Source: a virus (Duplodnaviria > Caudoviricetes). From it: a stretch of DNA of 64,000 bases. Within the stretch, counting starts at the first letter, position 1. Each line of letters starts with the position of its first letter. The stretch spans positions 47,672 to 111,671 of IMG/VR virus record IMGVR_UViG_3300046739_000039. One strand, written 5' to 3'. Below the pieces are notes generated by a model. The model did not search any database. It saw only the letters and a list, made by a program, of their open reading frames with translations, and was not told the DNA's origin. Shown one piece after another: positions 1-64,000 of this stretch. The position numbers and the translations under genes were made by a program.

Positions 1-1
1 T

Positions 2-2698
2 GCGGCTGCTATTGCGGGTACAGGTTCTGCCCTTATTAACTATGCTAATAAGAACATGGCTTCTAATTTCCAATTGGATTACTTTGGTACTAATGCCTCA
101 GTAGCTGGTGGAATTCCTGGAAGTAATTTCCAGGCTTCTAACAGAGTTGCCAGAGCTACGGTATTCAACAATAACAACGTTGCCCTTAATGCGACAGACG
201 CTGCGAAGGCTGGTTATCTAAACCAATACACCTTTGGTAACTCTCAGTTCAATGGTGTAGCTAACCCTGCCTTTGTTTCCGGTCAGAACATGTCCCGTCA
301 GTTTGCTTACGCCAACCCAACAGCAGGTGCCTATGGTGGTGCGCTAGCAGCTCAGCAGACTTACTCTGGTCGTTCCCTTGCAGCACTTAATGCTTATGGC
401 TATGGCAGTCCTATTTCCATGGGTGGCGTAAAGAATTCCATGGGCAACATTGCTCAAGGAATCTACGGCAGAACATTCGGTAATCAGAATGTAAACATGA
501 AGCAATTCAATGCTGCTATTCAGCAGGGTGGTTCGCTAGCTGTAAACCTACAGGCTGTAGGTGCCTCTGCTGGTTGGAGTCAGTCAACCATTCAGTCTTA
601 TCAGAACGTTCTTCAAGGACAGGTTGCCGCTCAACAGAAGGGAATGGGAGAAAGCAAGTACTACAGTTTGCTTAGTCAGGCTGCGGGTGGAAACAGATCT
701 GCTGTTAACCAGCTAGCCAAGACTACTGGTATGGGTTCCTCAATGTTTGAGAACCAGAGAAATCTAAACGCTACTCGTCTTACTCGACAGAACGATATTC
801 TGGATTCTCTCGCCCCTGCATTCGATTCAGCTACCAAGGCAGTAGACAAGTTCTCTCGCGCTCTTACTTCCTTCCTACAGTCAACCGGATTGGATAAGGC
901 AATCGGTGCCACCTCCGGTTACATGGCTCCCTTCTCTAACGCCCTGGGTGGCCTCTCTGGAGGCTTTGGAGCGGGTCTAGGTCTAATGGGTGCCGCTCGC
1001 TTTATGAGGGGCGGAGGAGGGCTCCTAGGCGGTTTGTTCGGTAGAGGAGCAGGAGCCGCAGCAGGCGGAGGATTGATCAACGCAGGTACCGCAGGTGCGG
1101 GAGCTGGGGCAGGTGGCGCAAGCGTTATTACCTCTATGGGTGGCGCGGCTGCTACTGGTGGTTTGCTGGCTCGTGGTGCCGCAGTTCTGAAGTCACCGCT
1201 AGGTAAGGCGGGTGCTCTAGGTGTTGGTGGTTGGGCTCTTGACAAGTACGGACACAAGGTTGTCAACAAGACTGTAAAGAATAAGACAGGAAATAAGTGG
1301 GCTAATGGTGCTGTAACCGTAGGTTCCGCTGCTGCTACTGGTGCCGCTATCGGTACAATCTTCGGACCTGAGGGAACTCTTATCGGTGGTGCTCTAGGTG
1401 CCGGTTGGGGATTAGGTGAGGCTATCTTTGGTGGTGCTACTGGTGAGGGTGGGGTTACCGGAACAAGTGGTAACTCTGCTAGAAACTCCTCTGTTCAAGG
1501 AGCTGGTACAGCTTCAGCAGCACAGATCATTAAGTATGCCGAGACTCAGTTAGGTGTTCCGTACGTTTGGGGTGGTGAACAGCCTGGAAAGGGCTTTGAC
1601 TGTTCAGGTCTTACACACTGGGCATACGGTAAGGCGGGAGTAAAGATTCCTCGTATTGCTTCTGACCAGCAGACTATTGGTACTGAAGTTCCTACTAACA
1701 AGACACAGCCTGGTGACTTGCTGTTCCAGGGTAATCCTGCTCACCACGTTGTTATGGCTATCGGTGACGGGAAGATTATTGAGGCCCCACACCCCGGAGC
1801 AAAGGTAACTATTCGTCATCTTAATCCAAGCTCCTACACAAACGCTAAGCGTATTGTTGGATCTATTGGTAATCTGAATTCTCTACTAAATGAGAATGGT
1901 GATGACTCAGGCGGAACACTAGGTAACAAGAGTTACGGTGGAGACCTGGGAACCTACGGAACAAGTGAAGCGGAAGTTGTTGCTTCTGCTCTAGCAGGCT
2001 CCGCAGGAAGTATGCCTATGGCTGCATCTGCTAAGACTGCTAGTGATGTTTCAGGATCAGGTACAGGTGGTAATCCAAAGGCTACTGGAAGCAATGAGAA
2101 GGCTCACCTGAAGTCATACGCTAAGGCTCTGCTAGCTAAGCACGGTTGGTCTAACCAGTGGGCTTCCTTTGACGCTCTGGAGATGTCAGAGGCCGGTTGG
2201 AACGTTCATGCCACCAACCCTCAGTCAGGCGCTTACGGGCTTGCTCAGGCTCTTCCTGCTAGCAAGTACACCAGTGCAGGCAAGGACTGGAAAACATCCG
2301 GTGAGACTCAACTTCGTTGGATGATGGACTATATCGCTGACCGCTATAAGTCTCCTAATGCCGCGTGGTCATTCCACCAGAAGAATAACTGGTATGCTGC
2401 TGGTGCGTGGAATATCGATAAGGATCAGCCTGCTACAGTTCACAAGGGCGAAATGATTATTCCTGCACAGCAGGCGGAAACAATTCGTCAGACTCTTCTG
2501 AACAATACCTATAACCCAAACTTGCAAAAGGCCATGGGATCTAACGGTGGCGGGCAGTCTATTACATTTGGAGATATCCATCTCACACTACCTAACTCAT
2601 ATGGTGGAACACCTGCGGAAGCACGTGACATGGGCAAGACTATTGTCAATGCCATGGAAGACCACCTTCGTCTTAAGAATCTACAGATTGGACAGTAA
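2..2698 (+). CDS. Tape measure protein (5'-truncated) with C-terminal NlpC/P60 and lytic transglycosylase-like domains
   Basis: Frame open from nt 2 (AAAIAGTGSALINYANKN-M...); long Ala/Gly-rich helical region; NlpC/P60 motif LGVPYVWGG...FDCSGL...H; SLT-like ESEAGWN..ATNPQSGAYGLAQAL; phage tail motif A.VHKGEMIIP; precedes baseplate genes. Confidence 0.85.
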   Translation, partial: AAAIAGTGSALINYANKNMASNFQLDYFGTNASVAGGIPGSNFQASNRVARATVFNNNNVALNATDAAKAGYLNQYTFGNSQFNGVANPAFVSGQNMSRQFAYANPTAGAYGGALAAQQTYSGRSLAALNAYGYGSPISMGGVKNSMGNIAQGIYGRTFGNQNVNMKQFNAAIQQGGSLAVNLQAVGASAGWSQSTIQSYQNVLQGQVAAQQKGMGESKYYSLLSQAAGGNRSAVNQLAKTTGMGSSMFENQRNLNATRLTRQNDILDSLAPAFDSATKAVDKFSRALTSFLQSTGLDKAIGATSGYMAPFSNALGGLSGGFGAGLGLMGAARFMRGGGGLLGGLFGRGAGAAAGGGLINAGTAGAGAGAGGASVITSMGGAAATGGLLARGAAVLKSPLGKAGALGVGGWALDKYGHKVVNKTVKNKTGNKWANGAVTVGSAAATGAAIGTIFGPEGTLIGGALGAGWGLGEAIFGGATGEGGVTGTSGNSARNSSVQGAGTASAAQIIKYAETQLGVPYVWGGEQPGKGFDCSGLTHWAYGKAGVKIPRIASDQQTIGTEVPTNKTQPGDLLFQGNPAHHVVMAIGDGKIIEAPHPGAKVTIRHLNPSSYTNAKRIVGSIGNLNSLLNENGDDSGGTLGNKSYGGDLGTYGTSEAEVVASALAGSAGSMPMAASAKTASDVSGSGTGGNPKATGSNEKAHLKSYAKALLAKHGWSNQWASFDALEMSEAGWNVHATNPQSGAYGLAQALPASKYTSAGKDWKTSGETQLRWMMDYIADRYKSPNAAWSFHQKNNWYAAGAWNIDKDQPATVHKGEMIIPAQQAETIRQTLLNNTYNPNLQKAMGSNGGGQSITFGDIHLTLPNSYGGTPAEARDMGKTIVNAMEDHLRLKNLQIGQ

Positions 2699-3495
2699 TG
2701 GCTACTAAATTACCTTCAGAGCCAATCTCCGGTCAGCTCTACCCTGAGCTAAAAGGAAAGCCTGGTGGGCGTACGTTTCAAAACCCACCATTCCATCCAA
2801 ACATTCTGAATGTTGGTGGAGCAAATAAGGCAATCAATCCAGGTAACTGGGACCCGTATAACCCAGGTGGAACCAAGAATTTCAATAGAGGAATCCTTAT
2901 CTCCGGTCCGGATGTTATCGATGGTCTTACCAATAGTGACACCTACATCGTAAACTTCCTGTACAACCCGTCAACAGTTCAAGAGTCAAGAGGGCTGGAC
3001 AATAACAATGGTGTCCTGCCCTCTTGGGCTAGAAATCCTGATGATCCAGGCAAGTACAATGTGTCTCTTAATACTGCGGTAAACTTCTCACTACTATTTG
3101 ATAGAACCTATGAATTATGGGACGCCGGATACAGAGACACCCTTGCAGGAGTATTCGGAGTCAGAGCAGACGTTGAGGCTTTCTATAACCTCATGGGTAT
3201 CAACTCATTTGTTTCCCAGTCAAAGTCAGCGATTGTGGGTAAGACAGACTTGCCAGGACTGCCTAACGGAGTAGCGGACGTAGTTGTACAGGGACCCATG
3301 CAAATGGTTCCTTCCTACCTGTCCTTCGGTTACCACTCCTCAGGCTCATTGGAGTACTTCGGATACATCTCCTCTTTCGATGTGACATATACACACTTCA
3401 CTCAGAAGATGGTTCCTGTACGTTGCGCGGTCAACGTAACCTTTACCGTGACACCACCAGTTCAGTCAACAGATAAAGCCAAAAACTCAGGATAG
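2698..3495 (+). CDS. Contractile tail tube-initiator/baseplate hub-type protein
   Basis: Follows TMP with TAATG overlap; FLYNPS, FSLLFDRT, GYISSFDVTYTHF..KMVPVRC.V.V motifs typical of this family. Confidence 0.6.
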   Translation: MATKLPSEPISGQLYPELKGKPGGRTFQNPPFHPNILNVGGANKAINPGNWDPYNPGGTKNFNRGILISGPDVIDGLTNSDTYIVNFLYNPSTVQESRGLDNNNGVLPSWARNPDDPGKYNVSLNTAVNFSLLFDRTYELWDAGYRDTLAGVFGVRADVEAFYNLMGINSFVSQSKSAIVGKTDLPGLPNGVADVVVQGPMQMVPSYLSFGYHSSGSLEYFGYISSFDVTYTHFTQKMVPVRCAVNVTFTVTPPVQSTDKAKNSG

Positions 3496-3503
3496 GAATT
3501 AAC

Positions 3504-3785
3504 ATGGCAATCAGTATTTACAGCAGATACGCTGATAATCAAGTAGTCCCTATCACTGATAAGAAGGGTGTAACCAAGTCAACCATCATTATTAGTCCTC
3601 CAAGTAAGTCAGTCGTATACGGTATTAGTACTTATACCTGGCAATTAGGGGATCAAATTGACTACCTAGCTTTCTCCGCATACGGAGATGAGACACAATG
3701 GTGGCGCATTGCAGATGCTAACCCAGAGATTTTATTCTGGGATAACGTTCAGCCGGGGGCGCAGGTGAGAATTCCAAGTGCTTAA
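3504..3785 (+). CDS. LysM-like baseplate protein (P2 gpX-like)
   Basis: SRY; GDQIDYLAFSAYGDETQWWRIADANP...GAQVRIP; synteny. Confidence 0.8.
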   Translation: MAISIYSRYADNQVVPITDKKGVTKSTIIISPPSKSVVYGISTYTWQLGDQIDYLAFSAYGDETQWWRIADANPEILFWDNVQPGAQVRIPSA

Positions 3786-5013
3786 TCCTTCACCCTCGTA
3801 TGCAGACTTCTCTGTGTTTGTCAATGGGACTACTCCCCTAGCACAGTTCACACCCTGTGTCAAGATAATTCAGTCTATGAATTCTCACTCTATTGCTTTT
3901 CTAGATGTTGTTTACGTGGGATCTAACATCGGTACCACTAACAGCCGCTCAGCTCATAAGTGGACCTATCTAAAAGAACAGACTCCTATCCAGATTGTCT
4001 ATGGACAGAAGCCTAATTTTATGAATGCCTTTGTAGGATATGTTGCGTCTTATGAATTGATTCGACTGGGTACCGATGTTGGTAACAACAAACTGACCAC
4101 CAGCACCGTACGCTACACCATCACAGGTGCCTCACAGGTCATGCAGTCCACTATCAACACAGCATGGAAGCACACCAGTCCTTCTACCATCGCGGGAAAC
4201 ATTGCGAATAAGAATGGACTACGTGGAATTATCCACACATACCAGTCAGCCATTGACTATCGTCTACAGAATTCTAGTGACTTTAAGTTCCTGGCTCAGC
4301 TAGCCGATGAAATTGGCTACAGATTCTATGTGGATAATACAGACTTGTATTTCATTAATCCAACACAAATCCTTAATAGAAATAATGCTCGCAATATTCC
4401 GCAGTTCTGGTCTCACAATCAGCCGGGTATATATGACACCGTACGATCCTTCAGACCTGTCGTAGGTACGATCACCCCCGATGGGGGAGTCGTGGCCAAC
4501 AGAAACGTTGTGGGACTCAACCCTACTACTGGAAAGCTTACACAGGCTACGGCTATAGCCAGCGCCCTTACAGCATCAGGTAACCAGATTGCTGATTACA
4601 TTACTAAGTATTACAATGATGCTCCTGCTGAGTCTTACTACGAAGCACAGCAGAAGGTAAATGCTGACGCATTGCGAAACCTATATTGGAATACAGCTTC
4701 AGCTACGCTTCGTGGAGATGCTAGAGTTCATCCGAATAGTCTTGTCAATATTGTGGGTGCTGCTCTTACTCCTGATGAAGTAGGTGTATGGTTAGTAAAT
4801 GACACTACCCACCATTTAGAAAAGCAACCACCAGGTGGAAACAAGTATGGTAATACATACACCACAGACGCTACGCTGATTCGAGATCATATCTACACAG
4901 CAAATACCAGTCAGCTTTCAGCGCTACAGGATCTCACAAGATCTGTGCCCGCTAAACTGGTAGGTAGCAAGTGGATATCATCGAATATTGGAGCGACTAT
5001 CTATGCAACCTAA
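3778..5013 (+). CDS. Baseplate hub protein (gpD/gp27-like)
   Basis: Q.SSDFKFLAQLADEIGYRFYV...LYF; G.WLV...H; synteny. Confidence 0.75.
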   Translation: MLNPSPSYADFSVFVNGTTPLAQFTPCVKIIQSMNSHSIAFLDVVYVGSNIGTTNSRSAHKWTYLKEQTPIQIVYGQKPNFMNAFVGYVASYELIRLGTDVGNNKLTTSTVRYTITGASQVMQSTINTAWKHTSPSTIAGNIANKNGLRGIIHTYQSAIDYRLQNSSDFKFLAQLADEIGYRFYVDNTDLYFINPTQILNRNNARNIPQFWSHNQPGIYDTVRSFRPVVGTITPDGGVVANRNVVGLNPTTGKLTQATAIASALTASGNQIADYITKYYNDAPAESYYEAQQKVNADALRNLYWNTASATLRGDARVHPNSLVNIVGAALTPDEVGVWLVNDTTHHLEKQPPGGNKYGNTYTTDATLIRDHIYTANTSQLSALQDLTRSVPAKLVGSKWISSNIGATIYAT

Positions 5014-5617
5014 TTACAATGCAATCTACCGGGCACTGGTCACCTCTACTACTGATCCAACGAACAGTGGAAAGATTAGGGTCCAGTGCCCACAGGTTGC
5101 TGGACTAGCCGAAATCAGATCGGCCGAACCTGTTAATGCAGCGCAACCCATTCCTAAAGTAGGAACTACTATCTGGATTATGTTCAGTGGTGGAGATATC
5201 ACTAAGCCTGCATACTTTGGAAACTCTGTATGGAACTCTAGTTTTCTTGTACAGGACTGGACTAACTTCACACTCGCTAGTGGTTTCACAACAAATGGAA
5301 ATAATAACGGTACTCCGCAGTTTCAGGTAGTAAGTGAGTATGGTTCTCTGAAAGTAAATCTTCAGGGAGGTATTAACATTACTTATCCCAGCAGCACTAT
5401 CGCCAACGGTGGAACATGGACAACCATTCCTGGTGTAGCTAGACCTACTGGACCTATTCTGAGAACGTTAACAGCCGCCTGTTCCGCAGCTTCCAGTACC
5501 ACACTATCCTTGAAGCTCGACTTTGCTTCAGGTGGTAGTGCTAATATTGTTGGTACAAACACTACTACAATCCAACCACCTTGGGTTTCTTTAAGCGGCC
5601 TCTACTACTACATTTAA
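5003..5617 (+). CDS. Baseplate spike protein, OB-fold N-terminus (gpV/gp5-like)
   Basis: YRALVTSTTDP..SGKIRVQCP...PKVGTTIWIMFSGGDITKP; ATG 5003 preceded by GGAG. Confidence 0.75.
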   Translation: MQPNYNAIYRALVTSTTDPTNSGKIRVQCPQVAGLAEIRSAEPVNAAQPIPKVGTTIWIMFSGGDITKPAYFGNSVWNSSFLVQDWTNFTLASGFTTNGNNNGTPQFQVVSEYGSLKVNLQGGINITYPSSTIANGGTWTTIPGVARPTGPILRTLTAACSAASSTTLSLKLDFASGGSANIVGTNTTTIQPPWVSLSGLYYYI

Positions 5618-5632
5618 TCTGGGATAATAAAT

Positions 5633-6052
5633 ATGGGAACACAGATAAGCATCCCCTTCGCTGTTCTAGAGAATGGCGCAGTGGCGACAGAAACAGATAA
5701 TGATATTCAGGTATCACAGCGTATCGATGCTATTGTTTCTACTGAGGTAGGACAGCGCGCAATGAGAGCCAAGATGGGCCTGCCACTATCTAGACTTCTA
5801 TTCGATACAAGCAGCGCTCTTGTAGCCTCTGAGATGAGAACTATGGTTACTCAACAGCTTCAGAAGTACGAGCCTGGAATTGAAGTAGTATCGGTGACAC
5901 CTAATGTCACACAGGCTAACGATGGCGTAGCCTCAGTAAATGTAAACTATCGACCTATCGTGGCCGCATCCACTACCAGCGCCGTGGCAAATACTGTCAC
6001 TGTTCTTGTGGGTGGAACAGTAAAGGAAGGGATTGTAAGTGGCAACAGTTAA
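5633..6052 (+). CDS. Baseplate wedge protein (gp25/GpW-like)
   Basis: ISIPF; STEVGQRAMR..G..L..LLF; QKYEP motif; synteny. Confidence 0.8.
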   Translation: MGTQISIPFAVLENGAVATETDNDIQVSQRIDAIVSTEVGQRAMRAKMGLPLSRLLFDTSSALVASEMRTMVTQQLQKYEPGIEVVSVTPNVTQANDGVASVNVNYRPIVAASTTSAVANTVTVLVGGTVKEGIVSGNS

Positions 6053-7565
6053 CGGTGTTCCGGCTATTGATTACACAAGTAAGGACTACAACGGTTTCAT
6101 TACCTCCATGCTGGACTTCGCTAAGACAGCGTTTCCCGAGTGGACTAACCAGAATCCTGGTTCTCTAGAAGTAATGCTTCTAGAATCTCTAGCCCGAGAA
6201 CTAGACGTACTCTCCTACTACGGAGACAGAATTGTTGGGGAAGCCTATATTGGTACGGCTACTCAGCTATCCTCAGTAATCCAATTAGCTGAGCTTCTGG
6301 GATATACTCCTGGTCAAGCTCTGGCAGCCACGGGAACTGTTACGTTCCAGACTGCCTCAACCTCAGGTGCCGTGACTATTCCGTTAGCTACACAAGTCAC
6401 TACGAACTATGTGTCTAGCATTAATGGACCTATCGTATTTGAAACAACACAGGTAGCTACTGTTCCTGCCAACGGTGGGACTCTTGCGGTACCTGTAATC
6501 CAGGGTGTCACACAAGGCTCTGCTGTATTTACCATTGGTAATAACACAACAGCACCATTCGCTATTACCACTGAGCTTATTGGGACGTCTGATGGTTCAG
6601 ATCTTCAGACATTCTCTCTGGCTAACAACCCAGTGGTCAGTGAATCTATCACTGTCTATATTCAGAATCCTGCATTTGGTTCAACCAGTGGGCAAGATCC
6701 TATCCTCCCATGGAACCGCGTTGCTTCTCTGCAACAAGCTGGCTCTTCTGACCAGGCATGGTCTGGAACTGTAGACGCTAATGGTGTTGTAACTATTCAT
6801 TTTGGTGACGGAATCAATGGAGCTGTTCCTGCCGCAGGTCTAAATGTCTATGCGAACTATCGTGTAGGTGGAGGAACTATCGGTAACCTAGCAGCGAATG
6901 CTATTGTCGATATTGCTTCAGCCATTACTGGTGTTTCTATTTCAGCATCCTCTGCCACTACTGGTGGAACATCCGCAGAGACTATTGATCAGATTAGAAC
7001 AAACGCTCCTCGTGCTTTTACTACACAACAGAGAGCCGTGACATTAGCTGATTATGGTAGTCTGGCTATGTCCCTTCCTATTGTTTCTCAGGCGAATGCT
7101 GTAGCTAACACGTACACCAATATCACTGTATACATTACGGGACAAGGAAACACAGTTCCTACACAGACCACACTTGATACGGTTACTCGTTTTCTTCAGC
7201 CGCTGTCACTAGCTGGAACAGTGGTCACCTGTACCGCTGCAACACTTGTTCCTATTAACGTAGGTTCTACAGGTAGCCCGGTACTGATCGGCTGTAGCTC
7301 TCGTTATAGCCCAACGTCTATTCAGATTCAAGCCACTCAGGCTATTCAGAATCTCTTCGCTCCATCGAATGTTCAACTAGGTGGACGCGTAACACTAAGC
7401 TCCGTGTACTCTGCTCTTTATGCGATTCCGGGAGTTCAGTACATTAACATTCCACTGTTCGTTAGAAGTGACGCTACTCAGTCTGGTGCTGCTGATATTC
7501 TTATGAGAAGCTTTGAACTAGCTACGTCTGGTAATATCGTCATCACTGTAACGGCAACCACATAA
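6039..7565 (+). CDS. Baseplate J-like wedge protein
   Basis: IDYTSKDY..F; PEWT; DVLSYYGDR; FGDGING..P; GG..AETID.IR; RAVT..DY. Confidence 0.9.
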   Translation: MATVNGVPAIDYTSKDYNGFITSMLDFAKTAFPEWTNQNPGSLEVMLLESLARELDVLSYYGDRIVGEAYIGTATQLSSVIQLAELLGYTPGQALAATGTVTFQTASTSGAVTIPLATQVTTNYVSSINGPIVFETTQVATVPANGGTLAVPVIQGVTQGSAVFTIGNNTTAPFAITTELIGTSDGSDLQTFSLANNPVVSESITVYIQNPAFGSTSGQDPILPWNRVASLQQAGSSDQAWSGTVDANGVVTIHFGDGINGAVPAAGLNVYANYRVGGGTIGNLAANAIVDIASAITGVSISASSATTGGTSAETIDQIRTNAPRAFTTQQRAVTLADYGSLAMSLPIVSQANAVANTYTNITVYITGQGNTVPTQTTLDTVTRFLQPLSLAGTVVTCTAATLVPINVGSTGSPVLIGCSSRYSPTSIQIQATQAIQNLFAPSNVQLGGRVTLSSVYSALYAIPGVQYINIPLFVRSDATQSGAADILMRSFELATSGNIVITVTATT

Positions 7566-7574
7566 GGAGAAACA

Positions 7575-8240
7575 ATGGTAGCGGTTTATCCAGCAGCTAT
7601 TAAGACTTTTGCATATAGACAGGACTACACTGACCTAGTTGAGGCCGCAGACGTTAACGTTTCTTATGATGAGATCCGCGCAGTTCAAAATACTCTCGGT
7701 GTAAATCCTCAGCAAGAAACAATCGACAGCACGTTAACTAAGTACAGCAGCGTCAGCAGTAGAATATCTGCGGTAAGAAGAGGTACGACAACCCCGTACG
7801 CGGGAGCGTCTGCTCACGATGTGCAGGTGGCATTCAACAACGATTACATTCCTTCCTGGAATTCAAAACTGTTTGATACTCACCATATCCTTAACGGATC
7901 TAATCTGGTTTGTCCTCGTGATGGTATTTACCATTTCAATTTCTATGTGAGATGGCACAAGGATAGCGTTCAGACAGCTAACCTACTTCCTACCTTTGAC
8001 AGAAATGGTAAGCTTCAGATTGAAGGACAGTTCAACGGTTCCACTTCGTTCCTTACCTGTCAGACAGACTGGTTCCCTGAGGGCTTCAAGGATTTTGCGC
8101 GTCAATCAGCCTCAATGATCTATCCTTGGTATAAGGGACAATCACTGAGAGTAAAGCTTTACCAAAGTGTATACAGAGCCGGAACCCTGTTTGCTACTGC
8201 CTATGCGAACGTTGCATACATCAGAGACATACCATCATAA
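7575..8240 (+). CDS. Tail fibre/minor tail protein (C-terminal jelly-roll-like domain)
   Basis: AVYP....F....D.TD.V.A.DVN..YDEI.AVQ.TLG.NP N-terminal motif; P.DGIYHF; AGGAG RBS. Confidence 0.55.
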   Translation: MVAVYPAAIKTFAYRQDYTDLVEAADVNVSYDEIRAVQNTLGVNPQQETIDSTLTKYSSVSSRISAVRRGTTTPYAGASAHDVQVAFNNDYIPSWNSKLFDTHHILNGSNLVCPRDGIYHFNFYVRWHKDSVQTANLLPTFDRNGKLQIEGQFNGSTSFLTCQTDWFPEGFKDFARQSASMIYPWYKGQSLRVKLYQSVYRAGTLFATAYANVAYIRDIPS

Positions 8241-8249
8241 GGAGTTTAA

Positions 8250-10649
8250 ATGAGCCAAGGATTTGGTGTTGATATCTATGGTATTGACTACTATGGATAT
8301 TCACAGCCAGCGGACTACAGCGTTGCACCCTTCGTAGCTAAGCAAGCTAATTACGGTGACATCGTACTTTCCTGGGCTTCTCCTAATACAACCTCATGGA
8401 AGTTTCTGGAACTGGTTAGAAGTACATATGGGTACCCTAACCGTCCAGAAGACGGAGTAGTACTTACGACCATCACCCCCGGAACTATGGTGCGAACCTA
8501 TGATGATCCGGGGCTTGATGCTGGAACAATTTATTACTACGCAATGTTTATTACCATTGAGGCTCCTACATGGAGTTCAGGATCTACCTACGTATTAAAT
8601 CAACAAGTGCTATTCAATGGTCTTTACTGGACTAGTACACAGAATGGAAACATCAACCACACCCCTGCGGCAGGGTCGTCCTTCTGGTCACCTACGGAAT
8701 ACGTTCCTTCATGGTATCCAGCAGGCTTTGCAGCGACACTAGCTCTGGGTAATCAGGGTTATACTAATCTGCTTTACTACAGAACCCCCCAGCCGTATAA
8801 GACAACCACATCCGATACCTTCTCAACTGTTGAAGTTGACAACCAGTCGCTGTACAACTACGAATCCCTATTCGGATTCGGTCTGGATATGATTAAAGCT
8901 GAATACGATTCATACCTAGAATTGAGTGATGCGGATACCGTCTCGGCTGCTCACCTGGATATGTTAGGACAGCAGCTAGGTATTAATACTGACTACCTGT
9001 CTACTCCTCAGCAGAGAAGACAGCGTATTAAGAATGCCGCAGTTAACTACCGCATTAAGGGACAGACACAAAGCATTCACAATATTATCGCTGAGCTAGC
9101 TGGTTGGGATTCCGAAATTACAATAGGCGCCAACATGTATAACAGCGCTGATCAAACTGCATTCATTCACCCAGCGTATGACAAGTGGAATCTTAATTCC
9201 ACGTACTTCCCAGGTCAGCAGATTCAGTACAATGGATACAACTACAACTGTACGACTCAGGCCAAGGGGCAGGCACAGGCTCCTACAGGAACCACAGCGT
9301 CTAACACTTGGTGGTCCGCCGCTCAGATTTATATTCTGGACAACACAGTCAATAAGAATCCACAGACTAACGCTTATTCCACCTGGGGATTCACAGGATT
9401 GAGCGGTACTACTGGCAGCATGGAAGGTGTCCGTACTGGACTGCCACACCCTACTGATACGACTATCAACTACTGGGGAGCACTGTCCTCTAAAGCTACC
9501 AACAACCCTGGAAACAGTTTCTATAACTTGGATTCCACATTCAAGTTGAATACACCTAACTATGCAGCAGGTACAAACTATGTAATCAATAACTCTGTTC
9601 TGTACACTGACGGCTATTACTATCTAGCATTGAAGCCGTCTGGACCTGGTACCCCTTACGGAGCCAAGACTCCCGGTACTGATCAGAACTTCTGGAAGCC
9701 GTTCTACTATGTGACTACAGATACACCTAACATTGTTAGAGATGGTGTACCTATTCAGCAGTTGGAGCAGTGGAATACGGCTACTACATATCAGCCTGGT
9801 GACTATGTTCAGTACAACGGTATTACTTATCTGTGCCAGCAGACCAATCTAAACTCTGCGCCTACCGGATACTACTATTCCAATGCCGGATGGGTATTTA
9901 TCTCTCCTTCTCAGAAGACCGTAGTTACTTCGTCTTATTGGGCTCGTAAGGTAAATGACGCGGGAGCGAATACAACTGTTACTCCATTCTTGTATTTCTA
10001 TGACAAGAAGGGTAAGCTTATTAATAACACCTCTGTTAACTACTCAGGCTATAACGTAGGCTCTGAAGGTGTATTGGCTCGAATGGTAGCTGACTACACA
10101 GACCTGCATGGAACTACTGAGACGTCTATTGCTAACGCGAATACAGATGGAACAATCCATACGGGTACCTGGTTTGGTAGTGGAACCGCTGGAACAATGG
10201 CTAACGTCTGGTTCAGCAGTTATGGTATGGCTGCGGTGAATCAATTCATCACTGGAACTCTTACGTATCAATACCTAACCATTGATGCTGGGGCTCCTTT
10301 CGGTAGATTTGCTATGACCTTCCTCACTGATTATGTCGATACAGCTCATAAGACTCACGGATTAGTATTTGGTATGCTTAACGCTAGCAATTTCTTTTAC
10401 GTGACAAGAACAAGTCTGCGTAAGGTAGTAGCAGGAGTGGACAGTCTTATAGCTTCATGGACTCGTTTGTCCAATGGAGATCGAATTGTTGTAGACGCTG
10501 GACTTGACGTAGACGTTTATAAGTACAGCCGCACAGGTGACGGTGCCCTAACACGTATCGCGCACTCAGTAGGAACTGGTCCAGGCGACACAGGAACTGT
10601 CGGCCGAACTGGCTATATTCACAAGTACTCAGCAACTGGAGCACTCTAA
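8250..10649 (+). CDS. Baseplate/tail protein with gpI-like domain and four CBM5/12-like repeats
   Basis: HLDMLGQQLGI...RRQRIKNA..NYRIKG (P2 gpI-like); four W/Y...TY..G..V.YNG..Y repeats. Confidence 0.7.
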   Translation: MSQGFGVDIYGIDYYGYSQPADYSVAPFVAKQANYGDIVLSWASPNTTSWKFLELVRSTYGYPNRPEDGVVLTTITPGTMVRTYDDPGLDAGTIYYYAMFITIEAPTWSSGSTYVLNQQVLFNGLYWTSTQNGNINHTPAAGSSFWSPTEYVPSWYPAGFAATLALGNQGYTNLLYYRTPQPYKTTTSDTFSTVEVDNQSLYNYESLFGFGLDMIKAEYDSYLELSDADTVSAAHLDMLGQQLGINTDYLSTPQQRRQRIKNAAVNYRIKGQTQSIHNIIAELAGWDSEITIGANMYNSADQTAFIHPAYDKWNLNSTYFPGQQIQYNGYNYNCTTQAKGQAQAPTGTTASNTWWSAAQIYILDNTVNKNPQTNAYSTWGFTGLSGTTGSMEGVRTGLPHPTDTTINYWGALSSKATNNPGNSFYNLDSTFKLNTPNYAAGTNYVINNSVLYTDGYYYLALKPSGPGTPYGAKTPGTDQNFWKPFYYVTTDTPNIVRDGVPIQQLEQWNTATTYQPGDYVQYNGITYLCQQTNLNSAPTGYYYSNAGWVFISPSQKTVVTSSYWARKVNDAGANTTVTPFLYFYDKKGKLINNTSVNYSGYNVGSEGVLARMVADYTDLHGTTETSIANANTDGTIHTGTWFGSGTAGTMANVWFSSYGMAAVNQFITGTLTYQYLTIDAGAPFGRFAMTFLTDYVDTAHKTHGLVFGMLNASNFFYVTRTSLRKVVAGVDSLIASWTRLSNGDRIVVDAGLDVDVYKYSRTGDGALTRIAHSVGTGPGDTGTVGRTGYIHKYSATGAL

Positions 10650-13055
10650 ATGGCATATCCAAAAATTAATACACTAACCGATATCTTCCAGCCTGATGGA
10701 TTTGGTTTCTTCGGATTCGGAGATGGCGGATTCGGTGGAACGTATGAGCTGATCAATCCTCAATGGAACACCAATAGTGGTAGTTTTGGATTTGACCCTA
10801 TTAAGATGCTTCCATTCGTAGAGGCTACTGACACGCCTAGCTATGTCGGTGCCTCGCTGTATGATCTTACGCAGAGTAGTTTCTTTGCGAAGATTACTCC
10901 TGCACCTGCGGGTAACGGAAGTATTCAAACTGGATTGCTCATTAGGTTCGATAGACACAACTATGTTGAAATCTCTTACGGACCTAATGGGCAGTTCAAT
11001 GCCTACGTTTCTAATAACTCGAATGTAACTACTACAGCAATGCCTATTTACGATCCAGTAGCACATGCTTATTGGAGAATTCGTAATGAAGACCCTGCAA
11101 ATATCTTCTTTGATACCTCTCCTGACGGAAGCACTTGGACTGAACAAGGTCACGTCGGATTCGATTGGGATATCTCCGCAGTTACTGTATCGATTTTTGC
11201 GGGATTCAATGCCATCGAGAATCCAGGTAACCTAGCATATGTGTCGAATGTAAATGTACCGGCAACCAGTTTGCAGTTGAAGGGTCACGTCAATAGCGTT
11301 ACCTCTATTACTGGTGGGTATATCGTCACAGATCCTAATGCACTTTCCGGTAGTCTGAACGCCTCAGCGGGCTTCAGAGGCAAGTTCACAGCCACCCTGG
11401 GTATTCCTGAGGGAGGCATGTCGGACTTCGCTTACAACATCAACCTGCAAGCTGTAGACCCCTTGATTCTGAATCAGTGGACTCCTTCCAACTACCTGAA
11501 CTTCACGGGTACTAGTTCCACATTGAACTCTGCCAGTTGGCAGCGTGAGTTTAATGCTTTCCAAATTCCTATGCCTTATAGAGATGGAAGCTACTTCCAG
11601 CCTGCTGCATACGCTGATACTCAATACAACGTCAGCTTCTCTCCTGACATTACGAATCAGAATCTGATGACTAGTGTTCAGATGGAAACTACAACCGGTC
11701 TTGATAACCGTCTGCCATTAGTGGCATCCATTTATCAAGATGGCTGTGCGTACTCTCCGGGGTCAGGAGTAACCTCTATCACCCGTAGCACTGAGCACCC
11801 ATTGAACGGTCAGTACTCTGGAAAGATTGTTAGCTCTACAAGTGCAGGAACTCTCGGTGACGGTACGTTCTCATACTGGGTAATTCCACAGAGAAAGGCT
11901 TTGACCAAGGTTCGTTTCGATCCATTAGGAACTCCGGAGGCATTGTTTGGAAGTGTTTACTTCTCTACAACGCGCTCCAATACTATTTGGTTTGCCGGAC
12001 TTGTTTATTACGATGCGAACTACAACATCATGTCAGCATCCACACACCTTCAAGCGCTTATCCCAGGTAAGTCAACACATCCTGGTGGTGGCGTTTGGCG
12101 TCAGGCAACAGTGTACGCAACCAACGTTCCGGCTACGGCTGTATATGTAAGTGTTGTTCCTTTCATTCAGACCAATACCGTGACTCCTCCGTCAGAGGTT
12201 TCATATATCAGTAACAACTTTATTACTACTGCGTCTATTGGATTTACTGAAGTACCATCTACTTACGAGCACCCTAAAACAGCTCATATTGATGTGAAGG
12301 CAGACAGAGTAAACTACGTTCTCAATTCTGGATTCAATACTGGAACTACGAACTGGTTCCAAGGAAATGTTGGTATTACCGGAACTCCTAACTCTGCAAC
12401 GCTAGCGTGGGACAACTCAGTGGGTTACCGCTCAGTAGGTTCTCTGCGAATGAGTCTGACTCCTCCAAGTGGGACGTATACGGGTGGTAGTACCTCCAAG
12501 ATCGGGGCATCTACACAGGCTAACTTCAATGGCGGAAGCCGTCAACCTATCGTCCAAGGGTTGAAGGTAGGACATACCTACACGATCTCCGCATGGATCA
12601 AACAGGGAACAAATTGTCCAGACGTCCTTATGGATTTCCGAGACAGCAATGGTTTAGGTGTTGGTGGTGTAAGTGTGAATACCCAGAAGATAACCAATCC
12701 AGAGAATATCGATGGAACATGGACAAGGATTCAGTTTACTTACACAATTCCTCCAACAGGTCTGAGTGAGTATTACATGTACTTCTACGTTCTATTCCCA
12801 AGTCTTTCTCAGGCCCCATTCTCATACTGGGTTGATTCAATTATGGTTGAAGAAACTACCGCAGCTTATGAAGGCTACTTTGATGGAGGCTTTGCCTCTG
12901 CTGATTACAAGTGGGAATCTGGTGGAGCAGCCAATAACAGTAGATCTTATTTCTATAAGGATTACAACAACAAGCTACTTAGATTGAACAATGCTCTCCC
13001 TACAGTTCTACCTGTAGGTGAGTATTACTCATTACTATTTGCTCAACCTATTTAA
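10650..13055 (+). CDS. Tail fibre/receptor-binding protein with carbohydrate-binding-like domains
   Basis: GFGFFGFGDGGFGG N-terminus; RVNYVLNSGF...W; G.TYTISAWIK; WTRI..T; D.IMVEE...YFDG. Confidence 0.65.
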   Translation: MAYPKINTLTDIFQPDGFGFFGFGDGGFGGTYELINPQWNTNSGSFGFDPIKMLPFVEATDTPSYVGASLYDLTQSSFFAKITPAPAGNGSIQTGLLIRFDRHNYVEISYGPNGQFNAYVSNNSNVTTTAMPIYDPVAHAYWRIRNEDPANIFFDTSPDGSTWTEQGHVGFDWDISAVTVSIFAGFNAIENPGNLAYVSNVNVPATSLQLKGHVNSVTSITGGYIVTDPNALSGSLNASAGFRGKFTATLGIPEGGMSDFAYNINLQAVDPLILNQWTPSNYLNFTGTSSTLNSASWQREFNAFQIPMPYRDGSYFQPAAYADTQYNVSFSPDITNQNLMTSVQMETTTGLDNRLPLVASIYQDGCAYSPGSGVTSITRSTEHPLNGQYSGKIVSSTSAGTLGDGTFSYWVIPQRKALTKVRFDPLGTPEALFGSVYFSTTRSNTIWFAGLVYYDANYNIMSASTHLQALIPGKSTHPGGGVWRQATVYATNVPATAVYVSVVPFIQTNTVTPPSEVSYISNNFITTASIGFTEVPSTYEHPKTAHIDVKADRVNYVLNSGFNTGTTNWFQGNVGITGTPNSATLAWDNSVGYRSVGSLRMSLTPPSGTYTGGSTSKIGASTQANFNGGSRQPIVQGLKVGHTYTISAWIKQGTNCPDVLMDFRDSNGLGVGGVSVNTQKITNPENIDGTWTRIQFTYTIPPTGLSEYYMYFYVLFPSLSQAPFSYWVDSIMVEETTAAYEGYFDGGFASADYKWESGGAANNSRSYFYKDYNNKLLRLNNALPTVLPVGEYYSLLFAQPI

Positions 13056-13070
13056 TAACAGTTAATAACT

Positions 13071-13107
13071 AAGAAGAGAGATATAGATAATCTATATCTC
13101 TCTTCTT
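13071..13107. terminator. Perfect 18-bp inverted repeat in an AT-rich spacer; terminator of the tail operon (or other DNA element)
   Basis: AAGAAGAGAGATATAGAT-A-ATCTATATCTCTCTTCTT followed by TATTTAT. Confidence 0.55.
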
Positions 13108-13128
13108 TATTTATATAAGTATATATAG

Positions 13129-13157
13129 AGGGTAGTCCAGTACCACAGGTCTGTCAA
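13129..13157 (-). promoter_or_regulatory. Candidate leftward sigma70-type promoter
   Basis: TTGACA (13152-13157)-N17-TACCCT (13129-13134) on the minus strand. Confidence 0.4.
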
Positions 13158-13193
13158 GTCTGCTATGCTGTGTGCCCTACCTAAGGAGACCGA

Positions 13194-13457
13194 ATGAATT
13201 TCATAGCCGTGATTCTCATGGCTGCGTACGTGTGGTTATTCGTAAGCAACTTTACAACACGCGTACCTGGGTGGTTGATCCACTTGACAGTGATCCCCAT
13301 CATCGCCTATCTTGCTCTACATGCACCGCACGACACACAGAACATCCTGGGTGTTGCTGGTGGTGTAATGCTGGTACAGTCGTTCTTCAAGAACGATACG
13401 TCCGCACCCAAGAGCCCTGTCAAGAGACGGAGATCCAATATACCTCCGCCCCCTTGA
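13194..13457 (+). CDS. Small membrane protein (3 hydrophobic segments, basic C-tail); holin candidate
   Basis: AAGGAG RBS; hydrophobic helices; KSPVKRRR tail; follows tail genes. Confidence 0.5.
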   Translation: MNFIAVILMAAYVWLFVSNFTTRVPGWLIHLTVIPIIAYLALHAPHDTQNILGVAGGVMLVQSFFKNDTSAPKSPVKRRRSNIPPPP

Positions 13458-13482
13458 CAGATCCGCAGAGACTATCTACAGT
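13454..13482 (+). promoter_or_regulatory. Housekeeping-sigma promoter for the middle-gene block
   Basis: TTGACA-N17-TACAGT, then AGGAGG RBS and ATG 13515. Confidence 0.65.
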
Positions 13483-13514
13483 CGTAATCACTTAAACATC
13501 TACAGGAGGCAAAC

Positions 13515-14510
13515 ATGACCCGCGACTTCAGTAAGGACCTGACGATCATGGTCGCAGGTTCCGGCAACGCTACCATGACTCATCTTGAAGAGTCTCTGGC
13601 TGAGTGGATCTTTGGATCTGTTGACGAGCGAGAGGTGCACGTGATTCTTCCCGTGCTCTCTGAGATGGGTCCGGGCGTCCGGAATCTCATCAAGCTCGGT
13701 ATGGAATGGGAGTTCAAGTTCACTGTTATTCAGGCCAAGGATGCGCCTATGACTCGTGAACTGTCTGGAGTTCCTGAGGATTCCTTTGTCCGCATGGATG
13801 GAGAGCGTGAAGCATTGGAGCATGGTCTGTCGCTTCTGACGGAGCGTGACAAGGCTGGAGATGAGACTGCTTTCTTCCTGGCCTATGATCCGAAGAGCAC
13901 CTATGAGCAGGGTAATCCTGCTCTCTCTGACTTTGAGATCATTGGAGATGCTAAGAATTACCAGTGGCTCACCACTCTGAATCTCTGTGAGGGTCTTATC
14001 GATTCCTTTGAGGGATTCGAGACTACTGATGAGATGCTTAAGAGGGAACGTCTTCAGCGTGAGTTTGAGGACAAGCAGCGAGCAGAAGAGGCTGCTAAGC
14101 CTAAGCCTGCTAAGAAGGCTGTAGCTACCCGTAAGAGGGCCGTGAAGAAGGTGGAGCCCCAGGAGTCCAAGCCCCTCGTTGCAGAGGCTGAGAAGCCCCT
14201 TCAGGAGCCTTCTGAGGCTAAGACTGAGGACCCGTGGAATGGAGTGAACAAGGGATTCCCTAATCCTCACCGTGAGCCCCTGCCGGGTAACCCTGTGCAT
14301 GACAACAAGCTGTCTGCCAACGTTACTATTGCTGTGCCCACTCCTGACATTCAGGAAGATATTCGTGAGGCACATGCTGAAATTGTCAAGCGTAATACTG
14401 TTGCTGTGTCCCGTGACGATCTGGCTGACCTTAGTCAGAACATCAAGGAACTCTCTTCGGCATTCGGTAACATCATGGATACCTTTACTCGAATCCTTAA
14501 GGACAGCTAA
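13515..14510 (+). CDS. Hypothetical protein (alpha/beta N-domain, K/P/A-rich linker, C-terminal coiled coil)
   Basis: AGGAGG RBS; long ORF with coherent codon usage. Confidence 0.75.
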   Translation: MTRDFSKDLTIMVAGSGNATMTHLEESLAEWIFGSVDEREVHVILPVLSEMGPGVRNLIKLGMEWEFKFTVIQAKDAPMTRELSGVPEDSFVRMDGEREALEHGLSLLTERDKAGDETAFFLAYDPKSTYEQGNPALSDFEIIGDAKNYQWLTTLNLCEGLIDSFEGFETTDEMLKRERLQREFEDKQRAEEAAKPKPAKKAVATRKRAVKKVEPQESKPLVAEAEKPLQEPSEAKTEDPWNGVNKGFPNPHREPLPGNPVHDNKLSANVTIAVPTPDIQEDIREAHAEIVKRNTVAVSRDDLADLSQNIKELSSAFGNIMDTFTRILKDS

Positions 14511-14764
14511 TGTTTCCTCGTAAGAAGCCCATGCTTGAATTCAAGATGAAAGTAACTATCGACCACACGCCGAATCATGTGGTTATTGAATATACGACAC
14601 ACGCAAGGACTGCCACTAAGGCTATTGCTGCTACCTTTACTCACTTCAATGATGAAAAGGTAGTCTGCATTAGTGGTAATGGTAAGAGTAATGTCTATCC
14701 CCGAAGCAGGCTGCTGGGTATTGAGTGTGTCTTTGTAAAGGAATTGGCAAATGACAAAGACTGA
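14510..14764 (+). CDS. Hypothetical protein
   Basis: TAATG coupling. Confidence 0.6.
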   Translation: MFPRKKPMLEFKMKVTIDHTPNHVVIEYTTHARTATKAIAATFTHFNDEKVVCISGNGKSNVYPRSRLLGIECVFVKELANDKD

Positions 14765-15053
14765 TATGGTGGGCCTGGGTTGCCCTGAGCTTCCCGATGG
14801 CTATTACTACAACGTTTATGTTTCAAGCTCTGAGGGAAGTATTTATCTCTCTGTGTATCAGGAACGTAAGCGTATGTGGGACAAGCGTATCTTCAATACC
14901 CATGACTACCCCAGGTACTTCAATGGTGAGCGCGAGGGTATTGACGAGATTATCAAGCGATTGGCTGATGAGTACCAGGACCACGTAGCACGTCGAATCA
15001 AGACAGTGGAATGGTACGCTAACGCCAAGAAGTACAAAGGAGATCATAAGTAG
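14751..15053 (+). CDS. Hypothetical protein
   Basis: AAGGA RBS; tiles with neighbours. Confidence 0.65.
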   Translation: MTKTDMVGLGCPELPDGYYYNVYVSSSEGSIYLSVYQERKRMWDKRIFNTHDYPRYFNGEREGIDEIIKRLADEYQDHVARRIKTVEWYANAKKYKGDHK

Positions 15054-15382
15054 TGGTAAGTGCACGTTGTATGCGAGATATGACCTGCGTATTGGAGAGT
15101 GGTCACAAGGGAAACTGTGAGTTTATCCCGTGGCCTACTGCTGATCAGCTCCGAGAGATGAGCAAGGAGCCTAAGCAGATCGGTGGGACGCACTACAAGA
15201 CCATGGAGATTCAGCCATGGGAGGTGATCGAACGCGCTGAGCTTGACTTCTGGGAAGGTAATGTGGTTAAGTACGTCATGCGCTACCGATCCAAGAACGG
15301 CCTGGAAGATCTTGAGAAGGCCCTTCATTATCTTGAGTACCTAATTGAAAGGGAAAAGAAGAATGCCGAATCCGACATCTGA
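15053..15382 (+). CDS. DUF3310-family protein
   Basis: QIGGTHYK...IQPWEVI....LDFWEGNVVKYVMRY..KNGLEDLEKALHYL. Confidence 0.8.
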   Translation: MVSARCMRDMTCVLESGHKGNCEFIPWPTADQLREMSKEPKQIGGTHYKTMEIQPWEVIERAELDFWEGNVVKYVMRYRSKNGLEDLEKALHYLEYLIEREKKNAESDI

Positions 15383-15653
15383 GTTCGTTATTGAAGTTCT
15401 GATGGATGAGTGGCCTGAGTGGGATGGTAACGAGCTTTACACCACGAAGGAACTTGCCGAATACTTTGGTATTCAGGATTACGTGTCATCCTTCTATGAC
15501 AAGTGGCTGGCTGATATTCCAGAGGCCGAAGAGCCTGGAGGATTTCACTGGTTGTTCATCAGTAAGGGTCTGTACCATCTTCAAGAGGACGGCAGTCCTA
15601 CGGGTGTGTCTATGCGGTTCCGCCACGTTCACGGAGACTGGAGTAAGGCATGA
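15363..15653 (+). CDS. Hypothetical protein
   Basis: ATG 15363 after purine-rich RBS; acidic. Confidence 0.6.
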   Translation: MPNPTSEFVIEVLMDEWPEWDGNELYTTKELAEYFGIQDYVSSFYDKWLADIPEAEEPGGFHWLFISKGLYHLQEDGSPTGVSMRFRHVHGDWSKA

Positions 15654-15769
15654 TTTCTATTCCGCTTAGTTGGCTGATCATCTTCGCCATCTTTGGTGCA
15701 GTTTGTTTCGGTAAGTATCTTGTCCAGGGACTCATTGGTCTGTGGATTGTGTTGAGATGGGGTAAGTAA
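15650..15769 (+). CDS. Small membrane protein (39 aa, not in ORF track)
   Basis: ATGA overlap; MISIPLSWLIIFAIFGAVCFGKYLVQGLIGLWIVLRWGK; fills the gap exactly. Confidence 0.55.
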   Translation: MISIPLSWLIIFAIFGAVCFGKYLVQGLIGLWIVLRWGK

Positions 15770-16165
15770 TTGACAGCCCAGGATATCTGGGACGACCTAT
15801 GGGGATCTCCAAAGAAAGAGGAGGTCCCCGTTAAGTCGTCTTTTAATTCAGTTGAACTAGCTAGGTATTTCCAGGACCAATTCATTGGTGCCAAATGGCA
15901 TTCAGGATTTGGAATGGTTAACCTACAAGCACTGGCAGCACAGTTTGCCAAGTGGAAATCTCGTACTGACTCTGCTACAGTCAGAGCCATGATCGATCTG
16001 TACATGACCGATGAGTCTCTACGTGGGAAGAATCCTGGGTGGACAGACTTCCTTGGACATGCTGAGATGATCAATGCTAAGCTCACAGCTAAGCCGGTCA
16101 AGGATGAGTGGGATCTGATTGAAGAGGAGTGGGAACGAGAGCATGGTAAAGATTCAACTGTCTGA
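15770..16165 (+). CDS. Hypothetical protein, possible replication initiator partner of the adjacent loader
   Basis: TTG start abutting previous stop; immediately upstream of DnaC-like ATPase. Confidence 0.55.
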   Translation: MTAQDIWDDLWGSPKKEEVPVKSSFNSVELARYFQDQFIGAKWHSGFGMVNLQALAAQFAKWKSRTDSATVRAMIDLYMTDESLRGKNPGWTDFLGHAEMINAKLTAKPVKDEWDLIEEEWEREHGKDSTV

Positions 16166-16820
16166 CGAGTTCTATGCACAGCGCTGGGATGGCGCTAATA
16201 TCCCTATCAAGTTCCGGGGAATTCGACTGGCAGACTATCAGTCACCTCACGCTACTGGTCTCCGGGCTAAGGAAGCTGCTGAGGTATTCGTCAATAACTT
16301 TGAGGATCATTATGTTTCAGCAAAGCGTGCGGCGGCGGGTATTTTTCCGGACGACCGTTCTAATATCGGCCGTGGTCTCTTGCTGGCTGGTCGCAATGGT
16401 ACTAGGAAATCTACTCTTGCGAACGCTATTCTGACTGAGGTTCAGTATCGTAGTCCGTCGTACCGTGTCTTCTACATTCGATTCTCTGACTGGAAGAAGG
16501 CATTGACAGACACCTTCACCAAGGAGGATACTGAGGAAAAGGTTAAGGGTCGAAAGATTCTGAAGCTCGTTGAGCTGTCGCACCTGGTTGTCCTTGATGA
16601 CATTGGACAGGAGCACCGTACGTCTTCAGGCTTTACAGAGTCTTCCCTTCACGAACTACTTCGTGTACGCTATGAAGCGGCACGACCCACCATTATCACT
16701 ACGAACATCAGCTTGGCGAAAATTCCTGAGGTATATGACATCTCATTCGACAGTTTCCGCCACGATGCTTTTGACCCTCATGTTATTGTGGGTCCTGACA
16801 CACGAAAGACTGAGGATTAA
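16143..16820 (+). CDS. DnaC/IstB-like AAA+ helicase loader
   Basis: GLLLAGRNGTRKST (variant Walker A), LVVLDDIGQE (Walker B), R.R..A.RPTIITTN. Confidence 0.85.
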   Translation: MVKIQLSDEFYAQRWDGANIPIKFRGIRLADYQSPHATGLRAKEAAEVFVNNFEDHYVSAKRAAAGIFPDDRSNIGRGLLLAGRNGTRKSTLANAILTEVQYRSPSYRVFYIRFSDWKKALTDTFTKEDTEEKVKGRKILKLVELSHLVVLDDIGQEHRTSSGFTESSLHELLRVRYEAARPTIITTNISLAKIPEVYDISFDSFRHDAFDPHVIVGPDTRKTED

Positions 16821-17057
16821 ATGCGGGAATCTCGAAATATATTTGATCTGCTTGGAAAGATTGACTGGGAAGGTGGTATTGCTTCTGTTCTTGAGTATGG
16901 ACTCCAGGACATTGAGGAGTACGACGTTCCCGAGGTTTTGAAGGATGCATGGGCTGATATGGCTGATGTCTATGCTGAATTTGAACTGGCACAAGAGGCA
17001 GTGGCTGATCTACTGCATAAGGCAGAGTACCGATACAACGAGGAGAAGGACTACTGA
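16821..17057 (+). CDS. Hypothetical protein
   Basis: Abuts previous stop; GAGGA RBS. Confidence 0.6.
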   Translation: MRESRNIFDLLGKIDWEGGIASVLEYGLQDIEEYDVPEVLKDAWADMADVYAEFELAQEAVADLLHKAEYRYNEEKDY

Positions 17058-17332
17058 TGGACGCTTACAAGGGAGTAGTTGAGATTATCGGTGCGCTTAC
17101 GGATTACGGGGTTATGCTCCCTGATAATCCGTACGATGCCAAGAACCTTGAGGATGCTCTGGTTGAGTTCCTTGACAGGTTCTTCGATGACGCCTACGAT
17201 GAGGGTCAGGAGGACAACGACGGTCCTGCCTATGACCGTGGCTTTGACCGTGGGTACGACGAAGGCTATAATCGTGGCCAGAAGGAAGGTTACGACGAAG
17301 GGTACGAGAACGGTACCTATCAGAGTCTGTAG
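17057..17332 (+). CDS. Acidic protein with tandem (Y/F)xxG repeats
   Basis: YDRGFDRGYDEGYNRGQKEGYDEGYENG. Confidence 0.6.
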   Translation: MDAYKGVVEIIGALTDYGVMLPDNPYDAKNLEDALVEFLDRFFDDAYDEGQEDNDGPAYDRGFDRGYDEGYNRGQKEGYDEGYENGTYQSL

Positions 17333-17391
17333 TTCCTGTAGGGTCTAAGGTTGCCCCCTTAGGCCCGGCTGGAATTATCGATAGGAGAGAA

Positions 17392-17640
17392 GTGGAACTA
17401 GCCAGTTGGTTCCTAGCTGCGCTGGGTGCCATAGGAGTTTATCTATCAGGTAAGAATAGATGGGGCTGGGCTATTGGTGTTCTCTATCAAGTGCTCTGGA
17501 TTATCTACGCTTACTTTACTCATCAATACGGATTCATAGGGGTCTGTGTTGTGTACGCTGTACTTTATGCCAAGAATTTCTATGAAGGAGAGAAGAGTGA
17601 GCACGATAATCCTGACGACCGGACTTCCGGGATCGGGTAA
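17392..17640 (+). CDS. Small membrane protein (PnuC-like fragment)
   Basis: AGGAG RBS; G.YL.GK.RWGWAIG...Q.LW..Y. Confidence 0.5.
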   Translation: MELASWFLAALGAIGVYLSGKNRWGWAIGVLYQVLWIIYAYFTHQYGFIGVCVVYAVLYAKNFYEGEKSEHDNPDDRTSGIG

Positions 17641-18496
17641 GAGTACGTGGGCTAAGCAGCATGCTAAGCAGTCCAATGGAGATATTGTTCTGACTTCGCG
17701 TGACGACATTCGGCTGATGCTGGGTATTGGTCCTATCGGAAATAAGGATCAGGAAGCCCTGGTATCCAAGGTTCAGGATGACATTATCGTTCGGGTTATT
17801 AATGAGGGTAAGGGACTTATTGTTCACGATACAAATCTGAATGCTCGTCCTGCTACTCGAATTAAGAAGTTGTTCGATGGTGAGGTGAAGTTCGCTGTTG
17901 CTGACTTTACTGAGGTGCCTATTGAGGTTTGCATTGAGCGTGATGCTCAGCGGCCGAACCCTGTAGGTGAGCCGGTTATCCGCAACATGGCTAAGCAGCT
18001 CCAGAAGCAGTGGCGCCTTACTCCGGAATGGCTGAACGATAAGACTCTGTCCGCTCCAATTGTGTATGATCCCAAGCTCCCTTGGTGTGTAGTGTTTGAC
18101 ACCGATGGAACTACTGCTCACCACAACCGTTCTCCGTATGACTACCCCAAGTGCTACAGTGATACGGTTGACCTGAACATCAAGATGCTTCTTAAGATCA
18201 TCTATGCTCAGGGTGAGTACGACAACATTACTCTGATTGGCATGTCCGGTCGTCCGGATACATGGCGAGACATGACAGAGCAGTGGTACCGTGATAACGG
18301 TATTTGGTATGACGACTTCTACATGCGTCCGGCTGGTGATGGGCGTCCGGACACTGTGATCAAGCAGGAGATGTACGACAAGTACATTCGCGGGAAGTAC
18401 AACGTCCTTATTCACCTGGACGACCGTGACAGTGTTGTCCGCGCAATCCGTAAGCTGGGCGTAAAGGTAGCTCAGGTAGCTCCAGGAGATTTCTAA
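17597..18496 (+). CDS. pnk: Polynucleotide kinase/3'-phosphatase (T4 PseT-like)
   Basis: GLPGSGKSTWA, SRDDIR, HDTNL, C.ERDA.R; HAD motifs FDTDGT, SGRP, MRP.GD.RPD..IK, DDR. Confidence 0.9.
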   Translation: MSTIILTTGLPGSGKSTWAKQHAKQSNGDIVLTSRDDIRLMLGIGPIGNKDQEALVSKVQDDIIVRVINEGKGLIVHDTNLNARPATRIKKLFDGEVKFAVADFTEVPIEVCIERDAQRPNPVGEPVIRNMAKQLQKQWRLTPEWLNDKTLSAPIVYDPKLPWCVVFDTDGTTAHHNRSPYDYPKCYSDTVDLNIKMLLKIIYAQGEYDNITLIGMSGRPDTWRDMTEQWYRDNGIWYDDFYMRPAGDGRPDTVIKQEMYDKYIRGKYNVLIHLDDRDSVVRAIRKLGVKVAQVAPGDF

Positions 18497-18711
18497 TGGG
18501 AAAAGATGCTAGACCATACGCCAAAGGACATGACGCTAACGATCGATATGATATGCAGAGTCTAGTCATGGGTGAGTGGGTTACTATCTGTAGAGTTACG
18601 AAGGCTGGTGGAGCTAATAAGGCTCGCACTGGTGCGAAGAACTCAGGTAACCCACACCGTATTTACAACGTAACCAAGAGTACGGTTTATATCTTGGTGG
18701 ACCCACGATGA
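18496..18711 (+). CDS. Hypothetical protein
   Basis: TAATG coupling; AGGAG RBS. Confidence 0.55.
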   Translation: MGKDARPYAKGHDANDRYDMQSLVMGEWVTICRVTKAGGANKARTGAKNSGNPHRIYNVTKSTVYILVDPR

Positions 18712-19046
18712 AACTACAACAGAATAAGAGATGGTCTTACGATCGTTTCACCGATGATGCTGGTACAGTGTGGAAGGTGCATAAGGCTGACCTTTGTGAG
18801 GGAGAAAACTGCACCATCCACAACCCCTCTGATCATGCCCTGAAGGATGCTAAGCTGATTCTTCGTGTGGGCAGTCCCTTCAGCGGTAAGCCTCACGGCT
18901 TTGGTGAACGCTTCTGTGAGCACGGTATTGGACACAGTGATCCGGACAGTGTATCCTTTTATGCACGACAAGGTTCACACGGCCTGGGTGTCCATGGCTG
19001 TGACGGTTGCTGCCAAGGAAGGTATGAGGAAATCCAGAATGGTTGA
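18708..19046 (+). CDS. Cys/His-rich hypothetical protein
   Basis: C....CTIHNPSDH, ERFCEHGIGHSDPDS, HGCDGCC. Confidence 0.65.
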   Translation: MKLQQNKRWSYDRFTDDAGTVWKVHKADLCEGENCTIHNPSDHALKDAKLILRVGSPFSGKPHGFGERFCEHGIGHSDPDSVSFYARQGSHGLGVHGCDGCCQGRYEEIQNG

Positions 19047-19206
19047 TGTATTGCACGGCGGGGAAGATCCAGAAGACTGGAATCCAGAGGATGTAAGTAT
19101 TGCCTCTGACCCGCTGACTGTAGAAGAGATGGATGAGAGAGGAATTCAGTTTTACGTAGACAGAATTCAAGCTCAGATTGAGGCGATGTTGAGTGAGGAA
19201 GGGTGA
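19039..19206 (+). CDS. Small acidic hypothetical protein
   Basis: ATG 19039 after GAGGA; C-terminal part of track ORF 18865-19206. Confidence 0.5.
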   Translation: MVDVLHGGEDPEDWNPEDVSIASDPLTVEEMDERGIQFYVDRIQAQIEAMLSEEG

Positions 19207-19648
19207 GTTAAGTTCTGAAACTCTCCCCAGAGTCTATGTGGTATTTGAGGGCTTAATTGGTCTGCCACCTACGTCTGCCAAGGACCGAACCGCAGAGCTA
19301 TTGGCGCGGAAAAGGAAAAAGTGGCAACAGGTAGCAGACTATTACCAACTGAATATCAAGACTTCACAAGGAATACGGGATCTGTATTGGCGACAGCGTT
19401 TCAGAGTAGACGTGATCACCTTTATAGATCCCGGTTTTGTTTCAGCTATCAGAGATAAACTCGACAGTAGAAGTTTGCTGTTTGGGGATGTACATTACTA
19501 TGACACAGAGCTGCTGTTAGCAGACCTGACCTACGATCCTGCCATCATTGGTGTGCTGGACCCTGACCCCAAGCGTCAGTTGACATGGGGAAGCAAGGGT
19601 AGGTACTGTGCATCCGAGCAGATCAACTTGATTCAACTTCTGGCATAG
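19193..19648 (+). CDS. Degenerate HAD-fold-like protein
   Basis: RVYVVFEGLIG resembles HAD motif I without Asp; upstream of helicase. Confidence 0.35.
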   Translation: MRKGELSSETLPRVYVVFEGLIGLPPTSAKDRTAELLARKRKKWQQVADYYQLNIKTSQGIRDLYWRQRFRVDVITFIDPGFVSAIRDKLDSRSLLFGDVHYYDTELLLADLTYDPAIIGVLDPDPKRQLTWGSKGRYCASEQINLIQLLA

Positions 19649-19656
19649 GAGGAATT

Positions 19657-20949
19657 TTGGCAGCGACATTCAATGTCGAAAAGCTTTTCATTTCAAAGAT
19701 TATTCAAGAGCAAGACATGAAGGAAGTCGCTGATGTTCCTCCGTACTTCCTGAATGACCCTGATTACCGTGCGGCATTTGAATTCATCAGAAACTATTAC
19801 TCTGAGATTGGTTCTGTACCTACTCAGCGTGTGTTCATGATGGACTTCAAGACTCCTACGGACCGTAAGCCCCTTAAGCTCGTTGAAGTTGATGAGCCGT
19901 GGGAAGATATTAAAAAGCGTATTGAACGTCAGTATATTTCTGGCATTATCGCTGACAATATGGATAAGTTCACCGATGCTTATGATGCTGGTGATATTGA
20001 GACGGCGGTTAACCTTCTCTCTGTCACTGTTTCAGAGGCTCACACGGCTATCCCCAGTAGTCGCGATGTGGACGTGTCCCAGAACGGTCAGGAGAGGCTT
20101 GCAAGGTACCAGGAACGGCGTGACAACCCCGGTACCCTGGTAGGAGTCCCTACAGGGTTTCCGACGATTGACAGAGCCACACAGGGCCTTCAGCCTGGTC
20201 AGCTCGTTACTGTTACAGGTCTGGCCAAGGCTTCTAAGTCCACGCTGGCTATGCGAATGGCTATGACTATTCAGGAGAACGGTTATCGTGTACTGTATCT
20301 GACGTATGAGCAGACGGTAGAGGAACAGGAGCGTAGGCTTGATGCTTACCGTGCCGGTTTCAATGACAACCTTCTGAACAGTGGCGAGATCGATCATGAT
20401 AATTGGTTGAAGCTTCAAGAGGGTATCAAGCTTACTGAGCAGTATGAGCCCATGATGATCTCTGAAGACTGTATGACTGTTGCTGCGATCGGTTCAAAGA
20501 TTGACATCTTCAAGCCTGACGTGGTAATTATTGACGGTACTTACATGCTTGAAGACGAACGAGGAGAGCCTAAGGGATCTCCTATGGCTCTGGCCAACAT
20601 CGTTTCGGGCTTGAAGTTCCTTGCGATGCGACGTAGTATCTGTGTCGTGGCAGTGACTCAGTCGACACCCGCCCGTACTAAGGGGGAGACGCTGAACACT
20701 GACTCGATCATGGGTTCCCGTGCGTTTGTCCAGTACAGCAACACGGTTATCGGTATTGAGCGCACGGAAGATGTCACTATGCGTAAGATGAAGATCATCA
20801 TGTCTCGATCTTGTGCACCGTGTGAGATCGTGCTACTGTTTGACTACGACACAGGCGAGTTCGTAGAGCTGGAAGGCTTTGACTTGGACGATGATCTTGA
20901 CAAGGAGCTAATGGATGAAGATTCCTCAGTATTTGCAGGGGGTTTCTAG
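19657..20949 (+). CDS. DnaB-like replicative helicase
   Basis: GVPTGFPTID..TQGLQPGQLVTVTG..KA.KST, EQT, VVIIDG, .VAVTQ; AGGAGG + TTG. Confidence 0.9.
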   Translation: MAATFNVEKLFISKIIQEQDMKEVADVPPYFLNDPDYRAAFEFIRNYYSEIGSVPTQRVFMMDFKTPTDRKPLKLVEVDEPWEDIKKRIERQYISGIIADNMDKFTDAYDAGDIETAVNLLSVTVSEAHTAIPSSRDVDVSQNGQERLARYQERRDNPGTLVGVPTGFPTIDRATQGLQPGQLVTVTGLAKASKSTLAMRMAMTIQENGYRVLYLTYEQTVEEQERRLDAYRAGFNDNLLNSGEIDHDNWLKLQEGIKLTEQYEPMMISEDCMTVAAIGSKIDIFKPDVVIIDGTYMLEDERGEPKGSPMALANIVSGLKFLAMRRSICVVAVTQSTPARTKGETLNTDSIMGSRAFVQYSNTVIGIERTEDVTMRKMKIIMSRSCAPCEIVLLFDYDTGEFVELEGFDLDDDLDKELMDEDSSVFAGGF

Positions 20950-21916
20950 CGGCTGGAACAGTCGTACGACACCAACCCCAGGTGATGTGCTAGCTTGTCT
21001 GGAAGAACTTGGGATTGACGTTGCTCGTATCATCCATGAAGAAGCTTGGGCTGTGTGTCCAGGACACTTTGAGAGGGTGGGAAAGCACAATACTCGCCCT
21101 AATAAGTGGTCAGTTAATATCGAAACAGGTCAGCATTCCTGTTTCTCATGCGGTTTCAGTGGTTCATTCGTTTACCTAGTCCAGGAGGTTAAGGGATATG
21201 ACAGATCAGATGCTGAACAGTGGGTCCGTAGTCGTGGTGGAGTCGAACGACTACGACGAGTACTGGCTGATCCCCAAGGGAGGTCTGCTGGTGTCGAACG
21301 AGACTCGGGGATACAACCGTGGAATGAAGCACGACTGGCACTCTTCAATGCTCCACCGTACGCGGCACTGGACGGACGAAGAGTATCTGCGGGAGCGGTA
21401 AGTCATTACGGAGTCCTCTGGGATTCTGAAAAGGAAAACTGGATTCTCCCCATACGTGATCCTGATACGGGGTCACTATGGGGATACCAGGAAAAGGGCT
21501 CGGGCTGGTTCTGTAATAAGCCAGCCCGAGTCCCTAAGGGAGATACGCTATTCGGAATTAAGGCATTGAATGGCTCGACGGCAGTACTATTGGAAAGTCC
21601 TCTCGATTGTTTGCGCCTACATACTGCTGGCATTGGTGGCGGTGTATCTTCTTTTGGGGTAGGCGTAACTGAACGTCAGCTTGATCTTCTGTTCGACAGA
21701 GCAGAGATTGTTATCTTCGCCCTTGACAATGACGAAGTTGGGCTTCGTAAGATGTGGGAACTACGTCAGAGATACCTGAGGAGCGGTAAGCGAATCAAGT
21801 TCATTGACTACACCCACATTCCCTGGGCAAAGGATATTGGAACTGAGGGAGTAACTGATCAGGATATCCAAAAGGCTATACTGAAAGCGAAATCCCTGCT
21901 AAACTATCGCCCATGA
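20915..21916 (+). CDS. DNA primase (Zn-binding + TOPRIM)
   Basis: CPGH...CFSCG; LLESPLD; FALDNDEVG; KDIG. Confidence 0.9.
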   Translation: MKIPQYLQGVSSGWNSRTTPTPGDVLACLEELGIDVARIIHEEAWAVCPGHFERVGKHNTRPNKWSVNIETGQHSCFSCGFSGSFVYLVQEVKGYDRSDAEQWVRSRGGVERLRRVLADPQGRSAGVERDSGIQPWNEARLALFNAPPYAALDGRRVSAGAVSHYGVLWDSEKENWILPIRDPDTGSLWGYQEKGSGWFCNKPARVPKGDTLFGIKALNGSTAVLLESPLDCLRLHTAGIGGGVSSFGVGVTERQLDLLFDRAEIVIFALDNDEVGLRKMWELRQRYLRSGKRIKFIDYTHIPWAKDIGTEGVTDQDIQKAILKAKSLLNYRP

Positions 21917-23478
21917 CTTTTAAGGGCGAATTACGCGAGTATCAAGAACAAGCCAAGGGTCTTATCACACAACGTGGTAAGGCCCTATTGGCGTTGGACT
22001 TGGGTACCGGAAAGACGGTAGTATCTATAGCAGCAATAGAAGAACTAAGAGCGAGAGGTGATGTCCAATGTTCCCTTCTGATTATGAGCAGCAGTTTGAC
22101 AGTTCAGTGGAAGGAAAGAATCGAGCAATTCACGGACGAACAGTCAATCCTAGTGGTGGATGGATCATTGTCCCCTGCGAAGAGGCAGGATGCTTATTCT
22201 GCATGTCTCCAGAACCGCCCAGCGTACCTGATAATGGGGATTCGCCAAGTAGTTAAGGATCTGGATTTCGTATTGAAGTTAAAACCTGAATTGGTATTAG
22301 TAGATGAAGTAACATCTATTAAGAATTTCGGTACACAACAAACAAAAGCAATTAAGAAACTAAAAGCACCATTCAGAGTAGGACTTACTGCTGAGCCTGT
22401 AGAGAATGGAAAAGCAGAAGAACTATTCTCTATCATGCAATGGATTGATGATTCAGTCCTAGGTAATTGGCAATACTTTGAAGAGAATTATATTATCCGT
22501 AATGCCTTTAATATCATTACAGGATATAGAAACATACCCGAATTAAACGCACGACTAATGACAGCTTGTGTCTCAAAGAGGAGAGACGATCCTGACGTTG
22601 CGTCATTCATGCCAACTGTAGAAGAATACAACGTACGCGTGGAGATGGACGATGAAACAAAATCACTTTACGACAGAATCGCAAAGGAACTCCTATACGA
22701 ACTCTACAGTGCTGGTCCCTCAGTCAGTAAAGACCTTGCGCGATACTATGCAGGGGAAAAGAGTGACGACAACTCCAGCATGGGAGCTATCACCGGAAGG
22801 CTTCTCGCGTTACATCTCCTCTTGGATGACCCAACACTCCTAGAAGCCTCTGCACGGTCGTATGAGGACCCTACAGACCCCAGAGGGTCCAAGTATGCGC
22901 ACTCCCTCTTAGAGGACGGGAGACTGCCCGCTGAGGGCTTCCACGGGGCAAAGCTAGAGGCATGTCTAGAGCTGGTGACGGAGTACCTGGAAGAGGACCC
23001 CCGACACAAGATCATTGTGTTCGCTAGATTCAGAGGAGTCCTGCCTTTACTGGCCAAGGGACTTGACAAGTATGGTTCAGTACTATTTCATGGAGGCTTG
23101 AATGGAAGACAGCGCGGCGAAGCTATTGAGCGGTTCACGAACGCAGATGATGTACGCTTGTTCCTGTCCTCCGACGCAGGAGGATATGGAGTTGATCTCT
23201 ATGCAGCTAGCCACCTGGTTAACTATGACTTGCCGCACTCTTCTGGTACCTTCAAACAGCGAAATGGTCGTCACGTTCGAGCTAGTTCAGTATTCCGAAA
23301 TGTCTTTATCGACAATCTCATTGTCGCTGGAACTATTGAGGAATACCAGCTCTCAAGGCTGAACTACAAGGCTCGTGTAAGCCGTGGCGTGCTGACTGGA
23401 ATGTCAGACCCTGATGGTAGAGTAACTAATGAAGCAAAAAATCTCACACAATTTCTGAAAAACTACTTTGGAGAATAG
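21913..23478 (+). CDS. SNF2-family helicase
   Basis: LREYQ, DLGTGKT, LVDEV..IKN, GLTAEP.EN..EELFS, KIIVF, SSDAGGYGVDL, NYDLP, QRNGR..R. Confidence 0.85.
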   Translation: MTFKGELREYQEQAKGLITQRGKALLALDLGTGKTVVSIAAIEELRARGDVQCSLLIMSSSLTVQWKERIEQFTDEQSILVVDGSLSPAKRQDAYSACLQNRPAYLIMGIRQVVKDLDFVLKLKPELVLVDEVTSIKNFGTQQTKAIKKLKAPFRVGLTAEPVENGKAEELFSIMQWIDDSVLGNWQYFEENYIIRNAFNIITGYRNIPELNARLMTACVSKRRDDPDVASFMPTVEEYNVRVEMDDETKSLYDRIAKELLYELYSAGPSVSKDLARYYAGEKSDDNSSMGAITGRLLALHLLLDDPTLLEASARSYEDPTDPRGSKYAHSLLEDGRLPAEGFHGAKLEACLELVTEYLEEDPRHKIIVFARFRGVLPLLAKGLDKYGSVLFHGGLNGRQRGEAIERFTNADDVRLFLSSDAGGYGVDLYAASHLVNYDLPHSSGTFKQRNGRHVRASSVFRNVFIDNLIVAGTIEEYQLSRLNYKARVSRGVLTGMSDPDGRVTNEAKNLTQFLKNYFGE

Positions 23479-24048
23479 ATGTCCAATTTCCTTAAGGGAC
23501 TTCAGTACCGAGAGCGCAAGCATGAACTGCCTACGTTTCATGATGAAGGCTTTACCGCCTGGAAAGATGTGACGGACGAGACCACGTTCCACACGGGAAC
23601 TCAGTTCCGGCTAGTTCCTGCGTATGTTTACGTGGTCACTGATAGTACTGATGTAGTTGTGGATTCCTACGACACAAAGACCGCAGCCATGTCCAAGGTA
23701 GCTTCCATGGTTGATACAGACCTTTTTGCTGCTATTCGCCGCGAGGAAAAGACTTCTCCAGGTATTAGTACATGGCTGGGTGACAACAACATTCAGTACA
23801 AGCTTGTCGGTCACAACTCTTGGTCTCATGGCCAGTACTTTGCTCCTAGCACTACCGCTAATGGTCGTGTTAAGTTCCGTGTGCGTCCCGATCATTTCTT
23901 TGATGTCACCGTTCAGACTGGAATTGCTCAATCTACAATTACATTTGATGATGTAGATGAGGTGGACGAGTACGTTTCTCGTCAGCTCCGCACTTCCCAG
24001 AACACTATCTCTATTAATAGGAGAGCATATGGAATTACCCATCTCTGA
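23479..24048 (+). CDS. Hypothetical protein
   Basis: GGAG RBS; abuts previous stop. Confidence 0.65.
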   Translation: MSNFLKGLQYRERKHELPTFHDEGFTAWKDVTDETTFHTGTQFRLVPAYVYVVTDSTDVVVDSYDTKTAAMSKVASMVDTDLFAAIRREEKTSPGISTWLGDNNIQYKLVGHNSWSHGQYFAPSTTANGRVKFRVRPDHFFDVTVQTGIAQSTITFDDVDEVDEYVSRQLRTSQNTISINRRAYGITHL

Positions 24049-24499
24049 CACATCTATCAAGGCCAAGGTAGCAGCGTATCTCTTGCTCAATCAGGAGATC
24101 GCTGATAGAAAGGCTCTGCAAGAAAACCTCAAGCGTGAGCTGGACCCTTACCTACGTGAGGCAGACACTAACGCTAGAGGCTCACATGTGATACCGTTCG
24201 CGGAGCCTTTGAAGGTCAACGGCAAGGAGTACGCTAGCTTGCAGAAGACCAAGAAAGTCAGTAAGGTTCTCAATGAACAGCGCGTCATTGACTTCCTGAT
24301 GGAGCGTGCTAACAGCGACGACGATCACTGGATGGGCTGGGACGATCTTGTCTCAAATTCTGGTGTGATCGTGACTGTACAACACGTAGATCAGGATGTA
24401 CTGTGGGACTTGTTCGTGCAAGACATGATCAGCCAAGAGGAGCTTGACAGCTTCTTCGATGTTTCGGTATCGTGGAGCTTCAACCCCACCAAGGTATAA
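24029..24499 (+). CDS. Hypothetical protein (N-terminal coiled coil)
   Basis: ATG 24029 after AGGAG. Confidence 0.65.
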   Translation: MELPISDTSIKAKVAAYLLLNQEIADRKALQENLKRELDPYLREADTNARGSHVIPFAEPLKVNGKEYASLQKTKKVSKVLNEQRVIDFLMERANSDDDHWMGWDDLVSNSGVIVTVQHVDQDVLWDLFVQDMISQEELDSFFDVSVSWSFNPTKV

Positions 24500-24517
24500 C
24501 TCACAAAGGAGAATAAA

Positions 24518-24889
24518 GTGCAGAAGACTGTTGCTAAGGCGTTTGCGTCGGTTGCTTTCATGGCCATGGCAGGATTCGGTGTTACCGCTTGCGGTAATGA
24601 CCCCGGTTATGTCGACAATGGTTATGACCAGGTGTGGGACCACGGACACTACGTGTACGTTCCTCACTCCTACTACCTCAGTCACAAGAGCCAGTACCGT
24701 AACAGTGCACATCCTGTGCGTCACCGTAGCAGCAGCTACGTCACTACGCACCACGTGAAGGTTACGCACCGTACTACCACCACCGTTAACAAGGATGGTT
24801 CTCGTACCACTACGCGTCACACCACCACTCGCCGTACTACTCGTAAGTCCAGCGGATTCGGTGGTAGCCGCAGTACTCGTCGTCGCTAG
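24518..24889 (+). CDS. Lipoprotein with His/Thr/Arg-rich basic tail
   Basis: Signal peptide with lipobox VTAC; AAGGAG RBS. Confidence 0.7.
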   Translation: MQKTVAKAFASVAFMAMAGFGVTACGNDPGYVDNGYDQVWDHGHYVYVPHSYYLSHKSQYRNSAHPVRHRSSSYVTTHHVKVTHRTTTTVNKDGSRTTTRHTTTRRTTRKSSGFGGSRSTRRR

Positions 24890-24938
24890 TACGCTTTAGT
24901 TCTTCTCCCCGAAAGGGGAGAGGTTCTATGGATTACTA
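24887..24938 (+). repeat. Stop-anchored hairpin element, copy 1
   Basis: TAG TAC GCTTTAG ttcttctcccc GAAA ggggagaggtt CTATGG atta CTA. Confidence 0.8.
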
Positions 24939-24950
24939 GAGAGGAAAAGA

Positions 24951-25244
24951 ATGGCATTCGTTACACGCAAGTTCACTGTAGAGGAGCTAGAGGAGAAGTA
25001 TGATCTCCCCTGGAATCCTATCTATGAGGAGACTATTGACAAGCGCCGTTGGTATTCTGTAGTTGAACTAGTATTCAAGGCTGACGATGGCCTCCATTAC
25101 ACGGTTTACTACATGGACCCGGCTACTGAAATGCAGGATGGGCAGGATCGTTGGGAAGATTCCCGAGGCTATGTTGAGGGTATTCAAGTAGAGCCTGTTG
25201 AAGTAGTAACCGTAAAGTGGGAGGCAGTTAAGTGTTTGAAGTAG
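24951..25244 (+). CDS. Hypothetical protein
   Basis: GAGGA RBS; RRW..V.ELVF; ATEMQ; VEPVEV. Confidence 0.7.
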   Translation: MAFVTRKFTVEELEEKYDLPWNPIYEETIDKRRWYSVVELVFKADDGLHYTVYYMDPATEMQDGQDRWEDSRGYVEGIQVEPVEVVTVKWEAVKCLK

Positions 25245-25495
25245 GACAGATTCTCACTAATGATTTTGAGGTCAGCCGCAATGCTGTAACCATTGAAATC
25301 AAGGCTACATGGATTGATGATGACGATGCAGAGGTTTATTACGTCGTTAAGTGCATCGATGTGGCGCGGGATCACGAGCACAACATGTTCAGCTCCTGGT
25401 ACTACGATGATGAAGTCGATCTGGTAAGTGAAGCGCACCTGGATAAGTACTACAACATTGTGGAAAGGAGTCAGACAGGTGAGAGTTCGTGTTGA
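25232..25495 (+). CDS. Hypothetical protein
   Basis: GGAGG + GTG. Confidence 0.6.
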   Translation: MFEVGQILTNDFEVSRNAVTIEIKATWIDDDDAEVYYVVKCIDVARDHEHNMFSSWYYDDEVDLVSEAHLDKYYNIVERSQTGESSC

Positions 25496-25652
25496 TTTCG
25501 AAATTCCTTCTCTTTATATTGATCTCACTCCTGCGCAGGTTGAAGCGCTTGATGACGAGTTCGATTGGCAGCCGTTTATTGACGCTACTTACAACGAACT
25601 TGAAAGTCACCTGATGGGTGAATTCGTTATCGATGATGTGGTTGAGTATTAA
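25479..25652 (+). CDS. Small acidic hypothetical protein
   Basis: AAGGAG + GTG 25479. Confidence 0.55.
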   Translation: MRVRVDFEIPSLYIDLTPAQVEALDDEFDWQPFIDATYNELESHLMGEFVIDDVVEY

Positions 25653-26059
25653 TGCCTTATAAACGACCACCTGCCCCAGAAGGTATGCATTGGTGTTTAG
25701 GCTGTAAAGACTTTAAGCCAGTGGATACCTTCTGGAAGCATAAAAAAGGTAATAATGGATTATGTGGTAGCTGTAAAGACTGCATGTCTAAGCAACATAG
25801 TTCAAACAGATCAGCAATGAGACATAGAGCTAAGAAAGTTTACGGACTTACATTAGAAGATTACGATGCGCTAAAGGCTCGTTCTAATTTTTGTCCATTG
25901 TGTAATTCAGCAGAAGAGTTACACCTAGATCATAATGATCAGACGGGTGTCGTACGCGAATTCATTTGTGGTAAGTGTAATAGAGGTCTAGGATTATTTA
26001 ATCATGATCCTGAATTGTTGCGTGCGGCTGCTAGGTATATGGAGGCACATAATCAATAG
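25652..26059 (+). CDS. Endonuclease VII-family (HNH-like) nuclease, probable homing endonuclease
   Basis: C..C; YGLT.EDY; CPLC; LHLDH...TG.VR..IC..CNRGLG; AT-rich codons vs flanks. Confidence 0.85.
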   Translation: MPYKRPPAPEGMHWCLGCKDFKPVDTFWKHKKGNNGLCGSCKDCMSKQHSSNRSAMRHRAKKVYGLTLEDYDALKARSNFCPLCNSAEELHLDHNDQTGVVREFICGKCNRGLGLFNHDPELLRAAARYMEAHNQ

Positions 26060-26429
26060 TTTTTATCATGCTCAGTCTGCTGCTCATAAATGGGGCGGGA
26101 CATGGGAAGATTACATGGAGATCGAATCTTTTATTGACTCGTCTAAGAAGACGTTTGGTGATTATCGTCATCGCGCTATGTACCATCACACCCTAGGTGT
26201 TTATCTGTGTGAGGATCTATTCGGTAAGACTATTTCTATCCAGAAGAACACCAAGACAATTCAAGTGCCTGTTCGTCTTATCGCAGAGCGGCACATTGTA
26301 GAGGATCTGGGATTCCTTCCTAGTCCTGAGCACTATCTAAAGCACATTCCCCATGACGACAACGCAACTCGTTGGATGTCCGGATCAATCCGTAAAGAGG
26401 TAGGAAACTTTAATGACGTCTTTAAATAA
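26052..26429 (+). CDS. DUF6915-like protein; probable ATC start
   Basis: HAQSAAHKWGG..EDY..I..FIDSSK..FGDYRHRA.YHHT.G; VPVR.IAE.HI.EDLG..PS; GGAGG 6 nt before ATC. Confidence 0.65.
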   Translation: MNSFYHAQSAAHKWGGTWEDYMEIESFIDSSKKTFGDYRHRAMYHHTLGVYLCEDLFGKTISIQKNTKTIQVPVRLIAERHIVEDLGFLPSPEHYLKHIPHDDNATRWMSGSIRKEVGNFNDVFK

Positions 26430-26904
26430 GGATGACAAGACCTTTATGGGCTTGCCCATTGAGGGTGACACAGGCTATCGTTGGGCGCGTACTCCGCAAG
26501 AGCCCGTTGAGAATCTGTACAACGATCTCAAGGCAGCCTTTGATGCTGGTGTAGTGGGTATTATGTGGGAACAGTACACGCCCGCCTGGAACGACGGAGA
26601 GGCTTGTGAGTTCTCCGTACGGGACCCCAAGGTGACAACCAATGCTATCGTTGCTGATGCATGGCTAGACGGTACTGAGCCTGACTTGTCTCTTGCCTAT
26701 CCCGAAGAGGATTTTGGTGAGTATGATGAGTACATGTACGAGCAGTGGAGCGACCACCCGGACGGTAAGCACGTAAACGACATCAGTGTTCCGGTAGATG
26801 CTGCTAAGTACGAGGATGCTCTACGTAGTAAGTTCGGAAACAACATCAAGGTCATTGTTACGCCTGGGCGCGTAGTAACAGAGGAATATGATTGCGGGTA
26901 CTAA
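26413..26904 (+). CDS. Hypothetical protein
   Basis: W.QYTP.WNDGEACEFSV motif; acidic. Confidence 0.7.
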   Translation: MTSLNKDDKTFMGLPIEGDTGYRWARTPQEPVENLYNDLKAAFDAGVVGIMWEQYTPAWNDGEACEFSVRDPKVTTNAIVADAWLDGTEPDLSLAYPEEDFGEYDEYMYEQWSDHPDGKHVNDISVPVDAAKYEDALRSKFGNNIKVIVTPGRVVTEEYDCGY

Positions 26905-27336
26905 TTGGCATCTGACCAAATCGAAAGATTTCTAAAGACATTTCCAGGTTCTCAAGTACCATTGCTCTTTGAGCAGATGAATATGGTGCAGGAGAAAGAG
27001 ACTGAGAAGTGGGATGCCAAGCCCTTTATCTTTCTGGTCGGTGGAAAAGAGAAAGAGTTCTTTTCCATCGGCCAGTTGGGTAAGGCCCTAGGTAGCAGGT
27101 CAGCAGTGACCTTGCGCAAGTGGGAGCGGGAGGGTATCCTACCTAAGTCCCCATACACCAAGCCCTCCGCAGATCCACGGGGTAGACGGAGAATGTACAC
27201 ACGTGCTATGGTTGAGGGACTAGTCAAGATCGCAAAGGAAGAGGGAGTATGGCTGCCAGACAAAGGAAAGCGCCTGTCGGAGACGATGTTTCAGCAGAAG
27301 GCACTGACACTGTTTCAGAACCTCTTGCAGACGTAG
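26905..27336 (+). CDS. MerR-like HTH DNA-binding protein
   Basis: FSIGQLGKALG.RSAVTLRKWEREGILP...RRMYT. Confidence 0.75.
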   Translation: MASDQIERFLKTFPGSQVPLLFEQMNMVQEKETEKWDAKPFIFLVGGKEKEFFSIGQLGKALGSRSAVTLRKWEREGILPKSPYTKPSADPRGRRRMYTRAMVEGLVKIAKEEGVWLPDKGKRLSETMFQQKALTLFQNLLQT

Positions 27337-27605
27337 TACCGCTGGACAAGATGACAGTCCTTCCGATTGGTGATACGCTTGAGATCACATACTCTCGTAG
27401 CTGGGACCTTGCGGTTGTCCAGTATGAGAAGATGTCACTCTTCACCAGCATTAAGAAGGTTGTACCTCTGGACGCTGATCTAGAGGCTGTAGGAACTGAG
27501 ATCTCTGATAGACTTAACGAGATTCAGGGAGCTGACCTTAGTTGGGCACGCTCCATGTGTACAAACCGGGGATCGCTTATTACTAAGATCATCCCCAACC
27601 CGTAA
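27249..27605 (+). CDS. Hypothetical protein (start uncertain: 27249 or 27351)
   Basis: Purine-rich RBS before 27249; 88-nt overlap with previous gene. Confidence 0.55.
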   Translation: MAARQRKAPVGDDVSAEGTDTVSEPLADVVPLDKMTVLPIGDTLEITYSRSWDLAVVQYEKMSLFTSIKKVVPLDADLEAVGTEISDRLNEIQGADLSWARSMCTNRGSLITKIIPNP

Positions 27606-27656
27606 TAACCCTTTCTAATATGCCTAAGTGCATTCTTATAAGGAGCTAATAAATAT

Positions 27657-28439
27657 ATGGCTAAGATTTCCCGTACTCGCGCCACCACTGATGTTGACAC
27701 GTCCAACATGGATGTTCCGCACGATGTAGAGCGTGAGGCTTACAACACTGAGAAGGAAGACGCTCCTTCTCGTCCCGCTCGCACGGCTACTTCCTCTGCC
27801 GTATCTTCTGGTTGGGGTGCCAAGCAGGAAGAGCGCACTGAGACTGTCAAGGCTCCGATTCTGAAGCTGAAGGACAACGGTACTCGTATCCTCAAGCTTC
27901 TCGATGCGGCTCCGCCTGTCAAGTACAAGCGTCACTACATCAACTCTAAGAAGCGTTACTACACCTGCCTCCGTGAGGAGTGCCCGCTGTGCGCTCTGAC
28001 TCCGCCTGCTGGTCGTAAGAAGCTCCGCGCTTCCTGGACCTTTGTCATGAATGTTGTTGACATGGCGGATGATCCCACCGAAGTTAAGACCTGGACCTTT
28101 GGAACTGAGGTTTCTTCTCAGCTCCAGCAGCTTGCCGAGGATAAGTCCGAAACTCCTGAGAAGGCAAAGACCTTCCTCAGTGACAGCGGTTCTTACTTTG
28201 AGGTAAAGCACATCAAGGTTGCTGGTCGTGAGGCTCCTGGTACTAACGTGGCGTTCCTTCGCTCCCGTTACCTGATTGAAGAGCACTCCCTTGAGCCTCT
28301 GAATGAGGAAGAGCTTTACGATCTCGAAGAGGAGAAGTTCGGACCTGAGGTTGTGTACGTCAACACCCTTGACTACCTTGAGGATGTGGCATCTGAAGTT
28401 CAGACCACTGACTTCCAGGTTGGTACCACCCGAAGCTAA
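27657..28439 (+). CDS. Single-stranded DNA-binding protein (gp32-like)
   Basis: H.....YTC....CPLC Zn site, MNVVD, acidic C-terminal region; upstream of DNA polymerase. Confidence 0.65.
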   Translation: MAKISRTRATTDVDTSNMDVPHDVEREAYNTEKEDAPSRPARTATSSAVSSGWGAKQEERTETVKAPILKLKDNGTRILKLLDAAPPVKYKRHYINSKKRYYTCLREECPLCALTPPAGRKKLRASWTFVMNVVDMADDPTEVKTWTFGTEVSSQLQQLAEDKSETPEKAKTFLSDSGSYFEVKHIKVAGREAPGTNVAFLRSRYLIEEHSLEPLNEEELYDLEEEKFGPEVVYVNTLDYLEDVASEVQTTDFQVGTTRS

Positions 28440-28442
28440 GGC

Positions 28443-28493
28443 TTGACCACTGAAGGCCCTGACTGGTAGATTACAACTCCAGTCAGGGCCTTT
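28443..28493 (+). promoter_or_regulatory. Promoter overlapping an inverted repeat/terminator
   Basis: TTGACC-N18-TAGATT; IR GAAGGCCCTGACTGG / CCAGTCAGGGCCTTT with -10 in the loop. Confidence 0.6.
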
Positions 28494-28510
28494 CTACTTA
28501 GGAGGACACA

Positions 28511-28768
28511 GTGCCCGAAGGTATTTGGATGATCAGGTACTACACCTATGATGGTTGTTCGCGCCATGATCAGCATGATGTACAGTTTGCCTGGGAGTAT
28601 GAGACTGCCAAGGGTAAGCTTGACGAATGGTATAAGAAGGGCAAGCTTGATGGCTTTGAGTGGGAGTTTGACGGTAAAAACGACCACATTCTCATAAAGC
28701 GAGAGGGTCAGTACGGATTCTCCTATTACTTCATCGAGTTCCTGGCACCTGGAGAGGATATTGATTAA
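28511..28768 (+). CDS. Hypothetical protein
   Basis: AGGAGG + GTG. Confidence 0.65.
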   Translation: MPEGIWMIRYYTYDGCSRHDQHDVQFAWEYETAKGKLDEWYKKGKLDGFEWEFDGKNDHILIKREGQYGFSYYFIEFLAPGEDID

Positions 28769-30807
28769 TGGAAGGCGTAATCCTTACAGCAGAACAGCTT
28801 AGGAAGGAAGTCGAATACTTCCTTAAGCAGGACGCTTTTTCTTTCGACGTTGAATCTATGAACGGTGCGCTGCCTAATACTCGTGCTGTTCCTACTCAGA
28901 ATAGCGTGGTATGGATTGCTCTTTCTACCTATGGTCGTACCATTGCTATTCCGATGGGACATCCTAATGGTGATGTACTTCTCCAGAAGGCATATCGTAA
29001 GAAAGATCCTGAGACAAAGAAGTTTGTCAGCTATCCCAATATCTATGACGAACCACCTGAGCAGCTAAAGCCTAGTGTGGTATTCGAAATTCTGCGTCCG
29101 TTGTTCTTCAATCCATTCATTACGAAAATTGCTCACAACGAGACGTTCGATGTTATCTCCATTGCTAAATACTACGACAAGATTATTCCTGGTCCTTTCC
29201 AGGATACGATTGTGCAACAGTGGCTGTTGGATGAGAACATTGGGCAGATGGCATCTGGACCTAAGCGTCCATTCGGTAAGGGTCTGAAGACTCTCATCAA
29301 GTGGTACTACGAGGTTGACTATGATAAGGATGACGTAGGTAAGTGCATTGAGGCTCACCCGTTCTCATCTATCGCCCGGTACATCATGCTTGACGCTAGG
29401 TATGACTGGATGCTGTGGAGGAAGTTCTCCCCGAAGCTCCAGGAAGAGGCTCTAGGGCCCATCTCAGCGCTTGAAAACCAGGTGACGGAAGTCTGTAGCC
29501 AGATGGGCATGATCGGCGCCCCTGTGGACGTACAGGCGATTGAGGAGCTGAAGGTAGACCTCACTCGCAGGCTGGAAGTCATCGAAGCAAAGATCTATCG
29601 TGCTGCTGGTAAAGTATTCAACATTAACTCCAATATTCAGAAGCGCGATATTCTATTCGGTAAGAAGAAAGACGGAGGGCAAGCACTAAAGCCTATTAAG
29701 TTCTCCAAGAAAACCGGAGACCCTTCTACTGACGCAGAAACTCTTGAGAAGTATGTTGGAAACCCTGTAGTGGATGCCCTCCTGGAATACCAGGAGATGT
29801 CTAAGATTCTCAATACATATGTCATCGGTTATATTGGTGATGAGGAGAATGGAAAACCCTGTCGTATCTTTGACGGGCGCATTCACACTGATCTGGTTCA
29901 GTACGGTACTGTTACTGGTCGATTCTCTTCAAGGGAACCGAACCTTCAGAACATTCCCAGACCTGATACAGATTTGGGTAAGAAGATCCGTGGTTTGTTC
30001 ATGGCTCCGGTAGGGTATAGACTTCTCGTAGCTGACTATGGTCAGATGGAGCTTCGTATTCTGGCATCCATGATTGGCTATGGTGGTCTGTACGATGGTT
30101 TCCAGGCAGGGATTGACGCGCACACTCAGACAGCAGCGCTTGTCTACGGTGTACCTGTTGAAGAGGTAGAGAAATGGCAGAGAAGTGTTGCCAAGACTCT
30201 GAACTTTGCTATTGTTTATGGTGCTCAGAAGGCAAAGATTGCAAAGACTCTTAACATCACTGTTGAAGAGGCTGAGGAACTGCTGGAGAATCACCGTAAT
30301 GCATTCCCTGAAATCTATAAGTTCAAGGATTACATTCTCAAGCTTGCCAAGGGTCGCAAGACTGACCCTCACGTTCGTACCCTCATGGGGCGCAAGCGTC
30401 GGGTGTGGGAAGTTCTTCCTGAGGTAGCACGCAAGGAAGCTTCACGTCTTGAGTGGTACGATCCTTCACAGCCGTGGAGGGCAGAGCGTTCCATCCTCGC
30501 ACGTGGTGAGCGTCAGGTTATCAACTCCCTGGTTCAGGGAAGCCTTGGCGATATCATCAAGCTTGCAATGGTACGGATGCATAGGCTACTATCAGAAGAT
30601 GCACTGAAGAATCCAGGTCGAGAGATCCATATGATTCTTTCGGTACACGATGAGCTTGTTATCCTCTGTCCTGAAGACAGAACAGAGGAAGGTTCAGCAA
30701 TGCTTAAGGAAGCTATGCTAGGTACTGAGGTTCAGGATCTTGTCAAGGTTCCTCTGGACGTTGGCGACGTCGTTGTCTGTCAGCGCTGGAGTGAGGCAAA
30801 GGAGTGA
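28768..30807 (+). CDS. polA: DNA polymerase, family A, with 3'-5' exonuclease
   Basis: FDVES, AHN..FD; TGRFSSREPNLQNIP; ADYGQMELR (A), R..AKTLNFAIVYG (B), VHDELV (C). Confidence 0.95.
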   Translation: MEGVILTAEQLRKEVEYFLKQDAFSFDVESMNGALPNTRAVPTQNSVVWIALSTYGRTIAIPMGHPNGDVLLQKAYRKKDPETKKFVSYPNIYDEPPEQLKPSVVFEILRPLFFNPFITKIAHNETFDVISIAKYYDKIIPGPFQDTIVQQWLLDENIGQMASGPKRPFGKGLKTLIKWYYEVDYDKDDVGKCIEAHPFSSIARYIMLDARYDWMLWRKFSPKLQEEALGPISALENQVTEVCSQMGMIGAPVDVQAIEELKVDLTRRLEVIEAKIYRAAGKVFNINSNIQKRDILFGKKKDGGQALKPIKFSKKTGDPSTDAETLEKYVGNPVVDALLEYQEMSKILNTYVIGYIGDEENGKPCRIFDGRIHTDLVQYGTVTGRFSSREPNLQNIPRPDTDLGKKIRGLFMAPVGYRLLVADYGQMELRILASMIGYGGLYDGFQAGIDAHTQTAALVYGVPVEEVEKWQRSVAKTLNFAIVYGAQKAKIAKTLNITVEEAEELLENHRNAFPEIYKFKDYILKLAKGRKTDPHVRTLMGRKRRVWEVLPEVARKEASRLEWYDPSQPWRAERSILARGERQVINSLVQGSLGDIIKLAMVRMHRLLSEDALKNPGREIHMILSVHDELVILCPEDRTEEGSAMLKEAMLGTEVQDLVKVPLDVGDVVVCQRWSEAKE

Positions 30808-30811
30808 CGAG

Positions 30812-30958
30812 ATGCATCGTCAACCAGCTAGCCCCAATAAACCCTGCAAGGTAACCATGAATGGCGCCCACCAATGGGCTAGTCTTAGAACTAGAGAGTG
30901 GCGTAAGAGCACGGTTACCATGTGTTGGATTTGCGGAGCTAGAAAAGCAAAGGAGTAA
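30812..30958 (+). CDS. Small hypothetical protein (C..H..CxxC)
   Basis: AAGGAG + ATG 30812. Confidence 0.45.
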   Translation: MHRQPASPNKPCKVTMNGAHQWASLRTREWRKSTVTMCWICGARKAKE

Positions 30959-30959
30959 T

Positions 30960-31403
30960 ATGTTAGATCCGTTTGAAGAGGTTTCGCCTGTCGCACCTAT
31001 GGACCCGTGGCAGGCGCTAACCACTGAGCTTTCCCGCTCAATGATGTGGGACATGATTGGTCCTACTCGCATGCACAATGAGCCGGTTAGGTATGGTCAA
31101 CAGCCTGCCAGTCCTGATGTCCTTGAGGCAGAGGGTAAAGAGATGTGGGCGCGCAAGCATTCCATGCTCCCCTTTGGTATGGACTTCTCTTTGCTGTGTT
31201 ATATGGCAGCGGAATCTGCATCCCTAGCACTGATAAAGAATGACGATACACTCAGCGAATTGCCTGATGAAGAAAAGCTCAAATTCAGGATTCATAATGT
31301 GAAATTGGGAACAGCTATTGCAGAAACAGTTGTCTCTCATATGCTACAAAAGGGACTAATACAATACGGAGAAGTAGATGAGTTTTTGGGCGAACAAACT
31401 TAA
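30960..31403 (+). CDS. Hypothetical protein
   Basis: AAGGAG + ATG 30960. Confidence 0.65.
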   Translation: MLDPFEEVSPVAPMDPWQALTTELSRSMMWDMIGPTRMHNEPVRYGQQPASPDVLEAEGKEMWARKHSMLPFGMDFSLLCYMAAESASLALIKNDDTLSELPDEEKLKFRIHNVKLGTAIAETVVSHMLQKGLIQYGEVDEFLGEQT

Positions 31404-31779
31404 TGGTGAACAAGTAAAGCCGACTACACCCCCTTCAAGGGATTTATATCCGGTCTACAACTCACCCAATATACCCCCAGTAACTCCACAAGCTCAGAGT
31501 ATCCCTAACCAGGAGTACACACCCAGCGTCCGCCTTAAGGAAGGTGGGCGCTGTCCTGGCTGTGGGAGTGATAAGTACATGACACACGGATCATATGCTA
31601 TCGCTTGTGGAGAATGCGGATACCATCCGCGCTTTGAACAGTCTGGTTATGGAGAGAGAAGTCTCCAGACAAAGCCAGGAGAAGCAACAGCAGCACGTCA
31701 GGCTGGAGACAGTCAGACTATGCAGAGTGCTATTGCCACCCTTAATGCGGGTGGCGGAGACCATATCGGAAATATATAA
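31378..31779 (+). CDS. Zinc-ribbon protein
   Basis: CPGCGS..Y......CGECGY.PRF.QSG. Confidence 0.65.
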   Translation: MSFWANKLNGEQVKPTTPPSRDLYPVYNSPNIPPVTPQAQSIPNQEYTPSVRLKEGGRCPGCGSDKYMTHGSYAIACGECGYHPRFEQSGYGERSLQTKPGEATAARQAGDSQTMQSAIATLNAGGGDHIGNI

Positions 31780-31807
31780 ACCACTCATCCCAGCGGAGTA
31801 ATATAAC

Positions 31808-33739
31808 GTGTCTAATTCTATGAGCCCATACCAAAGTTTTATTGCGATTTCTCGATACGCCCGCTGGGATGAAGAGAATCAACGTAGAGAATTCTGGGAG
31901 GAAAGTGCAGATAGATATCTGACTTTCCTTTCAGAGCATGCGCTTAATAACTATCACTATGACATGACTAACGACATGCCATTTCTTAGAGAGAAGTTTG
32001 TAGGACTGGAAGCACTGGGTTCAATGCGAGCCCTGATGACTGCTGGTCTGGCACTGGAGAGATCTAACATTGCAGGATACAACTGTTCTTACCTGCCTAT
32101 TGATGATGTAGTTGCATTCGATGAGCTGCTTTACATTCTCATGAATGGAACTGGTGTAGGTTTCTCTGTAGAAAAGAAGTACGTAGATAAACTACCTGTA
32201 GTAGGAGCAGAGACAGATCTCCGCACCCTTGATTTCCATGTGGTTGTAGAGGACTCCAAGGAGGGTTGGGCAAAGGCTCTGAGAGCCGTTGTAAAGACCT
32301 TGTACGTAGGACTGAAGCCCACGTGGGATGTCAGTGGTGTTCGCCCCGCAGGCAGCCGTCTGAAGACGTTTGGAGGGCGTTCCAGCGGACCTGAGCCACT
32401 GGTAGAACTCTTTGAGTTCATCTCTAAGATTTTCCTTAACGCTGTGGGACGCAAGTTGACGACTCTAGAAGTATTCGATATCGTATGTAAGATTGCCGCT
32501 GTTGTAGTAGTGGGTGGCGTACGTCGCTCTGCTCTGATTGCTCTGACTGATCTTGATGACCAGGATCTAGCTACCGCTAAGTCGGGGGAGTGGTATGTTG
32601 AGCACGACTACCGTGGACTGGCAAATGTCTCTGCGGTATACAATGAACGTCCTATTCAATCTGCTTTCATGCAGGAATGGAAGAATATTTATGACTCAAA
32701 GTCCGGAGAACGAGGAATCTTCAACAGAGAAGCTTCCCAGAAGCAAGCCGCTAAGTACGGTAGACGAGATCCATCAATTGATTACGGAACGAATCCTTGC
32801 TCAGAAATTATCCTCAGACCTTTCCAATTTTGCAACCTTTCCACAGTTGTAGTACGCTCTGACGATACGCTTCCTCAGCTATTGGAAAAGATTCAAGCGG
32901 CCACTGTATTTGGAACTGTTCAGTCAACCCTTACAGATTTTAATTACCTACGTCCTATCTGGAAGCAGAATACCGAGGAGGAAAGACTCCTAGGTGTTTC
33001 CATGACAGGACAGCTAGCCCACCCTGTATTGAATGGTTCTCAGGGTAAGGAGCTAATGAATCTATGGCTTACTGCTCTTCGTGGTATCGCTACCATTACC
33101 AATGAGAATTGGGCTGCTCGTCTTGGCATCAACCCTTCCGCTGCTGTAACCTGTGTAAAGCCTGAGGGTACTACCTCTCAGCTTGCCAACGCAGCATCAG
33201 GAATGCATACTTGGCGTGCCAAGTTTTACAAGCGTCGCGTTCGTGCGGATAAGAAGGACCCACTGACCAGACTGATGATGGATGCAGGCGTACCAAATGA
33301 GCAGGATGTTATGAACGCTTCTGCAATGGTATTCTCCTTCCCAATCAAGGCTCCTGAAGGTGCTCTTACACGTAATGACTTGACAGCCACACAGCATCTT
33401 GATCTATGGCTGGCATATCAGCGACACTTTACAGATCACAAGCCTTCCGTTACTATTTCAGTCAAGGAAGACGAGTGGCTGCCAACAGCCGCTTGGGTAT
33501 GGGAAAACTTTGATGAGATTTCTGGAGTAGCATTCCTTCCAGACTCTGATCACGTTTACCAGCAGGCTCCATACGAGGACTTGACAGAAGAACAGTACAA
33601 CGATATGGTTCAGGACATGCCAGAGTACATCCCTTGGGAAGACCTGAGCTGGTACGAATTGTTCGATCAGACAGTTGGATCACAGACTCTAGCCTGTACA
33701 GCAGACGGAGGATGTGAGACAGTAGATCTAGTCTCATAG
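31808..33739 (+). CDS. nrdJ: Class II (adenosylcobalamin-dependent) ribonucleotide reductase
   Basis: SMRALMTAG, YNCSY, GTGVGFSVE, VVVGGVRRSALI, GTNPCSEI, FCNLS, TCVKPEGT, C-terminal CTADGGC; no small subunit nearby. Confidence 0.92.
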   Translation: MSNSMSPYQSFIAISRYARWDEENQRREFWEESADRYLTFLSEHALNNYHYDMTNDMPFLREKFVGLEALGSMRALMTAGLALERSNIAGYNCSYLPIDDVVAFDELLYILMNGTGVGFSVEKKYVDKLPVVGAETDLRTLDFHVVVEDSKEGWAKALRAVVKTLYVGLKPTWDVSGVRPAGSRLKTFGGRSSGPEPLVELFEFISKIFLNAVGRKLTTLEVFDIVCKIAAVVVVGGVRRSALIALTDLDDQDLATAKSGEWYVEHDYRGLANVSAVYNERPIQSAFMQEWKNIYDSKSGERGIFNREASQKQAAKYGRRDPSIDYGTNPCSEIILRPFQFCNLSTVVVRSDDTLPQLLEKIQAATVFGTVQSTLTDFNYLRPIWKQNTEEERLLGVSMTGQLAHPVLNGSQGKELMNLWLTALRGIATITNENWAARLGINPSAAVTCVKPEGTTSQLANAASGMHTWRAKFYKRRVRADKKDPLTRLMMDAGVPNEQDVMNASAMVFSFPIKAPEGALTRNDLTATQHLDLWLAYQRHFTDHKPSVTISVKEDEWLPTAAWVWENFDEISGVAFLPDSDHVYQQAPYEDLTEEQYNDMVQDMPEYIPWEDLSWYELFDQTVGSQTLACTADGGCETVDLVS

Positions 33740-33746
33740 GAGAGAC

Positions 33747-33872
33747 ATGGAAATTGTGTTGTTCTTTATGGGTTTGTTCGGTCTGCTTGGTGTGATATTC
33801 TCGTGGCCACTCGTGGCCGTGTGGATTATCCTGTTGTTCGTTGGCTGGGGCGTTCTCGTAATCGATCTCTGA
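33747..33872 (+). CDS. Small membrane protein (41 aa, not in track)
   Basis: AGGAG RBS; MEIVLFFMGLFGLLGVIFSWPLVAVWIILLFVGWGVLVIDL. Confidence 0.55.
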   Translation: MEIVLFFMGLFGLLGVIFSWPLVAVWIILLFVGWGVLVIDL

Positions 33873-33881
33873 GGAGAAGAA

Positions 33882-34016
33882 ATGCTTAAGGAACACTGGC
33901 AGGATCTGAGTGACAACTTCTACAACAACTACATGAAGATCAAGCTGTTCTTCTTCATGTTTGAGTACGTCAAGGCAACTGGTGATTACAACGCGCTGGA
34001 GCTGCTGTACGGATAA
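33882..34016 (+). CDS. Small hypothetical protein (44 aa, not in track)
   Basis: GAGGAG RBS; MLKEHWQDLSDNFYNNYMKIKLFFFMFEYVKATGDYNALELLYG. Confidence 0.5.
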   Translation: MLKEHWQDLSDNFYNNYMKIKLFFFMFEYVKATGDYNALELLYG

Positions 34017-34019
34017 GGC

Positions 34020-34075
34020 TAGACAATGTCAGTAGGGCCTGATAGAGTAACTTCTATCGGGCCCTACGCTATTTT
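34020..34075 (+). promoter_or_regulatory. Promoter overlapping an inverted repeat upstream of the recA-like gene
   Basis: TAGACA-N17-TAGAGT; IR GTAGGGCCTGATAGA / TCTATCGGGCCCTAC. Confidence 0.5.
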
Positions 34076-34085
34076 GGGAGATAGA

Positions 34086-35129
34086 TTGAACGACGAGTTA
34101 AAGACCTTTCTGGCTAAGATGAACAAGCAATTGGAGAAGGACAACAAGCCTCTCCTTATGACTGCATCTGATATACCAGCAATTAAGAAGTTCACTTCAG
34201 GGCTACTAGCATTAGACGTTGCTCTTGGTGGAGGATGGCCAGGGAACAAGTGGGTAGAGGTATACGGTAAGGAAAGTAACGGTAAGACTTCCATCATTCT
34301 CAATACTATTGCCGCTAATCAGGCATTAGATCCTAACTTCACAACCTTCTGGTGTGCCTCAGAGTATTTCGATCCTGATTGGGCTACCCAGAACGGTGTA
34401 GACGTCTCACGTGTTGTTGTATTTGATACAAATAACATGGAGACTGCCTACCAAATGATTATTGACGCTGTTGCGTCTCAGCAATTCGACTGTCACGTTC
34501 TCGACTCTTACCCTGCGCTCGCTGCTGGTGAGGAGATTGAAAAGGGAATGGATCAGAACTCTATGGCACTAGGTGCTAGACGTACTGGTCAGTTCTTCCG
34601 TAAGATTGAGGGATATTACTCTAATGACAGACCCTATATTGGCTTCTTTGTTAATCAGTTACGTGATGCAATCGGGTCTTTCTCCTCTTACGGAACTCCT
34701 ACGACAACGCCGGGCGGAAAGGCGAAGAATTACTTCTTCTACCAGCGTGTACTTATCTCCCGAGATGAGTTCATTGAGGAGAAGGTGGAGGGTCAAGGCA
34801 AGGTAAAGGTTGGACAGACTAACAAGTACCTGCTAGAAAAGAATAAGGCAGCAGCCCCTAAGTCTGTGGCTATGGGAGACTTCTACTTCCTCCCTTCGGA
34901 GAAGGGATTCCAGCCTGGAGAGTTTGACACCACCAAGGACATCATTACTATGGCTGTCCTGTTCAAGGTGATCAAGCGTGCTGGTGCGTGGTTCAGCTAC
35001 GTCACTGAGGATGGAGAAGAATTCAAGTGGCAAGGCAGAGATCCAATGGTTGCCGATATTCGTAGTAATCTAGACCTTAAGGAAGAAATCTTCCGCTTAA
35101 CTTTGGATATCGCTACTAAAAAGGATTAA
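34086..35129 (+). CDS. recA: RecA/UvsX-like recombinase
   Basis: TSGLLALDVALGGGWP; EVYGKESNGKT; VLDS; NQLRD; TTPGGKA; G.WF.Y; WQG; GGGAG + TTG 34086. Confidence 0.9.
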   Translation: MNDELKTFLAKMNKQLEKDNKPLLMTASDIPAIKKFTSGLLALDVALGGGWPGNKWVEVYGKESNGKTSIILNTIAANQALDPNFTTFWCASEYFDPDWATQNGVDVSRVVVFDTNNMETAYQMIIDAVASQQFDCHVLDSYPALAAGEEIEKGMDQNSMALGARRTGQFFRKIEGYYSNDRPYIGFFVNQLRDAIGSFSSYGTPTTTPGGKAKNYFFYQRVLISRDEFIEEKVEGQGKVKVGQTNKYLLEKNKAAAPKSVAMGDFYFLPSEKGFQPGEFDTTKDIITMAVLFKVIKRAGAWFSYVTEDGEEFKWQGRDPMVADIRSNLDLKEEIFRLTLDIATKKD

Positions 35130-35130
35130 T

Positions 35131-35514
35131 ATGACCATCACAGGCGCGAAATTAATTACCGTAACAGGTAAGTACATTAATTTCGTCAGTGGTGCAGGAG
35201 AGAACGGTACGGTACAGTTCATCCCGTCCGTACCGTCTCTTTCTGACGCTGCTGACGATCAGTTCTTGACAGTCCCACCCCTGGTTGCTATTCTTCCAGG
35301 GTCGATAGGGGGTAGCCCGAACAGCAGTGGTCCGGGTACCTTCAGCATCACCCTACCGTGCACAGACAATGACGAGTTGCACCCTGGTGGTTTTACCTAT
35401 ACCATCATCGAACGAGTAAGCAACATGGCCAACCGCACAACCAAGGGCGTGTTGATTCCTTCAACTCTAGGTGCTACGGTAGACCTGACAACGGTACTGG
35501 CACCGTACATTTAA
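35131..35514 (+). CDS. Stand-alone tail-protein-like N-terminal domain
   Basis: VTGKY....G....GTV.F.P...G.FSITLP.TD...L.P.G.TYT.IE resembles N-termini of actinophage tail proteins. Confidence 0.45.
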   Translation: MTITGAKLITVTGKYINFVSGAGENGTVQFIPSVPSLSDAADDQFLTVPPLVAILPGSIGGSPNSSGPGTFSITLPCTDNDELHPGGFTYTIIERVSNMANRTTKGVLIPSTLGATVDLTTVLAPYI

Positions 35515-35529
35515 TCAAAGGAGATAGCA

Positions 35530-36150
35530 GTGGAGTTCAAGTCTTGGCCTAGCATCCCGCGCATGAGCAAGGAGCGTGTGGTTGTCACGGAGAAGCTTGA
35601 TGGTTCTAATTCAGCGGTCCGTATTCGTCCTTTCGATATCGATGAGGACCGTTCTATGCAGGTCGACACTGTCTCTATCGACGGTGACCTGTACACCGTG
35701 TGGGCTCAGTCCCGTAAGCGTCTTCTCCAGCCCACGAAGGAGGGTGACAACTTCGGTTTCGCTCGCTGGGTTCATGAGAATGCACCTGCTCTCGTCCGTG
35801 TATTGGGTCCTGGAGACCACTACGGCGAGTGGTGGGGTCAGGGTATCCAGCGCGGCTACGGGCTCACTGAGAAGCGATTCAGCCTCTTCAATGCGCCCCG
35901 TTGGTTCGAGTTCCTTCACCCTACTGAGGCTCGCTCAGAGGTTGACAACCTGTACACCGTTCCTACACTGTTCATGGGTCAGTTCTACGATCTGAATGTC
36001 GGTGAGCTTCGTCAGGATCTTATCGACAACGGTTCGAAGGCTGCACCTGGCTTTAGGTCGGAGGGCATGGTAGTGTACCTCCGAGAGGTGAACGCATCAT
36101 ACAAGGTGCTTCTGGAGAACGATGACATCCACAAGTGGGAGACTAAGTAA
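35530..36150 (+). CDS. RNA ligase (Rnl2-like nucleotidyltransferase domain)
   Basis: VVTEKLDGSN (motif I), AQSR, DNFGFA, YGEWWG.GIQ, SEG.V, K.L. Confidence 0.8.
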   Translation: MEFKSWPSIPRMSKERVVVTEKLDGSNSAVRIRPFDIDEDRSMQVDTVSIDGDLYTVWAQSRKRLLQPTKEGDNFGFARWVHENAPALVRVLGPGDHYGEWWGQGIQRGYGLTEKRFSLFNAPRWFEFLHPTEARSEVDNLYTVPTLFMGQFYDLNVGELRQDLIDNGSKAAPGFRSEGMVVYLREVNASYKVLLENDDIHKWETK

Positions 36151-36564
36151 ATGATTACCCGTAAGACTATCGCGGCTGCTGTCGCTGCACTCACCATTGG
36201 TATTACCGCAACAGCATGTAGCAGTGAGGCTGACGTTGCTTCGGACAACGTATCCAAGGCTGCTGATCACTTCCAGGTCAACCGTCGTATTATTGTGATC
36301 AATGGTATTACCGACAAGTACCTGATGGTTATCACTGGAGCTTGCTCCATCAACATTGATGACCCGAAGAATCTCGTGACGACATGTAAGACCAGTCCGG
36401 GGCATTACCTGAAGTTTTACGCTGGACTTTCTGACAATGTCACGTACACTGTGGAGCAGGGCGCTCCTGTCAAGGTGAGTGGCTACCACTACAAGGTAGT
36501 CTTCCGCCCGGAAACCCTTCTGCCTGACCCTGATTTCCAGGGAAGTTCAGACGAAGGTAAGTAA
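36151..36564 (+). CDS. Lipoprotein
   Basis: Lipobox ATAC; ADVAS.N.SKAAD.F.V.RRI..INGITD.Y. Confidence 0.75.
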   Translation: MITRKTIAAAVAALTIGITATACSSEADVASDNVSKAADHFQVNRRIIVINGITDKYLMVITGACSINIDDPKNLVTTCKTSPGHYLKFYAGLSDNVTYTVEQGAPVKVSGYHYKVVFRPETLLPDPDFQGSSDEGK

Positions 36565-36642
36565 CACCTGGCCGGTACTCTTTATGGGTACCGGCCTTAG
36601 GTGGTGCAAGGATAATTAATTCCTATCAGGAGGCAATACATA

Positions 36643-36903
36643 ATGCTTATCACGGGTATCATCGCGGGTGGAATTGTCTACGCGATTGGTTTCTTCACCT
36701 CTCTTGCTGACGTTCTCGACAACGGCAAGAGCCTCAAGGAGTACCGTGCAAAGTATGGGCACGACCTTGGTCTGATCGCGTGTGGTTTCTCTCGCGGCTT
36801 CGTGACTGTGGGTTGGCCTGCGTTTGGGGGCATCAAGTTTGGTGTTGGTGTCATTCGTGACCTGATCAAGCTTGCTCTTGGCCACAAGGAAGTTTCTAAG
36901 TAA
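36643..36903 (+). CDS. Membrane protein
   Basis: AGGAGG RBS; hydrophobic segments. Confidence 0.6.
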   Translation: MLITGIIAGGIVYAIGFFTSLADVLDNGKSLKEYRAKYGHDLGLIACGFSRGFVTVGWPAFGGIKFGVGVIRDLIKLALGHKEVSK

Positions 36904-36912
36904 GGATTAACA

Positions 36913-37035
36913 ATGGGAGTGAAGTTTACCTGCCCCCTGTGTGATGGAAAATTCAGTACATCAGAAGCACTGACAAACCATATGAATAGCTGTTCATATC
37001 CAAAGGACAAGCGAAAGGGTGGCAATGGGAAGTAA
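36913..37035 (+). CDS. 40-aa C2HC/C2H2-type zinc-finger micro-protein (not in track)
   Basis: MGVKFTCPLCDGKFSTSEALTNHMNSCSYPKDKRKGGNGK; AAGGA RBS. Confidence 0.6.
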   Translation: MGVKFTCPLCDGKFSTSEALTNHMNSCSYPKDKRKGGNGK

Positions 37036-37165
37036 GACCGACTGTACCAATCCGGAAGGGCATGAGTACCTGGTCAACGGTCACGTTGCTAAGTGCCAGC
37101 ACAAGAAGTGCGGTAAGGTGCAGACGTACAACCCAGTTACTCGCAAGTGGGAAAACACGAAGTAA
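37025..37165 (+). CDS. 46-aa Cys/His micro-protein (not in track)
   Basis: GAAAGGG RBS; MGSKTDCTNPEGHEYLVNGHVAKCQHKKCGKVQTYNPVTRKWENTK. Confidence 0.5.
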   Translation: MGSKTDCTNPEGHEYLVNGHVAKCQHKKCGKVQTYNPVTRKWENTK

Positions 37166-37173
37166 GGAAATCG

Positions 37174-37506
37174 ATGGCTACTCTTAGAGATAGCCAGAGA
37201 CAGGAAAAGGCCCTCGCTAGGGAACTAGTGGGGGCCTCTGTCAATTCTGGCTCAGGTAACGGATGGATTAGAAAGGGAGATGTAAGAACGGAGGAAGAAC
37301 TGTTTGAACTGAAGATTACAGATGCCAAATCCTATTCCCTAAAGGATGCAGAGCTTGAGAAGCTAACCGGTCAAGCCCTGGTAGATGGACGTATGCCAGT
37401 CTTTATGGTAAAGTTCAAGACCACTGGCAACGAATGGGTAATCATGTCAAAGGATGATTATCTGACTCTTAGGGAAGAAGCTAATATTGGTTATGAAGTT
37501 ACGTAG
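37174..37506 (+). CDS. PD-(D/E)XK Holliday-junction resolvase-like nuclease
   Basis: SQRQEK.LA; SGSG.GW.RKGDV; FELK; AAGGA + ATG 37174. Confidence 0.7.
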   Translation: MATLRDSQRQEKALARELVGASVNSGSGNGWIRKGDVRTEEELFELKITDAKSYSLKDAELEKLTGQALVDGRMPVFMVKFKTTGNEWVIMSKDDYLTLREEANIGYEVT

Positions 37507-37837
37507 TGTTGCTCCGCAATGGTTCAATGATGATCCTAAGAAGACAGCCAAATGTGTATCATTTCCAGCCTCAGCGGAATATGATCCTTGGTATGGTGAA
37601 TCAGATGATCCCGAAGCTACTGACGATACAGAAGACGCGAAGAATATCTGCTTAGGTACGTATGATGGAAGACCGTGCCCATTACTTTCTAATTGCTTGG
37701 AATTCGCCTTAGTGAATAACGAACGATGGGGAGTATGGGGAGGCGCTACACCAGAAGAGCGTACGAAACTGCGAAAGGAAAGAAGAACTTGGCAACAATC
37801 AGCTCAGGATGGGGACCAAAACTCTCCGGAAATCTAG
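37493..37837 (+). CDS. WhiB-family Fe-S transcription factor
   Basis: AKC...AKNIC......RPCP....CLEFAL.NNERWGVWGGATPEER. Confidence 0.9.
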   Translation: MKLRSVAPQWFNDDPKKTAKCVSFPASAEYDPWYGESDDPEATDDTEDAKNICLGTYDGRPCPLLSNCLEFALVNNERWGVWGGATPEERTKLRKERRTWQQSAQDGDQNSPEI

Positions 37838-38784
37838 CCAACTACGCCAATGCTTCTAAGGGAACTCTCCTTATTGGCGACATTCAAGCCCACATGATTA
37901 AGGAAAGTGCTAAGCCATCCAACCGTAGGCAAGACATTGTGCACCCGTCTGAGACTGTCAAAGACTCCTGGTGTCCCCTGGCTACCTACTACCGGATTTT
38001 GGCCTGTAGAGAGGCAGACAACCCCTATCTCAAGCCTGCTGAGACGATCGCTCCCCAGCTTCTGAACATCTTTGACGAAGGACACTACATCCACGACAAG
38101 TGGCAGAAGAGACTAAGGGACATGGGAGACCTTTGGGGAAACTGGCAGTGTCAGGAGTGTGAATGGGTTTTTAAGGATCAACTATACCCCGGAGTGTGTT
38201 CGTCCTGTGGCAGTATCCACCTCATTTACAGAGAAGTACCGTTGCGCTATAATCCTCTGAAGATCTCAGGTCATGCCGATGGAGCTATTCCACGTCTTAA
38301 TGCACTTATTGAGATTAAGTCCGTTGGCGCTGGAACCGTTAGAATAGAAGCACCTGACGTCTATAACAAGAACACCAATGGTAGTTCCATAGACTTTCAG
38401 GGCCTCTGGAAAGACATTAAGGAACCGTTTCCTTCTCATATCCGTCAGGGTCAGCTCTATCTGGCACTAAGTGAGAAGATTGGGCTTCCTTATGATCAAA
38501 TTATCTTTATTTATGAAGCCAAATTTAATCAGGGCGTAAAAGAGTTCGTTGTAAAGTACGATCCTGAAGTGTCCAAGAGCACTTTGCTTAGGTGTTCTGA
38601 TATTGTCGCTGCTCTGGATCTGAATGGTCCTCTTCCGGAGTGTCCTACTGGTACGTGTAAAGATTGTGAGAAATATGGCGCGCAGAAATCCGATTCAGAG
38701 CGGTTGGTTAGAGAACACAACTCTGAGAGAAAAGCCATCAGACGACCAACCGGTACTTCCACCAGGATTGTCAGATCTTCCTGA
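37789..38784 (+). CDS. Cas4-like PD-(D/E)XK exonuclease
   Basis: HPS......C; IFDEGHYIH; ISGHADG; IEIKS; H.RQ.QLY; C-terminal C...C..C; GAAAGGA + TTG 37789. Confidence 0.8.
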   Translation: MATISSGWGPKLSGNLANYANASKGTLLIGDIQAHMIKESAKPSNRRQDIVHPSETVKDSWCPLATYYRILACREADNPYLKPAETIAPQLLNIFDEGHYIHDKWQKRLRDMGDLWGNWQCQECEWVFKDQLYPGVCSSCGSIHLIYREVPLRYNPLKISGHADGAIPRLNALIEIKSVGAGTVRIEAPDVYNKNTNGSSIDFQGLWKDIKEPFPSHIRQGQLYLALSEKIGLPYDQIIFIYEAKFNQGVKEFVVKYDPEVSKSTLLRCSDIVAALDLNGPLPECPTGTCKDCEKYGAQKSDSERLVREHNSERKAIRRPTGTSTRIVRSS

Positions 38785-39142
38785 CGATATGCTGATGGAT
38801 CTGCTGGTTGACTTCACCAACTGGACAGGCTACGCTGGTTATCAGGTAGCTTTGAATGAGATTGCGGAACGAAAGGCTGAAAGAACTCTTCAGCGCGTAT
38901 TCGACCGCTATAGTATTGTGCATAAGAAGGAAAAGACCGTTGCAGCTACAAAGGCTATGGTTCAACAGGAAGAGGAGTACCTTGATGCTGAGGATGCTGT
39001 TGAGCTAGCGTACGCTATAACGAAACTCTCAAAATCGGAATATACCCACCTAGAGGCGGCGAGTAAGGTAGTATCCAGAGAGCTGTCCAGAAGGATTTCC
39101 AGACGTGATCTGGATAACCGTGCCGACAAGTATTCTACGTAG
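38675..39142 (+). CDS. Helical protein, possible UvsY-like recombination mediator
   Basis: Coiled-coil; TVA..KA......Y..A; SRELSRR; near recA and nucleases. Confidence 0.35.
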   Translation: MARRNPIQSGWLENTTLREKPSDDQPVLPPGLSDLPDDMLMDLLVDFTNWTGYAGYQVALNEIAERKAERTLQRVFDRYSIVHKKEKTVAATKAMVQQEEEYLDAEDAVELAYAITKLSKSEYTHLEAASKVVSRELSRRISRRDLDNRADKYST

Positions 39143-39149
39143 GTGAAAT

Positions 39150-39587
39150 ATGACTGTTTTAAGAGGACAGTATTATCAGTACAGATTATTACCTGATCAG
39201 TTTTATCAGGTAATTCGTGTTTATAGTCCCGTTAAGATACAAATGCTAGAACTGACATACCGTTTTTCGATTATTAGAACAGAGACTCAGATAGACGATA
39301 ATTTCACGCTATTGACGTCTGTGCCTGAAAATCGAATTCACGGTACTGCCTATATGCCCCACTTCCAAATGGGGTTGGCCAGTATCTTGACAGGGGACTT
39401 CCTCTCAGGTAGAGTCGACTCATACCACCAGGCGACTAAAACCAAGGCGTTCGCACCAACTTATCTGCGGGTGCGTTCGGCCAACCATGCTATGGTGACC
39501 CAAGCCGGGTTAATTAACCCGCTGATCCTAGGAGGAAACCTTGCCACGCAAGGGAGAGTTGTACAAGCACACGCAGATCAAGGATGA
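39150..39587 (+). CDS. Hypothetical protein; only the first ~60 codons look coding
   Basis: N-terminus resembles the 39541 ORF; distal part overlaps a promoter and structured leader. Confidence 0.4.
   Translation: MTVLRGQYYQYRLLPDQFYQVIRVYSPVKIQMLELTYRFSIIRTETQIDDNFTLLTSVPENRIHGTAYMPHFQMGLASILTGDFLSGRVDSYHQATKTKAFAPTYLRVRSANHAMVTQAGLINPLILGGNLATQGRVVQAHADQG
39387..39415 (+). promoter_or_regulatory. Housekeeping-sigma promoter
   Basis: TTGACA-N17-TAGAGT. Confidence 0.65.
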
Positions 39588-39711
39588 TCTGTATATGGTT
39601 GATAGGGTTGACGAAGTAGACCGCAAGGTCTATCTTAAGAACATCAAGGGGCGGAAAGAAAGCTTCTCGGTAAATCTTGACAACTTTGCCAACAGCTACG
39701 AAAGGGTCTAA
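39541..39711 (+). CDS. 56-aa hypothetical protein (not in track)
   Basis: AGGAGG + TTG; MPRKGELYKHTQIKDDLYMVDRVDEVDRKVYLKNIKGRKESFSVNLDNFANSYERV. Confidence 0.65.
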   Translation: MPRKGELYKHTQIKDDLYMVDRVDEVDRKVYLKNIKGRKESFSVNLDNFANSYERV

Positions 39712-39712
39712 A

Positions 39713-40066
39713 GTGCACATCGAATACTTCAACGTCGCAGAAGACATGCCCGGCATTATTGAGAAGCGTGGTCGTGACTTTGTTTACGAGGCGCCTCAGG
39801 GCTCTGGGGGGGTCTGTCAGTACGTCTGGAAGGGTGCCCCCAGTTGTATGATTGGGGTCTACCTGGTAGATCTCGGTCTTCCTCTAGAAGCCTTCCAGTC
39901 CGTAAGTGCCATGGATGTTTATGATCTGTTCGCTGACGGACGTCTTGACGAGTGGGGTTTTACTGCTGCGCCTGAAGCTATTCTGGCTATGGGTCAGCTT
40001 CAGCAGCTTCAGGATAATGGTTATGCCTGGGGCGATGCTTACGACCGAACATTTGATACCGAATAA
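39713..40066 (+). CDS. Hypothetical protein
   Basis: GAAAGGG + GTG 39713; G.DFVY; C.Y...G.PSC.IG; Q..QD.G..WG.A. Confidence 0.65.
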   Translation: MHIEYFNVAEDMPGIIEKRGRDFVYEAPQGSGGVCQYVWKGAPSCMIGVYLVDLGLPLEAFQSVSAMDVYDLFADGRLDEWGFTAAPEAILAMGQLQQLQDNGYAWGDAYDRTFDTE

Positions 40067-40081
40067 TAATAAGGAAATGAT

Positions 40082-40783
40082 TTGAAGATTACACTCCTAG
40101 CCGCTACGACTTATTATGGCGGAGTGGAATCTGTCAAGGATACAGACTGGCATGAGTTCGATTCGCACTCTTATGCTGTGAGTGACGCAGACCGCCTGGC
40201 ACATTTTGCCGGGCGGTCTTGCTATCAGTCGTGGCATATGCCTAATCCTGACACTTCCACTGACGTAGGGTATATGGCCAATATTATCGAACAAGGCCAT
40301 TTCTCAGTAATAGAACACGCTAGTGCTACCTTCTATGTTGAAGGTGTCAGCCGCAATATGACTCATGAGTTGATTCGGCACCGACACCTGAGCTATAGTG
40401 AGCTGTCACAGCGTTTTGTGAATATGGAAGATAGCCACCTTATCGTTCCTCCAGCCATGCGTGAACAAGGTGGTCCCGATTCTCTGCCCTTGACCATGGA
40501 GAGCGGCTGGTCTAAGTTATACCCTGCGGTTGTAAAGCATCTACTTGATAAGGGTAAGACCCGCAAGCAGGCTAGAGAAGCTGCTAGGTTCTACTTGCCA
40601 AGCGGCACTGAAACGCGTATTGTCGTTACTGGAAACCACAGAGCATGGCGTGATATGCTCCACAAGCGCTACAGTGTCCACGCGGATGCAGAGATCAGGG
40701 AGTTTGCGACGCTAGTTCTTGCGGAACTACGCAAGATTGCTCCCGCCTCATATCAGGATTTTCCAGAAACACCTTTTAATTAG
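40082..40783 (+). CDS. thyX: Flavin-dependent thymidylate synthase
   Basis: AGR.CY.S; GH.SV.EH; SR...HELIRHRHLSYSELSQRFV; RKQAREAAR..LP; HADAEIR. Confidence 0.95.
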   Translation: MKITLLAATTYYGGVESVKDTDWHEFDSHSYAVSDADRLAHFAGRSCYQSWHMPNPDTSTDVGYMANIIEQGHFSVIEHASATFYVEGVSRNMTHELIRHRHLSYSELSQRFVNMEDSHLIVPPAMREQGGPDSLPLTMESGWSKLYPAVVKHLLDKGKTRKQAREAARFYLPSGTETRIVVTGNHRAWRDMLHKRYSVHADAEIREFATLVLAELRKIAPASYQDFPETPFN

Positions 40784-40791
40784 GAGATTCA

Positions 40792-41154
40792 TTGATTCCC
40801 GAACTGCCAAAACTTAAGTACGAAGTTTCTTATGCCGTCGAGTGCCGTGAGCTTGATAAGTTCGTGGCTATTTACCTTGAACCCTACGGTCTAACGTGGC
40901 GGGCACTTGACACAGGTTACGACGGGTACCACAATGATAGTTACGTAAGCGCAAAAGTTGAAGTTGGTCTTACGATTGAGGATGATCTTGACCAGGACTT
41001 TGATCGCTGGCTTCAAGGAGAGTACTTCTATGCTCCTGAAGATGGCGACATTCGTTACTGGGACAAGAACCCTGGAATTCAGCATATTCTGCAATGGCTG
41101 TGCAATATGGCCGTAATCCCCGAAGGAAGGTATGTGGTGGAACTCTGGTGGTAA
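40792..41154 (+). CDS. Hypothetical protein
   Basis: AGGAG + TTG; C-terminal IPEGRYVVELWW. Confidence 0.65.
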   Translation: MIPELPKLKYEVSYAVECRELDKFVAIYLEPYGLTWRALDTGYDGYHNDSYVSAKVEVGLTIEDDLDQDFDRWLQGEYFYAPEDGDIRYWDKNPGIQHILQWLCNMAVIPEGRYVVELWW

Positions 41155-41375
41155 CTGAATTCTGGACAGTACGAGACTTTATTGAAGCTCTACAGGAGTT
41201 TCCTTCCGATACGCCAGTGATTCTCTCCACTGATGCAGAGGGGAATGAACTTCGCATGGTAAACGGTGTAGGAATGCGCTACGTTGCAGAACTTCAGCAT
41301 CGCTTCATGGACGGTATTCATGAAGACGATCTAGAAGATTACGATACTTGGGTACTAACAACGGAGGTTTGGTAA
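41148..41375 (+). CDS. Hypothetical protein
   Basis: TV.D.IEALQ.FP.D.PV.LS.DAEGN. Confidence 0.6.
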   Translation: MVTEFWTVRDFIEALQEFPSDTPVILSTDAEGNELRMVNGVGMRYVAELQHRFMDGIHEDDLEDYDTWVLTTEVW

Positions 41376-41581
41376 TGGCTTTGCCAGAAACGTACTATGC
41401 TGTTCATACTGTAGATGGGTCTCTTCCGGAGTCATCTGAGTGGTATAGCGATATTGACACCGCTAAGCGGGATGCTGTAGAAATGGCGGAGGATGACGCG
41501 CATGAGCCGTACGCGGTCTCTGAGGTCATGGTTCGACCGTTGTACCGTACTGAACTCACTGTCACGCTGGAAAAGCTGTAA
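41375..41581 (+). CDS. Hypothetical protein
   Basis: GGAGG RBS; TAATG coupling. Confidence 0.6.
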   Translation: MALPETYYAVHTVDGSLPESSEWYSDIDTAKRDAVEMAEDDAHEPYAVSEVMVRPLYRTELTVTLEKL

Positions 41582-41592
41582 GGAGCTTATTA

Positions 41593-41799
41593 ATGGAAAT
41601 GAAGACTGAGGCTGGTCCGGTTACCTGGATGAAGGCTAAGTACTCTTGTCCTAAGACCCGTGGTCGTTACGCTGGTGGAGCCCACAATGGTCCGCCTAAG
41701 AAGCGTAAGAAGACAGGTAGCAAGATCAAGCCGACTCAGAAGCGCGTGATGATTCTTCAGGCCAGTGGCAAGGTTGCGTGGGACTGGCAGAGCGTGTAA
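41593..41799 (+). CDS. Small basic hypothetical protein
   Basis: AAGGAG RBS. Confidence 0.55.
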   Translation: MEMKTEAGPVTWMKAKYSCPKTRGRYAGGAHNGPPKKRKKTGSKIKPTQKRVMILQASGKVAWDWQSV

Positions 41800-41840
41800 G
41801 GTAGTACCTACCAACACAGACCAACGAGGGGAACAAGACA

Positions 41841-42071
41841 GTGGGACTCTGGAAGAACCGCGAGGACAAGCCCGCTACGACAGGTGATGCGAAGCACGCT
41901 AAGCCTAATGACAAGGTAAAGCCTCTTCCGATCTCTAAGGAAGAGCAGCTTAAGCGGGATGTCGAGCTTATTGACAACGCTTACAAAAAGGGCGAGAACG
42001 TCACTCACCCCGGTATTCAGGCGAATGAAAACCTAAAGGGTACTGGTAAGCGCAAGAAGCCGAAGAAGTAA
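41841..42071 (+). CDS. Small basic hypothetical protein
   Basis: GAGGGG + GTG. Confidence 0.55.
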   Translation: MGLWKNREDKPATTGDAKHAKPNDKVKPLPISKEEQLKRDVELIDNAYKKGENVTHPGIQANENLKGTGKRKKPKK

Positions 42072-42079
42072 AACAAACT

Positions 42080-42115
42080 AAAGGGCCCTCATCTAACAAG
42101 GTGGGGGCCCTTTCT
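42080..42115 (+). terminator. Intrinsic terminator
   Basis: AAAGGGCCCTCA...TGGGGGCCCTTT CT. Confidence 0.55.
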
Positions 42116-42129
42116 AGGTAGGAGAATAA

Positions 42130-42351
42130 ATGTTGCATTCAGTAAACGTCGACCACGATCAAGACGTATTCGTATTCTGGCTCGATGGTAAGACAGGTAT
42201 TACTATGAAGATGACTCCTGAGGAAGCCATTCAGATTGGTGAAATTGGGGAAATGGCAAAGCTCCGTAAACTGGCTGCTAAATACGTAGAGGAAGAATAT
42301 GATTCACGTAGTATTGACGGGATCGCGGGATTGGCCGATTCAGAAAGCTAA
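42130..42351 (+). CDS. Hypothetical protein
   Basis: AGGAG RBS. Confidence 0.6.
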   Translation: MLHSVNVDHDQDVFVFWLDGKTGITMKMTPEEAIQIGEIGEMAKLRKLAAKYVEEEYDSRSIDGIAGLADSES

Positions 42352-42691
42352 TCTGATCTGGGAAGCACTTGAGCGTATATACGAGGAAATCAATTGGGGT
42401 TTTAGCGTAAAGCAGCGAGTCACGTTCCATCAAGGTGAGTGTCCTTATGGTGGAGCAGACCTGATCGGCGCTTCATGGGCACACGGAGCAGGTTGGACAG
42501 TACTTCCTCACCCACCCATCAAACAGGCTGCATGGGCGTACGCCAAGCGCAATCAGGAGATGATTGACCTGAACCCTGACTACGTGGTAGCCTGCTTCCT
42601 AGAAGGCGCGGGTAACCGTGGAACGCAGATGACATTCGACATGGCCGTAACGGCTGGACTAGAGGATAGGATTAGGGTGGTACGAGGATGA
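42299..42691 (+). CDS. SLOG-superfamily (DUF2493/YspA-like) protein
   Basis: VVLTGSRDW; G.CPYGGAD; RNQEMID; GNRGT. Confidence 0.75.
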   Translation: MIHVVLTGSRDWPIQKANLIWEALERIYEEINWGFSVKQRVTFHQGECPYGGADLIGASWAHGAGWTVLPHPPIKQAAWAYAKRNQEMIDLNPDYVVACFLEGAGNRGTQMTFDMAVTAGLEDRIRVVRG

Positions 42692-42942
42692 CTATTACCG
42701 ATCGAATTAACGCGGCACTGGTTAAGTTCCTGAAGGCACAGTTCGCTATTACGGCGGTAACAGCTAAGCTTGACGAGTCGATTATGGACACGGATGGCTG
42801 TAGCTGTTGCCACTCAGCCTCGCTGTCTTTCGATATCGCGTACAAGACTTCTGCCACTCAGAAGGGCTGGCAGTTCCAGGGAGTTTCTGGAGACGTCATT
42901 GAGTTTCTTCCTCAGCTTGACGAGTACGATACGGAAGACTAA
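42688..42942 (+). CDS. Hypothetical protein
   Basis: ATGA coupling. Confidence 0.55.
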   Translation: MTITDRINAALVKFLKAQFAITAVTAKLDESIMDTDGCSCCHSASLSFDIAYKTSATQKGWQFQGVSGDVIEFLPQLDEYDTED

Positions 42943-43042
42943 TGTTACTTTGTAGATGTATGCAGGCACATGCGGTCATCAAATGGTGGCCGTACTGTTC
43001 TGAAGTCTGCTGGAATTTCTGGAATAAAACGAAAGGCAGGAA

Positions 43043-43318
43043 ATGACGCGAGTTGTATACGCGCAGGAGTGGGAAGAGTCAGAGCTTGGCTGGGGAACCA
43101 GCCATGATGGTTATAGTCTGCATCCGTCCCCTGATGTGGCTCTGGAGTACATTCAGGCTCACTGGGATAAGCAGCCTAAGGGTTATGTACCGGAGTTTTA
43201 CTCCCGTAACGTGGGCGTTCCCAAGCCTGTAGAAGTCAGCGACGAATTGGCAGAGAAGGTTCTCAGCGCTGAGAACCAGACAGTGAGACACTACGGTAGG
43301 AAGCCAAGTGACATCTGA
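43043..43318 (+). CDS. Hypothetical protein
   Basis: GAAAGG RBS; W.ESE.GWG...DGYSLH; VP..YSR. Confidence 0.7.
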   Translation: MTRVVYAQEWEESELGWGTSHDGYSLHPSPDVALEYIQAHWDKQPKGYVPEFYSRNVGVPKPVEVSDELAEKVLSAENQTVRHYGRKPSDI

Positions 43319-43805
43319 TTTAGGACCACTCAAGCCCGAGGCTCTGTTTATAGGAATCGATCAGTCCTATACAGGCTTCGGGCTTGTAGTGTTAGACGAT
43401 AAGGGCCATTGCCATCAGAAAAGCCTATTGAAATACCCTTTGAACAAATTCAAGGATGAAGGAGCAAGACTCGTAAAGATATACGATGACTTGATTACTT
43501 TCTTTGCCATTCATGGTAATTCAGGGGCTGAGATACACATAGGAATGGAGGGCTATGCATATGGAGCCAAGCTCAACAGGGAAAAGCTCGGAGAACTCGG
43601 AGGAGTCGTTAAACTCGTCTCAAATCTCGTGCTTGGACGTACCCCTGACATTATTGCTCCAACTGCTCTCAAAAGCTTCGTGGCAGGATCAGGAAAAGCT
43701 AGCAAGGAAGATATGGTCTCAGCAGTCCAGCAATTAGATCCTGAGATTACAGACCATAATCTAGCTGATGCCTACGGAATAGCCTTCATGCTATACTCAA
43801 GTTAG
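43308..43805 (+). CDS. ruvC: RuvC-like Holliday junction resolvase
   Basis: IGIDQS...FG; MEGY; LGELGG; P..LK.F..G.G.ASK; ADAYG. Confidence 0.85.
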   Translation: MTSDLGPLKPEALFIGIDQSYTGFGLVVLDDKGHCHQKSLLKYPLNKFKDEGARLVKIYDDLITFFAIHGNSGAEIHIGMEGYAYGAKLNREKLGELGGVVKLVSNLVLGRTPDIIAPTALKSFVAGSGKASKEDMVSAVQQLDPEITDHNLADAYGIAFMLYSS

Positions 43806-43832
43806 CAACTCCTCCTTTGCTATCTCCCTTAT

Positions 43833-43873
43833 AAGAGACCTATACCTGATTATTGGGTATAGGTCTCTTTTTT
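43833..43873 (+). terminator. Intrinsic terminator
   Basis: AAGAGACCTATACC...GGTATAGGTCTCTTTTTT. Confidence 0.75.
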
Positions 43874-43920
43874 ATCTGTATAATCAGTAGGAGACATGAA
43901 CTACAAACCTGGAGAAAAAT

Positions 43921-44205
43921 ATGGTAGACAACTTGAACCCTAATGAGGTTCTTCTGAAAGTGAAGTCCGCATCTTCCGCCGCATCCCTTGCAGCAGCTAT
44001 TGCTAATAATGTCTATGCCAATAAGGATATTACTCTTCGCGCTATTGGAGCAGCAGCGGTAAATCAGTCAATGAAGGCTGTAGCTATTGCCCAATCCTAT
44101 GTTGGTCCCAGAGGGTATGTATTATCCTGCCGTCCCGGTTTCGCCACTGTGACTATGGATGACGGAGAGATTAGCGCGCTCATTTTCAAAATAATCGTTT
44201 CGTAA
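43921..44205 (+). CDS. spoVS: SpoVS-family protein
   Basis: LKV...S....LA.AIA.........LRAIGAAAVNQ..KAVAIA..Y..P.G..L.C.PGF....D.GEISA..F. Confidence 0.9.
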   Translation: MVDNLNPNEVLLKVKSASSAASLAAAIANNVYANKDITLRAIGAAAVNQSMKAVAIAQSYVGPRGYVLSCRPGFATVTMDDGEISALIFKIIVS

Positions 44206-44223
44206 GCAAAGGGAGAGTCCCGA

Positions 44224-44463
44224 ATGCCAGCACAATCAGTGGACAACAGTAGTCCACAATCCAGATCTGCTGAGTTCTCCTCAGGAGCAACGGGCCTGAC
44301 AGGGCAGGGCTCAACTCGCGTTGTTCAGCAGATGCATCCTGATCAGCTATCGTCAACACCTTACAAGCCCACTTCCGTACTCTCACCTCTTGGTGGCAGT
44401 GGAATTGGGCAGAGTGCCGCTACTTATCAGCAAAACCGCGCCCTGAGTTTTTATCGTTCTTAA
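44224..44463 (+). CDS. Small S/G/Q-rich hypothetical protein
   Basis: GGGAG RBS. Confidence 0.55.
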   Translation: MPAQSVDNSSPQSRSAEFSSGATGLTGQGSTRVVQQMHPDQLSSTPYKPTSVLSPLGGSGIGQSAATYQQNRALSFYRS

Positions 44464-44475
44464 TAAGGAGAAGTT

Positions 44476-44796
44476 ATGTCCGAAGAAATTGGCACAGGAA
44501 GTCGCCCTACAATGGGGACTGAAGCCGCCAACCTGTCACGTGTCGGCAAGGCCGAGCGTGGACGTTTGCGCCCCAAGGGTGGAGCGGGTAAGAATGGCAA
44601 CGCCCTTCAAGGGCCTACAGGGCACCGTAAGGCGTCCTTTGAGAAGATGGGGGCAACCCTGCACCCTACCGCTACGCTGTACGCTCAGAACGCCGCTGAG
44701 GCGAGTGAGATTTGCAAGAGAGTCGTTATGATGCCGTCTCGCAACTCCTGGACAGATTCATTCCGTGCAAAGGCTAAGTACGGTCGTACTATGTAA
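44476..44796 (+). CDS. Basic hypothetical protein
   Basis: AAGGAG RBS. Confidence 0.6.
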   Translation: MSEEIGTGSRPTMGTEAANLSRVGKAERGRLRPKGGAGKNGNALQGPTGHRKASFEKMGATLHPTATLYAQNAAEASEICKRVVMMPSRNSWTDSFRAKAKYGRTM

Positions 44797-44811
44797 GAAA
44801 GGCAATCGCCA

Positions 44812-45192
44812 ATGACATTAAATAAGCACCCAGCTAACATCGCCAGATTTGAAAAAGAGTCGTGGGTAGATAAGTTACCCGATGCCTTAACGGATGCCAT
44901 TGGCAAATTGTCTTTTATATCATGGGCTTCCGTGGTGGTGGTATTCTGGATTTTCTGGAATACACTTATGCCGCATGGTATGCGATTTGATCCATTCCCC
45001 TTTGTATTCTTGAATCTAGCGTTCAGTGCTTTTGCGTTCTATAGTGCGCCACTGATTCTTATGAGTCAGAATAGACAGAGCGAGCATGACCGCACCAGAG
45101 CAGAGGAGGACTTGAAGACCGATAAGCGCACATTGGCCATTCAAGAACGAATCGCTTCACATCTGGCTATTGATGTAGCCGATATAGAATAG
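44812..45192 (+). CDS. DUF1003-family membrane protein
   Basis: FDPFPFVFLNL.FS..A.YSAPLILMSQNRQ...DR.RAE.D. Confidence 0.85.
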   Translation: MTLNKHPANIARFEKESWVDKLPDALTDAIGKLSFISWASVVVVFWIFWNTLMPHGMRFDPFPFVFLNLAFSAFAFYSAPLILMSQNRQSEHDRTRAEEDLKTDKRTLAIQERIASHLAIDVADIE

Positions 45193-45199
45193 AGGAATT

Positions 45200-45763
45200 A
45201 TGCCTAGTTCAGTTGCCGGTTTGAATAACGTCAGCTACAATCCACCTGTAGGACAGCAAGGTTCTGTCACGCAGTATGGTGGAGGCGGAGGAATGCCTAT
45301 CTCTGGCTTCCGTTCTATCCTTGATGCTAAGCTAGCCGCAGCTACAGGCAAGACTCCAGAAGCACAATATCCTGATGGTTACCTAGGTTCCGTTGTAGAC
45401 AGACGTCAGGATAAGCTTCTACAAACTGTTCGAAACAATGCCCGTAGCTATACCCGAGGAGTACACAAGGGTTCACGAGTATCACCTAACGATTACTTCT
45501 GGCCCGATGACTTTACTCCCTATTCTTCATTAGAACGAAGAATGGCAGGAGATAAGAAGAAGTATTCTGCTTCTGGTAGTCCTATCGAGCGCCTAGCGCA
45601 TGGTGGTAAATACCTGACAAATGAGGAAGCAAAGCAATTTGCTCAAGAATTGAATATTGCTGTAGATCCTCAGATGAAGGTGGTTACTCCAGAGGTAAGA
45701 GCCTTCCACGCTAAGTTCAATCTTCCAGGATGGTCCGCCACATCCAATGGAATGAGCGTGTAA
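45200..45763 (+). CDS. Hypothetical protein
   Basis: TPEAQYPDGYLG....RRQDKL....RSY.RGVHKG.R....YFWP. Confidence 0.7.
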   Translation: MPSSVAGLNNVSYNPPVGQQGSVTQYGGGGGMPISGFRSILDAKLAAATGKTPEAQYPDGYLGSVVDRRQDKLLQTVRNNARSYTRGVHKGSRVSPNDYFWPDDFTPYSSLERRMAGDKKKYSASGSPIERLAHGGKYLTNEEAKQFAQELNIAVDPQMKVVTPEVRAFHAKFNLPGWSATSNGMSV

Positions 45764-46092
45764 TGGAAAGACAGAACAGTAATTACAACCCTGATAAACG
45801 AGAACAGGGTACTAACTCAATATATAACTGGACTCGTCCTTTCCAATCTATGCAGGAACAGCTTGTCCAGCAGCAACTATTAGATAATGCTACCGCTGAG
45901 GCTGCTAACCGAAGACCACCAATTCCTAATATCGGATTAATACCTGACCGCTTTGGTTACGATAGAACTCCCCCAGGAATTGCTGACATTCTTACAGTGG
46001 ATGAATCCTTCTCTGCTAACTTTGGTGATTTCTCTGGAACAGAGTCAGGCTATGGTGGTACATCATATCCTCAGAATCCATCTCTTCCTTAA
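45763..46092 (+). CDS. Hypothetical protein
   Basis: TAATG coupling at 45763. Confidence 0.6.
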   Translation: MERQNSNYNPDKREQGTNSIYNWTRPFQSMQEQLVQQQLLDNATAEAANRRPPIPNIGLIPDRFGYDRTPPGIADILTVDESFSANFGDFSGTESGYGGTSYPQNPSLP

Positions 46093-46101
46093 GGAACACT
46101 T

Positions 46102-46290
46102 ATGGCAGCACCTATAAAGAAGGCGGCAGCAAAGAAGACTGCTGCGCCAAGACGTGCCACAGATAAAAGAACTGTTGGCTCTGCGAAGAATCCAAAGACA
46201 GTTACAGCACCTTCAGCAGCAGCCTATAAGGCTCCCAAGGTTACGAAAGTAGTCAAGGGCAAGGCTGGACGTCCGAAGAAAGTGAGTTAA
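46102..46290 (+). CDS. Histone-H1-like K/A/P-rich basic protein
   Basis: KKAAAKKTAAPRR...KGKAGRPKK; AAGGA RBS. Confidence 0.55.
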   Translation: MAAPIKKAAAKKTAAPRRATDKRTVGSAKNPKTVTAPSAAAYKAPKVTKVVKGKAGRPKKVS

Positions 46291-46291
46291 T

Positions 46292-46567
46292 ATGGCCTAC
46301 CCACACCTAAGATCCATGAATTCTGCTCTTGTAGAGGGCGCAACTGATGGAAAGTATAAGAAGCAACGTCCAAATACCTCTGGTGGAGAGATGAACCAAG
46401 AGGTTACTAACACCACTCGCCAGTCTCTTAACCTCTTGTACTACGGTATTGGAGAGGCTAGAATGGTTGAGGTACCTGGACAGAACACCTACAAGCCTAA
46501 CCCGTGCTACGCTCCTAACAAGTTCGAAAAGCTAGAGGATTCCGGCGTTCTAGGCCAGTCCTGGTAG
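46292..46567 (+). CDS. Hypothetical protein
   Basis: RSMN..L.EGATDGKYKK.RP. Confidence 0.6.
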   Translation: MAYPHLRSMNSALVEGATDGKYKKQRPNTSGGEMNQEVTNTTRQSLNLLYYGIGEARMVEVPGQNTYKPNPCYAPNKFEKLEDSGVLGQSW

Positions 46568-46587
46568 TACAAGATCAGCACTGCACC

Positions 46588-46629
46588 ACAGCCCCTGAGT
46601 TGACAGAAGTCAGTCAGGGGCTGTAGTCT
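46588..46629 (+). promoter_or_regulatory. Promoter embedded in an inverted repeat
   Basis: TTGACA (46600)-N18-TAGTCT; IR ACAGCCCCTGA / TCAGGGGCTGT flanking the -35. Confidence 0.65.
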
Positions 46630-46703
46630 TGAGCCTGTTGTTACGAGATCGGGACATTCCCGAGAACGAATAACAGTCCTTGTTGTCTATTGATTGGACC
46701 ATC

Positions 46704-47153
46704 ATGTCCGGTATAGGAAAGCGTGCACTTGTTACAAGCACCGTGATCTCTGCGCTAGTTGGATCTGGCCTTGCGATTGCGCCAAGCGCTGAGGCTGCTA
46801 CTTCTCTGAAGTCGCAAGCTTACAGCACTGCTACAGCCCAGAAGGGCGACTGGTACAAGTGGGGCGCAGCAGGCCCTTCACGATTTGACTGCTCTGGTTT
46901 GCTTTACTACTCTTTCCGTAAGCACGGGAAGAACGTTCCGCGCACAGCAGCAAGTCAGTACAATTACTCAAAGCACATCAGCAAGAGTAGTAGGACCAAG
47001 GGGGACCTTGTGTTCTTCTATGGAAGCGGTGGCATTTACCATGTTGGATTCTACGCCGGGAACGGTTACATCCTTCACGCCCCGCACACTGGAGCAAAGG
47101 TTCGGACTGAAAAGATCTGGACTTCCAGTGTGAAGTACGGTCGCATCGGATAA
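46704..47153 (+). CDS. Secreted NlpC/P60 peptidoglycan endopeptidase
   Basis: Signal peptide ending AEA; G..Y.WGA.GP..FDCSGL; PRTA..Q; GDLVFF; HVG.Y.G.G..LHAP. Confidence 0.9.
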   Translation: MSGIGKRALVTSTVISALVGSGLAIAPSAEAATSLKSQAYSTATAQKGDWYKWGAAGPSRFDCSGLLYYSFRKHGKNVPRTAASQYNYSKHISKSSRTKGDLVFFYGSGGIYHVGFYAGNGYILHAPHTGAKVRTEKIWTSSVKYGRIG

Positions 47154-47168
47154 TTAACCTCAACCTAA

Positions 47169-47771
<603 letters not shown>

Positions 47772-47775
47772 GCTC

Positions 47776-47805
47776 AAGAGGAGATCCTTCGGGGTCTCCT
47801 CTTTT
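47776..47805 (+). terminator. Intrinsic terminator (UUCG loop)
   Basis: AAGAGGAGATCC TTCG GGGTCTCCTCTTTT. Confidence 0.8.
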
Positions 47806-47833
47806 GCTGTCTAATCTGTGTTATACTACTTTC

Positions 47834-48283
47834 ATGAATAGACAATGTGAGCTGCCTGATTGCTCTAAAAAATATTTAGCGTCAGGCTATTGTGGGATGC
47901 ATTACCAGCGGTGGAAGAAATATGGTGATCCGTACAAGACTATAGGCACAGCCCATGGTGAAGCCGAAGGTTGGACGGAACCAAAAGGCTATGTAGTTCT
48001 TCCTCCTAGATATGGCAAGAATCATCCTAATAGAAAACATGATGGCAGAATATATGAGCATGTATACGTAATGTCTGCGCATCTTGGTAGAGCCCTTCTA
48101 TCGCACGAGAACGTACACCACAAGAATGGTCAACGCGGAGATAATCGCATTGAGAACTTAGAACTGTGGTCTAGATCCCAGCCATCTGGTCAACGTGTAC
48201 AAGATAAGTTACAATGGGCTGTAGAGCTTATTGAGCAGTATAAAGATGAGTACCCTGAACTAATAAAAGGACTATTAAATTGA
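47834..48283 (+). CDS. HNH endonuclease, probably leaderless
   Basis: C....C......GYC..HY.RW..YGDP; EH.YVM..HLGR.L...E.VHHKNG.R.DNRIENLELW; TG-T-TATACT 6 nt before ATG. Confidence 0.88.
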   Translation: MNRQCELPDCSKKYLASGYCGMHYQRWKKYGDPYKTIGTAHGEAEGWTEPKGYVVLPPRYGKNHPNRKHDGRIYEHVYVMSAHLGRALLSHENVHHKNGQRGDNRIENLELWSRSQPSGQRVQDKLQWAVELIEQYKDEYPELIKGLLN

Positions 48284-48840
48284 GCGATACATTCGACCCA
48301 TACAAGGATAAATCTGTACATAAGACGGGTCTGTTGGTGTGTTGGCCTTGTAAGCAAATTGATGAAATTCCTGATTATGATCCCGACAATGCTGATAACG
48401 ATCCGCGTATTGGTCACATTGTAGAGGCTCACCTCAGACGACACCCTTCTTATGAAAACCGAAATATCCTGGAGTGGATGTCCCTTGGATTTGTTCCTAC
48501 GCGTCATTTCAAAGACCCTCAGTATAAGAAGCAGATTATTGATCAAATTCTTGAGGGTAACGGTAAAACTGGTTTTGATGATGAGTTCTACGACACCAGA
48601 AACACCTTCAAGGAAGACGCTCTAGCCTGTTACCAGCGACACAACCGCCCAGCATTCAAGTCCAATACTTCTCCTAAGTGCAATGATTATCTGAACCACA
48701 ACATGGAGATCAAGCCCAATACTTCCCGTGAGCGTAAGATCGCTGGACTTCCTACCTATGACGAGACAAAGATTAAGCCGCGCTACATTTGCGAGCACTG
48801 CCCGTATCACCAGTCCGTTAAGATGGAACTAAGAAAGTAA
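48280..48840 (+). CDS. Cys/His-rich (Zn-binding) hypothetical protein
   Basis: C..C...H; F.EDA..C..RH.RP; C.DY; C..CPYH. Confidence 0.65.
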   Translation: MSDTFDPYKDKSVHKTGLLVCWPCKQIDEIPDYDPDNADNDPRIGHIVEAHLRRHPSYENRNILEWMSLGFVPTRHFKDPQYKKQIIDQILEGNGKTGFDDEFYDTRNTFKEDALACYQRHNRPAFKSNTSPKCNDYLNHNMEIKPNTSRERKIAGLPTYDETKIKPRYICEHCPYHQSVKMELRK

Positions 48841-48869
48841 TAACGAAACAACATTTGGAGAACCTAAGA

Positions 48870-49226
48870 ATGACAATTGATCTCGAAGAGCTACAGAAGA
48901 AGCAAGCCGCTGAGTTAATCGCGGAAACCAATTCTGTAGAAGAAGAGGTAACAACTGCTTTCCTTCTAGTTCAGGATACTAATGGTCAGTGGGCTGCATA
49001 TGCTGACTTCGCTGACAAGCAGCTAGCCATGGATCGTCAGGCCACATTAGATGACATCATTGGTGGTTGTGAGAATGTGAAGATTGGATGCCAAGTCCAA
49101 CAGGCTGCTATTTCCACCGTAATTATGATGGAGCAGAGAGCCGCGCAGATGCAGCACCAGATGATGCAACAGCAAGAGGCTTCACGAGTAGCTTCACTTA
49201 TTGATCCCAATAAGCTGAGAGTCTAA
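48870..49226 (+). CDS. Hypothetical protein (Q/M-rich C-terminus)
   Basis: GGAG + ATG 48870. Confidence 0.6.
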   Translation: MTIDLEELQKKQAAELIAETNSVEEEVTTAFLLVQDTNGQWAAYADFADKQLAMDRQATLDDIIGGCENVKIGCQVQQAAISTVIMMEQRAAQMQHQMMQQQEASRVASLIDPNKLRV

Positions 49227-49242
49227 TAAATAGGAGATTTAT

Positions 49243-50100
49243 ATGGTTGATTTATGGATGCCTGGTGCGTCTCGCCATTCTGTAGGAAATACTGGTGCAA
49301 TGTCCGGTGGTCCGTCAAGAGTGACTTGGCACACTACATCGAATACTAATGACCACACCTTTGCCAATGAGCTAGGGTGGTTCACAGGTGGCGGAGCCTC
49401 CGTAGCTCCTCACCTTCTGTGGGACCCTTTTACGGGTGAAATTGCTCAGCTATTCCCTGCTGACTCCCGCTCTCTGAGCCTGCAAAATGCTGGAACTGTA
49501 AAGACTAACCGAACTGGTAAGTACAATATCCAGATTGAAATTGTCTTTACTGCGGGTGAAACAGTTGCTGGTAAGAAGTATGCCACTGTTGCAGAGACTC
49601 CATGCAAGAATCTAGATAAGATCATGGCATGGCTGAAGAGCCTGGGAATTGCTGAGAAGTGGCCTGCTGGTGCTCCTTCTGGACTAAACCGACAGACTGT
49701 TCTGATTGATTTCTGGCTTAACAATGGTGGGCACTACGGACACTGCCACGTTCCTGGTAACTCCCACCTTGACCCTGGGGTAATGCCTAACCTGTTCGTG
49801 GCTGCTCCAAAGCCTCCGACAACAACCCCTAAGCCACCTGCGTACGTTCCTCCAGCCTTCCCGAAGGGTCTGGCTCCCAACAAGAGCACCCCATCCGCCA
49901 AGAGCCTACAGAAGGCACTGAAGGCTACGGATTGGCTAGCTGAGAGCGTCGCACTGTCTGACAACTATGGTTCAAAGACACAAGCGGCTGTAGCTGGATT
50001 CAATAAGAAGCACAACTTGAATAACGCAGGAGACAATTACGATCCTGCCATTGGTGCTAAGGGCTGGAAGCTTCTGTTCACATTAGCTTACGGTTCTTAA
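49243..50100 (+). CDS. Endolysin: N-acetylmuramoyl-L-alanine amidase + peptidoglycan-binding domain
   Basis: WHTT; PHLLWDP..G...Q; IQIE; GH..VPGN.H.DPG; Pro linker; LQ.AL...YG.KT..AV..F. Confidence 0.85.
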   Translation: MVDLWMPGASRHSVGNTGAMSGGPSRVTWHTTSNTNDHTFANELGWFTGGGASVAPHLLWDPFTGEIAQLFPADSRSLSLQNAGTVKTNRTGKYNIQIEIVFTAGETVAGKKYATVAETPCKNLDKIMAWLKSLGIAEKWPAGAPSGLNRQTVLIDFWLNNGGHYGHCHVPGNSHLDPGVMPNLFVAAPKPPTTTPKPPAYVPPAFPKGLAPNKSTPSAKSLQKALKATDWLAESVALSDNYGSKTQAAVAGFNKKHNLNNAGDNYDPAIGAKGWKLLFTLAYGS

Positions 50101-50110
50101 CCAAAACGTT

Positions 50111-50155
50111 AAGGGAACCCTACTAAGGATAAAATGGTAGGGTTCCCTTTTCTTT
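50111..50155 (+). terminator. Intrinsic terminator
   Basis: AAGGGAACCCTAC...GTAGGGTTCCCTTTTCTTT. Confidence 0.75.
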
Positions 50156-50178
50156 GTTTCTACTGTAGGATTGATGCC

Positions 50179-51033
50179 ATGAACGATATACGACTAGATT
50201 TAGGGGCTAGCAGTTATTTCAGCAAGCCCAACAATGTCCTTGACCCGAATCTATTTGAAGATAGAGAGCACCTACGTCCCGATGTCAGATCGCACCTACT
50301 CAATACTTTTCTCGATTATATGGGCGGTAAATATAACAGCCCTAGCAACTGGGTTATGGTTTGGCTGGCAGGTAGTGGAATTAGTTTCCAGTGGGCAGCA
50401 GATCGCGGAAATGGTGATCTCGATGTACTCTTTGGAATTGACTACACAAGATTCGTTTCCGACAATCCACAATTCCAATGGATGGACCGCCACGAGATAG
50501 CCGAATACATTACTCAGGATCTCAAGCAGAATCTTTGGCCAATGACGGCTCATACTTACTTCGGCTTTAGAGAATATGAAGTTACGTACTTCCTTAATGA
50601 CAATGTGGAAGCTACGCCAACTTCTATTGTCAATATCCATCCGTATGCCGCTTACAACATGACTAGGGATGCATGGACAATCCAGCCTCCGAAGCTCCCC
50701 GATAATCCTGGAGAGCTTTACCCAAGTGACTATTACGCACAGGCTGAAGCCAATACACAGGCAGCACACGCTATCATAGGGCGCTATAACAGCATCCGAT
50801 CCGAAGGAAGTATGATCGCACCAGGGAGCCCACAGGATGTTAATAACCGTAGACATAAGGCTCTGGTACGAACGGAGGCGCAGAATCTCTTTGACTCGCT
50901 CCATCTGGGTAGAAAGATGGCTTTTTCGAACCAGGGAGAAGGATATGGAGACTTTTACAATTTCCAATGGCAGCACGCCAAGCAATCAGGAGTAGTTAAC
51001 GCTCTTAATGAGATAATTAATCAGGAGAATTAA
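50179..51033 (+). CDS. Pol-beta-superfamily nucleotidyltransferase
   Basis: WLAGS (GS 50371) and GDLDV (50416-50424); YEVTY; AAYN.....W; likely leaderless ATG 50179 (TAGGAT 7 nt upstream). Confidence 0.7.
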   Translation: MNDIRLDLGASSYFSKPNNVLDPNLFEDREHLRPDVRSHLLNTFLDYMGGKYNSPSNWVMVWLAGSGISFQWAADRGNGDLDVLFGIDYTRFVSDNPQFQWMDRHEIAEYITQDLKQNLWPMTAHTYFGFREYEVTYFLNDNVEATPTSIVNIHPYAAYNMTRDAWTIQPPKLPDNPGELYPSDYYAQAEANTQAAHAIIGRYNSIRSEGSMIAPGSPQDVNNRRHKALVRTEAQNLFDSLHLGRKMAFSNQGEGYGDFYNFQWQHAKQSGVVNALNEIINQEN

Positions 51034-51531
51034 ATGGGTGAATCTTGGGGAAATCACGTAGCTATCGTTGTTAACGGTATATTACGACAGCTTAATGACT
51101 CGTCTGTCATCATTCCAGGACTGCTTATATATAAGTCATTAGTGAAGGATCATCGAGTATCCCTCATTATTGATAGTGGAGCCAAGGAAAAGGTGCAGTA
51201 TTGGCTGCTTATGAATTCTCTGACTGAGCATGTTAATGAGATTTATTGGGATGACACAGATCCTGAGGACACTGGACAGAGAAGGCTACGACAGATAGCA
51301 CGTCTACGTAAGCAAGGGCCTCTGTCCCTAGTTTATGAATCTGACACAGAAGCGGCAACAAGACTACTTCAGGCACAGGTTCCGACAATGCTCTTTCTGC
51401 ACCCTAATTACACACATCCTGATTTCCGTCCTGGACATTCCACAGAACCGACCCCTTGGAATAACTTGCTGTCAGAGAAGATAAAACAGCAAGAGGCCAG
51501 AGCGACAGATACACGACTTCTAGACTTCTAA
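51034..51531 (+). CDS. Degenerate HAD-fold-like protein
   Basis: AIVVNGILR, ..I.PG..IY..L, WL; LVYES, PT.LF..P.Y. Confidence 0.4.
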   Translation: MGESWGNHVAIVVNGILRQLNDSSVIIPGLLIYKSLVKDHRVSLIIDSGAKEKVQYWLLMNSLTEHVNEIYWDDTDPEDTGQRRLRQIARLRKQGPLSLVYESDTEAATRLLQAQVPTMLFLHPNYTHPDFRPGHSTEPTPWNNLLSEKIKQQEARATDTRLLDF

Positions 51532-51540
51532 GGAAATACT

Positions 51541-52722
51541 ATGGCCGCAAATATTCCAGATATGGGAGCTGTCGCCCACTTGGGTGGTCAGTTCAATACT
51601 GAGCACAACATTTTAGATGCAGCACAAAAGAGTTTGAGTAATAAGAGTAAGAAGTATGCTCAAGCACATAATACTCAGGTAAAGCAAACTGCTAATGCGC
51701 GTCAGAAGTTTGCACAAAGTGCAGCTCAGGGTATTAAGCAAGGACAGGCAGCATACGCTAAGAACGTTGCCGGACAGCAGAAGGCAGCGGCGCAAGCCGC
51801 TAAGGCTCACGCACAGGGCGTGAAGTCTGGTAAGGTAGCTCCTGCGCAGGGCGCACCACCACGTACTTTCGCTATGGGTTCTACTCCACAGCAGAAGCAA
51901 CAGCGTCAGCAGAGAAATCAGGCGCATGGTCAGGCTCTGCAAATGCAGAATCAAATGAATAGAGCTGGAGCAGCAAAGCAATCACAGAGTGCTAAGACAA
52001 TGCAGCAACAGCGTAACTTCGCTCATGGTGAAGCACTTAAGTTCCAGTCTGCGCAATTCAAGCTAAAGCAATCTCAGGTAAATAATGCACATGGTCAAGC
52101 TATTCAGGAAGCCAAGCAAAGAAGTAAGGGAGGAACAGCGATGAAGACACAGCAGGCACCAACACGACAAGCCCCTTCTTTGACTCCAGCGTTCTCTAAT
52201 CCGACTCCTACTCACACACCTGTTCAGGGTCAGCACATTGCCCCTGTGACCTTCTCAAGTCAGCTCACTCCCCAGAAGCCTGTTGCAAAGCCTCAGGGCT
52301 CCCCTGTAGCGTCTTTCAGCTCTGGTAGTGGGAATGGGGCCGCCAAGCCTCCACAAGCCCCTAAGAAGGCTACACAGAGCGGTGGCCTCTACAACCAGGA
52401 TGAGGACTCTGGTTGGACTTCTCAGGTAGGCGCATTCAAGCCATCCGGAAAGAATACTCCAGATGCTCCTCTGAGTCCGCAGTTTTCAGGGGGGAACCGT
52501 TTCCCGCAGCATAGCCACCCATCAGGATCTTCTACGGCTCCGCTGCCTAATCTGACAGCAGCTCAGCCAAAGCCGAATACCTTCACTACTGGTTCTCGTA
52601 ATGCAAGACCTAACGGAATTGCTGCTAGAGGATCACAACTAGAAGCTTGGGCAATGGGAAAGCAGGCAGAAGTAAGAAAGCAAAGAGGATCAAATAATAC
52701 GCAATTGAGACTAGGAGATTAG
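51541..52722 (+). CDS. Q/A/K/P-rich low-complexity basic protein
   Basis: AAGGA RBS; repeats NQAHGQAL / NFAHGEAL / NNAHGQAI; very few acidic residues. Confidence 0.7.
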   Translation: MAANIPDMGAVAHLGGQFNTEHNILDAAQKSLSNKSKKYAQAHNTQVKQTANARQKFAQSAAQGIKQGQAAYAKNVAGQQKAAAQAAKAHAQGVKSGKVAPAQGAPPRTFAMGSTPQQKQQRQQRNQAHGQALQMQNQMNRAGAAKQSQSAKTMQQQRNFAHGEALKFQSAQFKLKQSQVNNAHGQAIQEAKQRSKGGTAMKTQQAPTRQAPSLTPAFSNPTPTHTPVQGQHIAPVTFSSQLTPQKPVAKPQGSPVASFSSGSGNGAAKPPQAPKKATQSGGLYNQDEDSGWTSQVGAFKPSGKNTPDAPLSPQFSGGNRFPQHSHPSGSSTAPLPNLTAAQPKPNTFTTGSRNARPNGIAARGSQLEAWAMGKQAEVRKQRGSNNTQLRLGD

Positions 52723-52724
52723 CT

Positions 52725-54230
52725 ATTAAGCTTTACTTTCAGGGAGCACATCTACCTACTTATCGGAACCTTATTAAGGAAACCGGAGTAGGTAGTAGCT
52801 CCCTGTCCTATTTGGGACTACGAAATCGTACTAACTTTGGTAAGCCATGGTTGGTGTCCAAGTACTTCCCTGAGGGACATTCCCTTTTCGTGGACTCAGG
52901 ATGCCAGACACTGAACATTGCCAAAGAACAGAAGTATACAAATGAAGAATTGAGGGAAATTGCTGATCACTATTATGAGTGGGTCGCTAGTAATATCAAC
53001 GAAATCGAAATCTACACAGAATTTGATGCTCTACAACTCGGTGATGGCTACATTGAAGAGCGTAGGGATTCCGCCAGAGAACTCCTCTTCGATAAATTCG
53101 TCCCAGTTTGGCACCCTAGCGGGAATTCCCAAAGCGATGGAATGGCTGATCTCAATTCCCTGGCAGAAAGATTCGGCCGGGTTGGAATTGCTCAGACTCA
53201 TCTCAACGGAAGAGATCTTGTCCTTGTGCTCAATAGAATGGCATCCCGAGGTATTGAGCTTCATGGTTTAGCTATGACCAAGCAAGACGTTATGCAGGCC
53301 GTTAATTGGACATCCGTTTCTTCAACGTCTTGGGTTTCTCCCCAGAAATACGGAGCAACGTTCGTCTGGTCGCACAATCAGCTAAAGAGCTATTCGAAAG
53401 AACAAAAGGAACAGGCTCGACGCAAGGAAAGATTCGTCATTGAAGCCGCTGGTTTCAGTGTAGAAAAGATACTAGCGGATGATCCAAAGGAACTATTGCG
53501 TCTTTCTCTGTGGTCCTGGTCACAGTTTGTAGACTCAATCAACGCGAAAAAGGGTACAGGAGTAACTACATCGATGATTTCACCCAATGACGGTTTTACG
53601 GAAAACTACGATGATACAGTTGGTGGTGTTATTGAGCCAGTACGGAAGACAATATCAACTGTAGCGCGTAGAAATCCCTCAGAAATGCAGACCATTCCCC
53701 TACTCGCTTTTGAGGGGAAAATACAGAAGAAACGCAATGCGGAAACTGGCGAAATGGAAGATGTACAAATCGACCTAATTCGCAGTAGAAGTGACTCAAT
53801 GCGTCTCTGCGATACCTGTTTTCTGGCAGCCAAGTGCCCCATGTTTGAAGAATCCTCAACTTGTGCTTATAATATCCCCATCACGATCCGCACAAAGGAT
53901 CAGGCGCAAGCCCTCATGGATACCATGGTAGAAATGCAGGCTCAGCGCGTATTATTCATGAAAATGGCTGAGGACGCGGAAGGTGGACACGCTGACCCCA
54001 TCCTTTCCAGTGAAATGGATCGCCTGGTTAAGATGATGAAGACCAAGAGCGATATGGAACAGGAAGGTTTCTCTTTGACTGTCACTGCCAAACAGAATGG
54101 GCAGGCAGGAATTATGGACCGCATCTTCGGTGAAATGGGTAATACCGAGAAGCTGAGGGAACTGGAAGCTCCGCAACAAGTAGAAGAATTTATCGATAAC
54201 TCAGGAATTTGGGAAGCAGAAACATACTAA
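52725..54230 (+). CDS. TGT/DpdA-like (tRNA-guanine transglycosylase fold) protein with Cys-rich C-terminal domain; probable ATT start
   Basis: (M)KLYFQG, LSY, LFVDSG, EFD, VPVWH, LHGLAMT, TSVSSTSW; CDTC.....C........C; AGGAG 7 nt before in-frame ATT. Confidence 0.6.
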   Translation: MKLYFQGAHLPTYRNLIKETGVGSSSLSYLGLRNRTNFGKPWLVSKYFPEGHSLFVDSGCQTLNIAKEQKYTNEELREIADHYYEWVASNINEIEIYTEFDALQLGDGYIEERRDSARELLFDKFVPVWHPSGNSQSDGMADLNSLAERFGRVGIAQTHLNGRDLVLVLNRMASRGIELHGLAMTKQDVMQAVNWTSVSSTSWVSPQKYGATFVWSHNQLKSYSKEQKEQARRKERFVIEAAGFSVEKILADDPKELLRLSLWSWSQFVDSINAKKGTGVTTSMISPNDGFTENYDDTVGGVIEPVRKTISTVARRNPSEMQTIPLLAFEGKIQKKRNAETGEMEDVQIDLIRSRSDSMRLCDTCFLAAKCPMFEESSTCAYNIPITIRTKDQAQALMDTMVEMQAQRVLFMKMAEDAEGGHADPILSSEMDRLVKMMKTKSDMEQEGFSLTVTAKQNGQAGIMDRIFGEMGNTEKLRELEAPQQVEEFIDNSGIWEAETY

Positions 54231-54232
54231 AC

Positions 54233-54430
54233 ATGACTAACTACTCTGACGTAGAAACCGTAGATTACGACTCCGAAGAATTTGATGACTTCGTGACAGA
54301 TACATTCGAACTTCAATTTCTCGGAGAGCTGCACTCTGAAGGAACACCATGTCACGCCTGTTTTGGTACTGGGCTTGACAGAGAGCTTGATGCCGATTGT
54401 CTAACATGTTGGGGTGATGGAGTTGTCTAA
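54233..54430 (+). CDS. Small acidic protein with CxxCxGxG (DnaJ-type) Zn knuckles
   Basis: CHACFGTG...CLTCWGDG. Confidence 0.6.
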   Translation: MTNYSDVETVDYDSEEFDDFVTDTFELQFLGELHSEGTPCHACFGTGLDRELDADCLTCWGDGVV

Positions 54431-54689
54431 CGAACAGATTTTCGATGATATGGTCGACAGCCTGTTAGCAGGAGAAGGCTTAGTAGCTGAATTCGATTCA
54501 GGTCTGACCCTTTCCGCGTATGATGTAGACCGTATTGGAATAACCCTAGATGAGCCGGGATATACCATTGATTTGGTTATCACTGGAGAAGAGCTGGACT
54601 ACTTACACGTCTTTCTAGAAGCTCTTCATGTAGCCCGTAAGCAAGTTGAAGACGTTAATTGGGACGAATTGCTGACCGGAACTGAGTAA
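54417..54689 (+). CDS. Acidic hypothetical protein
   Basis: Overlaps previous stop; ends before terminator. Confidence 0.55.
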   Translation: MELSNEQIFDDMVDSLLAGEGLVAEFDSGLTLSAYDVDRIGITLDEPGYTIDLVITGEELDYLHVFLEALHVARKQVEDVNWDELLTGTE

Positions 54690-54699
54690 AGAATCAAAC

Positions 54700-54742
54700 G
54701 AAAAGCCCTACCGGAATTATTGTTAAACCGGTAGGGCTTTTC
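54700..54742. terminator. Bidirectional terminator between converging genes
   Basis: GAAAAGCCCTACCGG...CCGGTAGGGCTTTTC. Confidence 0.75.
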
Positions 54743-54747
54743 TATGT

Positions 54748-54987
54748 TTATTCGTCCTCTTTCCATACCCAAATGTACTCAGGAGTCCGAGACCATGCAG
54801 GCTCAGGCTCATACCAGGGCTTCGGTTTAATGACTTCCTTGATCCTGTCAAGGTCACAGAGAATGTCCTTGATCAGATCCTGCTGTAGTGGAGCGAATAG
54901 ACTCAAATAACTCTCAAATGTCATCTTCGGCTGCAATTCGTTCGCAGTCACGATAACTGATGACACATACTCAATGTCATAGCCCAT
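54748..54987 (-). CDS. Hypothetical protein (79 aa)
   Basis: AGGAG upstream of ATG 54987; stops next to terminator. Confidence 0.5.
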   Translation of the reverse strand: MGYDIEYVSSVIVTANELQPKMTFESYLSLFAPLQQDLIKDILCDLDRIKEVIKPKPWYEPEPAWSRTPEYIWVWKEDE

Positions 54988-55141
54988 TACGATATGTCTC
55001 CTATTTCCCTCTATAAGGCATAAATCGGACATAGCGCCAAATATCCGACATTTATTTTCGGGCAGGTCTGGTACGAATCCGTAGGGTGACAACTGGTCTG
55101 TCACGTGACCCTTAGAGCGCAAGCGCTCCGTTCGATGTCTC

Positions 55142-55171
55142 TATCTAATCACGCCTCCCACGGGCTGTCAA
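55142..55171 (-). promoter_or_regulatory. Candidate leftward promoter
   Basis: TTGACA-N18-TAGATA. Confidence 0.45.
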
Positions 55172-55304
55172 CCCTTCCCGCCTCCCTTCCTGTGAGGCTC
55201 TGTATGCCCGTGTGCTGCGTTGTGAGAGGAACACTAGCACGCGTCCCCCATGCCTCCCTGTACGCGCGTGAGACAGCCTCTCAGACACGCTCTGAGCTGC
55301 GGAG

Positions 55305-55332
55305 TTGACATCCGCTCGCATCGGAGTAATGT
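55305..55332 (+). promoter_or_regulatory. Candidate rightward early promoter
   Basis: TTGACA-N16-TAATGT; -35 in the loop of GCGGA/TCCGC. Confidence 0.45.
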
Positions 55333-55375
55333 TCTCCATGTCGCCACCACGGCGGCACGAACGAAAGGGGCCACG

Positions 55376-55627
55376 GTGGCGCTCGTTACGGTCGTAGAGG
55401 TAGTGGAAGGGGAACGTCCCTCCATTATCTTCTACGGAGAGTTTCCGACGCTCGATGATGCGACGGTTGCTCTCCTGGAGTTTGAGGAAGAGCACGTGCA
55501 ACAGGACTGGTTGGCTGAAGTGGCTTACAAGGTAGGTTTCTACCGTGAGCAGACAGGCTATCAGTTCAGCATGGTTGACAGCGGCCGTGAAGACGTGACA
55601 ACCTACGTCTACACAGTCACCCAGTAG
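55376..55627 (+). CDS. Hypothetical protein
   Basis: GAAAGGGG + GTG 55376. Confidence 0.6.
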   Translation: MALVTVVEVVEGERPSIIFYGEFPTLDDATVALLEFEEEHVQQDWLAEVAYKVGFYREQTGYQFSMVDSGREDVTTYVYTVTQ

Positions 55628-55639
55628 GGAGCAAAGGAC

Positions 55640-55990
55640 ATGACTAGTGCACACGGTAGCAATGGCAAGGCTGTCCCGGTACCTCAGCGGGTTATGGATA
55701 TCGTCACGGAAAAGGGAATTCCTTTCCGTGTCGCATATGGGAATCGCCCGTATGCCTCTGGTGAACTCGCGTCCTTCCCCACCGTGGCTTTCTACGACGC
55801 ACGGTTTACGATGAAGTCGCCCGTTCACGCACACGGTCAGTTCGTGTCAGATTACAGCGTTGAAACGCTGCTAGAGCGTCAGAGTGGTTGGCCGCTCACC
55901 CTTGACGGGGGCGTGTCCAACTGGGAGATTGACGCTAGTACCATGGCACTGGTTAAGATGTGGCTTGTTCATCTCTTCCTCGCTAAGTAG
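55640..55990 (+). CDS. Hypothetical protein
   Basis: V.FYD.R......HGQFVS.Y..ETLL......L.L.GGV..W.ID. Confidence 0.7.
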   Translation: MTSAHGSNGKAVPVPQRVMDIVTEKGIPFRVAYGNRPYASGELASFPTVAFYDARFTMKSPVHAHGQFVSDYSVETLLERQSGWPLTLDGGVSNWEIDASTMALVKMWLVHLFLAK

Positions 55991-56086
55991 TTCTAGCCTC
56001 CACTATCGTCTAGGGACTTGACAGTCCCTAGGCGGTAGGGTTCACTAGAGCCACACCAACCGCACTACCCACTAAGGGGTTTCACC

Positions 56087-56326
56087 ATGGCTAACCTTCT
56101 GATCACCCGCACTTGCGCTGAGCACGTGGCGCATGGTGGGAGTGTTGACCTTACCTGTTTCGATGAGGCTACCCTCCAGTACCTTGCGGTTTTGATGGAG
56201 TTCGCCCCTGTTGAGAACATCATCCCGCTTGCTCGTGAGTGGTTTGATCAGGAAGACTACGATCACGCGTCTGTCACTTTCGCGGATATTGAAGGTGAAG
56301 AGTTCTTCATTTCCTTCACTGCATAG
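56087..56326 (+). CDS. Small acidic hypothetical protein
   Basis: AAGGGG RBS. Confidence 0.6.
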   Translation: MANLLITRTCAEHVAHGGSVDLTCFDEATLQYLAVLMEFAPVENIIPLAREWFDQEDYDHASVTFADIEGEEFFISFTA

Positions 56327-56378
56327 TGGGATTTAGGGCCGTTCCCCTGATAAAGGGGAATAGCTCTATGTCTTCCTA
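56324..56378 (+). repeat. Stop-anchored hairpin element, copy 2
   Basis: TAG TGG GATTTAG ggccgttcccc...ggggaatagct CTATGT cttc CTA (C-G to A-U compensatory change). Confidence 0.75.
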
Positions 56379-56407
56379 AACAGTAGGAAGCTAGTTCGGA
56401 GGCAATT

Positions 56408-57037
56408 GTGTCTGAGTTTAAGTCTATGTCGGTCGTTGTTCAGTCGCCTAAGACTTTCATTGAGCCTGTAAAGCTCTCGCCTCTCAAGAGTTTTTGGCAC
56501 CGTGTGACCGGTAAGGATGTTCCCACCGTGGAATTCCCCCACCTGCACACGCTTGAGCTTGACGACACGCATGATGCGAGTATGGTCGAAAACCTGTTTG
56601 ACCGGCTGGATATGGCGGAATACGAACTCGTTTCGCTCATTGTCAATGGGTACGACTTTACCGAGGAAATGGTAAAGCACGTGCATTACCTGTCGAATGT
56701 GCCTCTCTTCTTTGAAGCACTGATTAACGACTCGTATAGTGCGGATGTTATCTGCGCATTCATTACCGAAAGGGATTGCGCGGACGTTGATAACTGGATG
56801 GACCCTATCCATTTCTCTGGTTCCTCTCATGAGGAAGTGGTTACGGAATGGATGGAGGTCTTCCACAAGGTGTACACTCCGGTTTACCGTAGTTACCGGG
56901 ATGATGACTACGTGGAGACTGCCCCCGTTCCTTCCTGGATGACTGTAGACTGGGAAGACACGTTGGACAGTATTGCGAGGGATAATTCCTCCAGCGTGGT
57001 GGAGTTCGGAGGAATGGTTTACTTCTTCGGCGAGTAA
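56408..57037 (+). CDS. Acidic protein, possibly ArdA-like antirestriction/DNA mimic
   Basis: GGAGG + GTG; D/E-rich; C-terminal VP.W..VDWE.T....ARD....V...G.VYFF. Confidence 0.4.
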   Translation: MSEFKSMSVVVQSPKTFIEPVKLSPLKSFWHRVTGKDVPTVEFPHLHTLELDDTHDASMVENLFDRLDMAEYELVSLIVNGYDFTEEMVKHVHYLSNVPLFFEALINDSYSADVICAFITERDCADVDNWMDPIHFSGSSHEEVVTEWMEVFHKVYTPVYRSYRDDDYVETAPVPSWMTVDWEDTLDSIARDNSSSVVEFGGMVYFFGE

Positions 57038-57093
57038 TTACCCGCTTTAATCATTCGCCCCTTAATTGGGGCGGGTGGTTATGGCTGATAATT
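57035..57093 (+). repeat. Stop-anchored hairpin element, copy 3
   Basis: TAA TTACCC GCTTTAA tcattcgcccc...ggggcgggtgg TTATGG (G-C to A-U change; three G.U pairs). Confidence 0.75.
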
Positions 57094-57117
57094 CAGTCGG
57101 TAAAAGGAAGCGGAGTA

Positions 57118-57318
57118 ATGGAACACAATTACAAGGTACCTCACACGACGCGCCACGGTGGACGTCCCTATACGGACAGCATAGAGTGTCGCAAGTGCGT
57201 ACGGTGGCGAAAGTGGGATACGTTCGCTGTCTGGACCATGACTAGTTTCGTTATCTCTCTGGTAGTAGGCTATCCCTTGTGGATTGTCTTTATCGCATGG
57301 GTTTGTGGAGCGCTGTAA
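57118..57318 (+). CDS. Small membrane protein
   Basis: AAGGA RBS; hydrophobic C-terminus. Confidence 0.55.
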   Translation: MEHNYKVPHTTRHGGRPYTDSIECRKCVRWRKWDTFAVWTMTSFVISLVVGYPLWIVFIAWVCGAL

Positions 57319-57373
57319 TTGGTGGCTCTAGTCATTCTCCCTTTCATTAGGGAGAGTGGCTAAAGCTAGCAAT
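57316..57373 (+). repeat. Stop-anchored hairpin element, copy 4 (variant)
   Basis: TAA TTGGTG GCTCTAG tcattctccct...agggagagtgg CTAAAG c. Confidence 0.6.
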
Positions 57374-57413
57374 CGCTAGTGAGTACAGGGTTTGATGAAA
57401 GGCACAAAAAGTT

Positions 57414-57647
57414 ATGGCTATTGCTACGTATGAGAACCAGTCTCCTTCTGAGATCCGTACGGGTGATGTGGTTACCGATTCACTCGGCCGTACATTTATC
57501 GCGCTCTCGGATGCTGAGCTGGACATGGGAGATTTTCAGGTCCTGGGCATTACTGCTGAGGGTATTGAGAAGTGGTTTACCCTTGACACTAAGTCTGCCG
57601 TTGACATCTCTTACGATGAGTCCGTTTGGAATCAGGATGATATTTAA
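57414..57647 (+). CDS. Small acidic hypothetical protein
   Basis: GAAAGG RBS. Confidence 0.6.
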   Translation: MAIATYENQSPSEIRTGDVVTDSLGRTFIALSDAELDMGDFQVLGITAEGIEKWFTLDTKSAVDISYDESVWNQDDI

Positions 57648-57677
57648 TATCCTCTGCTGTAACTAACTGAATAGCTT

Positions 57678-57726
57678 AAAGGCCGATAGCCTCATTCTTC
57701 GCTAGAATGGGGTTGTCGGCTTTTTT
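57678..57726 (+). terminator. Intrinsic terminator of the rightward early arm
   Basis: GCCGATAGCCTCATTCT...AGAATGGGGTTGTCGGC TTTTTT. Confidence 0.75.
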
Positions 57727-57754
57727 GCGTTTTCAGCTATTCCATTGGAGAAAC

Positions 57755-57961
57755 ATGGATAACCAAACCCAGTCCGCAAAGTTATGGGACAGAAAGACTT
57801 ATATAAGCGCTGCCATTTCAGCCCTATTGGCTGCGGCTGTTGCTTGCACCGTGTGCGCCGTTCGCGGGGAGACCCTGGCTCTAGGTCAGTCCCCTGCCGC
57901 TAGCGTCTCAGATGGGCACACAGCTACCTCTACGGGCCTATGCCTGGCAGGTGGGAAGTAA
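57755..57961 (+). CDS. Small membrane/secreted protein
   Basis: GGAG + ATG 57755; hydrophobic ISAAISALLAAAVAC; TAATG coupling to next ORF. Confidence 0.45.
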   Translation: MDNQTQSAKLWDRKTYISAAISALLAAAVACTVCAVRGETLALGQSPAASVSDGHTATSTGLCLAGGK

Positions 57962-58125
57962 TGCCGTATGAGGTACGCAAAGTACGCGGAGGATACAAGG
58001 CAGCGCATAAGGGAGGCAAGACATACAGCAACCACCCGCAGAGCAAGGCAACGGCGCGCGCACAGGTACAGGCTATCGCCATCCATACACACGAGTTCAG
58101 CCATGGTGCGCAGAGCACCCGTTAA
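57961..58125 (+). CDS. Small basic protein (MPY.V.K..GGYK...A.AQ..A type)
   Basis: MPYEVRKVRGGYKAAHKGGKTYSNHPQSKATARAQVQAIAIH. Confidence 0.55.
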   Translation: MPYEVRKVRGGYKAAHKGGKTYSNHPQSKATARAQVQAIAIHTHEFSHGAQSTR

Positions 58126-58283
58126 GGGCCCTAGGCGCCTCTCTGACAGCCTCCCGTACCCCAGTTGGACACAGAGACCCGCACCACAAAGGATCTTGCT
58201 ACAGGGCCGTACAGAGCTTCTTTGTACCTGATACAAATCCTGTGTCGGCACGCCTTGCTGTGTCCCTGTCAAGTCAACACATA

Positions 58284-58330
58284 CGAAAAACCCCTAGCCT
58301 CTCAGCTATCGAGAGAACTAGGGGTTTTCG
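58284..58330 (-). terminator. Terminator of the leftward early arm (possibly bidirectional)
   Basis: CGAAAAACCCCTAG...CTAGGGGTTTTCG. Confidence 0.7.
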
Positions 58331-58368
58331 CTTTACAGGGGGATTGCTACTGCGCGCATTTCGTTCCC

Positions 58369-58566
58369 CTACTCGTGAAACAGAATCTTTCCATCCTTGA
58401 CGCAAATTGTCTTTGCGCTCTTGTCCACGTGTCCGTGAGCCATAGCGACACAATCCTTTTTGAACTGTTCGTTACGGCTCATAGGGTTAAGCACCAGAAC
58501 GGCCAGAGCCATTGACGACGCCACACCCATACACAAACCAAAAAGCATCGCTGCGGGAACTTCCAT
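58369..58566 (-). CDS. Small membrane-anchored protein
   Basis: GAAAGG RBS; N-terminal hydrophobic helix. Confidence 0.6.
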   Translation of the reverse strand: MEVPAAMLFGLCMGVASSMALAVLVLNPMSRNEQFKKDCVAMAHGHVDKSAKTICVKDGKILFHE

Positions 58567-58582
58567 GTTGGCTTTTCCTTTC

Positions 58583-58643
58583 AGTTAGAAAGCCATAGAG
58601 AAAGCCACTCTTTCGAATGGCTATCCCTAAAGCACGCTAACTA
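58583..58643 (-). repeat. Stop-anchored hairpin element, copy 5
   Basis: TAG T TAG CGT GCTTTAG ggatagccattc GAAA gagtggctttct CTATGG cttt CTA. Confidence 0.8.
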
Positions 58644-59228
58644 GCGACCGACAGCAAACCGCATGAGGGAGAATTCATCTCCCTGTGTGACGCTCTGGAA
58701 GTGCTCCAGAACCTGAAGAGTCCAGACGTTACCAGGACCACGGACAGCCTTAGCAATGGCGCACGTGTTGTGATTGCTGAGAAGAGAAGGCCAGATATCG
58801 GCCACCTGCTCAGAAGTTCCGCCCGTAGCGTCATAAACCTTAAAGGAAATGTTGCGTGCCCTCTGGAAAGAAGAACCCTTCTTAAAGGCACTTGCAACGA
58901 AAACCACGGAGGTAACCGGATTGGGAATCTTACCGAAATCGAGAGTAACCGTCTCGTCGTCACCCTCACCGTGACCAGTCTGGTTATCGCCACTGTGAAC
59001 CATAGAGCCATTGCCCAGGGGATCGAGAGAATCCAGACCAGCAAGACGCACGGGATTCTCACCACTCATAGCAATTGCAATCAGGTCAAGATCCGTGCCA
59101 GCCTTCTTCTTAATCTTGCCAAGCAAGCCACCCGATGCACCCGCAGTAGTGTCCCACGAAACGCCAATCTGAAGATGCGTAACGCCGTCAAGATCGGCAG
59201 CGTCCATGTCCTTCGTAAGCGTAATCAT
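58641..59228 (-). CDS. TerD/TerZ-family stress-response protein
   Basis: G.SWD; DLDL.A; HSGDNQTG.GEGDDE...LD...IP. Confidence 0.88.
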   Translation of the reverse strand: MITLTKDMDAADLDGVTHLQIGVSWDTTAGASGGLLGKIKKKAGTDLDLIAIAMSGENPVRLAGLDSLDPLGNGSMVHSGDNQTGHGEGDDETVTLDFGKIPNPVTSVVFVASAFKKGSSFQRARNISFKVYDATGGTSEQVADIWPSLLSNHNTCAIAKAVRGPGNVWTLQVLEHFQSVTQGDEFSLMRFAVGR

Positions 59229-59249
59229 TATTGCTTTTCTCCATTCGGT

Positions 59250-59303
59250 TAGTGGACCATAGAGACTATCGGAATTATTCCCGATAATCCCTAAAGCACA
59301 CTA
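59250..59303 (-). repeat. Stop-anchored hairpin element, copy 6
   Basis: TAG TGT GCTTTAG ggattatcgg...ccgatagtct CTATGG tcca CTA. Confidence 0.8.
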
Positions 59304-59465
59304 CTTACTGAAAGTCTTTACCGCGAGATAACCAACGCCGCCCAGCGCAAGAAATCCAAGTACCCATGCAATTGCGAGAATTACCTTACCCAGGAATGCA
59401 AGGATCGTTCCCAAAATGAAAAGCAGGATAACAGCTCCGACAATTCCAGCAATCATCTTAGACAT
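59301..59465 (-). CDS. 54-aa two-helix membrane protein (not in track)
   Basis: GAAAGGG RBS; MSKMIAGIVGAVILLFILGTILAFLGKVILAIAWVLGFLALGGVGYLAVKTFSK. Confidence 0.65.
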   Translation of the reverse strand: MSKMIAGIVGAVILLFILGTILAFLGKVILAIAWVLGFLALGGVGYLAVKTFSK

Positions 59466-59527
59466 TTCTTATGCCCTTTCTAGTTGGGAGGGAAAGACTC
59501 CCCTTTCGGGGAGCCTAACCCACTCGA

Positions 59528-60385
59528 CTAGAACGGAGCGTCAGCAGACTGGTTATGCAGCACTGCATTTACCTGCCGCATCCAGTAATCCCGCGCGCTC
59601 TGAGTAATGGCCGTGTGTGCCAGGTCCCAGATATTAGGGTTAACACCCTTGGGGCACGGCTCCACACTTTCAGGCTCATCGAGAGCAAGACCATTCTTGA
59701 GAATGGAACTCTCATAAACCATGTCGCCAGTCTCAGCGTCAATGAACTGATCAAGGCCCTTGATCTCCGGGAGAGGCTTAGGCGCCACCTTAACCGTGAT
59801 CGTTTCCTCCGCGATGAGCTTTTCCCCCTTGGCAGCGTCCAACTCCCTACGGGGCCCCTTAGGGTCGGTCTCAGGGTCAACGGGAACCGTGACCTTAGTC
59901 CCGTCCGCAGCAATCACGGGAATCTCAGCGGGGGTGATCTCAGAATCAAGATCATCGTACGAAACCTCAGCAGGCTTACCCGTGAATTCCGGGGCCTGTG
60001 AAAGGTCCATGTCCTGAGACTCAGCAACACGCGCCGCGTACGCCGTACGATCCGCGTAATCCTGTTCCTTAGCAGTGAGCTTCTTAGGCTCCGCCTTAAC
60101 GGTCGGGACAACTCCGTCAAGCGCATTCCGCGCGATATTCACCGCATTCTCTGCGCTGATATCCGGAACGATGATCCACACGTTACCGCGCTCGAACTCC
60201 ACCAGTTCGGCATCCGCAAGAATTCCGAGGAGATCAAACGCATTCTCTCCGATTTCATCGCTCATTTCCTGAACGGTAACCGGCGCTTCCTCGCTTGCCT
60301 CAAACTCCACCAGAGTGGAGAACAGACCGACAAGCTTGGCAGTGTCAACGGCCGGAACGTCATTCTTCGTGCCGCGCTTAGCCAT
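59528..60385 (-). CDS. Acidic hypothetical protein (possible N-terminal winged helix)
   Basis: GAAAGGA RBS; own promoter. Confidence 0.7.
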   Translation of the reverse strand: MAKRGTKNDVPAVDTAKLVGLFSTLVEFEASEEAPVTVQEMSDEIGENAFDLLGILADAELVEFERGNVWIIVPDISAENAVNIARNALDGVVPTVKAEPKKLTAKEQDYADRTAYAARVAESQDMDLSQAPEFTGKPAEVSYDDLDSEITPAEIPVIAADGTKVTVPVDPETDPKGPRRELDAAKGEKLIAEETITVKVAPKPLPEIKGLDQFIDAETGDMVYESSILKNGLALDEPESVEPCPKGVNPNIWDLAHTAITQSARDYWMRQVNAVLHNQSADAPF

Positions 60386-60422
60386 TGTGCTTTCCTTTCG
60401 TTCGGTTCCTCCGTTAGGAACC

Positions 60423-60485
60423 TGATAGGGAAGAACTTACCGGAGCAAGTTCTACCCTGTCAAGCCACCAACTCAAGATCTTTTA
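60423..60485 (-). promoter_or_regulatory. Early promoter within an inverted repeat, with upstream 12-mer
   Basis: TAAAAGATCTTG-N10-TTGACA (60458-60463)-N18-TAAGTT; IR 60423-60438 / 60447-60462. Confidence 0.65.
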
Positions 60486-61157
60486 CAGCTCACACGGTCC
60501 GCCACAATGACCGCAGAAATCCTCTTCCGGCTCTTCCTCGTACGGGTCTCCGCAGATGTTGCACCACTCGTCACCACACCCGTAAGACTCCCTGTAACCG
60601 TATTCGTCGTAATAGTCATTCGGCCATTCGACTACGGTTTCACCTACCGTGTAGACACTCGGGATGATATCCGAATCAACGTCATCCGTGTTGTCATAGA
60701 ACCACTGTGCGACCGTTTCAGCGTCGTACGCGCTCCGTTCCTCCATCAACTCTTCCAGAGCCTCAGAGCGCCACTGAACGCGTTCCTTACGGCGGATCTC
60801 CCTACGGTGCCCCGATCCCTTGTCTCCTTCGTCCGCGTACCTGTGGGGCAGGATACGGGAGTTTGCGGAGACTCCGGAGCCGTTCACGTACTTGCGTCGC
60901 GCTCCGTCGCGAAGACCGGAGACCGGAACACCCTTTTCCGTCGCGTGACGGAGCTTCGGGCGGTTGTAACGGTACTCGTTCGGCATGGCCTTGAGAAACG
61001 CGTTCCACAACTTCATCGCGGACACGTAGCGGTAGTATGCCTCGTACCATTCCGACAGGTGCGGGTACTCCCGGTATTCGGGCCAACGCGGCTTTTCCAT
61101 CCGCTCACCCGTCAGACGGTTGAAGGCGGTAACACCCGTTCGCGTGATCCGGTACAT
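60483..61157 (-). CDS. Hypothetical protein (basic core, acidic Cys-rich C-terminus)
   Basis: GGAAGGA RBS; own promoter. Confidence 0.65.
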   Translation of the reverse strand: MYRITRTGVTAFNRLTGERMEKPRWPEYREYPHLSEWYEAYYRYVSAMKLWNAFLKAMPNEYRYNRPKLRHATEKGVPVSGLRDGARRKYVNGSGVSANSRILPHRYADEGDKGSGHRREIRRKERVQWRSEALEELMEERSAYDAETVAQWFYDNTDDVDSDIIPSVYTVGETVVEWPNDYYDEYGYRESYGCGDEWCNICGDPYEEEPEEDFCGHCGGPCEL

Positions 61158-61193
61158 ACTGTGTTCCTTCCTGCTGTCCTTCTTACAAGTCCT

Positions 61194-61256
61194 AATCTAG
61201 TGGACACCCCCGCACCCTGTCAACAGGTTCTAGCAAGATCTTTTAGACAGGGTGCG
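61194..61256 (-). promoter_or_regulatory. Early promoter with upstream 12-mer and flanking inverted repeat
   Basis: TAAAAGATCTTG-N10-TTGACA (61218-61223)-N18-TAGATT; IR CGCACCCTGTC / GACAGGGTGCG. Confidence 0.7.
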
Positions 61257-61270
61257 AGAGAATCAACTAG

Positions 61271-61762
61271 CTAATCCTCGTAAACGTCGTACAGGTCTGA
61301 ATCGAAATCGTCGTAATACGGAGTGTCAATATCCCTACGCTCGTATTCCAATTCCTCTTCCTCCCGGTCAAGGAAATCGGAGTATTCACCTGAAAGGTCA
61401 TTCCATTCGTCCCATGCCCGATATACATCACTGTAAATCGTGGCATTTACAAAGCCCTGAGAGTCATATCCAACAATTGCGTTGAAATCCTCAAAGAACT
61501 CGTAATAACCGAATGTTTCTGAGTCACCTGCACATTCCGTGGCGAATCCCAGAATACCGAGGACGGAAAGGATTTCCGCTTCAAGAGAGTTGTACTTGTG
61601 TCCGTGGTAATTCTCCGAACTCATCGGGGAATGCACGTGAAACACAAACCCATTACCCTTCGCGTCAAGGCTGAACGAGCGGCCGTGAAGATCACGCCAC
61701 ATGTTCCCCTTGAACTCCAGAAACTCCGTGCACGTAGCGCAGATACCGTAATGGTCAAGCAT
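61271..61762 (-). CDS. Acidic hypothetical protein
   Basis: GAAAGG RBS; D/E/Y-rich C-terminus. Confidence 0.65.
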   Translation of the reverse strand: MLDHYGICATCTEFLEFKGNMWRDLHGRSFSLDAKGNGFVFHVHSPMSSENYHGHKYNSLEAEILSVLGILGFATECAGDSETFGYYEFFEDFNAIVGYDSQGFVNATIYSDVYRAWDEWNDLSGEYSDFLDREEEELEYERRDIDTPYYDDFDSDLYDVYED

Positions 61763-61778
61763 TGTAACGCCTTTCAGC

Positions 61779-61832
61779 TAGGGGACTATAACCGATATCA
61801 CTAACAAAAGTGATATCGATTAAAGCTCACTA
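61779..61832 (-). repeat. Stop-anchored hairpin element, copy 7
   Basis: TAG TGA GCTTTAA tcgatatcac...gtgatatcgg TTATAG tccc CTA. Confidence 0.75.
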
Positions 61833-62042
61833 GAAAACCAGCGTTCCCAACCACCAGAGAATACCCACGGGAACCCCGATGATGATAGCGGACGCAATCA
61901 GGATTGCGCCGAAGCAACCACCTACGGCAAGGACCGTTGCGAGTGGTCCAGCGTCCCCGTAACCGTCCTCCAAAACGGACGTCATACGATATCCGAGTGA
62001 AACATCCTTACGAGTGCCCGGAAGGCGTGCCCAGTTAGGCAT
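61830..62042 (-). CDS. Small membrane protein
   Basis: GAAAGGA RBS; hydrophobic C-half. Confidence 0.6.
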   Translation of the reverse strand: MPNWARLPGTRKDVSLGYRMTSVLEDGYGDAGPLATVLAVGGCFGAILIASAIIIGVPVGILWWLGTLVF

Positions 62043-62059
62043 TTTAGGTTCCTTTCAAC

Positions 62060-62115
62060 TAGGTAACCATACCCGACGCTATCCGTTTAGAGATAGCGTC
62101 GAATAAAACTAACTA
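62060..62115 (-). repeat. Stop-anchored hairpin element, copy 8
   Basis: TAG TTA GTTTTAT tcgacgctatc...gatagcgtcgg GTATGG ttac CTA. Confidence 0.75.
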
Positions 62116-62580
62116 GTTGAACTTATTCGGCTTCACGACGTGAACAGAAAGAATGTTCGGGTACCAAGAAAGGAAATGGTTACGGATTCCGCGAACGTGG
62201 AAAACGTACGTCTTACCCTTCTTAATCTCACTGTATACGTCCGAAGAATCCCACTTCCCATTAACCAGGGAATCCGAATTCTCAAAAACTCCCTTATTTG
62301 TGAAGATAAGGTAAGTGGAAGAATTACCGTCATTCTTCACCACCTTATCCGTAACCGTAGCGGTAACGTCCTTAGTGGGATTCAGTGCCTCATAGGCACC
62401 ATACACACCAGCACTGAGCACAGCAACGGCGGAGAGTGCCACGATACCGCAACCAAGCTGAGTGGAGCGATGAGAGCGGCGGGGGTAGCTGGGACGTGCG
62501 TTGTAACGAGTGGTCGGGATACTCGCCGCAATCTGCGCGGGGGTTTCCTTACGCATGTTCGGCTTGTTGTCCTGAACCAT
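62113..62580 (-). CDS. Membrane-anchored protein (DUF1523-like)
   Basis: TM helix then TVTDK; YLIFT..GVFEN.DS...GK.DSSD.Y..IK.GKTY.F.V.G.R..FLS.YPNI. Confidence 0.6.
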   Translation of the reverse strand: MVQDNKPNMRKETPAQIAASIPTTRYNARPSYPRRSHRSTQLGCGIVALSAVAVLSAGVYGAYEALNPTKDVTATVTDKVVKNDGNSSTYLIFTNKGVFENSDSLVNGKWDSSDVYSEIKKGKTYVFHVRGIRNHFLSWYPNILSVHVVKPNKFN

Positions 62581-62619
62581 GTTTTACACTCCTGTTTTCG
62601 TGGGTTAGGTTCCTAGGTC

Positions 62620-62673
62620 TAGGTAACCATAGCCACTAGGGGAAGTCAATTCCCCTAGGACTAAAGCTAACTA
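62620..62673 (-). repeat. Stop-anchored hairpin element, copy 9
   Basis: TAG TTA GCTTTAG tcctaggggaa ttgac ttcccctagtgg CTATGG ttac CTA. Confidence 0.8.
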
Positions 62674-62874
62674 GAGCATTCCGGCACGCTGAGCAGTCTT
62701 GCGCATGATAACGCGCGTCTCACCCTTGACCGTAGAGGCGTACTGGAGCGCCGCACGCTTGCTCAGCGGCAGGTACTGCCCGAATACCACCCGCTCACCC
62801 TTAGACGTAGCCTGAACGGTCACGTAGTGGTTCGGACGAACGAGCGTGAACGGTGCGTTCATGAGAATCTGCAT
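62671..62874 (-). CDS. Small basic hypothetical protein
   Basis: AAAGGA RBS. Confidence 0.6.
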   Translation of the reverse strand: MQILMNAPFTLVRPNHYVTVQATSKGERVVFGQYLPLSKRAALQYASTVKGETRVIMRKTAQRAGML

Positions 62875-62888
62875 TTCTGAATTCCTTT

Positions 62889-63089
62889 TCAGTAAGCGTT
62901 GTTGTGAACGGTCATGCCGTTAGCTTTAGCGGTATTCACCACTCGCACATCACCTGTGTGCGTAGTAAAGGTGATGAATTCCTGTTGCACGAATGCTTTA
63001 CGCATTTCTACGCCAGTCTTTTCGGAATCGACGTGAAATGTTACCTCAGTGCCGTTATCCATGTGAAAGATAACCGTTGCGGAAGCCAT
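62889..63089 (-). CDS. Small hypothetical protein
   Basis: GAAAGG RBS. Confidence 0.6.
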   Translation of the reverse strand: MASATVIFHMDNGTEVTFHVDSEKTGVEMRKAFVQQEFITFTTHTGDVRVVNTAKANGMTVHNNAY

Positions 63090-63148
63090 TGTCTAGCCTT
63101 TCCAGGGGGAGCCTGTACGACTCTACAGGCTCCCCCGTGACGTGTCTG

Positions 63149-63415
63149 TCAGACGTTGGCCAGGAGCGACGCACGGACGTCCCTACGGACCCTTGCAGCG
63201 CCGCGCATGAGGCTTTCGAAAAGCTCAGCGTGAGCGGCAGTCATACGCGTCACACCAACAGGGCTCACGTCGGGACGCGCGTTGGTGTCGTAGTCGTCCG
63301 CGTAGTTCTCGCCGTAGGTGGCAGTCATCCGAGCATGCATGAGCTGAACGGCCTTCCGGTACTGCTGAACGCGTCGGTCGTTGGCAATGGCGAGACGAAT
63401 CTGAAGCTCGGTCAT
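63149..63415 (-). CDS. Hypothetical protein
   Basis: GAAAGG RBS; promoter upstream. Confidence 0.6.
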   Translation of the reverse strand: MTELQIRLAIANDRRVQQYRKAVQLMHARMTATYGENYADDYDTNARPDVSPVGVTRMTAAHAELFESLMRGAARVRRDVRASLLANV

Positions 63416-63462
63416 GGTACTAGCCTTTCGGTCTGTCTTGCTGCTGTCTGGCTTGCTAGGAC

Positions 63463-63503
63463 TAGCTAACCATCCCCGTTCCCCCGTGTCAAGCGGGGGA
63501 GCG
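63463..63503 (-). promoter_or_regulatory. Early promoter with -35 in the loop of an inverted repeat
   Basis: CGCTCCCCCG-cTTGACA-CGGGGGAACG; N18-TAGCTA. Confidence 0.5.
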
Positions 63504-63514
63504 AGAAAAGTTCT

Positions 63515-63784
63515 CTAGATCTTTACGATACGTCCGGAAGAGAGATTAGCGTACTTGTCACCCTCACGCGTTACGACGCGGTATGTCATACCCACATTCG
63601 CGACATAATCCGTGCCGTAAATGCGCCCGTGAACAATCTTTGCGTCTGTGTCGTCGGAAAGCAAGACAGCCACGGAATTACCGATATCAAAACCGGTAGG
63701 CATAGAGGCTTCCTTGAGCATATCGAAATGCTCAATAGTGCGGAAATACTCGGTAGCTTCGGTTTCAGTAGAAGTCTTGGCCAT
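63515..63784 (-). CDS. Hypothetical protein
   Basis: Purine-rich RBS before ATG 63784. Confidence 0.6.
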   Translation of the reverse strand: MAKTSTETEATEYFRTIEHFDMLKEASMPTGFDIGNSVAVLLSDDTDAKIVHGRIYGTDYVANVGMTYRVVTREGDKYANLSSGRIVKI

Positions 63785-63817
63785 TTCCCTATTTCCTCTC
63801 ATTAAGCTAGCTGGGAT

Positions 63818-63872
63818 TAGCTAACCATAGCCACACTAGGAAATCAATTCCTAGAATGACTAAAGCTGTCTA
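63818..63872 (-). repeat. Stop-anchored hairpin element, copy 10
   Basis: TAG ACA GCTTTAG tcattctaggaa ttgat ttcctagtgtgg CTATGG ttag CTA. Confidence 0.8.
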
Positions 63873-63998
63873 CTCCTTAAAGAGAGTCATTGCGTGTCGC
63901 TCACCGTGCAGATATGAACCACAACCATCACACGCCCGGTAACTGTGTGTGATGTCCTCACAATCACACTCATAATCTCCGGGAACGTCCGGCCAAAC
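63870..63998 (-). CDS. C-terminal fragment of a Cys-rich protein (runs off the window)
   Basis: ...VWPDVPGDYECDCEDITHSYRACDGCGSYLHGERHAMTLFKE*. Confidence 0.55.
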   Translation of the reverse strand, partial: VWPDVPGDYECDCEDITHSYRACDGCGSYLHGERHAMTLFKE

Positions 63999-64000
63999 CA

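Follow-up and report, generated by a model that had tools for sequence, protein, structure and literature searches.

The analysed window, a stretch of 64,000 nucleotides, contains many small accessory genes that are separated from one another by related hairpins, each copy filling the gap between two co-oriented small genes. Ten of these elements had been listed in the initial annotation, and all ten sequences are present at the coordinates and on the strands given below. A covariance model adds an eleventh copy (e11) and a weak twelfth, both of which had been missed. The features are as follows:
24887-24938, plus strand: e1 (61.6 bits), between a 123-aa ORF with stop codon TAG at 24887-24889 and a 97-aa ORF starting at 24951
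55988-56054, plus strand: weak twelfth member (20.8 bits, E 0.006), with stop codon TAG at 55988-55990 in the helix base, TTGACA in the loop and a degenerate conserved core
56324-56378, plus strand: e2, after a 79-aa ORF and before an ArdA-like gene at 56408-57037
57035-57093, plus strand: e3, with stop codon TAA located 6 nt before the core and paired with UUA
57316-57373, plus strand: e4, with stop codon TAA and the helix segment GUCAUUC/GAGUGGC
57678-57733, no strand assigned: canonical terminator and not a family member, a 20-bp hairpin with a T-run where the plus and minus arms converge
58583-58643, minus strand: e5, after a TerD-domain gene at 58641-59228
59250-59303, minus strand: e6, after a 54-aa ORF without homologue in the related arms compared
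59480-59531, minus strand: variant hairpin, likewise missing from the initial annotation, with the stop codon TAG within a 5' CTAG, a GAAA loop and a 3' CTAG, followed by a ribosome-binding site (RBS); it has the same CTAG...CTAG architecture without the GCUUUAG/CUAUGG core
61779-61832, minus strand: e7, top model score (69 bits), with an orthologue directly 3' of gene A in genomes G003 and G004
62060-62115, minus strand: e8, bordering cassette C (61830-62042)
62620-62673, minus strand: e9, with a TTGACT loop, bordering cassette B (62113-62580)
63456-63522, minus strand: e11 (44.4 bits), additional copy with the core CUUUUCU/GGGAUGG and TTGACA in the loop
63818-63872, minus strand: e10, with the crossover of a one-cassette indel relative to G003 and G004 in its 5' part

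The surroundings had been described as early-gene arms, a putative label that is supported by the ArdA-like antirestriction homologue encoded between e2 and e3. The details reported for the ten elements were reproduced as well. All of them begin at the stop codon of a co-oriented upstream ORF and end before the next gene, 12-40 nt upstream of its start; the stop codon is placed exactly 3 nt before the core in seven of the ten; a U x U mismatch is kept in nine and the adjacent U.G in eight; and a C-G pair is replaced by A-U in the second copy. The exact core GCTTTAG-N18-42-CTATGG occurs five times in the window, compared to 0.07 expected occurrences.

Folding of the ten elements with RNAalifold yielded a single hairpin of 24 bp with compensatory changes in 19 pairs. 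For a broader analysis, 71 non-redundant copies from this genome, its GenBank relatives and IMG/VR records were considered. The helix starts at the upstream stop codon, spans approximately 24-26 bp and ends a few nucleotides before the next RBS. Its lower and middle part is conserved and consists of UAG-N3-GCUUUAG paired with CUAUGG-N4-CUA, including a fixed U x U mismatch, U.G wobbles and two UAG/CUA boxes that are one helical turn (10 nt) apart. The upper stem of about 12 bp is free to vary and is mostly capped by a tetraloop (46 of 71 copies, 28 of these with a GNRA sequence). Over the 24 pairs, 91.7% of the cells were paired compared to 63.9% in shuffles, with 93.8% in the main helix, and the covariation score reached 0.729 versus 0.209 for shuffled and at most 0.22 for slid controls. 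G.U combinations clearly outnumbered A.C combinations (271 versus 40), which indicates an RNA of the sense strand, and the upper stems contain 151 G.U among 873 pairs. All copies are co-oriented with their flanking genes, in both arms. These data bear out the proposal that the elements form a covarying RNA structure on the sense strand. Of the 71 copies, 69 retain the U x U mismatch, and 67 of 76 rows have the U.G next to it, while the pairs around them covary freely.

The anchoring to the stop codon extends to the whole set. In 53 of the 71 copies the stop codon is located exactly at the modelled position in the basal helix, and in 68 it lies within 7 nt. TAG accounts for 47 of the 53 exactly placed stop codons, compared to 26% among 99 long ORFs genome-wide. 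The 3' partner of the stop codon covaries with it (UAG/CUA, UAA/UUA, UGA/UCA), and the independent annotation of phage Alone3 agrees on the position of the stop codon for four of five copies. In 38 of 68 copies, 0-8 nt separate the helix base from the next Shine-Dalgarno sequence, so that the stop codon and the next start are brought spatially side by side, and the RBS is 10-36 nt away in the other 30.

The comparison with related phages that had been suggested in the initial annotation recovered the family in all five GenBank relatives (BRock, Alone3, LuckySocke, GiJojo and pSt2308). It is also present in uncultured viral and metagenome contigs, with 24 further model matches in 17 metagenomic loci beyond the 71 copies. 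The site orthologous to e1 is kept in all relatives; across at least 13 genomes, its flanks and core are retained and the upper stems are unrelated. A search of the window against Rfam at gathering thresholds matched none of its families, and at E<=1 returned two sub-threshold look-alikes of miRNA precursors and nothing else. The strict hairpin pattern was absent from the bacterial genomes searched, which argues against mimicry of a host site, and as far as these sequence searches reach, the motif is confined to these phages and their lineage. We therefore describe it as a lineage-specific mRNA hairpin family of BRock-like (cluster BS, Borockvirus-type) Streptomyces myophages, a real, hitherto undescribed and uncatalogued family with members in some two dozen phage genomes and contigs or more.

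Furthermore, the idea that the shared ends of the elements coincide with sites of gene gain and loss is corroborated by the junctions in G003 and G004. Both genomes lack exactly the remainder of e10 together with the gene at 63515-63802, and the junction lies inside the 5' conserved part of the element. The gene order A-e9-B-e8-C-e7-D of this phage corresponds to A-e7'-D' in G003 and G004, and G001 alone was found to carry genes B and C. Three cassette genes are without homologue in the arms compared, and the distribution of cassette genes is patchy. The element offers a concrete route for the swapping of accessory genes in these phages.

Conserved ends around a variable palindromic centre, one gene per unit, a single orientation and breakpoints on the elements recall integron attC arrays. 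Hence, the repeat could be a DNA-level site, either a structure-specific site of recombination or mobility that folds in single-stranded DNA (as attC or REP/RAYT) or a selfish palindromic repeat that moves cassettes around, the RNA fold being a by-product. The occurrence of several HNH and endonuclease VII genes in relatives would fit such a reading, which we nevertheless consider very unlikely. Neither a tyrosine recombinase (PF00589, no match in the 111.7-kb genome at E<=1) nor a Y1 (HUH) transposase (PF01797, no match in the genome) was detected, 16% of the pairs are G.U, GNRA loops are enriched, and in both convergent arms the strong strand bias always follows the direction of transcription. 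Being inverted and not direct repeats, the paired ends are not target-site duplications. Moreover, orthologous copies stay in place while their upper stems turn over, and general homologous recombination, as proposed for the promoter early stem-loops (PeSLs) of T4-type phages, suffices to explain the breakpoints. An effect on transcription was also considered, with the elements acting as intrinsic terminators or attenuators without U-tract and a TTGAC-loop subset forming composite terminator-promoters like the PeSLs, which would make each cassette its own transcription unit. The hairpins are stable and GC-rich (folding z-scores of -4.7 to -6.0) and directly follow stop codons, TTGAC(A/T) occurs in the loop of about 12 copies, PeSLs unite a stem-loop and an early promoter and shuffle cassettes in the same way (PMC2839356, PMC4122927), and terminators without U-tail have been reported for the early region of phiC31 (Ingham 1995, as cited in PMC3993855). 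However, no copy has a U-tract, the sequence 3' of the helix being a purine-rich RBS, and the mycobacterial RNA polymerase requires such a tract (PMC3993855). A canonical U-tract terminator does close the arms at 57678-57733, and the elements are not ordinary terminators, in line with the initial annotation. Seven elements lie within 5.4 kb, and at 12-48 nt the distance to the next start is too short for restart promoters. As counted from the TTGAC of the loop, the sole TAnnnT lies at 12 nt and the basal TAG at 22-23 nt, neither of which is a usable spacing, and a scan with a consensus promoter placed promoters elsewhere in the arm but none in the elements. Termination also needs no conserved non-Watson-Crick pairs, and we regard this explanation as unlikely.

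We favour, with about an even chance, the interpretation that the hairpins are double-stranded punctuation marks in polycistronic messages, which would be cut by host RNase III or at least block exonucleases, and whose ends double as homology patches for cassettes. Host RNase III would cut within the conserved, mismatch-bearing helix; since neither an RNase III nor a double-stranded RNA-binding domain was found to be encoded by the phage, the host enzyme would be the reader. At minimum, 3'-5' exonucleases would be stopped by the hairpin. In both cases, each single-gene unit would keep a protective 3' hairpin, as at the early RNase III sites of T7, and the conserved ends would serve as short patches of homology for the deletion, insertion or exchange of single-gene cassettes. 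Targets of RNase III are quasi-continuous double helices of about two turns, E. coli RNase III requires an 11-bp helix between cut and loop, and internal loops lead to single cuts that leave protective 3' hairpins (PMC1540722). The elements resemble this geometry: their helix makes over two turns, the non-Watson-Crick site lies centrally, and the upper stem measures about 12 bp. The helix is quasi-continuous with 24 modelled pairs and U x U flanked by U.G in 69 of 71 copies, and co-oriented ORFs flank 12 of 12 copies, which would place both neighbours on one shared transcript. Agreement with the E. coli consensus, i.e. a distal box (UA, UG) and a proximal box (GC, W, AU, W) within the 11-bp helix (PMC1540722), is partial. 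In the distal-box register the proximal box is off (A-U, U-A, U x U, U.G), whereby the consensus is that of E. coli and may not be that of Streptomyces; in the proximal-box register the distal box is one base pair out of register with this E. coli consensus. The UA/UG steps of the E. coli consensus occur in only about 35-40% of the copies, a wobble at +7 (U.G or the isosteric C.A) in 33 of 71, and U.G at +4 in 55 of 71.

The sequence conservation exceeds the known needs of RNase III and is at least equally compatible with a dedicated reader protein. The mismatch-bearing base could be the binding site of such a phage or host protein, working as a translational operator or coupling device. Its start at the stop codon means that a terminating ribosome would melt just the conserved 13-nt 5' arm, so that binding or cutting would depend on upstream translation. 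The near-invariant mismatch and wobble between freely covarying neighbours, the two UAG/CUA boxes one helical turn apart, the covariation of the stop codon with its partner, the proximity of the next Shine-Dalgarno sequence in 38 of 68 copies and the confinement to one phage lineage all point in this direction. On the other side, there is no candidate for the protein, as Pfam is blank for the nine arm proteins without family match and no double-stranded RNA-binding domain was found; the more distant RBS in 30 of 68 copies fits poorly, and a site repeated between unrelated genes would be unusual for an operator. Such a reader is possible, but its probability is rather low. Processing alone leaves the stop anchoring unexplained. 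The position of the stop codon, inside the helix and covarying with its partner, suggests that the element may be coupled to translation termination, as far as position can indicate. The segment that begins with the stop codon and closes with GCUUUAG measures 13 nt, approximately the length kept unwound by a ribosome during termination. Every round of termination would thus open exactly the conserved helix, while the variable upper hairpin stays folded. It may be speculated that the element is a translation-gated switch that ties message survival and downstream initiation to translation of the upstream gene and is at the same time the boundary of an exchangeable one-gene cassette, which we consider distinctly unlikely. 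The opening would both shield the double-stranded target from RNase III or a dedicated reader during upstream translation and free the 3' arm as a landing pad beside the next RBS. Cultured relatives are available on S. lividans (Alone3, LuckySocke) and on other hosts (BRock, GiJojo), and Streptomyces RNase III (rnc/absB) mutants exist; consequently, both the reader of the hairpins and a gating by termination are directly testable. Annotators could furthermore take the hairpin as a marker of gene boundaries.

T7 with its RNase III sites and the T4-type phages with their PeSLs are precedents for hairpins repeated between the early genes of a phage. The family described here goes beyond these textbook cases in two features, namely the upstream stop codon in the helix, with covariation between it and its partner for each of the three stop codons, and the conserved core of mismatch and wobble, which points to recognition of the folded RNA. 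The T7 RNase III signals (R0.3, R0.5, R1, R1.1 and R1.3) are likewise repeated sense-strand hairpins between early or accessory genes, with about two helical turns, a central non-Watson-Crick site, no U-tract and an antirestriction gene among the flanked genes, and the T7 copies also share sequence among themselves. There is no overall sequence homology and no Rfam family for the elements, but e4 matches R1.1 at 14 of 14 positions over GUCAUUC/GAGUGGC (7 bp including both U.G wobbles), the segment of R1.1 from the distal to the middle box, and the plurality consensus of the family is the same. In contrast to the large asymmetric internal loop of T7, the helix here is nearly continuous (1x1 U x U) and, unlike in T7, begins on a stop codon that covaries with its partner. 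The box spacing misfits the E. coli consensus, and the host is an actinobacterium.

REP sequences are conserved imperfect palindromes just after stop codons in operons and can shield the upstream mRNA from 3' exonucleases; they are chromosomal, conserved over their full length and tied to RAYT transposases. The elements share the position of these palindromes just 3' of stop codons, but their upper stem is variable and the genome has no RAYT-type gene. The poly-U-less terminators of phiC31 (Ingham, Hunter and Smith 1995, as cited in PMC3993855) are similar in that they, too, are stable hairpins that lack a U-tail and lie in the early region of a Streptomyces phage; they are reportedly individual terminators and not a stop-anchored family with conserved sequence. 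Finally, the PeSLs of T4-type phages (PMC2839356, PMC4122927) are also repeated intergenic motifs with a stem-loop. Their definition likewise starts at the upstream stop codon, they cluster among small orphan genes, and they act as crossover points for the insertion, deletion and replacement of cassettes. They combine a strong sigma-70-type promoter with a terminator stem-loop, whereas no promoter with usable spacing was found here, and, unlike in PeSLs, the conserved part of the elements is the base of the helix with its fixed mismatches.

The ten hairpins that the initial annotation had described between genes of the plus- and minus-strand arms are all present at the coordinates assigned to them. 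The exact core (GCTTTAG ... CTATGG) occurs five times in the window compared to 0.07 occurrences expected by chance, and alignment of the ten copies yields a single 24-bp hairpin in which 19 pairs show compensatory changes. A covariance model built from these ten aligned copies re-found all of them at 62–69 bits and added an eleventh and a weak twelfth copy; its scan of the first 47 kb of the genome returned no elements. In every window copy the upstream co-oriented ORF terminates in the helix base, and the next gene start follows after 12–40 nt. The added copies and two other hairpins of the minus arm are:

63456-63522, minus strand: eleventh copy (e11)
55988-56054, plus strand: weak twelfth copy
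59480-59531, minus strand: variant hairpin of the same plan without the core (stop codon inside CTAG, GAAA loop, CTAG, then RBS)
63095-63140, minus strand: strong GC-rich 13-bp hairpin 3' of gene 63149-63415, without stop-codon anchoring and not a family member

The lowest part of the helix is formed by the stop codon, (C)UAG, pairing with CUA(G); three variable, partly paired positions come next. Above these, G-C-U pairs with G-G-Y, followed by a U x U mismatch (69 of 71 copies), the pairs U-A, A-U and G-C, a U.G wobble (55/71) and a C-G pair. The remaining stem varies in sequence. With the G-C pair above the mismatch taken as its first pair, the upper hairpin is 12 ± 1 bp long in 52 of the 71 copies, and 33 of 71 have a pyrimidine-purine wobble, either U.G or isosteric C.A, at position +7 above the mismatch. 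Tetraloops close 46 of the 71 copies, with GNRA in 28 of those.

The covariation proposed for these hairpins lies well above that of shuffled controls. Among 76 distinct rows, standard pairs make up 91.7% of cells compared to 63.9% in shuffles, and the covariation score is 0.729 compared to 0.209 (slid controls ≤ 0.22), although both statistics are biased towards structure because the alignment was fitted to the model. The site orthologous to e1 (24887-24938, plus strand) lends independent support: at least 13 genomes retain its flanks and core, with the upper stem swapped for unrelated paired sequences. The element is a sense-strand RNA structure. Its orientation follows gene direction in both convergent arms, and G.U combinations outnumber A.C by 271 to 40, the upper hairpin alone containing 151 G.U among 873 pairs.

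The full record behind the window (111,671 bp, uncultured virus; the window covers bases 47672-111671) encodes a family-A DNA polymerase that is ~61% identical to those of the Streptomyces phages BRock, Alone3, LuckySocke, GiJojo and pSt2308, which are myoviruses of 112–116 kb assigned to cluster BS/Borockvirus; intergenic hairpins are mentioned in neither genome announcement (PMC7453282, PMC11465772). The elements are conserved in related phages, as would be expected from the initial reading. Each of the five GenBank relatives contains 4–5 model matches at E ≤ 0.1, including a few reverse-strand echoes of the same site; five complete IMG/VR genomes carry 7–10 copies apiece, and 17 further metagenome loci gave 24 matches. 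In a more GC-rich relative (IMGVR_UViG_3300027653_000014, 59 kb), three copies have the second box UAG/CUA replaced by UGA/UCA, a double compensatory change inside an otherwise conserved core. No Rfam family matches the element, and 8 kb of arm DNA searched at near-identity against the phage collection returned no matches. Among 185,579 species genomes, the strict pattern matched only two bacterial MAG contigs. Neither these nor the strict-pattern matches in 15 metagenome loci pass the model or take up the family fold, and we therefore regard them as chance or unrelated recurrent sequence.

Anchoring to the stop codon was scored on the longest ORF ending near each copy. In 53 of 71 copies the stop coincides exactly with the modelled position; in 15 it lies 3–7 nt upstream, and in three it is far off. 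The independent annotation of Alone3 shows the same for four of five copies, the exception being the ArdA-like gene, whose stop lies 20 nt before the element. Of the 53 anchored stops, 47 are TAG, compared to 26% TAG among 99 long ORFs genome-wide; copies with a UAA or UGA stop carry UUA or UCA, respectively, as the 3' partner. The purine following CUA is largely accounted for by pairing with the base preceding the stop. In 38 of 68 copies a Shine-Dalgarno-like motif begins 0–8 nt past the helix, and no start is more than 48 nt away. A mini-ORF in the 3' arm (AUG-N6-UAR) is a by-product, its AUG being the conserved A69-U70-G71 and its stop mirroring the paired upstream stop. Recoding or suppression of the stop codon was rejected, since the 29 tRNAs of the genome include no suppressor and copies with TAA and TGA occur.

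Two of the cassette genes flanked by elements could be assigned:

56408-57037, plus strand: ArdA-like gene, distant homologue (~27% identity) of the Alone3 antirestriction protein gp201
58641-59228, minus strand: TerD-domain gene

The suggestion that the shared ends could promote shuffling of such cassettes is supported by gene gain and loss breakpoints that fall on the elements. Two related genomes, G003 and G004, lack exactly the remainder of e10 (63818-63872, minus strand) and the gene 63515-63802. The one element that they have at this site is a fusion of the e10 5' flank and the e11 body, and the crossover falls within TAG-N3-(G)CTTT. The order of minus-arm genes and elements is A - e7' - D' in these two genomes compared to A - e9 - B - e8 - C - e7 - D here, and genes B (62113-62580) and C (61830-62042) were found only in genome G001. 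For cassette genes 57118-57318, 59301-59465 and 62889-63089, no homologue was detected in the related arms compared. These breakpoints behave as described for the promoter-early stem-loops (PeSLs) of T4-type phages (PMC2839356, PMC4122927). The record stops inside a minus-strand ORF (63870-64000), so the contig end is arbitrary; the minus arm probably continues past it, and its equivalent in Alone3 reaches the right physical end of that phage's genome.

The view that the elements are not ordinary terminators is in line with the lack of a U-tract in all copies and with the use of a canonical terminator elsewhere:

57678-57733, meeting point of the plus and minus arms: canonical terminator with a 20-bp stem and a T-run

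The T-run is strong on the plus strand and only short on the minus strand. The density of elements, seven in 5.4 kb, leaves no space for restart promoters. Identity with PeSLs was rejected, as no promoter with usable spacing was found in the elements. An attC-like or REP-like DNA site was likewise rejected, since neither a Y1 transposase nor an integrase or other tyrosine recombinase was found in the genome and since the two ends repeat in inverted, not direct, orientation. On the grounds of this inversion (TGA...TCA, TAA...TTA), a MITE target-site duplication was rejected as well.

About a dozen copies, for the most part those lying furthest upstream in each arm, carry a -35-like YTTGAC(A/T) motif in or at the loop, which is kept across differing stems. 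CTAG-N-CCTAG or CTAGTC often follows directly 3' of the helix. The copies are:

62620-62673, minus strand: window copy
63456-63522, minus strand: window copy
63818-63872, minus strand: window copy
55988-56054, plus strand: window copy
L016, L018, L019, L024, L046:1064, L048:1216 and L056:1311: copies in relatives

With 12 nt to any TAnnnT and 22–23 nt to the basal TAG, these are not canonical promoters. Two longer gaps of the minus arm contain promoter-like sites:

61194-61223, minus strand: TTGACA-N18-TAGATT
60434-60463, minus strand: TTGACA-N18-TAAGTT

Both share an upstream AAAGATCTTG and a common sequence TTGACAGGGT, and each lies within a long hairpin that again has the upstream stop codon in its base.

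We consider it about an even chance that the hairpins are post-transcriptional punctuation, either cut by RNase III or blocking 3'-exonucleases, with conserved ends that serve as recombination joints. Host RNase III would cut the hairpin within the conserved helix, presumably on early transcripts; at minimum, the hairpin would block 3'-exonucleases. The data show the fold, its strand, the stop anchoring and the breakpoints, whereas cutting, the enzyme behind it and early timing are inferences. Any RNase III cutting would fall to the host enzyme, because neither an RNase III nor a dsRBD was found encoded in the phage genome. This also argues against a phage-encoded reader, as does a Pfam search of ten arm-region proteins in which TerD was the sole match. 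A dedicated reader of the hairpin, or gating by translation, appears unlikely but stays alive, since the base sequence is more strongly conserved than processing alone explains and stop anchoring is left unexplained by it.

Substrates of E. coli RNase III typically comprise two helical turns with at least 11 bp between cut and loop; internal loops restrict cutting to one strand, so that a protective 3' hairpin remains, and the site is specified by a distal (UA, UG), a middle and a proximal box (PMC1540722). We folded the T7 intergenic regions for comparison, and the R1.1 hairpin agreed with the published numbering (A9:U30, U12:G27, GCAA loop; PMC1540722). The element family has the same overall geometry as the T7 sites. 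Compared to the E. coli consensus, the fit is incomplete in the R1.1 register, where the proximal box reads A-U, U-A, U x U, U.G; in an alternative register the distal box is one base pair off, and UA/UG occurs in only about a third of copies. In e4 (57316-57373, plus strand), all 14 positions of the segment GUCAUUC/GAGUGGC, including both U.G wobbles, agree with the distal-to-middle box segment of R1.1 (T7 5859-5896); agreement is 13 of 14 in three further copies, and the segment is the plurality consensus of the family. The T7 variant GUCGCUC recurs in the family, and the 3' arm goes on as UAUG-R-UU in both phages. Short of membership, the likeness of the family to RNase III sites is suggestive.
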